A stretch of 32,000 nt of DNA from Parasynechococcus marenigrum WH 8102 (GTDB lineage: Bacteria; Cyanobacteriota; Cyanobacteriia; PCC-6307; Cyanobiaceae). Positions within the stretch are counted from its first letter, which is position 1; each line of letters starts with the position of its first letter. Both the position numbers and the translations under genes were made by a program. Positions 1 to 32,000 of this stretch are shown here, in pieces. Under the pieces are notes generated by a model. That model was not told the DNA's origin, ran no database searches, and saw only the letters and a program-made list of their open reading frames with translations. Where the stretch lies: contig NC_005070.1 of assembly GCF_000195975.1 (NCBI RefSeq), forward strand, positions 900,001 to 932,000. Reading direction: 5' to 3'.

Positions 1-1
1 C

Positions 2-736
2 ACGGTCAGCAAGCTGATCGGCTCGCCTCCGGGCTATGTGGGCTTCAACGAAGGCGGTCAGCTCACCGAAGCGGTGCGACGCCGCCCCTACACCGTGGTG
101 CTGTTCGATGAAATCGAGAAAGCGCACCCTGATGTGTTCAACCTGCTACTGCAGCTACTTGAAGATGGCCGTCTGACCGATTCCAAGGGCCGCACGGTCG
201 ACTTCAAGAACACCCTGGTGATCATGACCTCGAACATCGGTTCGAAGGTTATTGAGAAGGGTGGCGGTGGCCTTGGTTTCGAGTTCTCTGGTGAGAGTGC
301 TGAGGAGTCTCAATACACCCGCATCCGCTCGCTCGTGAATGAGGAGCTGAAGCAGTACTTCCGCCCTGAATTCCTCAACCGGCTCGACGAGATCATCGTG
401 TTCCGTCAGCTCAGCCGCGATGAGGTGAAGGAGATCGCCGAAATCATGCTGAAGGAAGTCTTCGGCCGGATGGGCGAGAAAGGCATCACCCTCACCGTGT
501 CCGATGCGTTCAAGGAGCGGTTGGTGGAAGAGGGATACAACCCGGCCTATGGAGCTCGCCCCCTGCGTCGCGCTGTGATGCGGTTGCTGGAGGATTCCCT
601 GGCAGAGGAAGTGCTCTCCGGCCGGATCAAGGATGGTGACCATGCCGAGGTGGATGTCGACGACGACAAGAAAGTTGTCGTCCGCCACAAAGGTCTGGCT
701 GAGAGCTCTCCTCAATTGGCAGGTGCGGCTGTCTGA
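2..736 (+). CDS. clpC: ATP-dependent Clp protease ATP-binding subunit ClpC, C-terminal portion (5' end lies outside the window)
   Basis: The frame is open from base 2. The translation [51 protein letters not shown]... is the second AAA+ module of Clp/Hsp100 proteins (GYVG pore loop, sensor region). It is followed by the small D2 domain (GARPLRRAV). The stop is TGA at 734-736. Third codon positions are GC-rich, like the rest of the core region. Confidence 0.93.
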
Positions 737-1836
737 TGGTTGTGTCCATCTCCTCCCACGCCATCGCCCCGGCGGTGGTGCTGCGGGGGGAGGGTGCCTG
801 GGCAGAGGCGCTGTCCAAGATCAGTGCCCTTTGTTCCCGCCCTCTCCTGTTGGGCCGCAGTCAGGCCACGGTGAGCCTGCGGTCAGCCCTTGTTTCGGAT
901 CTCGTTCACAGTTGTCTGACGCCGCAACCAGCTGAGCTCAGCTACGACTGTTGCGAGGAGGATCTACAGCGTCTGGCCGCTGAGGCAGCCGACTGTGATG
1001 CCGTTCTCGCCGCCGGTGGTGGGAAGGTTCTTGATGCTGGCAAGTTGCTCGCCCATCGCCTTCAGCTGCCCTGCATCACAGTGCCGTTGAGTGCTGCCAC
1101 CTGCGCGGGTTGGACAGCTCTCTCCAATCTTTATTCGATGCATGGAGCCTTTGAGGGCGATGTGGCCCTGACGCGCTGCCCTGAGCTGCTGGTGTTTGAC
1201 CATGGCCTGGTTCGCCAGGCTCCTGCTCGCACCCTGGCCAGCGGCATCGCCGATGCCCTGGCGAAGTGGTACGAAGCTTCGGTCAGCAGCGGCGACAGCA
1301 GCGATGGGCTGGTGCAGCAGGCGGTGCAGATGGCCCGTGTGCTGCGGGATCAATTGATGATTGATGGTCCCCTGGCCCTGCAGGATCCCCACAGTGCGGC
1401 CTGGGCCCGCACGGCCGAGGCCTGTGCACTTACTGCCGGTGTGATCGGCGGCTTGGGGGGTGCCCGCTGCAGAACCGTTGCAGCTCACGCCGTGCACAAC
1501 GGTCTCACCCAACTGCAGGCCTGCCAAGACGTGCTGCATGGCGAGAAGGTGGGCTTCGGGATCCTGGTGCAGCTCCGCCTGGAAGAACGTCTGGGTGGCA
1601 ACCGCCTGGCCGGCCAGGCCCACCGCCAGTTGCTTCCCCTGCTGCGGCAGTTGCAGCTTCCTGTGAGCCTGCAGGATCTTGGGCTGTCCAACGCCAGTCT
1701 TAGTGATCTTCAACAGGTCTGTGCCTTCGCCTGCCGTGAAGGATCAGACCTGCACAACCTTCCATTTGCGGTGACACCGGGGGCGTTGCTTGAGGCATTG
1801 GTGGGAGCCGCCGAACCCAGTCCCGTCGCGCCTTGA
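736..1836 (+). CDS. Iron-containing alcohol dehydrogenase / glycerol dehydrogenase-like oxidoreductase
   Basis: 366-aa ORF. It has the AAGGGKVLDAGK glycine-rich NAD-binding motif. The later HAVHNGLT and LHGEKVGFG metal-binding histidine motifs are typical of the GldA/Fe-ADH superfamily. The ATG at 736 overlaps the clpC stop (TGATG). Confidence 0.8.
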   Translation: MVVSISSHAIAPAVVLRGEGAWAEALSKISALCSRPLLLGRSQATVSLRSALVSDLVHSCLTPQPAELSYDCCEEDLQRLAAEAADCDAVLAAGGGKVLDAGKLLAHRLQLPCITVPLSAATCAGWTALSNLYSMHGAFEGDVALTRCPELLVFDHGLVRQAPARTLASGIADALAKWYEASVSSGDSSDGLVQQAVQMARVLRDQLMIDGPLALQDPHSAAWARTAEACALTAGVIGGLGGARCRTVAAHAVHNGLTQLQACQDVLHGEKVGFGILVQLRLEERLGGNRLAGQAHRQLLPLLRQLQLPVSLQDLGLSNASLSDLQQVCAFACREGSDLHNLPFAVTPGALLEALVGAAEPSPVAP

Positions 1837-2696
1837 AAAGCCTGCTCGATGGTTTGATCCCCGAGCTGCTGGACCCGCAGGCCAGGGACCTGGCGCTGCA
1901 GGTGCAGTGGTGGCCGTTGCAGAGTCTGGGCCTTGAAACTCCCTTCCCTGTGGCTGTGGTCGGTCAGGGGCCTCCGCTGCTGATGCTGCATGGTTTTGAC
2001 AGCAGCTTTCTGGAATTTCGGCGTCTGGCGCCATTGTTGGCCGATCGCTTTCAGCTGTTCATCCCCGATCTGTTCGGATTTGGCTTTTCGCCGCGTCCGC
2101 CGCAGGCGGCCTACGGCCCGGAGGCTGTCCTTCAGCACCTCGAGGCACTGGTGGCGCATCTCGATGCCGATGGGGCCATCGGTGTGATCGGAGCCTCGAT
2201 GGGTGGTGCGGTGGCGGTGGAGCTGGCCCAACGTCAGCCGGAGAGAATTCATCAGTTGCTGTTGTTAGCTCCAGCTGGGCTGACGGGCCGGCCCATGCCG
2301 GTCCCGCCCCTGCTTGATCGGCTTGGCGCCTGGTTTCTCGGTCGGCCTGGGGTGCGTCGCGGGCTTTGCCGCCAGGCCTTTGCTGATCCGGATGGGCAGG
2401 TGGGCCCGCCGGAGGAACAGATCGCATCGCTGCATCTGCAATGTCCAGGGTGGGCTGAGGCCCTGGCAGCGTTTGCCCGCAGCGGTGGCTTCGCCGGTTG
2501 TGGTGAGCCGTTGCCACCGCAGCCCCTGCACGTGATCTGGGGCGCTGATGATCGAATCCTGCGTGCACCGCTCAAGCAGGCGGCCGAAAGTTTGCTGCAG
2601 CACCCAGCCGAAACCTTTGAGGCCTGCGGTCATCTCCCCCACATCGATCAGCCGCAACGGGTTGCTGACCGCTGCCTGGAGCTGCTGGTTTCATGA
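1833..2696 (+). CDS. Alpha/beta-fold hydrolase
   Basis: 287-aa ORF with LLMLHGFDSS (oxyanion-hole HG motif) and the GASMGG nucleophile elbow (GxSxG). A C-terminal CGHLPHIDQP carries the catalytic His. The start is uncertain: the longest ORF begins at TTG 1833, overlapping the upstream stop by 4 nt. Confidence 0.8.
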   Translation: MKSLLDGLIPELLDPQARDLALQVQWWPLQSLGLETPFPVAVVGQGPPLLMLHGFDSSFLEFRRLAPLLADRFQLFIPDLFGFGFSPRPPQAAYGPEAVLQHLEALVAHLDADGAIGVIGASMGGAVAVELAQRQPERIHQLLLLAPAGLTGRPMPVPPLLDRLGAWFLGRPGVRRGLCRQAFADPDGQVGPPEEQIASLHLQCPGWAEALAAFARSGGFAGCGEPLPPQPLHVIWGADDRILRAPLKQAAESLLQHPAETFEACGHLPHIDQPQRVADRCLELLVS

Positions 2697-3316
2697 GCGA
2701 TCCACTGCTGCAGTTGATCTCCACCGGTCTGGGGCTCTGGATCCGCAGTCGCTGTGATCAGGTGGGGGATCTCGACCTCACCTTGCAAGGGTCATCTCTT
2801 GGGCTGATGCGGGGTCGGCTGCAGGGTGCGGTTTTGTCGGCACGGGATGTGCGCTTTGAGGGGTTGCCACTGCACCATGCCGAGATCAGCAGCGGACCGA
2901 TTCAGCTGGATCTCACCTGGTTGCGTCCAGGCCGGATGTTGGCTCTGAAGGATCCTTTCCAGGTGAAGGGCACGGTGTCGATGCCAGGTCAGCCGCTTGG
3001 CGATGCGTTGTTGTCTGAGCGTTGGCGTGAACTCGGCGATTGGATTGCTGAGCAACTGATGGGCCTGAAGCCCCTGGGCCAGCTGCGGATCGAGAACGAC
3101 GAACTGGAGTTGGTGGCATCAGTCGCCGCACAACGGGATCCGATCCGGAAGCGCTTCCGCCTGCGAGCCGAGGCGGGCACGGTTGTTCTGTCGGCTTCAG
3201 ATTCCCCGGAGACCCGAGCAGTGTTGCCCATGGATCCGGCGATCACCATCACCGATGCGACCCTGGGGGCCGGACTGCTGACCCTCCAGGGGCACGCAAT
3301 CGTAACGCCTGAGTGA
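2693..3316 (+). CDS. Conserved hypothetical protein, DUF2993 (LmeA-like)-type
   Basis: 207-aa ORF with ATGA start/stop overlap with the hydrolase gene and good GC3 bias. The N-terminal hydrophobic helix, and the pattern L.G.l.gv.l.a.dv.feGl.l....i....i.ldl, resemble DUF2993 proteins. The family assignment is from memory of the motif, not from a search. Confidence 0.7.
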   Translation: MSDPLLQLISTGLGLWIRSRCDQVGDLDLTLQGSSLGLMRGRLQGAVLSARDVRFEGLPLHHAEISSGPIQLDLTWLRPGRMLALKDPFQVKGTVSMPGQPLGDALLSERWRELGDWIAEQLMGLKPLGQLRIENDELELVASVAAQRDPIRKRFRLRAEAGTVVLSASDSPETRAVLPMDPAITITDATLGAGLLTLQGHAIVTPE

Positions 3317-3337
3317 CAATTTCTTCACTAAATCGTG

Positions 3338-4234
3338 CTAGCCGGTGCTGATCAGCGGCTTCGCCAGGGTCAGCAGCGCGTACAGCACGGCCGGGGTGAA
3401 CAGGTAGCTGTCAATGCGATCAAGGATTCCTCCATGGCCTGGCAGCACGTCACCGGAGTCCTTCAGTCCGGCATCGCGTTTCATCATCGATTCAGTCAGA
3501 TCTCCCACCAGGGCAATCAGGGCCACCAGTGCGCCGACGGCCACCCCTGGCAATCCACCGAGCGGCCATCCCATCACCCGCGCGCAGAGCAGGCCGACGG
3601 CCATGGCGCATCCGAATCCCCCGAGGGCACCCTCCACTGTTTTGGACGGCGAGATCGGGGACAAAGGCGTCCTGCCGTAGCGCTTGCCGAATGCCCATGA
3701 ACCGATGTCGCTCGCCACGATCATCAGGCAGGCCGAGAGGGTGATGGCCAGACCACTGCTGCACAGCCAGGCTGTTCCAGGAGCCAGGGCCGGATCGGAG
3801 AGGTTGCGCAGGGCCAGCCAGTGACTGGGCAGAAACCCCAAATAAAACAGTCCGAAGATTGAGGCGGCGATGTCAGCAATCGATCCGGTGAGCGGCTGCA
3901 GCAGCAACCAGGCACAGATGGCGGCACCGGCCAGGGGCAGCACCGCCCCCGACAGCGCCTCGGGCCAGCCGCTCTGAACCGCTGCCCACTGGGTGGTGAG
4001 CAGCAGCAACTGACAGGCCACGAGCGTTGTTTTGGTGGCCGGGCGGATTCCTTTGAACTGAGCCATGCGGAAGAACTCCAGCAGACCCAGATGCACGATC
4101 ACGCCGACGCCGAGGGTGAGCCACCAGCCCCCCAGCAGAACCACCACCGCGCCGAAGCCGCCGATGGCGATGCCGCTGCGCAGTCGCTTGCGCAGGCTGT
4201 TGGCGGCTCGCAATGACGGGTTGGAGGAAGACAA
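3338..4234 (-). CDS. cdsA: Phosphatidate cytidylyltransferase (CDP-diglyceride synthase)
   Basis: 298-aa polytopic membrane ORF. It has the CdsA signature SKTVEGALGG ... KRDAGLKDSGDVLPGHGGILDRIDSYLF. The longest ORF begins at TTG 4234 and there is no upstream ATG, so the exact start is uncertain. Confidence 0.92.
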   Translation of the reverse strand: MSSSNPSLRAANSLRKRLRSGIAIGGFGAVVVLLGGWWLTLGVGVIVHLGLLEFFRMAQFKGIRPATKTTLVACQLLLLTTQWAAVQSGWPEALSGAVLPLAGAAICAWLLLQPLTGSIADIAASIFGLFYLGFLPSHWLALRNLSDPALAPGTAWLCSSGLAITLSACLMIVASDIGSWAFGKRYGRTPLSPISPSKTVEGALGGFGCAMAVGLLCARVMGWPLGGLPGVAVGALVALIALVGDLTESMMKRDAGLKDSGDVLPGHGGILDRIDSYLFTPAVLYALLTLAKPLISTG

Positions 4235-4289
4235 GACCTCGCTGATCTCACTGGCTGGAGGACCTGCAGGTTCAGGCTAAACAATGGCC

Positions 4290-4727
4290 TCAGGGGAGAA
4301 TCTCCAGACGCACGGGGATTTCGCCGGCCCGCATCATCCGCAACTCACGCGCCGCGCCATGGGCCAGGTCGATCACCCGGTGATACCGGAACGGTCCTCG
4401 GTCATTGATCCGCACCACCACGCTGCGGTTGTTGTCGAGGTTGGTGACGCGCACCCGGGTCCCGAAGGGCAGTGTCCGGTGCGCTGCGGTGAAGGTGCCT
4501 TTGCGCAGTCGTTCACCACTGGCGGTCTGGCGGCCATAAAAGCCGGGGCCGTACCAGCTGGCAGCACCGTTCACCACCCGCAGCAGCCGAGGCGTCGCCC
4601 TTGGTTGTTGGGGGGGGGGCGGGGCCCACTCCTCGTGGTGAACGTCCTCAACAGCGAACTCCTCTGCGCTGGGGCTGCCCCAGGCCTGAGCAGGCGTCAG
4701 CAACAGGATCAGAGCCAGGGGAAGCAT
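4290..4727 (-). CDS. rlpA: RlpA-family septal-ring lytic transglycosylase-like lipoprotein (DPBB domain)
   Basis: DPBB motif: GRQTASGERLRKGTFTAAHRTLPFGTRVRVTNLDNNRSVVVRINDRGPF. ATG 4727 gives a clean signal peptide, MLPLALILLLTPAQAWG. The track's longer version starts at TTG 4754. A proline-rich linker (PPPPQQP) is encoded by a C10 run on this strand. Confidence 0.88.
   Translation of the reverse strand: MLPLALILLLTPAQAWGSPSAEEFAVEDVHHEEWAPPPPQQPRATPRLLRVVNGAASWYGPGFYGRQTASGERLRKGTFTAAHRTLPFGTRVRVTNLDNNRSVVVRINDRGPFRYHRVIDLAHGAARELRMMRAGEIPVRLEILP
4610..4619. repeat. G10 (C10 on the coding strand) homopolymer inside the rlpA-like CDS
   Basis: The sequence ttgGGGGGGGGGcggggccc is read directly from the window. 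On the minus strand it encodes part of the PPPPQQP linker between the signal peptide and the DPBB domain. Confidence 0.9.
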
Positions 4728-4750
4728 GCCAAGTCCGTGGCTGGACCGAT

Positions 4751-6157
4751 TCAAGCGATCTCGCTCAGCACGGCAAGGCGTGCTGGGATCTGATCACCCC
4801 AGAGCTGCCGTTGCTCCAGCAGCCAGTGCAGCCGTGCTCCATCCAGCCGTTCCCCTGGTACCAGCAGAGGAATGCCGGGGGGGTAAGGACAGAGCAGATC
4901 GGCAGCAATCGTTCCCTCCGCCTGCTCCAGAACGCAGAGGCGGCGGGGTGCCCGCCAGGCTTCAGCGAGAGGGACCTCCGGTTGCGCCACCAGTGGTAGT
5001 GGGGGTGGAAGCAGGGGCGGCTGAGGAGCGCGTGCGGGATGGGCGTTCAGCAGTTGCTGCCAGGCACGGCGCAAGCTCCGGCGCAGGCCTCGCTGGTCGG
5101 CAAGTCCCAGGCAGAAGGTGAGTGTTGCCGGTTCCGGCAGCTCCGCTACCAGCCCCCGTGGCAGAAGCCAGTCGTCGGCGTCCAGGCCGCTGATGCCGGC
5201 ACGGCCCGGGTGCAGCACCAGCCGCAGCGGGTCGTCGGTGGTCAGCAGCGGCAGGCCATCGCGGCGCAACTGGTCCCGCAGTGTTCGGGCCTGCATCAGT
5301 CGTTGGCGCAGTTGCCGGCGTCCAGCGCTGCTGCGCCAGTGGTGCAGCGCGGCTTCACAGGAGGCCAGGAGCAGTGCACTGGGGCTGGTGGTCTGCAGCC
5401 AGCCCAGGCTGCGCTGCAGCGCATCGGTGTCCACGCGCTCCCCCTGCTGCCAGAGCACGGCGGTCTGCGCCAGTCCCGTCGCCGATTTCTGCAGGGAATG
5501 CACCACCAGATCGGCCCCCCCCTGCAGCGCACTTGGGGGCAGCTCTGGATCCACGTCTGCAGCGAAATGACTGCCATGGGCCTCATCCACCAGCACGGGC
5601 CATCCCTGGTGCTGCAGGCTTCGGATCAACGGTGCAGGGTCAAGCCCATAGCCCTGATACGTGGGATGCACCAGCACTGCCGCGCTGATCGGTGGATGCT
5701 TTGCAGGAAGGGCCGCAAGAACGCTCTCGAGCCACGGTCCATCAGCGGGAGCGGGGTGGCCGCGGTCTGGCTGGTAGGGAAGATCGAACAACAGTGGCGT
5801 GAGCTGGCCAAGCAGGCAGGCCTGAATCAGGCTGCGGTGCGCATTGCGCGGCATCAACACCGCCTCCCCGGGGCGGCTGATGCCCAGCAGGGCCGCCTGC
5901 AGCAATCCTGTGGCTCCGTTGACGCCGTACCAACAGCGGTTGACCCCCATCGCATCCGCTGCAGCACGTTGGCTGTCGGCCACGGCGCCGTCGTTCTCCA
6001 GCGGACCCCCCAGCGCCGGCAGTTCCGGCAGGTCCCAGAGGCCGGCGGGTCGTTGCAGCAACCGCCGCATCGCCGGAGGGAGGGCTGAGCCCCGTCCATG
6101 GGCCGGCAGAAACAGCGGGCGACCGACGTCTCGATGCAGCAGTGGCAGCAGGGCCAT
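4751..6157 (-). CDS. Orn/Lys/Arg decarboxylase-family PLP-dependent enzyme
   Basis: Fold-type I decarboxylase features are present: FLPAHGRG near the N-terminus, VDEAHGSHF, and the SLQKSATGL PLP-lysine motif. I prefer ATG 6157 (MALLPLLHRD...) as the start. The track's 6256 start would overlap the divergent kinase gene and adds a low-complexity extension. Confidence 0.82.
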   Translation of the reverse strand: MALLPLLHRDVGRPLFLPAHGRGSALPPAMRRLLQRPAGLWDLPELPALGGPLENDGAVADSQRAAADAMGVNRCWYGVNGATGLLQAALLGISRPGEAVLMPRNAHRSLIQACLLGQLTPLLFDLPYQPDRGHPAPADGPWLESVLAALPAKHPPISAAVLVHPTYQGYGLDPAPLIRSLQHQGWPVLVDEAHGSHFAADVDPELPPSALQGGADLVVHSLQKSATGLAQTAVLWQQGERVDTDALQRSLGWLQTTSPSALLLASCEAALHHWRSSAGRRQLRQRLMQARTLRDQLRRDGLPLLTTDDPLRLVLHPGRAGISGLDADDWLLPRGLVAELPEPATLTFCLGLADQRGLRRSLRRAWQQLLNAHPARAPQPPLLPPPLPLVAQPEVPLAEAWRAPRRLCVLEQAEGTIAADLLCPYPPGIPLLVPGERLDGARLHWLLEQRQLWGDQIPARLAVLSEIA

Positions 6158-6207
6158 GGGATCCAGTGGGATCTCCTTAGAGTCTGGTGCTGTTTTGGGC
6201 GCTGGCG

Positions 6208-7857
6208 ATGCGATACGACCCCGGCCGCGATCTGCGCTGGTTGCTGCTGCGCCCATGGATCGCCATTCCCCGTCTGATCCACGTGTTGTGGTCCCTGGGG
6301 GGCCTCGTGTTGGTGGTGCTGCTGCAGGGGGGCAGTTCGGACTCAGCCGTGCAGCAACGGCTGGCCCGCCGCATCCTCAACACCCTCACCGGATTGGGGC
6401 CCTGCTTCATCAAGGTGGGGCAGGCCCTCTCCACCCGTCCAGATCTCGTCCGCCGGGATTGGCTTGAAGAGCTGACACGACTTCAGGACGACCTTCCCGC
6501 CTTCCCCCATGCCTTGGCACTGGAGCGCATTGAACAGGAGCTCGGCGCACCGGCCCATGAGCTGTTCGATGACTTCCCGGATGCTCCGATCGCGGCCGCC
6601 AGCCTTGGACAGGTCTACAAAGCCCGTCTGGAAGGAAATGCCTGGGTTGCCGTGAAGGTGCAGCGCCCCAATCTCACCTTCATCCTGCGCCGCGATCTGG
6701 TGCTGATCCGTCTGCTGGGTGTCATCACGGCTCCGCTGCTGCCGCTCAATCTCGGTTTCGGTCTCGGCGACATCATCGATGAGTTCGGTCGCAGCCTGTT
6801 TGAAGAGATCGACTACGTCCAGGAAGCGGACAACGCCGAACGGTTCGCCAGCCTCTTTGCTGACAACGACGCGGTTTACGTTCCGCGCGTGGAGCGGATG
6901 CTCAGCTCCACCCGGGTGCTCACCACCACCTGGATCGACGGCGCCAAGATGCGCGACAGCGACGAGCTGCAGGCGCTGCAACTCGACCCTGCCGCATTGA
7001 TTCGCACCGGGGTGATCTGCGGCCTGCAGCAACTGCTGGAGTTCGGTTACTTCCATGCCGACCCGCATCCCGGCAACCTCTTCGCCCTGCAGGGACGTAG
7101 CGGCGACCTGGGCCATGTCGGCTACGTCGACTTCGGCATGATGGATTCGATCAGCGACAGCGATCGGCTCACCCTCACCGGAGCCGTGGTGCATCTGATC
7201 AACCGCGACTTTGCCGGGTTGGCAAACGATTTTCAGTCGCTCGGCTTCCTCAGCCCCAGCGCAGATCTCACCCCGATCGTGCCGGCCCTGGAGGAGGTGC
7301 TCGGCGGCAGCCTCGGGGACTCCGTCGGCTCGTTCAACTTCAAGGCGATCACCGATCGCTTTTCAGAGCTGATGTTCGACTATCCCTTCCGGGTCCCGGC
7401 ACGGTTCGCTCTGATCATCCGGGCGGTGGTCAGTCAGGAGGGGCTGGCGCTGCGTCTGGATCCGAACTTCCGCATCATTGCTGTCGCCTATCCCTACGTG
7501 GCACGACGTCTGCTGGCAGGGGACACCCGTGAGATGCGCGACAAACTGCTGGATGTGATCTTCGATGCGGACGGGCGTCTGTCCCTTGATCGGCTGGAAA
7601 GCCTTCTTGCTGTAATCGGTCAGGACGCACCTGCACCTGGAAAAGAACTGCTGCCCGTTGCTGGTGCAGGCCTGCGCTTGTTGCTCAGTCGCGATGGTGC
7701 CGATCTACGCAAACGACTGCTGCTCACCCTGATCCGCGATAACCGGTTGCACACCGACGACGTGCGGGCGCTGATGGGACTGATGGCCCGTACCTTCGGT
7801 CCAGCCCGGATTGCCGGTGGCCTGTTGCAACGCCTCAATCCTCTGGCGGCTGCTTGA
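6208..7857 (+). CDS. ABC1/UbiB (AarF) family atypical protein kinase
   Basis: Motifs present are LGPCFIKVGQALSTRPDLV, AAASLGQVYKARL..VAVKVQRP and FHADPHPGNL. The start is taken as ATG 6208 (MRYDPGRD...). The track uses GTG 6187. Confidence 0.92.
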   Translation: MRYDPGRDLRWLLLRPWIAIPRLIHVLWSLGGLVLVVLLQGGSSDSAVQQRLARRILNTLTGLGPCFIKVGQALSTRPDLVRRDWLEELTRLQDDLPAFPHALALERIEQELGAPAHELFDDFPDAPIAAASLGQVYKARLEGNAWVAVKVQRPNLTFILRRDLVLIRLLGVITAPLLPLNLGFGLGDIIDEFGRSLFEEIDYVQEADNAERFASLFADNDAVYVPRVERMLSSTRVLTTTWIDGAKMRDSDELQALQLDPAALIRTGVICGLQQLLEFGYFHADPHPGNLFALQGRSGDLGHVGYVDFGMMDSISDSDRLTLTGAVVHLINRDFAGLANDFQSLGFLSPSADLTPIVPALEEVLGGSLGDSVGSFNFKAITDRFSELMFDYPFRVPARFALIIRAVVSQEGLALRLDPNFRIIAVAYPYVARRLLAGDTREMRDKLLDVIFDADGRLSLDRLESLLAVIGQDAPAPGKELLPVAGAGLRLLLSRDGADLRKRLLLTLIRDNRLHTDDVRALMGLMARTFGPARIAGGLLQRLNPLAAA

Positions 7858-7902
7858 TCAGTTGCCGCTAGGGTCGCGCCTTCCTAGCCATCTGAGGCAT
7901 CG

Positions 7903-8322
7903 ATGCCCGAGGAGATCACCGCTGAACAGCTCGAGATGCTGTTGCAGATGGCCGTGTTGCCCCAGCCTCCATACCTGATGGCTGGAGTGGGTCTGTTGAT
8001 GGGTGTGCTTTGCGGGCTGACCTTTGGCCGTCAGGTGCAGGACAAGCTCGATGGCTGGAAGCAGGATCGTCTTCCGCTTCTGCCCCTGGCCACAGCGGAG
8101 ATCAGCCTCAGCTTCACCGGCATCCTGATCGGGATCACCCTGTTCATCGGATGCTGCCTGCAGATCTTTGGCTTCGCCGCCGGTGCGGCGCTCCTGGTGG
8201 CCCTGCTGCTGTCGTTGCTCACCGGTGGTGCTCTCTTCGCTCAGCTGGAGCGATTGATGATGCAAGTGGAGAGCGGCAACTTCAAGGCCGTTGACTTCGA
8301 CAACTTCGACGAGTTCTTCTGA
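7903..8322 (+). CDS. Small conserved membrane protein (three predicted TM helices), function unknown
   Basis: 139-aa ORF with strong host-like GC3 codon bias. It has three hydrophobic segments and an acidic tail, DFDNFDEFF. The competing 399-aa minus-strand ORF (7858-9057) has no recognisable motif and overlaps two well-supported plus-strand genes. Confidence 0.7.
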   Translation: MPEEITAEQLEMLLQMAVLPQPPYLMAGVGLLMGVLCGLTFGRQVQDKLDGWKQDRLPLLPLATAEISLSFTGILIGITLFIGCCLQIFGFAAGAALLVALLLSLLTGGALFAQLERLMMQVESGNFKAVDFDNFDEFF

Positions 8323-8406
8323 CCCGACGTTCTTGGTGAATGACTCGACCAAGGCCGTCTGGATTGTCAGACTGCCGATGTCTTGACACCAACAGGCGTG
8401 ATCGCC

Positions 8407-9114
8407 ATGCCCGCCGCTGTGGCCACCAGCAGACTTCTCGTGGTCGAGGACGATGACAGCATCCGTGAAACGGTTGGTGAGGTTCTTCGTGCGGAGGGAT
8501 ATGACGTTCTCACCTGTGGTGACGGGGCTGAAGCTCTGAATCTGTTCACGAGTGAGCCCGCTCAGCAGGTGGACCTGCTGGTGCTCGACCTGATGCTGCC
8601 CGGCCTGGGGGGGTTGGATCTTTGCCGTGAGCTGCGGCGCATAAACAACAACACCCCGATTCTGGTGATCAGCGCCCGGGACAGTGAAACCGACCGCGTG
8701 CTTGGTCTTGAAGTGGGGGCTGACGACTATCTGGTGAAGCCATTTGGCCTCAGAGAGCTGGTGGCCCGTTGCCGGGCCCTGCTGCGTCGGGCTCAGCAGG
8801 ACCCCTCGGTTCTTCCCGAGATCTACAGCCACGCCAACCTTTGCCTGTACGTCAACGAGTGCCGCGTCACCCGTGATGGGAACGACCTCAATCTCTCCCC
8901 CAAGGAGTACAAGATCCTCGAGCTCTTCCTTCAGCACCCGAAACGGGTCTGGAGTCGTGATCAATTGCTGGAGAAGATCTGGGGAATCGATTTCGTCGGC
9001 GACACGAAAACCGTGGATGTTCACATCCGCTGGCTGCGGGAGAAGATCGAGGAGCAACCCTCTTCACCTGAATTGATCCGCACGGTGCGGGGCTTCGGCT
9101 ACCGGTTCGGCTGA
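8407..9114 (+). CDS. phoB: OmpR/PhoB-family two-component response regulator (probably PhoB/SphR)
   Basis: Receiver domain: LLVVEDDDSIRE...DLLVLDLMLPGLGGLDL...DDYLVKPF. Winged-helix output domain: LSPKEYKILELF...VWSRDQLLEKIWG...TVDVHIRWLREKIE...IRTVRGFGYRF. The class call is firm. The phoB name rests on adjacency to a PhoR-like kinase. It also rests on my recollection that phoB-phoR lie a few genes upstream of swmB in Synechococcus WH8102. ATG 8407 is preferred over TTG 8383. Confidence 0.85.
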   Translation: MPAAVATSRLLVVEDDDSIRETVGEVLRAEGYDVLTCGDGAEALNLFTSEPAQQVDLLVLDLMLPGLGGLDLCRELRRINNNTPILVISARDSETDRVLGLEVGADDYLVKPFGLRELVARCRALLRRAQQDPSVLPEIYSHANLCLYVNECRVTRDGNDLNLSPKEYKILELFLQHPKRVWSRDQLLEKIWGIDFVGDTKTVDVHIRWLREKIEEQPSSPELIRTVRGFGYRFG

Positions 9115-9121
9115 GCAGCAG

Positions 9122-10264
9122 GTGCTTCTTTCTTTTCTGATCGGGTTCGGCGCGGGCGCTGCGACCATGTCGGTCATCCAGCGTCGACGGCTGCGGCGGG
9201 CGCGGATTGCTGAAGACGAGGACTGTCCTGGTTTCCCTCCGGGAGTGCTCAACGCACCACAACTGTTGGCCTGGATTGATGCCGCGACTCAGGGCTGGTT
9301 GATCCTGTCGCCGGATCTGTCCATCGCTTACATCAACGCCCGGGCCGAGCGGTTGCTGCACATTTCCAGGAACCTTCTTGTGCGTGGCATGCCGATGGAT
9401 CAGGTGCTGTCGATTCCTCAGCTCGAGGAGGCGATCATCAGCACCCGCTATCAGCAACGCCCTCAACGCAGCGAGTGGGAGCAGTTGGGGGAGCCCCTGG
9501 AAGCTTTCGTGCTGCCGGGATCCGATGAATGGCTTCTGGTGCTGATTCAGAGCCGTCAGTCACTGGAGGCACAGCAACAGCAGCAGGAGCGCTGGGTCAG
9601 CGATGTGGCACATGAGCTCAAGACACCGCTGACGGCCCTGATGTTGGTCAGCGACAGGCTTGAGATGGCCGTGGACGGCACGGACACCGTGCTGGTGCAG
9701 CGCCTGCAGCGGGAGTTGCGGCGGCTGCAGCTGATGGTGGAGGACCTGCTGGAGCTGTCTCGCCTGGAGAACAGCCTGCCCCAGGAGAGCAGCAGTTACA
9801 CCGCCATCACCCTGGAGGATCTTGTGGACAGTGCCTGGGCCAGCATCCGTCCCTTGGCGGAGGAACGCGAGGTGACGATGGATCTGGATCGAAGTGAAAC
9901 AGGGCCAATGATGGGTGATCAGCGGCGACTGCACCGGGCGGTGCTCAATTTGCTGGACAACGCCCTGCGGTATTCCCCAAACGGTTCCAGCGTGGATGTC
10001 TCCATCGTTCCCAGTGGAGGCTGGTGGTTGCTCAGCATCCGTGACCATGGTCCTGGATTGAGCGACTCCGACCTCGGCGGCATGTTTCAGCGCTTTTACC
10101 GAGGCGATCCATCCCGGGCCCGTTCAGCTCGCAGCGGCAGCGGCCTCGGGTTGGCCATCGTGCAGCAGATTGCGGTGAATCACGGTGGTCGCATCGAAGC
10201 GCGCAACCATCCCAATGGCGGCACCTGCATGGAATTGGTGCTGCCTAAGAGTTTGAGCGCGTGA
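9122..10264 (+). CDS. phoR: Sensor histidine kinase with N-terminal TM helix, PAS-like domain, HisKA and HATPase_c (probably PhoR/SphS)
   Basis: N-terminal TM segment LLSFLIGFGAGAATMSVI, then a PAS-like WLILSPDLSIAYINARAERLL. The H-box is SDVAHELKTPLTAL, the N-box LLDNALRYSP, and the G-boxes DHGPGL and GSGLGLAIV. GTG start lies 8 nt after the regulator's stop. Confidence 0.85.
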   Translation: MLLSFLIGFGAGAATMSVIQRRRLRRARIAEDEDCPGFPPGVLNAPQLLAWIDAATQGWLILSPDLSIAYINARAERLLHISRNLLVRGMPMDQVLSIPQLEEAIISTRYQQRPQRSEWEQLGEPLEAFVLPGSDEWLLVLIQSRQSLEAQQQQQERWVSDVAHELKTPLTALMLVSDRLEMAVDGTDTVLVQRLQRELRRLQLMVEDLLELSRLENSLPQESSSYTAITLEDLVDSAWASIRPLAEEREVTMDLDRSETGPMMGDQRRLHRAVLNLLDNALRYSPNGSSVDVSIVPSGGWWLLSIRDHGPGLSDSDLGGMFQRFYRGDPSRARSARSGSGLGLAIVQQIAVNHGGRIEARNHPNGGTCMELVLPKSLSA

Positions 10265-11013
10265 CCCGGCAGCGGTTGCAGAAACTGATCGCCGCCGCTG
10301 GCCTGTGCTCGCGGAGGACCGCTGAAGATTGGATCGATGCCGGTCGGGTCAAGGTGGATGGCCGCATCTCAAGCCTTGGTGATCAGGCGGACCCTGAAAG
10401 CCAGCTCATCCATGTGGATGGCAGGCCGTTGAGTTTCCGCGGGGAGCCCACCGTGCTGCTGATCAACAAACCAGCTGGCGTGATCAGCACCTGCCGCGAC
10501 CCCCGCGGGCGGTCCACCGTTCTGGATCTGTTGCCGCAGCAGCTGCGCCAGGGACTCCACCCCGTCGGTCGTTTGGATGCCGACAGCCGCGGCGCCCTGC
10601 TGCTGACGGACTATGGCGATCTGACGTTGCGGTTGACTCACCCCCGCTATGACCATGCCAAGACCTATAGGGTCTGGGTGGAGGGGACCCCGCTTGATAC
10701 CAGCCTGCAGCGCTGGCGGCAAGGGGTCACGCTGGATGGCACACGCACCCGATCCGCCGAGGTTCGGGTGCTGCAGCGTCGCTCCGACCGCACGCTGCTT
10801 GAGGTGGTTTTGCTGGAGGGTCGTAACCGTCAGATTCGTCGTGTTGCCGAGCTGCTAGGCCATCCGGTTGTTGACTTGCAGCGAGTGGCCATTGCCGGTT
10901 TGCGCCTTGGGGCGTTGCCGGAAGGTCGTTGGCGGCGGCTGAGCAGGGGAGAATGGACGCCAATGCTTGATCGGGGCGAACCCCGCGCCTCTCAGCACGG
11001 TTCATGCGCCTGA
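10261..11013 (+). CDS. RsuA/RluB-family rRNA pseudouridine synthase (S4 domain plus catalytic domain)
   Basis: S4 RNA-binding N-terminus: RLQKLIAAAGLCSRRTAEDWIDAGRVKVDG. The catalytic motif PVGRLDADSRGALLLTD contains the conserved Asp, and GRNRQIRR lies near the C-terminus. The GTG start overlaps the kinase stop (GTGA). Confidence 0.9.
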   Translation: MTRQRLQKLIAAAGLCSRRTAEDWIDAGRVKVDGRISSLGDQADPESQLIHVDGRPLSFRGEPTVLLINKPAGVISTCRDPRGRSTVLDLLPQQLRQGLHPVGRLDADSRGALLLTDYGDLTLRLTHPRYDHAKTYRVWVEGTPLDTSLQRWRQGVTLDGTRTRSAEVRVLQRRSDRTLLEVVLLEGRNRQIRRVAELLGHPVVDLQRVAIAGLRLGALPEGRWRRLSRGEWTPMLDRGEPRASQHGSCA

Positions 11014-11921
11014 CGTTTCTGCGCCCCTGGCGGCGTCGCTCCCGTTCCCAGGAGACAGTTCCAGATCAGCTCTCCAGAGATGAGCAGCTGCGGGAACTCG
11101 GCCAGATGATGAAGCAACACCGGGAAGCTGAGGGCCTGACCCTGCGGGAGCTGGCCCATGAAACCAGGATCACCACGCCCGTGATTGAGGCCCTTGAGCG
11201 CGGCTGGTCCGATCGCTTACCGGAGCGTGCCTACCTGGCTTCGATGCTGCCGCAGCTTGAGCGGCGGTTGGCGCTGATGCCGGGGGTGCTGGAGCCGGTT
11301 CTTCCCCCTGCTGTGGACCGACAGCGTCAGTTGAACTTGTCGCAGCGACGCTTCACGCTCGGCAGCATCGATGTATTCACCACCTGGCAGGGCAGTGTGG
11401 TTTATGCGCTGTTGATCGGCCTGAGTGTGCTGATGATCAACCGTCAGCAGCAGAACCTTGCCCTGCGCAACAGCCAGAGCCTTGAGCCGGTTCGCGCTGA
11501 CCTGCGTGGCCTGGATCAGACCGCCGTCCTTCCCGGTGGTGATTCCCAGCTGAAAGCCCTGCGGCCGCTGGATCAGGCCCGGCAACGGCAGCCTCTGGAC
11601 TGGTTGAACGCCGCCGGTGGCCCGCCCTTGTCACGTCCTGGAGTGCTCACCCTGCAATTGACGCAGCCGCGGCAATTGCAATTGTCCAGTGGTGGCGGTG
11701 ATCGGCTGCAACTGCAGCTGCAGGCCGGCACGGCGACGTTGCAGCTGCTGGCCCCTGTGCAAGTGGTGGTTACACCTCCACTGGATAAGGCTGATCAGCT
11801 GCTGTGGAATGGTCGGGTGCTGCAGGCCGATACGACCATTCCGGGCACCTATCGGGTGGAAGCGCCTGGGGCGGCACGCTTGGCTCCGTTATGGCCCCAG
11901 ATGGACTCCCCTTCTCCTTGA
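11004..11921 (+). CDS. RodZ-like helix-turn-helix membrane protein
   Basis: The Xre-type HTH (LGQMMKQHREAEGLTLRELAHETRITTPVIEALERG) is followed by PERAYLASML and a single TM helix (VVYALLIGLSVLMI). A C-terminal beta-rich region follows. This is the architecture of RodZ-type proteins. The start is uncertain because 11004 overlaps the upstream gene by 10 nt. Confidence 0.7.
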   Translation: MRLTFLRPWRRRSRSQETVPDQLSRDEQLRELGQMMKQHREAEGLTLRELAHETRITTPVIEALERGWSDRLPERAYLASMLPQLERRLALMPGVLEPVLPPAVDRQRQLNLSQRRFTLGSIDVFTTWQGSVVYALLIGLSVLMINRQQQNLALRNSQSLEPVRADLRGLDQTAVLPGGDSQLKALRPLDQARQRQPLDWLNAAGGPPLSRPGVLTLQLTQPRQLQLSSGGGDRLQLQLQAGTATLQLLAPVQVVVTPPLDKADQLLWNGRVLQADTTIPGTYRVEAPGAARLAPLWPQMDSPSP

Positions 11922-12649
11922 TGCAGCGCGAATTTGATCGTTCAACAAGGGTTTTTCAGAATCTGGGATTTTTGAGCTGACGGAGAGTTCCTCGCCGATT
12001 GTGGTTTTTCGAGATGCTTTGCTGAGGAGAGTTGTTTGGAGATTCGGAGGTTGTATTCAACGTGGAGCTGATCAGGGTCTTTGTCTAATTCGATGGTTTG
12101 TTCATCGTTAGGGGAAATTGGTCTCAAATGAGCAAACAGTTGCTGGAGATGAGCTTTGCTGTTGGCGGGTGGCTATCCGAGCACAGCGAAGACCAGTGTT
12201 TATGCGGTGGCCTTCTGGGTAGCAACTCCGTCCTTGTGCAGAAGATGACCATCGACAGGAATAGGTTTCACCCCTTTTCGCTTATTGTGTGGCTGCTTAA
12301 AGCACAAATCAGCATTGGGATTAGACGTACTTGCAGCTTTAAGGCATACAGGACTCAGACTTGGGTATTGCTGAAGTATAAATTAATTAATTTATTGGAG
12401 TTGAGTGGTTAATATTGTAAGTTGTGCTCTGGCCGGGGATAGGAATGTGCCAGGGTTTTACAGTTGTTTGTGGAGGAAATTGTTGCGTTGTTAGATTGAG
12501 GTGCCGAAGCTGGAAATAATAGAATTAGCAGTGTAATTAGAAAGATTGGACTTGTATTTTGACTCTCATGAGCTATATGTTGGTGCTGGTATTTACTGAG
12601 CTAACCATAAAAAGCTCTATATTTTTTTATTAGTGACGTATCGGCGTGC

Positions 12650-12988
12650 TTATTTGACAATATTGCCTTCGAGTTTCTTTATTCTAGCTTCAATACTTTT
12701 AAGCTGGGAAACAATTTCTTCAAAATCTTCTCTATAGATAGCTGTAGCCGTCTCCAACTGCTCGACTGACTTTGCCAAGTTGTCAACTTCTGGCGAACTG
12801 GTTTGAGTACCTATTAAATTCTCTTCCGGGGTATCAAGAATGCTTCCTTGAGAGCCTAAATACAATTCAGCCAATCTTTCTAAAACTTTTGTGTATTGAC
12901 GCGACTGATCACGGCATAAGCTTTTAAAGCTCTCGAGCGTCTCAGGTGAAAAATTCGCATTGAACGAACCTGCGCGTGCTGGTGCCAT
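12650..12988 (-). CDS. Small ribbon-helix-helix (CopG/Arc-like) protein with C-terminal coiled coil; putative DNA-binding regulator
   Basis: From ATG 12988 the sequence is MAPARAGSFNANFSPETLESFKSLCRDQSRQYTKVLERLAELYLG. This fits a beta-strand/helix/helix RHH pattern. A linker follows, then a heptad-like tail VEQLETATAIYREDFEEIVSQLKSIEARIKKLEGN. The track's longer version (start 13096) extends into a compositionally different GC-rich patch. The fold call is by pattern only. Confidence 0.5.
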   Translation of the reverse strand: MAPARAGSFNANFSPETLESFKSLCRDQSRQYTKVLERLAELYLGSQGSILDTPEENLIGTQTSSPEVDNLAKSVEQLETATAIYREDFEEIVSQLKSIEARIKKLEGNIVK

Positions 12989-13001
12989 GAGTTTTACTTC
13001 A

Positions 13002-13042
13002 GTTATTGGAACAATAACGGCGCCCCACCGCAGTTGGTGGGG
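13002..13042. promoter_or_regulatory. Twin perfect palindromes in the divergent upstream region between the RHH-like gene and the giant gene
   Basis: The first is GTTATTG (13002-13008), spacer gaa, CAATAAC (13012-13018). The second is CCCCACC (13023-13029), spacer gcagtt, GGTGGGG (13036-13042). They sit 14-54 nt upstream of ATG 12988 (minus strand) and about 97-137 nt upstream of ATG 13139 (plus strand). They lie exactly at the AT-rich to GC-rich junction. Function (operator, RNA hairpin or relic terminator) is not established. Confidence 0.4.
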
Positions 13043-13138
13043 TTTGGGGTAGGTCTGTAGATACCGTAACGCAAGGTCTCCAGCACCTGTCGGCATCTCG
13101 ACACCCTTTTGGGACAGTTGGGAGCTTCATAGGCGATA

Positions 13139-16100
13139 ATGGATACAAGTGGCTACGTGTACCCACCAATGGATGATCTCCTGAAGCGCCAGAACGGAGG
13201 TGGGCAGGGCGGTTTCGACCCCAATAGCTCTGATGGCGGTGACCTCAACGGTGGTGACGGTCTCCATCCGAGGCCGGGGGAATCGGATGTCGGCAGTGGT
13301 TTGGAGCTCGACAGGAGTCTGCAGCGTGTGGCGGCTCACGAGGCTTGGCTGAACGAGCAGAGCCAGCTGCCGGTTGAAAACTGGCTGCAGATCCGTGGTG
13401 GCAAATCAATAGCCCTTGAAAATTTTGGCGTAAACAATAATACAACGAACGAATTCACAAGAGATTTTGAGAAAAGTCTGATAGTTGTCGATCAGCGCTC
13501 AATTGATTTGGAAGATTACAGTCGAAACTTGCCACCTGAAACTGATATCTTAGTTCTCAATCCGAACACCAGCGGTGCAAATCAAATCAGAGAATTTCTA
13601 ATTGGTGATAATGCTGCCGACTACAGCAATATATCCATAATAGGTTGCAGGGATGATTTTCATAATGCATGCCTTGGTTCAGACGTGTTATCAGTCGAAG
13701 ACTTGTCTAAACAGATTTATTTGTTTCAGCAAGAGAATTTAATTGATACTTCTGTAAACCTCAGGTTATTCACCGCAGAAAATCTAGTAGTAAATGTTAC
13801 ACAATCTCCTTCTCAGTCGGCGAGCACTGAACTATTAAGTAGAGCTATTAATATAATTTCAAGCTCATTTGATAGCGGCCGCTTTCAGGAATCTTTAAAT
13901 CATGCATATTCAGCTTCAAAACATTCATATGTATTAGATAGAGCCTATCAATTAATTAATGGTACAAGTGCACCATCTATTGAATTGGTTGACTTTGGAA
14001 AAGCTGAAATAAAAGGAGCTTACCTAAGTGGTCAAGATAGGATTTTGGTCGATTCCAGTCTTCGCAATGCTAATACTTTGCTAGACAGGGTTTTGATTGA
14101 GGAAATTGGTCACTGGCTAGATGAATCTCATGGCGCCGATAGCAAAGGTGATGAAGGTGATATCTTTGCAACATCGTTATTAGGCGGAAATCCTACATCC
14201 TCATCTCGTATTGATAATGTCAAACGTCAGATATTGTCTCTTAATGGTCATTTTTATTATGCTGAATTTGCTAACTTTGGTGTTGACACACTTAGCTCTT
14301 CCTCGGAAGTGCAAAGTGCTGGTTCAAGCATTATCCTTGCCCCAGAGTCTGGATATTCATTTAGAGATGTAATTTCAGACCATAGTGTTAGTGGAGCGAA
14401 TGTTGCTTCGCAATTTAGTGTTTTTGTAAATGGCGGAGCCTCGATATCTCCAACCGGGGCTTCGTTTAGTAGTGGGTCACTTCTTTTGACTGGTATTTCC
14501 CCAGTCATCGAACAAAATGACTACGTTACGATTTCATACTCTCCTTCTGGTACATCAACATTTAATTTAGTTGATAGCTCAAATCCTGGTTCAGATACTG
14601 TCCCAGCATTTTCTGACTTGCCGATTGACAACAATTCAACAAAGGATATAACAGCTGGTTATGTTGACTTTGGTTCTAGTACTACAGCAGTTGCGACCAA
14701 TGGAGCAACAATCGTACTGAAGTTTAACGAAGCGTTAGCAGACATTACCAACGATGCAAATACCAGAAATCAGTTTGCAGTACTGACTAACGGAGCAGCA
14801 AATGCTGTAACCGGAATAGCACTTGGTGGAAGTAATAAGGAAGTGACGTTGACGCTGACGAATACGGTAGAGGACGGCGATGAAGTCACTGTTGCCTACA
14901 CGAAGGATACTGGCAATAGTGTTCAGCTTGAGGACCGCCATACAGATGCAACTGATATCGACAACTTTAGTGCGACTTCTATTACCAATAATTCAACCAA
15001 GGATTTAACAGCTGGGACCGTTGACTTTGGTTCTAGTACTACAGCGGTTGCGACCAATGGAGCAACAATCGTACTGAAGTTTACTGAGGCGCTGGCAGAC
15101 ATTACCAATGATGCAAATACCAGAAATCAGTTTGCAGTACTGACTAATGGAGCAGCAAATGCTGTAACCGGAATAGCACTTGGCGGAAGTAATAAGGAAG
15201 TGACATTGACGCTAACGAATACGGTAGAGGACGGCGATGAAGTCACTGTTGCCTACACGAAGGATACTGGCAATAGTGTTCAGCTTGAGGACCGCCATAC
15301 AGATGCGACTGATATCGACAACTTTAGTGCGACTTCTGTTACCAATAATTCGACCAAGGATATTACTGGTGCGGTTATTGATTTCGGAGCATCTACAACA
15401 GCAGTTGCTACGAATGGTGCCACATTAGTACTGACATTCCCTGAGGAATTGGCTGACATCAGTGATGGAGCGGATGTGCGTGCACAATTTGCCGTTTTAA
15501 CGAATGGAGCTGCTAATGCTGTTACTGGTGTATCGCTAGGAGGAAGTAATAAGCAAGTCACCTTGACTTTGACGAATGTCGTTGAAGATGAAGATGAGGT
15601 GACGGTTGCTTATACGGCAAATGGTGCTAATGCGTTGAAGGATCGACACGCAGACGCGACGAATATTGCTAATTGGAATGCGACTTCAATTACAAACAAT
15701 TCAACAAAGGATACAACAGCTGGTTATGTTGACTTTGGTTCTAGTACTACAGCAGTTGCGACCAATGGAGCAACAATCGTACTGAAGTTTAACGAAGCGT
15801 TAGCAGACATTACCAACGATGCAAATACCAGAAATCAGTTTGCAGTACTGACTAACGGAGCAGCAAATGCTGTAACCGGAATAGCACTTGGTGGAAGTAA
15901 TAAGGAAGTGACGTTGACGCTGACGAATACGGTAGAGGACGGCGATGAAGTCACTGTTGCCTACACGAAGGATACTGGCAATAGTGTTCAGCTTGAGGAC
16001 CGCCATACAGATGCAACTGATATCGACAACTTTAGTGCGACTTCTATTACCAATAATTCAACCAAGGATTTAACAGCTGGAACCGTTGACTTTGGTTCTA

Positions 16101-19100
16101 GTACTACAGCGGTTGCGACCAATGGAGCAACAATTGTACTGAAGTTTACTGAGGCGCTGGCAGACATTACCAATGATGCAAATACCAGAAATCAGTTTGC
16201 AGTACTGACTAATGGAGCAGCAAATGCTGTAACTGGAATAGCACTTGGCGGAAGTAATAAGGAAGTGACATTGACGCTAACGAATACGGTAGAGGACGGC
16301 GATGAAGTCACTGTTGCCTACACGAAGGATACTGGCAATAGTGTTCAGCTTGAGGACCGCCATACAGATGCGACTGATATCGACAACTTTAGTGCGACTT
16401 CTGTTACCAACAATTCGACCAAGGATATTACTGGTGCGGTTATTGATTTCGGAGCATCTACAACAGCAGTTGCTACGAATGGTGCCACATTAGTACTGAC
16501 ATTCCCTGAGGAATTGGCTGACATCAGTGATGGAGCGGATGTGCGTGCACAATTTGCCGTTTTAACGAATGGAGCTGCTAATGCTGTTACTGGTGTATCG
16601 CTAGGAGGAAGTAATAAGCAAGTCACCTTGACTTTGACGAATGTCGTTGAAGATGAAGATGAGGTGACGGTTGCTTATACGGCAAATGGTGCTAATGCGT
16701 TGAAGGATCGACACGCAGACGCGACGAATATTGCTAATTGGAATGCGACTTCAATTACAAACAATTCAACAAAGGATACAACAGCTGGTTATGTTGACTT
16801 TGGTTCTAGTACTACAGCAGTTGCGACCAATGGAGCAACAATCGTACTGAAGTTTAACGAAGCGTTAGCAGACATTACCAACGATGCAAATACCAGAAAT
16901 CAGTTTGCAGTACTGACTAACGGAGCAGCAAATGCTGTAACCGGAATAGCACTTGGTGGAAGTAATAAGGAAGTGACGTTGACGCTGACGAATACGGTAG
17001 AGGACGGCGATGAAGTCACTGTTGCCTACACGAAGGATACTGGCAATAGTGTTCAGCTTGAGGACCGCCATACAGATGCAACTGATATCGACAACTTTAG
17101 TGCGACTTCTATTACCAATAATTCAACCAAGGATTTAACAGCTGGGACCGTTGACTTTGGTTCTAGTACTACAGCGGTTGCGACCAATGGAGCAACAATC
17201 GTACTGAAGTTTACTGAGGCGCTGGCAGACATTACCAATGATGCAAATACCAGAAATCAGTTTGCAGTACTGACTAATGGAGCAGCAAATGCTGTAACCG
17301 GAATAGCACTTGGCGGAAGTAATAAGGAAGTGACATTGACGCTAACGAATACGGTAGAGGACGGCGATGAAGTCACTGTTGCCTACACGAAGGATACTGG
17401 CAATAGTGTTCAGCTTGAGGACCGCCATACAGATGCGACTGATATCGACAACTTTAGTGCGACTTCTGTTACCAATAATTCGACCAAGGATATTACTGGT
17501 GCGGTTATTGATTTCGGAGCATCTACAACAGCAGTTGCTACGAATGGTGCCACATTAGTACTGACATTCCCTGAGGAATTGGCTGACATCAGTGATGGAG
17601 CGGATGTGCGTGCACAATTTGCCGTTTTAACGAATGGAGCTGCTAATGCTGTTACTGGTGTATCGCTAGGAGGAAGTAATAAGCAAGTCACCTTGACTTT
17701 GACGAATGTCGTTGAAGATGAAGATGAGGTGACGGTTGCTTATACGGCAAATGGTGCTAATGCGTTGAAGGATCGACACGCAGACGCGACGAATATTGCT
17801 AATTGGAATGCGACTTCAATTACAAACAATTCAACAAAGGATACAACAGCTGGTTATGTTGACTTTGGTTCTAGTACTACAGCAGTTGCGACCAATGGAG
17901 CAACAATCGTACTGAAGTTTAACGAAGCGTTAGCAGACATTACCAACGATGCAAATACCAGAAATCAGTTTGCAGTACTGACTAACGGAGCAGCAAATGC
18001 TGTAACCGGAATAGCACTTGGTGGAAGTAATAAGGAAGTGACGTTGACGCTGACGAATACGGTAGAGGACGGCGATGAAGTCACTGTTGCCTACACGAAG
18101 GATACTGGCAATAGTGTTCAGCTTGAGGACCGCCATACAGATGCGACTGATATCGACAACTTTAGTGCGACTTCTGTTACCAACAATTCAACCAAGGATT
18201 TAACAGCTGGAACCGTTGACTTTGGTTCTAGTACTACAGCGGTTGCGACCAATGGAGCAACAATTGTACTGAAGTTTACTGAGGCACTGGCAGACATTAC
18301 CAATGATGCAAATACCAGAAATCAGTTTGCAGTACTGACTAATGGAACAGCAAATGCTGTAACCGGAATAGCACTTGGCGGAAGTAATAAGGAAGTGACG
18401 TTGACGTTAACGAATACGGTAGAGGACGGCGATGAAGTCACTGTTGCCTACACGAAGGATACTGTCAATAGCGTTCAGCTTGAGGACCGCCATACAGATG
18501 CGACTGATATCGACAACTTTAGTGCAACTGCTGTTACCAATAATTCGACCAAGGATATTACTGGTGCCGTCGTCGATTGGGCGGCTGCAACTACCGCAGT
18601 AGCTACCGATGGTGCCACATTAGTACTGACATTCCCTGAGGAATTGGCTGACATCAGTGATGGAGCGGATGTGCGTGCACAATTTGCCGTTTTAACGAAT
18701 GGAGCTGCTAATGCTGTTACTGGTGTATCGCTAGGAGGAAGTAATAAGCAAGTCACCTTGACTTTGACGAATGTCGTTGAAGATGAAGATGAGGTGACGG
18801 TTGCTTATACGGCAAATGGTGCTAATGCGTTGAAGGATCGACACGCAGACGCGACGAATATTGCTAATTTTAATGCTATTAGCATAACCAATAATTCAAC
18901 CAAGGATTTAACAGCTGGAACCGTTGACTTTGGTTCTAGTACTACAGCTGTTGCGACCAATGGAGCAACAATTGTACTGAAGTTTAATGAAGCGTTGGCT
19001 GACATTACCAATAATGCCAATACCAGAAGTCAGTTTGCTGTTCTTGTTAATGGCGCTACTAATAACGTTACTTCAATTTCCCTTGGCGATTCTAATACGG

Positions 19101-22100
19101 CGATTACGTTGACTTTGGCGACTGCTGTTGAGGACGGCGATGAAGTCACTGTTGCCTACACGAAGGATACTGGCAATAGTGTTCAGCTTGAGGACCGCCA
19201 CACAGATGCAACTGATATCGACAACTTTAGTGCGACTGCTATCACTAATAACTCAACGCAGACACTATCAGCCCCAAATCCTCTATTTGGATCAACTTCT
19301 ACAGCTGTAGCCTCTGCTGGTAATTTGTTGGTATTAAAGTTTGCTGGGCAGCTTGCAGATGTGACTAACGATGCAAATACTCGTAATCAATTTTCTGTTA
19401 CCACCAATGGCGTTGCTAACACAGTTACAGGTATTTCGTTGGGTGGCAGTAATACTGAGATTACTCTTACACTAACTCAAGTTATTGAGGATAATGACGA
19501 GGTTACTCTTTCATATACCAAGGATTCTGTTAATAATGTAGAACTGGCTGGCCGAACAGCTGGCTCAGCACAAGTGAGCGATTTTCTAAGTACTGCTATC
19601 ACCAACAATTCAACAAAGGATACAACAGCTGGTTATGTTGACTTTGGTTCTAGTACTACAGCAGTTGCGACCAATGGAGCAACAATCGTACTGAAGTTTA
19701 ACGAAGCGTTAGCAGACATTACCAACGATGCAAATACCAGAAATCAGTTTGCAGTACTGACTAACGGAGCAGCAAATGCTGTAACCGGAATAGCACTTGG
19801 TGGAAGTAATAAGGAAGTGACGTTGACGCTGACGAATACGGTAGAGGACGGCGATGAAGTCACTGTTGCCTACACGAAGGATACTGGCAATAGTGTTCAG
19901 CTTGAGGACCGCCATACAGATGCAACTGATATCGACAACTTTAGTGCGACTTCTATTACCAATAATTCAACCAAGGATTTAACAGCTGGGACCGTTGACT
20001 TTGGTTCTAGTACTACAGCGGTTGCGACCAATGGAGCAACAATCGTACTGAAGTTTACTGAGGCGCTGGCAGACATTACCAATGATGCAAATACCAGAAA
20101 TCAGTTTGCAGTACTGACTAATGGAGCAGCAAATGCTGTAACCGGAATAGCACTTGGCGGAAGTAATAAGGAAGTGACATTGACGCTAACGAATACGGTA
20201 GAGGACGGCGATGAAGTCACTGTTGCCTACACGAAGGATACTGGCAATAGTGTTCAGCTTGAGGACCGCCATACAGATGCGACTGATATCGACAACTTTA
20301 GTGCGACTTCTGTTACCAATAATTCGACCAAGGATATTACTGGTGCGGTTATTGATTTCGGAGCATCTACAACAGCAGTTGCTACGAATGGTGCCACATT
20401 AGTACTGACATTCCCTGAGGAATTGGCTGACATCAGTGATGGAGCGGATGTGCGTGCACAATTTGCCGTTTTAACGAATGGAGCTGCTAATGCTGTTACT
20501 GGTGTATCGCTAGGAGGAAGTAATAAGCAAGTCACCTTGACTTTGACGAATGTCGTTGAAGATGAAGATGAGGTGACGGTTGCTTATACGGCAAATGGTG
20601 CTAATGCGTTGAAGGATCGACACGCAGACGCGACGAATATTGCTAATTGGAATGCGACTTCAATTACAAACAATTCAACAAAGGATACAACAGCTGGTTA
20701 TGTTGACTTTGGTTCTAGTACTACAGCAGTTGCGACCAATGGAGCAACAATCGTACTGAAGTTTAACGAAGCGTTAGCAGACATTACCAACGATGCAAAT
20801 ACCAGAAATCAGTTTGCAGTACTGACTAACGGAGCAGCAAATGCTGTAACCGGAATAGCACTTGGTGGAAGTAATAAGGAAGTGACGTTGACGCTGACGA
20901 ATACGGTAGAGGACGGCGATGAAGTCACTGTTGCCTACACGAAGGATACTGGCAATAGTGTTCAGCTTGAGGACCGCCATACAGATGCAACTGATATCGA
21001 CAACTTTAGTGCGACTTCTATTACCAATAATTCAACCAAGGATTTAACAGCTGGAACCGTTGACTTTGGTTCTAGTACTACAGCGGTTGCGACCAATGGA
21101 GCAACAATCGTACTGAAGTTTACTGAGGCGCTGGCAGACATTACCAATGATGCAAATACCAGAAATCAGTTTGCAGTACTGACTAATGGAGCAGCAAATG
21201 CTGTAACCGGAATAGCACTTGGCGGAAGTAATAAGGAAGTGACATTGACGCTAACGAATACGGTAGAGGACGGCGATGAAGTCACTGTTGCCTACACGAA
21301 GGATACTGGCAATAGTGTTCAGCTTGAGGACCGCCATACAGATGCGACTGATATCGACAACTTTAGTGCGACTTCTGTTACCAACAATTCGACCAAGGAT
21401 ATTACTGGTGCGGTTATTGATTTCGGAGCATCTACAACAGCAGTTGCTACGAATGGTGCCACATTAGTACTGACATTCCCTGAGGAATTGGCTGACATCA
21501 GTGATGGAGCGGATGTGCGTGCACAATTTGCCGTTTTAACGAATGGAGCTGCTAATGCTGTTACTGGTGTATCGCTAGGAGGAAGTAATAAGCAAGTCAC
21601 CTTGACTTTGACGAATGTCGTTGAAGATGAAGATGAGGTGACGGTTGCTTATACGGCAAATGGTGCTAATGCGTTGAAGGATCGACACGCAGACGCGACG
21701 AATATTGCTAATTGGAATGCGACTTCAATTACAAACAATTCAACAAAGGATACAACAGCTGGTTATGTTGACTTTGGTTCTAGTACTACAGCAGTTGCGA
21801 CCAATGGAGCAACAATCGTACTGAAGTTTAACGAAGCGTTAGCAGACATTACCAACGATGCAAATACCAGAAATCAGTTTGCAGTACTGACTAACGGAGC
21901 AGCAAATGCTGTAACCGGAATAGCACTTGGTGGAAGTAATAAGGAAGTGACGTTGACGCTGACGAATACGGTAGAGGACGGCGATGAAGTCACTGTTGCC
22001 TACACGAAGGATACTGGCAATAGTGTTCAGCTTGAGGACCGCCATACAGATGCAACTGATATCGACAACTTTAGTGCGACTTCTATTACCAATAATTCAA

Positions 22101-25100
22101 CCAAGGATTTAACAGCTGGGACCGTTGACTTTGGTTCTAGTACTACAGCGGTTGCGACCAATGGAGCAACAATCGTACTGAAGTTTACTGAGGCGCTGGC
22201 AGACATTACCAATGATGCAAATACCAGAAATCAGTTTGCAGTACTGACTAATGGAGCAGCAAATGCTGTAACCGGAATAGCACTTGGCGGAAGTAATAAG
22301 GAAGTGACATTGACGCTAACGAATACGGTAGAGGACGGCGATGAAGTCACTGTTGCCTACACGAAGGATACTGGCAATAGTGTTCAGCTTGAGGACCGCC
22401 ATACAGATGCGACTGATATCGACAACTTTAGTGCGACTTCTGTTACCAATAATTCGACCAAGGATATTACTGGTGCGGTTATTGATTTCGGAGCATCTAC
22501 AACAGCAGTTGCTACGAATGGTGCCACATTAGTACTGACATTCCCTGAGGAATTGGCTGACATCAGTGATGGAGCGGATGTGCGTGCACAATTTGCCGTT
22601 TTAACGAATGGAGCTGCTAATGCTGTTACTGGTGTATCGCTAGGAGGAAGTAATAAGCAAGTCACCTTGACTTTGACGAATGTCGTTGAAGATGAAGATG
22701 AGGTGACGGTTGCTTATACGGCAAATGGTGCTAATGCGTTGAAGGATCGACACGCAGACGCGACGAATATTGCTAATTGGAATGCGACTTCAATTACAAA
22801 CAATTCAACAAAGGATACAACAGCTGGTTATGTTGACTTTGGTTCTAGTACTACAGCAGTTGCGACCAATGGAGCAACAATCGTACTGAAGTTTAACGAA
22901 GCGTTAGCAGACATTACCAACGATGCAAATACCAGAAATCAGTTTGCAGTACTGACTAACGGAGCAGCAAATGCTGTAACCGGAATAGCACTTGGTGGAA
23001 GTAATAAGGAAGTGACGTTGACGCTGACGAATACGGTAGAGGACGGCGATGAAGTCACTGTTGCCTACACGAAGGATACTGGCAATAGTGTTCAGCTTGA
23101 GGACCGCCATACAGATGCAACTGATATCGACAACTTTAGTGCGACTTCTATTACCAATAATTCAACCAAGGATTTAACAGCTGGGACCGTTGACTTTGGT
23201 TCTAGTACTACAGCGGTTGCGACCAATGGAGCAACAATCGTACTGAAGTTTACTGAGGCGCTGGCAGACATTACCAATGACGCAAATACCAGAAATCAGT
23301 TTGCAGTACTGACTAATGGAGCAGCAAATGCTGTAACCGGAATAGCACTTGGCGGAAGTAATAAGGAAGTGACATTGACGCTAACGAATACGGTAGAGGA
23401 CGGCGATGAAGTCACTGTTGCCTACACGAAGGATACTGGCAATAGTGTTCAGCTTGAGGACCGCCATACAGATGCGACTGATATCGACAACTTTAGTGCG
23501 ACTTCTGTTACCAATAATTCGACCAAGGATATTACTGGTGCGGTTATTGATTTCGGAGCATCTACAACAGCAGTTGCTACGAATGGTGCCACATTAGTAC
23601 TGACATTCCCTGAGGAATTGGCTGACATCAGTGATGGAGCGGATGTGCGTGCACAATTTGCCGTTTTAACGAATGGAGCTGCTAATGCTGTTACTGGTGT
23701 ATCGCTAGGAGGAAGTAATAAGCAAGTCACCTTGACTTTGACGAATGTCGTTGAAGATGAAGATGAGGTGACGGTTGCTTATACGGCAAATGGTGCTAAT
23801 GCGTTGAAGGATCGACACGCAGACGCGACGAATATTGCTAATTGGAATGCGACTTCAATTACAAACAATTCAACAAAGGATACAACAGCTGGTTATGTTG
23901 ACTTTGGTTCTAGTACTACAGCAGTTGCGACCAATGGAGCAACAATCGTACTGAAGTTTAACGAAGCGTTAGCAGACATTACCAACGATGCAAATACCAG
24001 AAATCAGTTTGCAGTACTGACTAACGGAGCAGCAAATGCTGTAACCGGAATAGCACTTGGTGGAAGTAATAAGGAAGTGACGTTGACGCTGACGAATACG
24101 GTAGAGGACGGCGATGAAGTCACTGTTGCCTACACGAAGGATACTGGCAATAGTGTTCAGCTTGAGGACCGCCATACAGATGCAACTGATATCGACAACT
24201 TTAGTGCGACTTCTATTACCAATAATTCAACCAAGGATTTAACAGCTGGGACCGTTGATCTTCGCTCTAGTACTACAGCGGTTGCGACCAATGGAGCAAC
24301 AATCGTCCTGAAGTTTACTGAGGCGCTGGCAGACATTACCAATGATGCAAATACCAGAAATCAATTTGCTGTTACTGTTGACGGCTCAACAAATACTGTT
24401 ACAGGTATAGCACTTGGAGGAAGTAATCAAGAAGTTACTTTAACACTTACCAATGCTATTAAGGATGGAGCTGAGGTTTTTGTTGCCTACACGAAGGATA
24501 CTGTCAATAGCGTTCAGCTTGAGGACCGCCATACAGATGCTTCCGATATTTTAGATTTTACTTATTCCATCAATAATTCATCTACCGTTGACAGTACCAT
24601 TCCTGTAGCTGTCGCTGATACTTCTTCAGTTGAAGTTGGAGGTTCTGTTGTCTTCGATGGTACTTCGGGTAATCAACCGATATTAATTACCAATGATACT
24701 GATAATGTTGGTGTTACTGGTATTGGAGCAGTTGACGGGGTTTCATTTACTTCACTTACAAATTCTGACCATGGGACTTATTCCGGTGCTGCTGGGTATA
24801 AAAAAGTTGTTGGCACATTTGGTACTCTCTACATTAAGTCGAATGGTGTCGCTGCCTATATACACACGGGTACAAGGGCCACTGATACTGATGTTTTTAT
24901 TTATACGGCAACCGATCTCCAGGGGAATGAGTCAATTCCAATTAAGTTGACAATTAATGCACAAGATACTACAGCCCCGTCTAAATCTGATACCATTACT
25001 GAAAGTGTTAATGAAGGTTCAACATCTTCGAATCTTCAGCTTTTAAGTATTTTTTCTGACAATTCTTCTACTTTTAGTGTCACGAATATAAAGGTTGGCT

Positions 25101-28100
25101 CTGGTTCGACAGTTGTTCTGCCTTCTGCAGAGACAACCGGCCAATATATTGGGTTCTCTAAGGTTACTTCCACTCAAGGTGATCTTTATCTCAAGGCTGA
25201 TGGAACAGCTTTCTATGTGCATGGTGGATCGGACATTGTAGGAACTGGCACCACTGATGTGTTTACATATACTGTTAATGATGGAACTAACCAAACCACT
25301 AATACAATTACGATTAACCTCGTTGACACTACTGTTGTTCCTCCTACCAACAGCTCATCGTCAACAAATAGTGCTAGCTCTATCAATCTTGTAATGTCGG
25401 AGGCTATTAAAAGTAATGTCACTGCCCTTCAGTCTATCTCGGACTTTTCCAGTATCGGTCCATTCTTTTCATTACAAATTGGCAATCAGACTCTTGCCTA
25501 TGGAACTGGATCCGGCACATTCTCTATGGACAAAGTCAACAGCACAACACTTACATTTATTGTAAATACCGAGTCTGATTATATTCAAAATGTACATGAA
25601 TTGGTACAACTTGTTTATAATCCAACAGGGGCTAATACTCATCATTTAAAGGATTTGGACGGCAATTTTGCTTCTGGTTTCACGCAACTAGTTACCAATC
25701 AATTTGTTGCACCATCTGTTTCCAGTGCAACGACGACCAGCTCGAATGTCGTGACAATGGTACTGTCTGAGAATGCATTGAGCAACAGTGCCAATCTCTC
25801 AGCCATTACTAATTTTGCCGATCTTGGTGCTCTATTCTCTGTAAAAGTAGGCAGCCAGACGTTGAGTTATGGAGCTAGCGGTGCAGGCACATTTAGCCTC
25901 GGTAAGGATGGATCCAATAACAACAAGTTAGTCTTTACGATCAATACAGAAGCTGACTACCTGCAAAACGATCAAGAGGTTGTACAGATTATCTATAACG
26001 CTGATCCCAGCTCTACGACACATAACCTAGTTGATTCTGACGGGAACCAGACAACAGATTTCACATTTACTGCGGCTAATAGCTTCTTAGCACCATCTGT
26101 TTCCAGTGCAACGACGACCAGCTCGAATGTCGTGACAATGGTACTGTCTGAGAATGCATTGAGCAACAGTGCCAATCTCTCAGCCATTACTAATTTTGCC
26201 GATCTTGGTGCTCTATTCTCTGTCAAAGTAGGCAGCCAGACGTTGAGTTATGGAGCTAGCGGTGCAGGCACATTTAGCCTCGGTAAGGATGGATCCAATA
26301 ACAACAAGTTAGTCTTTACGATCAATACAGAAGCTGACTATCTGCAAAGCGATCAAGAGGTTGTTCAGATTATCTATAACGCTGATCCCAGCTCGACGAC
26401 ACATAACCTAGTTGATTCTGACGGGAACCAGACAACAGATTTTACATTTACTGCGGCTAATAGCTTCTTAGCACCATCTGTTTCCAGTGCAACGACGACC
26501 AGCTCGAATGTCGTGACAATGGTACTGTCTGAGAATGCATTGAGCAACAGTGCCAATCTCTCAGCCATTACTGACTTTGCCAATCTTGGTGCTCTATTCT
26601 CTGTCAAAGTAGGCAGCCAGACGTTGAGTTATGGAGCTAGCGGTGCAGGCACATTTAGCCTCGAGAAGGATGGATCCAATAACAACAAGTTAGTCTTTAC
26701 GATCAATACAGAAGCTGATTATCTGCAAAACGATCAAGAGGTTGTTGAAATTATCTATAACGCTGATCCCAGCTCGACGACGCATAATTTAGTTGATTCT
26801 GACGGGAACCAAACAACAGATTTCACATTTACTGCGGCTAATAGCTTCTTAGCACCATCTGTTTCCAGTGCAACGACGACCAGCTCGAATGTCGTGACAA
26901 TGGTACTGTCTGAGAATGCATTGAGCAACAGTGCCAATCTCTCAGCCATTACTAATTTCGCCAATCTTGGTGCTCTATTCTCTGTCAAAGTAGGCAGCCA
27001 GACGTTGACTTATGGAGCTAGCGGTGCAGGCACATTTAGCCTCGGTAAGGATGGATCCAATAACAACAAGTTAGTCTTTACGATCAATACAGAAGCTGAT
27101 TATCTGCAAAACGATCAAGAGATTGTTGAAATTATCTATAACGCTGATCCCAGCTCGACGACGCATAATTTAGTTGATTCTGACGGGAACCAAACAACAG
27201 ATTTCACATTTACTGCGGCTAATAGCTTCTTAGCACCATCTGTTTCCAGTGCAACGACGACCAGCTCGAATGTCGTGACAATGGTACTGTCTGAGAATGC
27301 ATTGAGTAACAGTGCCAATCTCTCAGCCATTACTAATTTTGCCAATCTTGGTGCTCTATTCTCTGTCAAGGTAGGTAGCCAGACGTTGAGTTATGGAGCT
27401 AGCGGTGCAGGCACATTTAGCCTCGGTAAGGATGGATCCAATAACAACAAGTTAGTCTTTACGATCAATACAGAAGCTGACTATCTGCAAAACGATCAAG
27501 AGGTTGTTCAGATTATCTATAACGCTGATCCCAGCTCGACGACACATAATTTAGTTGATTCTGACGGGAACCAGACAACAGATTTCGCATTTACTGCGGC
27601 TAATAGCTTCTTAGCACCATCTGTTTCCAGTGCAACGACGACCAGCTCGAATGTCGTGACAATGGTACTGTCTGAGAATGCATTGAGCAACAGTGCCAAT
27701 CTCTCAGCCATTACTAATTTTGCCGATCTTGGTGCTCTATTCTCTGTAAAAGTAGGCAGCCAGACGTTGAGTTATGGAGCTAGCGGTGCAGGCACATTTA
27801 GCCTCGGTAAGGATGGATCCAATAACAACAAGTTAGTCTTTACGATCAATACAGAAGCTGACTACCTGCAAAACGATCAAGAGGTGGTTCAGATTATCTA
27901 TAACGCTGATCCCAGCTCGACGACACATAACCTAGTTGATTCTGATGCGAACCAGACAACAGATTTCACATTTACTGCGGCTAATAGCTTCTTAGCACCA
28001 TCTGTTTCCAGTGCAACGACGACCAGCTCGAATGTCGTGACAATGGTACTGTCTGAGAATGCATTGAGCAACAGTGCCAATCTCTCAGCCATTACTAATT

Positions 28101-31100
28101 TTGCCGATCTTGGTGCTCTATTCTCTGTAAAAGTAGGCAGCCAGACGTTGAGTTATGGAGCTAGCGGTGCAGGCACATTTAGCCTCGGTAAGGATGGATC
28201 CAATAACAACAAGTTAGTCTTTACGATCAATACAGAAGCTGACTACCTGCAAAACGATCAAGAGGTTGTACAGATTATCTATAACGCTGATCCCAGCTCT
28301 ACGACACATAACCTAGTTGATTCTGACGGGAACCAGACAACAGATTTCACATTTACTGCGGCTAATAGCTTCTTAGCACCATCTGTTTCCAGTGCAACGA
28401 CGACCAGCTCGAATGTCGTGACAATGGTACTGTCTGAGAATGCATTGAGCAACAGTGCCAATCTCTCAGCCATTACTAATTTTGCCGATCTTGGTGCTCT
28501 ATTCTCTGTCAAAGTAGGCAGCCAGACGTTGAGTTATGGAGCTAGCGGTGCAGGCACATTTAGCCTCGGTAAGGATGGATCCAATAACAACAAGTTAGTC
28601 TTTACGATCAATACAGAAGCTGACTACCTGCAAAACGATCAAGAGGTTGTTCAGATTATCTATAACGCTGATCCCAGCTCGACGACACATAACCTAGTTG
28701 ATTCTGACGGGAACCAGACAACAGATTTTACATTTACTGCGGCTAATAGCTTCTTAGCACCATTTGTTTCCAGTGCAACGACGACCAGTTCGAATGTCGT
28801 GACAATGGTACTGTCTGAGAACTCATTGAGCAACAGTGCCAATCTCTCAGCCATTACTAACTTTGCCGATCTTGGTGCTCTATTCTCTGTCAAAGTAGGC
28901 AGCCAGACGTTGAGTTATGGAGCTAGCGGTGCAGGCACATTTAGCCTCGAGAAGGATGGATCCAATAACAACAAGTTAGTCTTTACGATCAATACAGAAG
29001 CTGATTATCTGCAAAACGATCAAGAGGTTGTTCAGATTATCTATAATGCTGATTCCAGCTCTACGACACATAACCTAGTTGATTCTGACGGGAACCAGAC
29101 AATAGATTTTACATTTACTGCGACTAATAGCTTCTTAGCATCGTCTGTATCAAGTGCAACGACCACCAGCTCGAATGTCGTGACGATGGTGCTGTCTGAG
29201 AACTCATTGAGCAACAGTGCCAATCTCTCAGCCATTACTAATTTCGCCAATCTTGGTGCTCTATTCTCTGTCAAAGTAGGCAGCCAGACGTTGACTTATG
29301 GAGCTAGCGGTGCAGGCACATTTAGCCTCGGTAAGGATGGATCCAATAACAACAAGTTAGTCTTTACGATCAATACAGAAGCTGATTATCTGCAAAACGA
29401 TCAAGAGATTGTTGAAATTATCTATAACGCTGATCCCAGCTCGACGACGCATAATTTAGTTGATTCTGACGGGAACCAAACAACAGATTTCACATTTACT
29501 GCGACTAATAGCTTCCTAGCACCATCTGTTTCCAGTGCAACGACCACCAGCTCGAATGTCGTGACGATGGTACTGTCTGAGAATGCATTGAGCAACAGTG
29601 CCAATCTCTCAGCCATTACTAACTTTGCCAATCTTGGTGCTCTATTCTCTGTCAAAGTAGGCAGCCAGACGTTGAGTTATGGAGCTAGCGGTGCAGGCAC
29701 ATTTAGCCTCGGTAAGGATGGATCCAATAACAACAAGTTAGTCTTTACGATCAATACAGAAGCTGATTATCTGCAAAACGATCAAGAGGTTGTTCAGATT
29801 ATCTATAACGCTGATCCCAGCTCGACGACACATAACCTAGTTGATTCTGATGCGAACCAGACAACAGATTTTACATTTACTGCGACTAATAGCTTCCTAG
29901 CACCATCTGTTTCCAGTGCAACGACCACCAGCTCGAATGTCGTGACAATGGTATTGTCTGAGAATGCATTGAGCAACAGTGCCAATCTCTCAGACATTAC
30001 TAACTTTGCCAATCTTGGTGCTCTATTCTCTGTAAAAGTAGGCAGCCAGACGTTGAGTTATGGAGCTAGCGGTGCAGGCACATTTAGCCTCGGTAAGGAT
30101 GGATCCAATAACAACAAGTTAGTCTTTACGATCAATACAGAAGCTGATTATCTGCAAAACGATCAAGAGATTGTTGAAATTATCTATAACGCTGATCCCA
30201 GCTCGACGACGCATAATTTAGTTGATTCTGACGGGAACCAAACAACAGATTTCACATTTACTGCGGCTAATAGCTTCTTAGCACCATCTGTTTCCAGTGC
30301 AACGACGACCAGCTCGAATGTCGTGACAATGGTACTGTCTGAGAATGCATTGAGTAACAGTGCCAATCTCTCAGCCATTACTAATTTTGCCAATCTTGGT
30401 GCTCTATTCTCTGTCAAGGTAGGTAGCCAGACGTTGAGTTATGCAGCTAGCGGTGCAGGCACATTTAGCCTCGGTAAGGATGGATCCAATAACAACAAGT
30501 TAGTCTTTACGATCAATACAGAAGCTGACTATCTGCAAAACGATCAAGAGGTTGTTCAGATTATCTATAACGCTGATCCCAGCTCGACGACACATAATTT
30601 AGTTGATTCTGACGGGAACCAGACAACAGATTTCGCATTTACTGCGGCTAATAGCTTCTTAGCACCATCTGTTTCCAGTGCAACGACGACCAGCTCGAAT
30701 GTCGTGACAATGGTACTGTCTGAGAATGCATTGAGCAACAGTGCCAATCTCTCAGCCATTACTAATTTTGCCGATCTTGGTGCTCTATTCTCTGTCAAAG
30801 TAGGCAGCCAGACGTTGACTTATGGAGCTAGCGGTGCAGGCACATTTAGCCTCGGTAAGGATGGATCCAATAACAACAAGTTAGTCTTTACGATCAATAC
30901 AGAAGCTGATTATCTGCAAAACGATCAAGAGGTTGTTCAGATTATCTATAACGCTGATCCCAGCTCGACGACACATAACCTAGTTGATTCTGATGCTAAT
31001 CAGACAACAGATTTTACATTTACTGCGACTAATAGCTTCTTAGCACCATCTGTTTCCAGTGCAACGACGACCAGCTCGAATGTCGTGACAATGGTACTGT

Positions 31101-32000
31101 CTGAGAATGCATTGAGCAACAGTGCCAATCTCTCAGCCATTACTAATTTTGCCGATCTTGGTGCTCTATTCTCTGTAAAAGTAGGCAGCCAGACGTTGAG
31201 TTATGGAGCTAGCGGTGCAGGCACATTTAGCCTCGGTAAGGATGGATCCAATAACAACAAGTTAGTCTTTACGATCAATACAGAAGCTGATTATCTGCAA
31301 AACGATCAAGAGGTTGTTCAGATTATCTATAACGCTGATCCCAGCTCGACGACACATAACCTAGTTGATTCTGATGCTAATCAGACAACAGATTTTACAT
31401 TTACTGCGACTAATAGCTTCCTAGCACCATCTGTTTCCAGTGCAACGACGACCAGCTCGAATGTCGTGACAATGGTACTGTCTGAGAATGCATTGAGCAA
31501 CAGTGCCAATCTCTCAGCCATTACTAACTTTGCCAATCTTGGTGCTCTATTCTCTGTCAAAGTAGGCAGCCAGACGTTGAGTTATGGAGCTAGCGGTGCA
31601 GGCACATTTAGCCTCGGTAAGGATGGATCCAATAACAACAAGTTAGTCTTTACGATCAATACAGAAGCTGATTATCTGCAAAACGATCAAGAGGTTGTTC
31701 AGATTATCTATAACGCTGATCCCAGCTCGACGACACATAACCTAGTTGATTCTGATGCTAATCAGACAACAGATTTTACATTTACTGCGACTAATAGCTT
31801 CCTAGCACCATCTGTTTCCAGTGCAACGACGACCAGCTCGAATGTCGTGACGATGGTACTGTCTGAGAACTCATTGAGCAACAGTGCCAATCTCTCAGAC
31901 ATTACTAACTTTGCCAATCTTGGTGCTCTATTCTCCGTCAAAGTAGGCAGCCAGACGTTGAGTTATGGAGCTAGCGGTGCAGGCACATTTAGCCTCGGTA
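13139..32000 (+). CDS. swmB: Giant repetitive cell-surface protein, SwmB-like (3' end outside the window; at least 6,287 codons here)
   Basis: I translated this frame by hand across 13139-15000, 18120-19620 and 24300-25740 and found no stop. The rest consists of near-identical repeat copies. The track lists no plus-strand ORF in this frame in the 381-bp array, although each unit contains an in-frame Met (VVTMVLSE). That is expected only if no stop follows. An in-frame TAG at 13130-13132 precedes the first ATG. Domains: DUF4347-like (LIVVDQRSIDLEDY...LVLNPNTSGANQIREFL), 28 Ig-like modules, 2 VCBS-like domains and at least 16.5 repeats of 127 aa. The symbol is from my recollection of SwmB architecture, low GC and synteny, not from an alignment. 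Confidence 0.9.
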   Translation, partial: MDTSGYVYPPMDDLLKRQNGGGQGGFDPNSSDGGDLNGGDGLHPRPGESDVGSGLELDRSLQRVAAHEAWLNEQSQLPVENWLQIRGGKSIALENFGVNNNTTNEFTRDFEKSLIVVDQRSIDLEDYSRNLPPETDILVLNPNTSGANQIREFLIGDNAADYSNISIIGCRDDFHNACLGSDVLSVEDLSKQIYLFQQENLIDTSVNLRLFTAENLVVNVTQSPSQSASTELLSRAINIISSSFDSGRFQESLNHAYSASKHSYVLDRAYQLINGTSAPSIELVDFGKAEIKGAYLSGQDRILVDSSLRNANTLLDRVLIEEIGHWLDESHGADSKGDEGDIFATSLLGGNPTSSSRIDNVKRQILSLNGHFYYAEFANFGVDTLSSSSEVQSAGSSIILAPESGYSFRDVISDHSVSGANVASQFSVFVNGGASISPTGASFSSGSLLLTGISPVIEQNDYVTISYSPSGTSTFNLVDSSNPGSDTVPAFSDLPIDNNSTKDITAGYVDFGSSTTAVATNGATIVLKFNEALADITNDANTRNQFAVLTNGAANAVTGIALGGSNKEVTLTLTNTVEDGDEVTVAYTKDTGNSVQLEDRHTDATDIDNFSATSITNNSTKDLTAGTVDFGSSTTAVATNGATIVLKFTEALADITNDANTRNQFAVLTNGAANAVTGIALGGSNKEVTLTLTNTVEDGDEVTVAYTKDTGNSVQLEDRHTDATDIDNFSATSVTNNSTKDITGAVIDFGASTTAVATNGATLVLTFPEELADISDGADVRAQFAVLTNGAANAVTGVSLGGSNKQVTLTLTNVVEDEDEVTVAYTANGANALKDRHADATNIANWNATSITNNSTKDTTAGYVDFGSSTTAVATNGATIVLKFNEALADITNDANTRNQFAVLTNGAANAVTGIALGGSNKEVTLTLTNTVEDGDEVTVAYTKDTGNSVQLEDRHTDATDIDNFSATSITNNSTKDLTAGTVDFGSSTTAVATNGATIVLKFTEALADITNDANTRNQFAVLTNGAANAVTGIALGGSNKEVTLTLTNTVEDGDEVTVAYTKDTGNSVQLEDRHTDATDIDNFSATSVTNNSTKDITGAVIDFGASTTAVATNGATLVLTFPEELADISDGADVRAQFAVLTNGAANAVTGVSLGGSNKQVTLTLTNVVEDEDEVTVAYTANGANALKDRHADATNIANWNATSITNNSTKDTTAGYVDFGSSTTAVATNGATIVLKFNEALADITNDANTRNQFAVLTNGAANAVTGIALGGSNKEVTLTLTNTVEDGDEVTVAYTKDTGNSVQLEDRHTDATDIDNFSATSITNNSTKDLTAGTVDFGSSTTAVATNGATIVLKFTEALADITNDANTRNQFAVLTNGAANAVTGIALGGSNKEVTLTLTNTVEDGDEVTVAYTKDTGNSVQLEDRHTDATDIDNFSATSVTNNSTKDITGAVIDFGASTTAVATNGATLVLTFPEELADISDGADVRAQFAVLTNGAANAVTGVSLGGSNKQVTLTLTNVVEDEDEVTVAYTANGANALKDRHADATNIANWNATSITNNSTKDTTAGYVDFGSSTTAVATNGATIVLKFNEALADITNDANTRNQFAVLTNGAANAVTGIALGGSNKEVTLTLTNTVEDGDEVTVAYTKDTGNSVQLEDRHTDATDIDNFSATSVTNNSTKDLTAGTVDFGSSTTAVATNGATIVLKFTEALADITNDANTRNQFAVLTNGTANAVTGIALGGSNKEVTLTLTNTVEDGDEVTVAYTKDTVNSVQLEDRHTDATDIDNFSATAVTNNSTKDITGAVVDWAAATTAVATDGATLVLTFPEELADISDGADVRAQFAVLTNGAANAVTGVSLGGSNKQVTLTLTNVVEDEDEVTVAYTANGANALKDRHADATNIANFNAISITNNSTKDLTAGTVDFGSSTTAVATNGATIVLKFNEALADITNNANTRSQFAVLVNGATNNVTSISLGDSNTAITLTLATAVEDGDEVTVAYTKDTGNSVQLEDRHTDATDIDNFSATAITNNSTQTLSAPNPLFGSTSTAVASAGNLLVLKFAGQLADVTNDANTRNQFSVTTNGVANTVTGISLGGSNTEITLTLTQVIEDNDEVTLSYTKDSVNNVELAGRTAGSAQVSDFLSTAITNNSTKDTTAGYVDFGSSTTAVATNGATIVLKFNEALADITNDANTRNQFAVLTNGAANAVTGIALGGSNKEVTLTLTNTVEDGDEVTVAYTKDTGNSVQLEDRHTDATDIDNFSATSITNNSTKDLTAGTVDFGSSTTAVATNGATIVLKFTEALADITNDANTRNQFAVLTNGAANAVTGIALGGSNKEVTLTLTNTVEDGDEVTVAYTKDTGNSVQLEDRHTDATDIDNFSATSVTNNSTKDITGAVIDFGASTTAVATNGATLVLTFPEELADISDGADVRAQFAVLTNGAANAVTGVSLGGSNKQVTLTLTNVVEDEDEVTVAYTANGANALKDRHADATNIANWNATSITNNSTKDTTAGYVDFGSSTTAVATNGATIVLKFNEALADITNDANTRNQFAVLTNGAANAVTGIALGGSNKEVTLTLTNTVEDGDEVTVAYTKDTGNSVQLEDRHTDATDIDNFSATSITNNSTKDLTAGTVDFGSSTTAVATNGATIVLKFTEALADITNDANTRNQFAVLTNGAANAVTGIALGGSNKEVTLTLTNTVEDGDEVTVAYTKDTGNSVQLEDRHTDATDIDNFSATSVTNNSTKDITGAVIDFGASTTAVATNGATLVLTFPEELADISDGADVRAQFAVLTNGAANAVTGVSLGGSNKQVTLTLTNVVEDEDEVTVAYTANGANALKDRHADATNIANWNATSITNNSTKDTTAGYVDFGSSTTAVATNGATIVLKFNEALADITNDANTRNQFAVLTNGAANAVTGIALGGSNKEVTLTLTNTVEDGDEVTVAYTKDTGNSVQLEDRHTDATDIDNFSATSITNNSTKDLTAGTVDFGSSTTAVATNGATIVLKFTEALADITNDANTRNQFAVLTNGAANAVTGIALGGSNKEVTLTLTNTVEDGDEVTVAYTKDTGNSVQLEDRHTDATDIDNFSATSVTNNSTKDITGAVIDFGASTTAVATNGATLVLTFPEELADISDGADVRAQFAVLTNGAANAVTGVSLGGSNKQVTLTLTNVVEDEDEVTVAYTANGANALKDRHADATNIANWNATSITNNSTKDTTAGYVDFGSSTTAVATNGATIVLKFNEALADITNDANTRNQFAVLTNGAANAVTGIALGGSNKEVTLTLTNTVEDGDEVTVAYTKDTGNSVQLEDRHTDATDIDNFSATSITNNSTKDLTAGTVDFGSSTTAVATNGATIVLKFTEALADITNDANTRNQFAVLTNGAANAVTGIALGGSNKEVTLTLTNTVEDGDEVTVAYTKDTGNSVQLEDRHTDATDIDNFSATSVTNNSTKDITGAVIDFGASTTAVATNGATLVLTFPEELADISDGADVRAQFAVLTNGAANAVTGVSLGGSNKQVTLTLTNVVEDEDEVTVAYTANGANALKDRHADATNIANWNATSITNNSTKDTTAGYVDFGSSTTAVATNGATIVLKFNEALADITNDANTRNQFAVLTNGAANAVTGIALGGSNKEVTLTLTNTVEDGDEVTVAYTKDTGNSVQLEDRHTDATDIDNFSATSITNNSTKDLTAGTVDLRSSTTAVATNGATIVLKFTEALADITNDANTRNQFAVTVDGSTNTVTGIALGGSNQEVTLTLTNAIKDGAEVFVAYTKDTVNSVQLEDRHTDASDILDFTYSINNSSTVDSTIPVAVADTSSVEVGGSVVFDGTSGNQPILITNDTDNVGVTGIGAVDGVSFTSLTNSDHGTYSGAAGYKKVVGTFGTLYIKSNGVAAYIHTGTRATDTDVFIYTATDLQGNESIPIKLTINAQDTTAPSKSDTITESVNEGSTSSNLQLLSIFSDNSSTFSVTNIKVGSGSTVVLPSAETTGQYIGFSKVTSTQGDLYLKADGTAFYVHGGSDIVGTGTTDVFTYTVNDGTNQTTNTITINLVDTTVVPPTNSSSSTNSASSINLVMSEAIKSNVTALQSISDFSSIGPFFSLQIGNQTLAYGTGSGTFSMDKVNSTTLTFIVNTESDYIQNVHELVQLVYNPTGANTHHLKDLDGNFASGFTQLVTNQFVAPSVSSATTTSSNVVTMVLSENALSNSANLSAITNFADLGALFSVKVGSQTLSYGASGAGTFSLGKDGSNNNKLVFTINTEADYLQNDQEVVQIIYNADPSSTTHNLVDSDGNQTTDFTFTAANSFLAPSVSSATTTSSNVVTMVLSENALSNSANLSAITNFADLGALFSVKVGSQTLSYGASGAGTFSLGKDGSNNNKLVFTINTEADYLQSDQEVVQIIYNADPSSTTHNLVDSDGNQTTDFTFTAANSFLAPSVSSATTTSSNVVTMVLSENALSNSANLSAITDFANLGALFSVKVGSQTLSYGASGAGTFSLEKDGSNNNKLVFTINTEADYLQNDQEVVEIIYNADPSSTTHNLVDSDGNQTTDFTFTAANSFLAPSVSSATTTSSNVVTMVLSENALSNSANLSAITNFANLGALFSVKVGSQTLTYGASGAGTFSLGKDGSNNNKLVFTINTEADYLQNDQEIVEIIYNADPSSTTHNLVDSDGNQTTDFTFTAANSFLAPSVSSATTTSSNVVTMVLSENALSNSANLSAITNFANLGALFSVKVGSQTLSYGASGAGTFSLGKDGSNNNKLVFTINTEADYLQNDQEVVQIIYNADPSSTTHNLVDSDGNQTTDFAFTAANSFLAPSVSSATTTSSNVVTMVLSENALSNSANLSAITNFADLGALFSVKVGSQTLSYGASGAGTFSLGKDGSNNNKLVFTINTEADYLQNDQEVVQIIYNADPSSTTHNLVDSDANQTTDFTFTAANSFLAPSVSSATTTSSNVVTMVLSENALSNSANLSAITNFADLGALFSVKVGSQTLSYGASGAGTFSLGKDGSNNNKLVFTINTEADYLQNDQEVVQIIYNADPSSTTHNLVDSDGNQTTDFTFTAANSFLAPSVSSATTTSSNVVTMVLSENALSNSANLSAITNFADLGALFSVKVGSQTLSYGASGAGTFSLGKDGSNNNKLVFTINTEADYLQNDQEVVQIIYNADPSSTTHNLVDSDGNQTTDFTFTAANSFLAPFVSSATTTSSNVVTMVLSENSLSNSANLSAITNFADLGALFSVKVGSQTLSYGASGAGTFSLEKDGSNNNKLVFTINTEADYLQNDQEVVQIIYNADSSSTTHNLVDSDGNQTIDFTFTATNSFLASSVSSATTTSSNVVTMVLSENSLSNSANLSAITNFANLGALFSVKVGSQTLTYGASGAGTFSLGKDGSNNNKLVFTINTEADYLQNDQEIVEIIYNADPSSTTHNLVDSDGNQTTDFTFTATNSFLAPSVSSATTTSSNVVTMVLSENALSNSANLSAITNFANLGALFSVKVGSQTLSYGASGAGTFSLGKDGSNNNKLVFTINTEADYLQNDQEVVQIIYNADPSSTTHNLVDSDANQTTDFTFTATNSFLAPSVSSATTTSSNVVTMVLSENALSNSANLSDITNFANLGALFSVKVGSQTLSYGASGAGTFSLGKDGSNNNKLVFTINTEADYLQNDQEIVEIIYNADPSSTTHNLVDSDGNQTTDFTFTAANSFLAPSVSSATTTSSNVVTMVLSENALSNSANLSAITNFANLGALFSVKVGSQTLSYAASGAGTFSLGKDGSNNNKLVFTINTEADYLQNDQEVVQIIYNADPSSTTHNLVDSDGNQTTDFAFTAANSFLAPSVSSATTTSSNVVTMVLSENALSNSANLSAITNFADLGALFSVKVGSQTLTYGASGAGTFSLGKDGSNNNKLVFTINTEADYLQNDQEVVQIIYNADPSSTTHNLVDSDANQTTDFTFTATNSFLAPSVSSATTTSSNVVTMVLSENALSNSANLSAITNFADLGALFSVKVGSQTLSYGASGAGTFSLGKDGSNNNKLVFTINTEADYLQNDQEVVQIIYNADPSSTTHNLVDSDANQTTDFTFTATNSFLAPSVSSATTTSSNVVTMVLSENALSNSANLSAITNFANLGALFSVKVGSQTLSYGASGAGTFSLGKDGSNNNKLVFTINTEADYLQNDQEVVQIIYNADPSSTTHNLVDSDANQTTDFTFTATNSFLAPSVSSATTTSSNVVTMVLSENSLSNSANLSDITNFANLGALFSVKVGSQTLSYGASGAGTFSLG
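13478..13960 (+). other. DUF4347-like N-terminal domain of the giant protein (approximate limits)
   Basis: The sequence is LIVVDQRSIDLEDYSRNLPPETDILVLNPNTSGANQIREFLIGDNAADYSNISIIGCRDDFHNACLGSDVLSVEDL. This follows the v-f-i-D...L...l....vv.Ld...dg..qI...L.....i.i.sHG...l.lG...L pattern found at the N-termini of very large bacterial adhesins. The limits are estimated. Confidence 0.55.
14630..24571 (+). repeat. In-frame tandem array 1: 28 Ig-like modules (357, 357, 351 bp) forming a 1065-bp A-B-C super-repeat
   Basis: Module starts (the NNST codons) are 14630, 14987, 15344, 15695 ... 17825, 18182, 18539, 18890, 19247, 19604 ... 23864, 24221. The array ends at 24571. The 1065-bp unit recurs at 14630, 15695, 16760, 17825 and again at 19604, 20669, 21734, 22799, 23864 (partial). 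Consensus module: NNSTKDxTAGxVDFGSSTTAVATNGATIVLKFxEALADITNDANTRNQFAVLTNGAANAVTGIALGGSNKEVTLTLTNTVEDGDEVTVAYTKDTGNSVQLEDRHTDATDIDNFSATSIT. A degenerate module 0 lies at about 14290-14629. Confidence 0.95.
24590..25322 (+). other. Two VCBS/cadherin-like domains between the two repeat arrays
   Basis: Each copy shows the expected pattern. Copy 1: ...ILITNDTDNVGVTGI...GTYSGAAGYKKVVGTFGTLYIKSNGVAAYIHTG...DTDVFIYTATDLQGNESIPIKLTIN. Copy 2: ...GQYIGFSKVTSTQGDLYLKADGTAFYVHGG...TTDVFTYTVNDGTNQTTNTITINL. This matches G.yG.L.i..dGsy.Y......D.FtYtv.D..g......i.i as seen in VCBS repeats of RTX-type adhesins. Confidence 0.6.
25328..32000 (+). repeat. In-frame tandem array 2: 381-bp (127-aa) repeats, with one diverged founder unit, 16 complete units and a partial 17th at the window edge
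   Basis: Unit starts (the GCA of APSVSS) are 25709, 26090, 26471, 26852, 27233, 27614, 27995, 28376, 28757, 29138, 29519, 29900, 30281, 30662, 31043, 31424 and 31805. Consensus: APSVSSATTTSSNVVTMVLSENALSNSANLSAITNFADLGALFSVKVGSQTLSYGASGAGTFSLGKDGSNNNKLVFTINTEADYLQNDQEVVQIIYNADPSSTTHNLVDSDGNQTTDFTFTAANSFL. The unit at 25328-25708 is clearly related but much more diverged (VPPTNSSSSTNSASSINLVMSEAIKSNVTALQSISDFSSIGPFFSLQIGNQTLAYGTGSGTFSMDK...). Confidence 0.95.

What the first reader, a model, noticed from the sequence alone, without database searches (positions are those of the whole stretch)
13139..32000. A giant ORF of at least 6,287 codons is invisible in the ORF track and explains every repeated small ORF in the second half of the window
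The track only reports ORFs that end in a stop. The frame that opens at ATG 13139 never closes within the window. My hand translation of the unique stretches (13139-15000, 18120-19620, 24300-25740) found no stop.

The product has the hallmarks of a giant surface adhesin or S-layer-associated protein: a DUF4347-like head, Ig-like modules, VCBS-like domains and a second repeat type. With the roughly 40% GC body in a roughly 60-65% GC genome, and the upstream phoB-phoR-like pair, it matches what I remember of SwmB. SwmB is the 1.12-MDa protein required for non-flagellar swimming in Synechococcus WH8102 (McCarren and Brahamsha). How such proteins generate thrust is still unknown, so any structural detail of the gene is of interest.
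Basis: partly seen in the sequence, partly recalled or inferred. Interest (0 to 1): 0.75.

Follow-up and report, generated by a model that had tools for sequence, protein, structure and literature searches.

The report
First 58% of known swmB gene

Summary
The frame from ATG 13139 has 6,287 codons and no stop up to the window end. Shuffles give about 376 stops, and no other frame stays open for more than 109 codons.

The flanking genes are exact matches to WH8102 proteins, including SYNW0947 (phoB), SYNW0951 and SYNW0952. The giant ORF is therefore SYNW0953, which is swmB. The literature gives SwmB as 10,791 aa, about 1.12 MDa, and required for non-flagellar swimming. The window holds its first 58%.

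Anatomy of the product:
- An acidic head with no signal peptide, containing a weak DUF4347 match.
- One degenerate SWM unit, then 28 SWM-type units arranged as 355-aa a-b-c triplets that are nearly identical at the DNA level.
- Two cadherin-like modules.
- At least 18.5 copies of a 127-aa second repeat. I show this repeat is a distant SWM-type unit with an Ig-like fold.

Novelty: already known. Small additions are the 98% versus 43% contrast with strain A18-46.1 and a conserved EEIGHW motif in the head. The thrust mechanism remains unknown.

The parts
8407..9114 (+). Context: phoB (SYNW0947), response regulator
   Evidence: The 235-aa product is an exact match to CAE07462.1, named 'Two-component response regulator, phosphate'. 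It carries Response_reg and Trans_reg_C domains. SYNW0947 is the PhoB homologue according to PMC2673484.
9167..10264 (+). Context: phoR (SYNW0948), sensor histidine kinase. The ORF is open from 9122, but the called start is 9167.
   Evidence: Best NCBIfam match is PhoR, TIGR02966, E 5.5e-52. A 365-aa gene is called at this place in L006. PMC2673484 names SYNW0948 as the downstream phoR.
11950..32000 (.). Low-GC island (41-45.5% GC) beginning just after SYNW0950 and running off the window end
   Evidence: Composition profile. Published descriptions match: island Syn_GI102 contains swmB (PMC7522525), and SYNW0951-0961 is described as an island region (PMC3744912).
12128..12412 (+). SYNW0951, hypothetical 94-aa protein
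   Evidence: Exact match to CAE07466.1, labelled 84588.SYNW0951. No Pfam match.
12650..13096 (-). SYNW0952, small protein transcribed divergently from swmB. It is 148 aa from ATG 13096 or 112 aa from ATG 12988, and its C-terminal half is coiled-coil-like.
   Evidence: Exact matches to WP_148228769.1 (148 aa) and CAE07467.1 (112 aa). The same 90% cluster holds proteins from strains A18-40 and BOUM118. Only weak coiled-coil-type Pfam hits were found.
13139..32000 (+). swmB (SYNW0953), first 6,287 of 10,791 codons; the ORF runs off the window end
   Evidence: No stop codon in the frame. Position directly after SYNW0951 and SYNW0952. Gene 0953 is SwmB, 10,791 aa.
13139..14263 (+). Head, aa 1-375. 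It is acidic (pI 4.5) and has no hydrophobic signal peptide. Residues 1-56 are predicted disordered.
   Evidence: Sequence, composition and the AF2 model: mean pLDDT 60.5, with the core at residues 111-350 scoring 70-88.
13277..13387 (+). Nearly invariant N-terminal segment, aa 47-83 (GESDVGSGLELDRSLQRVAAHEAWLNEQSQLPVENWL)
   Evidence: Alignment A2 of 12 heads: most invariant columns fall in this segment. It is predicted helical at residues 51-85.
13478..13729 (+). DUF4347-like alpha/beta domain, aa 114-197
   Evidence: Pfam PF14252, E 1e-3, 19.3 bits, below the 24.6-bit cut-off. Orthologues P0001 (31.5 bits) and P0008 (25.4 bits) pass it. Fold matches were only weak (caspase-like alpha/beta, E 0.02, TM <= 0.46) and are not significant.
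14090..14161 (+). Conserved motif VLIEEIGHWLDESHGADSKGDEGD, aa 318-341
   Evidence: E321, E322, H325, W326, D334, S335, G337 and D338 are nearly invariant. This is the only part shared with N-terminal regions of exoproteins in Richelia, Lyngbya and Calothrix.
14264..14632 (+). Degenerate SWM-type unit ('unit 0'), aa 376-498
   Evidence: TIGR02059 swm_rep_I, E 1.3e-6, at aa 376-471. It aligns with array A units in alignment A3.
14633..24580 (+). Array A: 28 SWM-type units of 119, 119 and 117 aa, organised as a-b-c triplets of 355 aa (1,065 nt). Seven of the eight full triplets differ from one another by 0-5 nt, and exact DNA repeats reach 1,910 nt.
   Evidence: TRF reports period 357 with 27.9 copies. 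Unit list. Triplet mismatch matrix. Pfam SWM_repeat 997 bits. TIGR02059 399 bits per triplet.
18185..19606 (+). Divergent units 11-14 that split array A into two blocks.
   Evidence: Unit sequences. Pfam SWM_repeat matches 4 stretches in 18119-19618.
24581..25327 (+). Two cadherin-like/Big_9-type modules, C1 (24581-24979) and C2 (24980-25327)
   Evidence: NCBIfam BapA/Bap/LapF large-adhesin model, E 6.4e-7, 2 stretches, far below its cut-off. Pfam Cadherin_3, E 0.018. Homologues at 47-59% identity carry PF17963, PF17892 and PF16184. Coordinates.
25328..25708 (+). B0, a divergent first copy of the second repeat (44% identical to B1)
25709..32000 (+). Array B: 127-aa (381-nt) units, 17.5 copies up to the window end, 93-100% identical at the DNA level. 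The unit is a distant SWM-type module with an Ig-like beta-sandwich fold.
   Evidence: TRF. Unit list and identity matrix. hhalign of A units against B units gives probability 95.7%, E 8.7e-9. AF2 model has pLDDT 93.4 and pTM 0.87. Best PDB matches are the Ig-like domains of S-layer proteins SbsC and SbsB, TM 0.53-0.57.

Best explanation
Shown: the window is a piece of the Synechococcus (Parasynechococcus marenigrum) WH8102 chromosome. The open frame from 13139 is the 5' 58% of swmB (SYNW0953), the published 10,791-aa, roughly 1.12-MDa cell-surface protein whose inactivation stops non-flagellar swimming.

Shown: the encoded part is a cysteine-poor, very acidic (pI about 4.1) protein rich in Thr, Ser, Asn and Ala. 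It has no N-terminal signal peptide. It consists of a conserved 375-aa head followed by about 50 tandem beta-sandwich modules: 1 degenerate unit, 28 SWM units, 2 cadherin-like modules and at least 18.5 B units.

Inferred mechanism:
- Export: the protein leaves the cell by a signal-peptide-independent route, most likely type I (ABC-type) secretion.
- Shape: it is displayed as a long, semi-rigid string of Ig-like domains reaching through and beyond the SwmA S-layer. At about 4-4.5 nm per module, the in-window part alone would span roughly 200 nm.
- Anchoring: the conserved head is the part that stays at the envelope.
- Role in swimming: the fibre acts as the surface element that couples a still unidentified envelope motor to the S-layer and the water. 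This is analogous to the giant repetitive SprB adhesin that is carried around Flavobacterium cells.

Inferred: the near-identical repeats and the low GC mark a laterally acquired, fast-evolving island gene whose repeat number can change by recombination.
For: Identity:
- Exact protein matches to CAE07454, 07456, 07462, 07464, 07465, 07467 and WP_148228769 of WH8102, and to CAE07466.1 = SYNW0951.
- SYNW0947 and SYNW0948 are phoB and phoR.
- Gene 0953 is SwmB and is 10,791 aa long.
- swmB lies in clade-III island Syn_GI102.

Coding status:
- 0 stops against about 376 expected.
- SwmB peptides have been detected in proteomes and exoproteomes.

Architecture: Pfam and TIGR repeat hits, unit lists, the A-versus-B profile match, the B-unit model and its Ig-like S-layer-protein matches, the cadherin-like linker and the composition.

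Surface location and role in swimming: literature.

Export route (weak support): there is no hydrophobic N-terminus, and the head motif recurs near the N-terminus of a Lyngbya protein that ends in RTX repeats.
Against: - The SwmB protein record itself (CAE07468 / NP_897046) could not be retrieved, so identity rests on exact flanking genes, gene numbering and family matches, not on a direct alignment.
- The C-terminal 4,504 residues lie outside the window. No RTX repeat or secretion signal was seen, and no HemolysinCabind hit occurs in the window.
- Nothing in the sequence shows a motor contact.
- The head has no significant structural or family match beyond weak DUF4347.
- The literature still lists the energy source and mechanism as unknown.
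- SWM-type repeats also occur in proteobacteria that do not swim this way, so the repeats do not by themselves imply a role in motility.
Confidence: 0.95

Rival explanations
1. The gene is swmB, but the fibre is mainly a protective and structural surface coat against grazers and phages. On this reading the loss of swimming in mutants is an indirect effect of a disturbed surface, and the fibre does not transmit force.
For: - The literature describes SwmA and SwmB as 'swimming and grazing defence proteins' and cites Strom et al. 2012, where a giant surface protein inhibits dinoflagellate feeding.
- The head is only 43-46% identical to that of strain A18-46.1, while the neighbouring SYNW0950 protein is 98% identical. 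This is the pattern expected for a surface antigen under diversifying selection or allele replacement.
- The repeat fold resembles domains of S-layer proteins.
- SWM repeats also occur in non-swimming proteobacteria.
Against: - swmB co-occurs with swmA only in the motile clade III, and both are missing from the two clade III strains that lack the trait.
- Insertional inactivation arrests swimming.
- The punctate rather than continuous distribution reported does not suit a coat.
- The two roles are not mutually exclusive.
Confidence: 0.3
2. The ORF is a swmB-like allele or paralogue from another clade III strain or a metagenome, not the characterised WH8102 gene.
For: - The exhaustive and word-indexed protein searches returned no full-length identical SwmB. 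The best head hit is 46% identical.
- A marine metagenome scaffold carries an identical flank.
Against: - Seven flanking proteins are exact matches to WH8102 records, and two of the names carry WH8102 locus identifiers.
- Sister strains have clearly different heads.
- Giant proteins seem to be absent from the searched database in general: only fragments were returned.
- The metagenome scaffold is 100% identical over 12 kb and differs only by a collapsed repeat.
Confidence: 0.03
3. The long frame is not one functional gene. It would be an assembly artefact of repeats, or a decaying pseudogene that happens to stay open.
For: - Exact DNA repeats of up to 1,910 nt are hard to assemble.
- A short-read assembly collapses array A entirely, so the copy numbers in any assembly deserve caution.
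Against: - 0 stops against about 376 expected over 18.9 kb.
- Unit lengths are all multiples of three, and the frame is kept across every junction.
- The protein has been detected by mass spectrometry and on gels.
- Mutants have a phenotype.
Confidence: 0.01

Closest known systems
SwmB (SYNW0953, NP_897046.1) of Synechococcus sp. WH8102 (McCarren & Brahamsha 2007)
   Same: Same genome, same position after SYNW0951 and SYNW0952, the same repeat families (Pfam SWM_repeat and TIGR02059 are named after it) and the same low-GC giant ORF.
   Different: Nothing known to differ. The window holds only residues 1-6287 of 10,791. A direct alignment to the deposited protein could not be run.
swmB orthologues of other clade III strains (A18-46.1, YX04-3, RS9915, BOUM118)
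   Same: Same flank (SYNW0950 is 98% identical), the same head architecture, an almost identical N-terminal 95 residues, and SWM repeats.
   Different: Beyond residue 95 the head and repeats are only about 35-40% identical. Several genomes have gaps or fragments in this gene.
SprB, the giant repetitive surface adhesin of Flavobacterium johnsoniae gliding
   Same: From my own knowledge and the table quoted: a very large, repeat-built cell-surface protein that is essential for flagellum-independent movement. This is the working analogy for how SwmB might transmit force.
   Different: No sequence relationship was seen. SprB is exported by the type IX system and moves cells over solid surfaces, whereas SwmB works in open water together with an S-layer. 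Movement of SwmB on the cell has not been shown.
Giant RTX/T1SS adhesins (LapA, LapF, BapA, MpIBP)
   Same: No signal peptide, an acidic composition, long tandem Ig-like or cadherin-like 'extender' repeats with near-identical DNA copies, and a weak match of the linker modules to the BapA/Bap/LapF model (E 6.4e-7).
   Different: That score is far below the family cut-off (28.9 bits against 180). No RTX repeats occur in the window, and the C-terminus was not seen. The head is unrelated to known retention modules.
Ig-like domains of Geobacillus S-layer proteins SbsC and SbsB
   Same: They are the best structural matches of the B-unit model: TM 0.53-0.57, probability 1.0.
   Different: Sequence identity is 10-15% and E is 2e-3 to 4e-2, so this is fold-level similarity only. 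SwmB is not the S-layer protein of WH8102; SwmA is.

Membership tests
SwmB of Synechococcus WH8102 (the gene itself) | Lies in the WH8102 chromosome directly after SYNW0951 and SYNW0952, downstream of phoB/phoR (SYNW0947/0948) | tested here: met
   Exact matches to CAE07462, 07464, 07465, 07466 (labelled SYNW0951) and 07467.
SwmB of Synechococcus WH8102 (the gene itself) | Single ORF of 10,791 codons | tested here: inconclusive
   At least 6,287 codons are open, with no stop in the window. The remaining 4,504 codons and the stop lie outside the window. Attempts to reach downstream sequence failed.
SwmB of Synechococcus WH8102 (the gene itself) | Tandem SWM-type repeats (Pfam PF13753, NCBIfam TIGR02059) | tested here: met
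   PF13753 scores 997 bits with 23 stretches, plus 6 more in the second half of the translation. TIGR02059 scores 399 bits on one triplet.
SwmB of Synechococcus WH8102 (the gene itself) | Atypical base composition relative to the genome (island gene) | tested here: met
   GC 0.41-0.455 against 0.60-0.69, and GC3 0.38 against 0.74-0.76. Published as an atypical region.
SwmB of Synechococcus WH8102 (the gene itself) | Residue-by-residue identity to the deposited SwmB protein | not testable with these tools
   The record was not returned by any search. The databases gave only fragments of relatives.
SwmB of Synechococcus WH8102 (the gene itself) | Cell-surface location and requirement for swimming | not testable with these tools
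   Experimental properties, taken from the literature only.
RTX / type I-secreted giant adhesins | C-terminal RTX nonapeptide repeats and a secretion signal | not testable with these tools
   The C-terminus lies outside the window. No HemolysinCabind hit occurs in residues 1-6287.
RTX / type I-secreted giant adhesins | No N-terminal Sec or Tat signal peptide | tested here: met
   The N-terminus MDTSGYVYPPMDDLLKRQNGGGQGGFDPNSSDGG... is hydrophilic, and residues 1-56 are predicted disordered. No dedicated signal-peptide predictor was available.
RTX / type I-secreted giant adhesins | Long extender of tandem Ig-like or cadherin-like domains | tested here: met
   About 50 beta-sandwich modules, the B-unit model, and cadherin-like linker modules.
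RTX / type I-secreted giant adhesins | Recognised N-terminal retention module | tested here: inconclusive
   The head is conserved but matches no known family or solved structure apart from weak DUF4347.
VCBS repeat proteins | Match to a VCBS model (Pfam or NCBIfam) | tested here: not met
   No VCBS hit at E <= 10 (Pfam) or E <= 1 (NCBIfam) on the linker or anywhere else. The modules score as Cadherin_3 or BapA-like instead.
DUF4347 (PF14252) N-terminal domain proteins | Pfam match above the gathering score | tested here: inconclusive
   The WH8102 head scores 19.3-19.4 bits against a cut-off of 24.6. Aligned orthologues P0001 (31.5 bits) and P0008 (25.4 bits) pass it.

The most novel reading that the evidence does not exclude
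The conserved head of SwmB may be an uncharacterised envelope-docking or metal-binding module. Two elements stand out: the nearly invariant helix-rich segment at aa 47-83, and the EEIGHW..DSxGDEG motif. The motif reads like a metzincin HEIGHxLGLSH zinc site with the first His replaced by Glu, and it recurs near the N-terminus of RTX-type and other exoproteins of filamentous cyanobacteria. On this reading the head holds the fibre at the secretion pore and is the point where the hidden swimming motor acts on it. It would give a concrete handle (point mutants, pull-downs) on an unsolved motility mechanism.
Probability: 0.15. Interest if true: 0.65.

Novelty: already known. Interest (0 to 1): 0.2.

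Why it matters
Synechococcus swimming is one of the few prokaryotic motility systems whose motor, energy coupling and thrust mechanism are still unknown, and SwmB is one of its two known surface components. The finding adds no new gene.

It does show that the scan can recognise a giant ORF that an ORF track hides. The module map made here may help experimental design in four ways:
- The 355-aa triplet organisation of array A.
- The B repeat as a distant SWM-type unit with an Ig-like fold.
- The two cadherin-like linker modules.
- The conserved head contrasted with the hyperdivergent body.

The map also shows why short-read assemblies break or collapse this gene.

Tried and rejected
1. The original SwmB paper (PMC1797281) is not held, so its repeat description could not be compared.

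2. Attempts to retrieve the source genome or the rest of the gene failed:
   - The genome-contig scan with the head found only distant filamentous-cyanobacterial hits.
   - The look-up of encoding contigs returned a metagenome scaffold with a collapsed array and some short contigs.
With the linker protein alone it found only an unrelated RHS-repeat giant protein that shares cadherin-like modules.
   - Three homologue searches returned only fragments, and no full-length orthologue whose C-terminus could be inspected for RTX repeats.

3. A Pho box upstream of swmB was tested because SwmB rises under phosphate limitation. The pattern matched no more often than chance: 15 matches against 12.2 expected, and none in the swmB promoter region. 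I rejected it.

4. Promoter and terminator scans of 11800-13300 were no better than shuffles.

5. No tRNA gene marks the island edge, and there was no Rfam match in the window.

7. I suspected a ribbon-helix-helix regulator in SYNW0952 from its N-terminal pattern. No family support was found, so the idea is left as unsupported.

8. MucBP-repeat Gram-positive proteins among the B-unit hits (P0119, P0121, P0126) are compositional matches, not relatives.

9. A literature search for recent SwmB work was swamped by unrelated acronyms.
Full report
**Observation.** Translation from ATG 13139 gives 6,287 codons with no stop up to base 31999. An in-frame TAG at 13130 lies directly upstream, so the frame cannot start earlier. 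Shuffling the region gives a mean of 376 stops in this frame (minimum 333 in 200 shuffles). The other five frames of the same region carry 197-680 stops, and none stays open for more than 109 codons. The ORF listing omits the frame because it runs off the window end.

The 54 ORFs of at least 60 aa listed in 13200-32000 all lie in other frames or on the other strand. Of these, 47 form families that recur every 1,065 nt or every 381 nt, which are the periods of the two repeat arrays. The composition break is real: GC is 0.60-0.69 up to about 11,950 and 0.41-0.455 after it. GC3 is 0.38 in the giant ORF against 0.74-0.76 in phoR and ubiB.

**Identity.** Exact-sequence look-ups place the window in Synechococcus (Parasynechococcus marenigrum) WH8102.
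- The products of 736-1836, 2693-3316, 8407-9114, 10261-11013, 11004-11921 and 12650-12988/13096 are identical to CAE07454, 07456, 07462 ('Two-component response regulator, phosphate'), 07464, 07465 and 07467/WP_148228769. All of these sit on a 2,434,428-nt contig.
- The ORF at 12128-12412 is CAE07466.1, which one source labels 84588.SYNW0951.
- SYNW0947 is the PhoB homologue and SYNW0948 the downstream phoR (PMC2673484).

With consecutive numbering, the gene order in the window is 0947, 0948, 0949, 0950, 0951, 0952 and then the giant ORF, which is SYNW0953 = swmB. SwmB is 10,791 aa long (PMC4949707; PMC9387257), so the window holds its first 58%. I could not retrieve the deposited SwmB protein for a direct alignment. 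The protein databases returned only fragments of relatives. The original description (PMC1797281) is not held.

**Anatomy.** Residues are numbered from ATG 13139.

*Head, aa 1-375.* The head is hydrophilic and acidic, with no hydrophobic signal sequence. Residues 1-56 are predicted disordered. An alignment of 12 heads shows three conserved elements:
- a nearly invariant segment at aa 47-83;
- a DUF4347-like alpha/beta domain at aa 114-197. Its Pfam score of 19.3 bits is below the 24.6 cut-off here, but two orthologues score above it;
- a conserved motif, VLIEEIGHWLD..DSxGDEG, at aa 318-341.

Conservation of MDTxxYVYPP in several homologues supports the 13139 start. Met11 (ATG 13169) is invariant, however, and remains a possible alternative start.

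*Unit 0, aa 376-498.* This is a degenerate SWM-type unit (TIGR02059, E 1.3e-6).

*Array A, 14633-24580.* It has 28 SWM-type units of 119, 119 and 117 aa arranged as a-b-c triplets of 355 aa. Seven of the eight full triplets differ from each other by 0-5 nt in 1,065, and exact repeats reach 1,910 nt. Units 11-14 (18185-19606) are divergent copies that split the array in two. Family matches are overwhelming: PF13753 at 997 bits, and TIGR02059 at 399 bits per triplet.

*Linker, 24581-25327.* Two modules of about 120-130 aa end in the YTxxD..GN...I motif typical of cadherin-like domains. They give only weak direct hits: the BapA/Bap/LapF adhesin model at E 6.4e-7, and Cadherin_3 at E 0.018. Their 47-59% identical metagenomic homologues carry Big_9, Cadherin_5 and Cadherin_3. 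No VCBS model matches.

*B0 and array B, 25328-32000.* B0 (25328-25708) is a divergent copy. It is followed by 17.5 units of 127 aa (381 nt) that are 93-100% identical at the DNA level and continue past the window end.
- The B unit has no Pfam family.
- It has only 18 hits among 1.84 billion representative proteins. The real ones are short marine fragments; the three long hits I scanned (P0119, P0121, P0126) are compositional MucBP proteins.
- A profile-profile comparison shows it is a distant relative of the A unit (probability 95.7%, E 8.7e-9).
- A confident model (pLDDT 93.4, pTM 0.87) is a beta-sandwich. Its best PDB matches are Ig-like domains of the S-layer proteins SbsC and SbsB (TM 0.53-0.57, probability 1.0, E 2e-3 to 4e-2), followed by generic Ig domains.

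*Whole in-window product.* It weighs 650 kDa, has a pI of 4.06, consists of 35% Thr+Ser+Asn and contains two cysteines, both in the head.

**How it most likely works.**

*Shown.* The gene is intact and coding. The protein has been detected in cells and in the exoproteome, rises under phosphate limitation and falls in the dark. Inactivation arrests swimming, and the protein sits on the surface in a punctate pattern (as summarised in PMC3342319).

*Inferred from the anatomy.*
- The protein lacks a signal peptide and is built like the giant type I-secreted adhesins, with a head, a long extender of Ig-like modules and acidic composition. It is probably exported by an ABC-type route. From memory, not checked here: transposon screens by McCarren and Brahamsha linked an ABC transporter cluster to motility.
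- About 50 modules at 4-4.5 nm each would make the in-window part alone roughly 200 nm long, enough to pass through and beyond the SwmA S-layer.
- The conserved head, contrasted with the divergent body, suggests that the head makes the conserved contact with the secretion pore, the envelope or the motor, while the body faces the outside.
- My preferred reading is that SwmB is the surface element that couples an unidentified envelope motor to the S-layer and the water. This is comparable in role to SprB in Flavobacterium gliding and compatible with the travelling-wave model of Ehlers and Oster.

I put about 0.95 on the identification and roughly 0.4 on this mechanistic reading.

*Main functional rival.* SwmB may be chiefly a defensive or structural coat, with the motility loss an indirect effect. 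Support comes from the grazing-defence reports, the strong divergence between strains and the presence of SWM repeats in non-swimming proteobacteria. Against it are the strict co-occurrence of swmA and swmB with motility in clade III and the punctate distribution. The two roles can coexist.

**Comparison with what is known.** This is SwmB itself, so the novelty class is 'already known'. The low-GC, atypical-oligonucleotide character and the island location are also published.

Four details may not be in the literature available to me:
- Array A is organised as 355-aa triplets, split by divergent units.
- The second repeat is a remote SWM-type unit with an Ig-like fold.
- The head is mosaic when compared with strain A18-46.1: about 90% identity over the first 95 residues and then about 35-40% (43% over the 699-residue BLASTP alignment of a 720-aa N-terminal query, which runs into the first SWM units). 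The adjacent SYNW0950 protein is 98% identical between the two strains.
- The EEIGHW..DSxGDEG motif is shared with N-terminal regions of a Richelia protein (Calx-beta, FG-GAP, CHAP) and a Lyngbya protein (Cadherin, He_PIG, C-terminal RTX repeats).

The motif resembles a metzincin zinc site with the first His replaced by Glu. That is only my reading of the letters: no family or structure search supports it.

**Dead ends.** There was no Pho box above chance, no informative promoter or terminator, no tRNA and no Rfam match. No route to the downstream 13.5 kb worked. The head has no significant fold match, and two structure libraries were unavailable.

**Verdict.** The feature is a well-known gene, so interest is low (0.2). 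The unsolved mechanism keeps some value in the module map and in the head motif as an experimental handle.

Noticed in passing
L006 1-14820 versus window 2650-26973: A marine metagenome scaffold (ENA ERZ23491716 scaffold_6, 253,751 nt) is 100% identical to window 2650-14704. It then joins straight to 24309-26973 and ends inside array B. The short-read assembly deleted all of array A, and gene callers split swmB into 85-aa and 675-aa fragments.
   Followed up: yes
window 13139-15298, and 11004-11921: Against strain A18-46.1, the first 95 residues of the SwmB head are about 90% identical and the rest about 35-40% (43% overall). The adjacent SYNW0950 protein is 98% identical. So a hyperdivergent or replaced allele sits in a conserved flank.
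   Followed up: partly
window 14090-14161; L004 9647-12547; L003 9569-13729: The motif EEIGHWLD..DSxGDEG is nearly invariant among SwmB-type heads. It recurs near the N-terminus of unrelated multidomain exoproteins of Richelia sinica and a Lyngbya MAG, and the Lyngbya protein has C-terminal RTX repeats. It resembles a metzincin zinc site with His replaced by Glu, but no family or structure match supports that reading.
   Followed up: partly
window 12650-13096 (-): SYNW0952 is transcribed divergently, and its longer start lies only 42 nt from the swmB start. It has two annotated lengths (148 and 112 aa) and a coiled-coil-like C-terminal half. Close homologues occur in the swmB-bearing strains A18-40 and BOUM118. 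I suspected a ribbon-helix-helix N-terminus, but no family hit supports it.
   Followed up: partly
window 11950-12650: The GC drop starts about 1.2 kb before swmB and includes SYNW0951 (12128-12412), a protein found almost only in WH8102 (a cluster of 4 members). The region SYNW0951-0961 is reported as induced by mitomycin C, with swmB itself the exception. No tRNA or integrase marks the left edge within the window.
   Followed up: partly
window 14633-24580: Seven of the eight full 1,065-nt triplets differ by 0-5 nt, and the two blocks of the array share an exact run of 1,910 nt at an offset of 4,974 nt. This points to recent block duplication or ongoing gene conversion, and it makes the copy number in any assembly uncertain.
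   Followed up: partly
proteins P0136, P0139, P0143, P0147: SWM-type repeats (37-42% identical) occur in 'SwmB domain-containing protein' fragments of the proteobacteria Verminephrobacter and Acidovorax, and in a hypothetical-protein fragment from a Haliea MAG. The repeat is therefore a general surface-protein module and does not mark swimming.
   Followed up: no
window 4290-4754 (-) versus 4284-4793 (+): Two ORFs overlap on opposite strands here. The gene called in the identical metagenome scaffold is the minus-strand one, with a DPBB_1 (RlpA-like) domain. The plus-strand ORF, and likewise 7858-9057 (-) opposite phoB, are high-GC shadow ORFs with no family match.
   Followed up: partly
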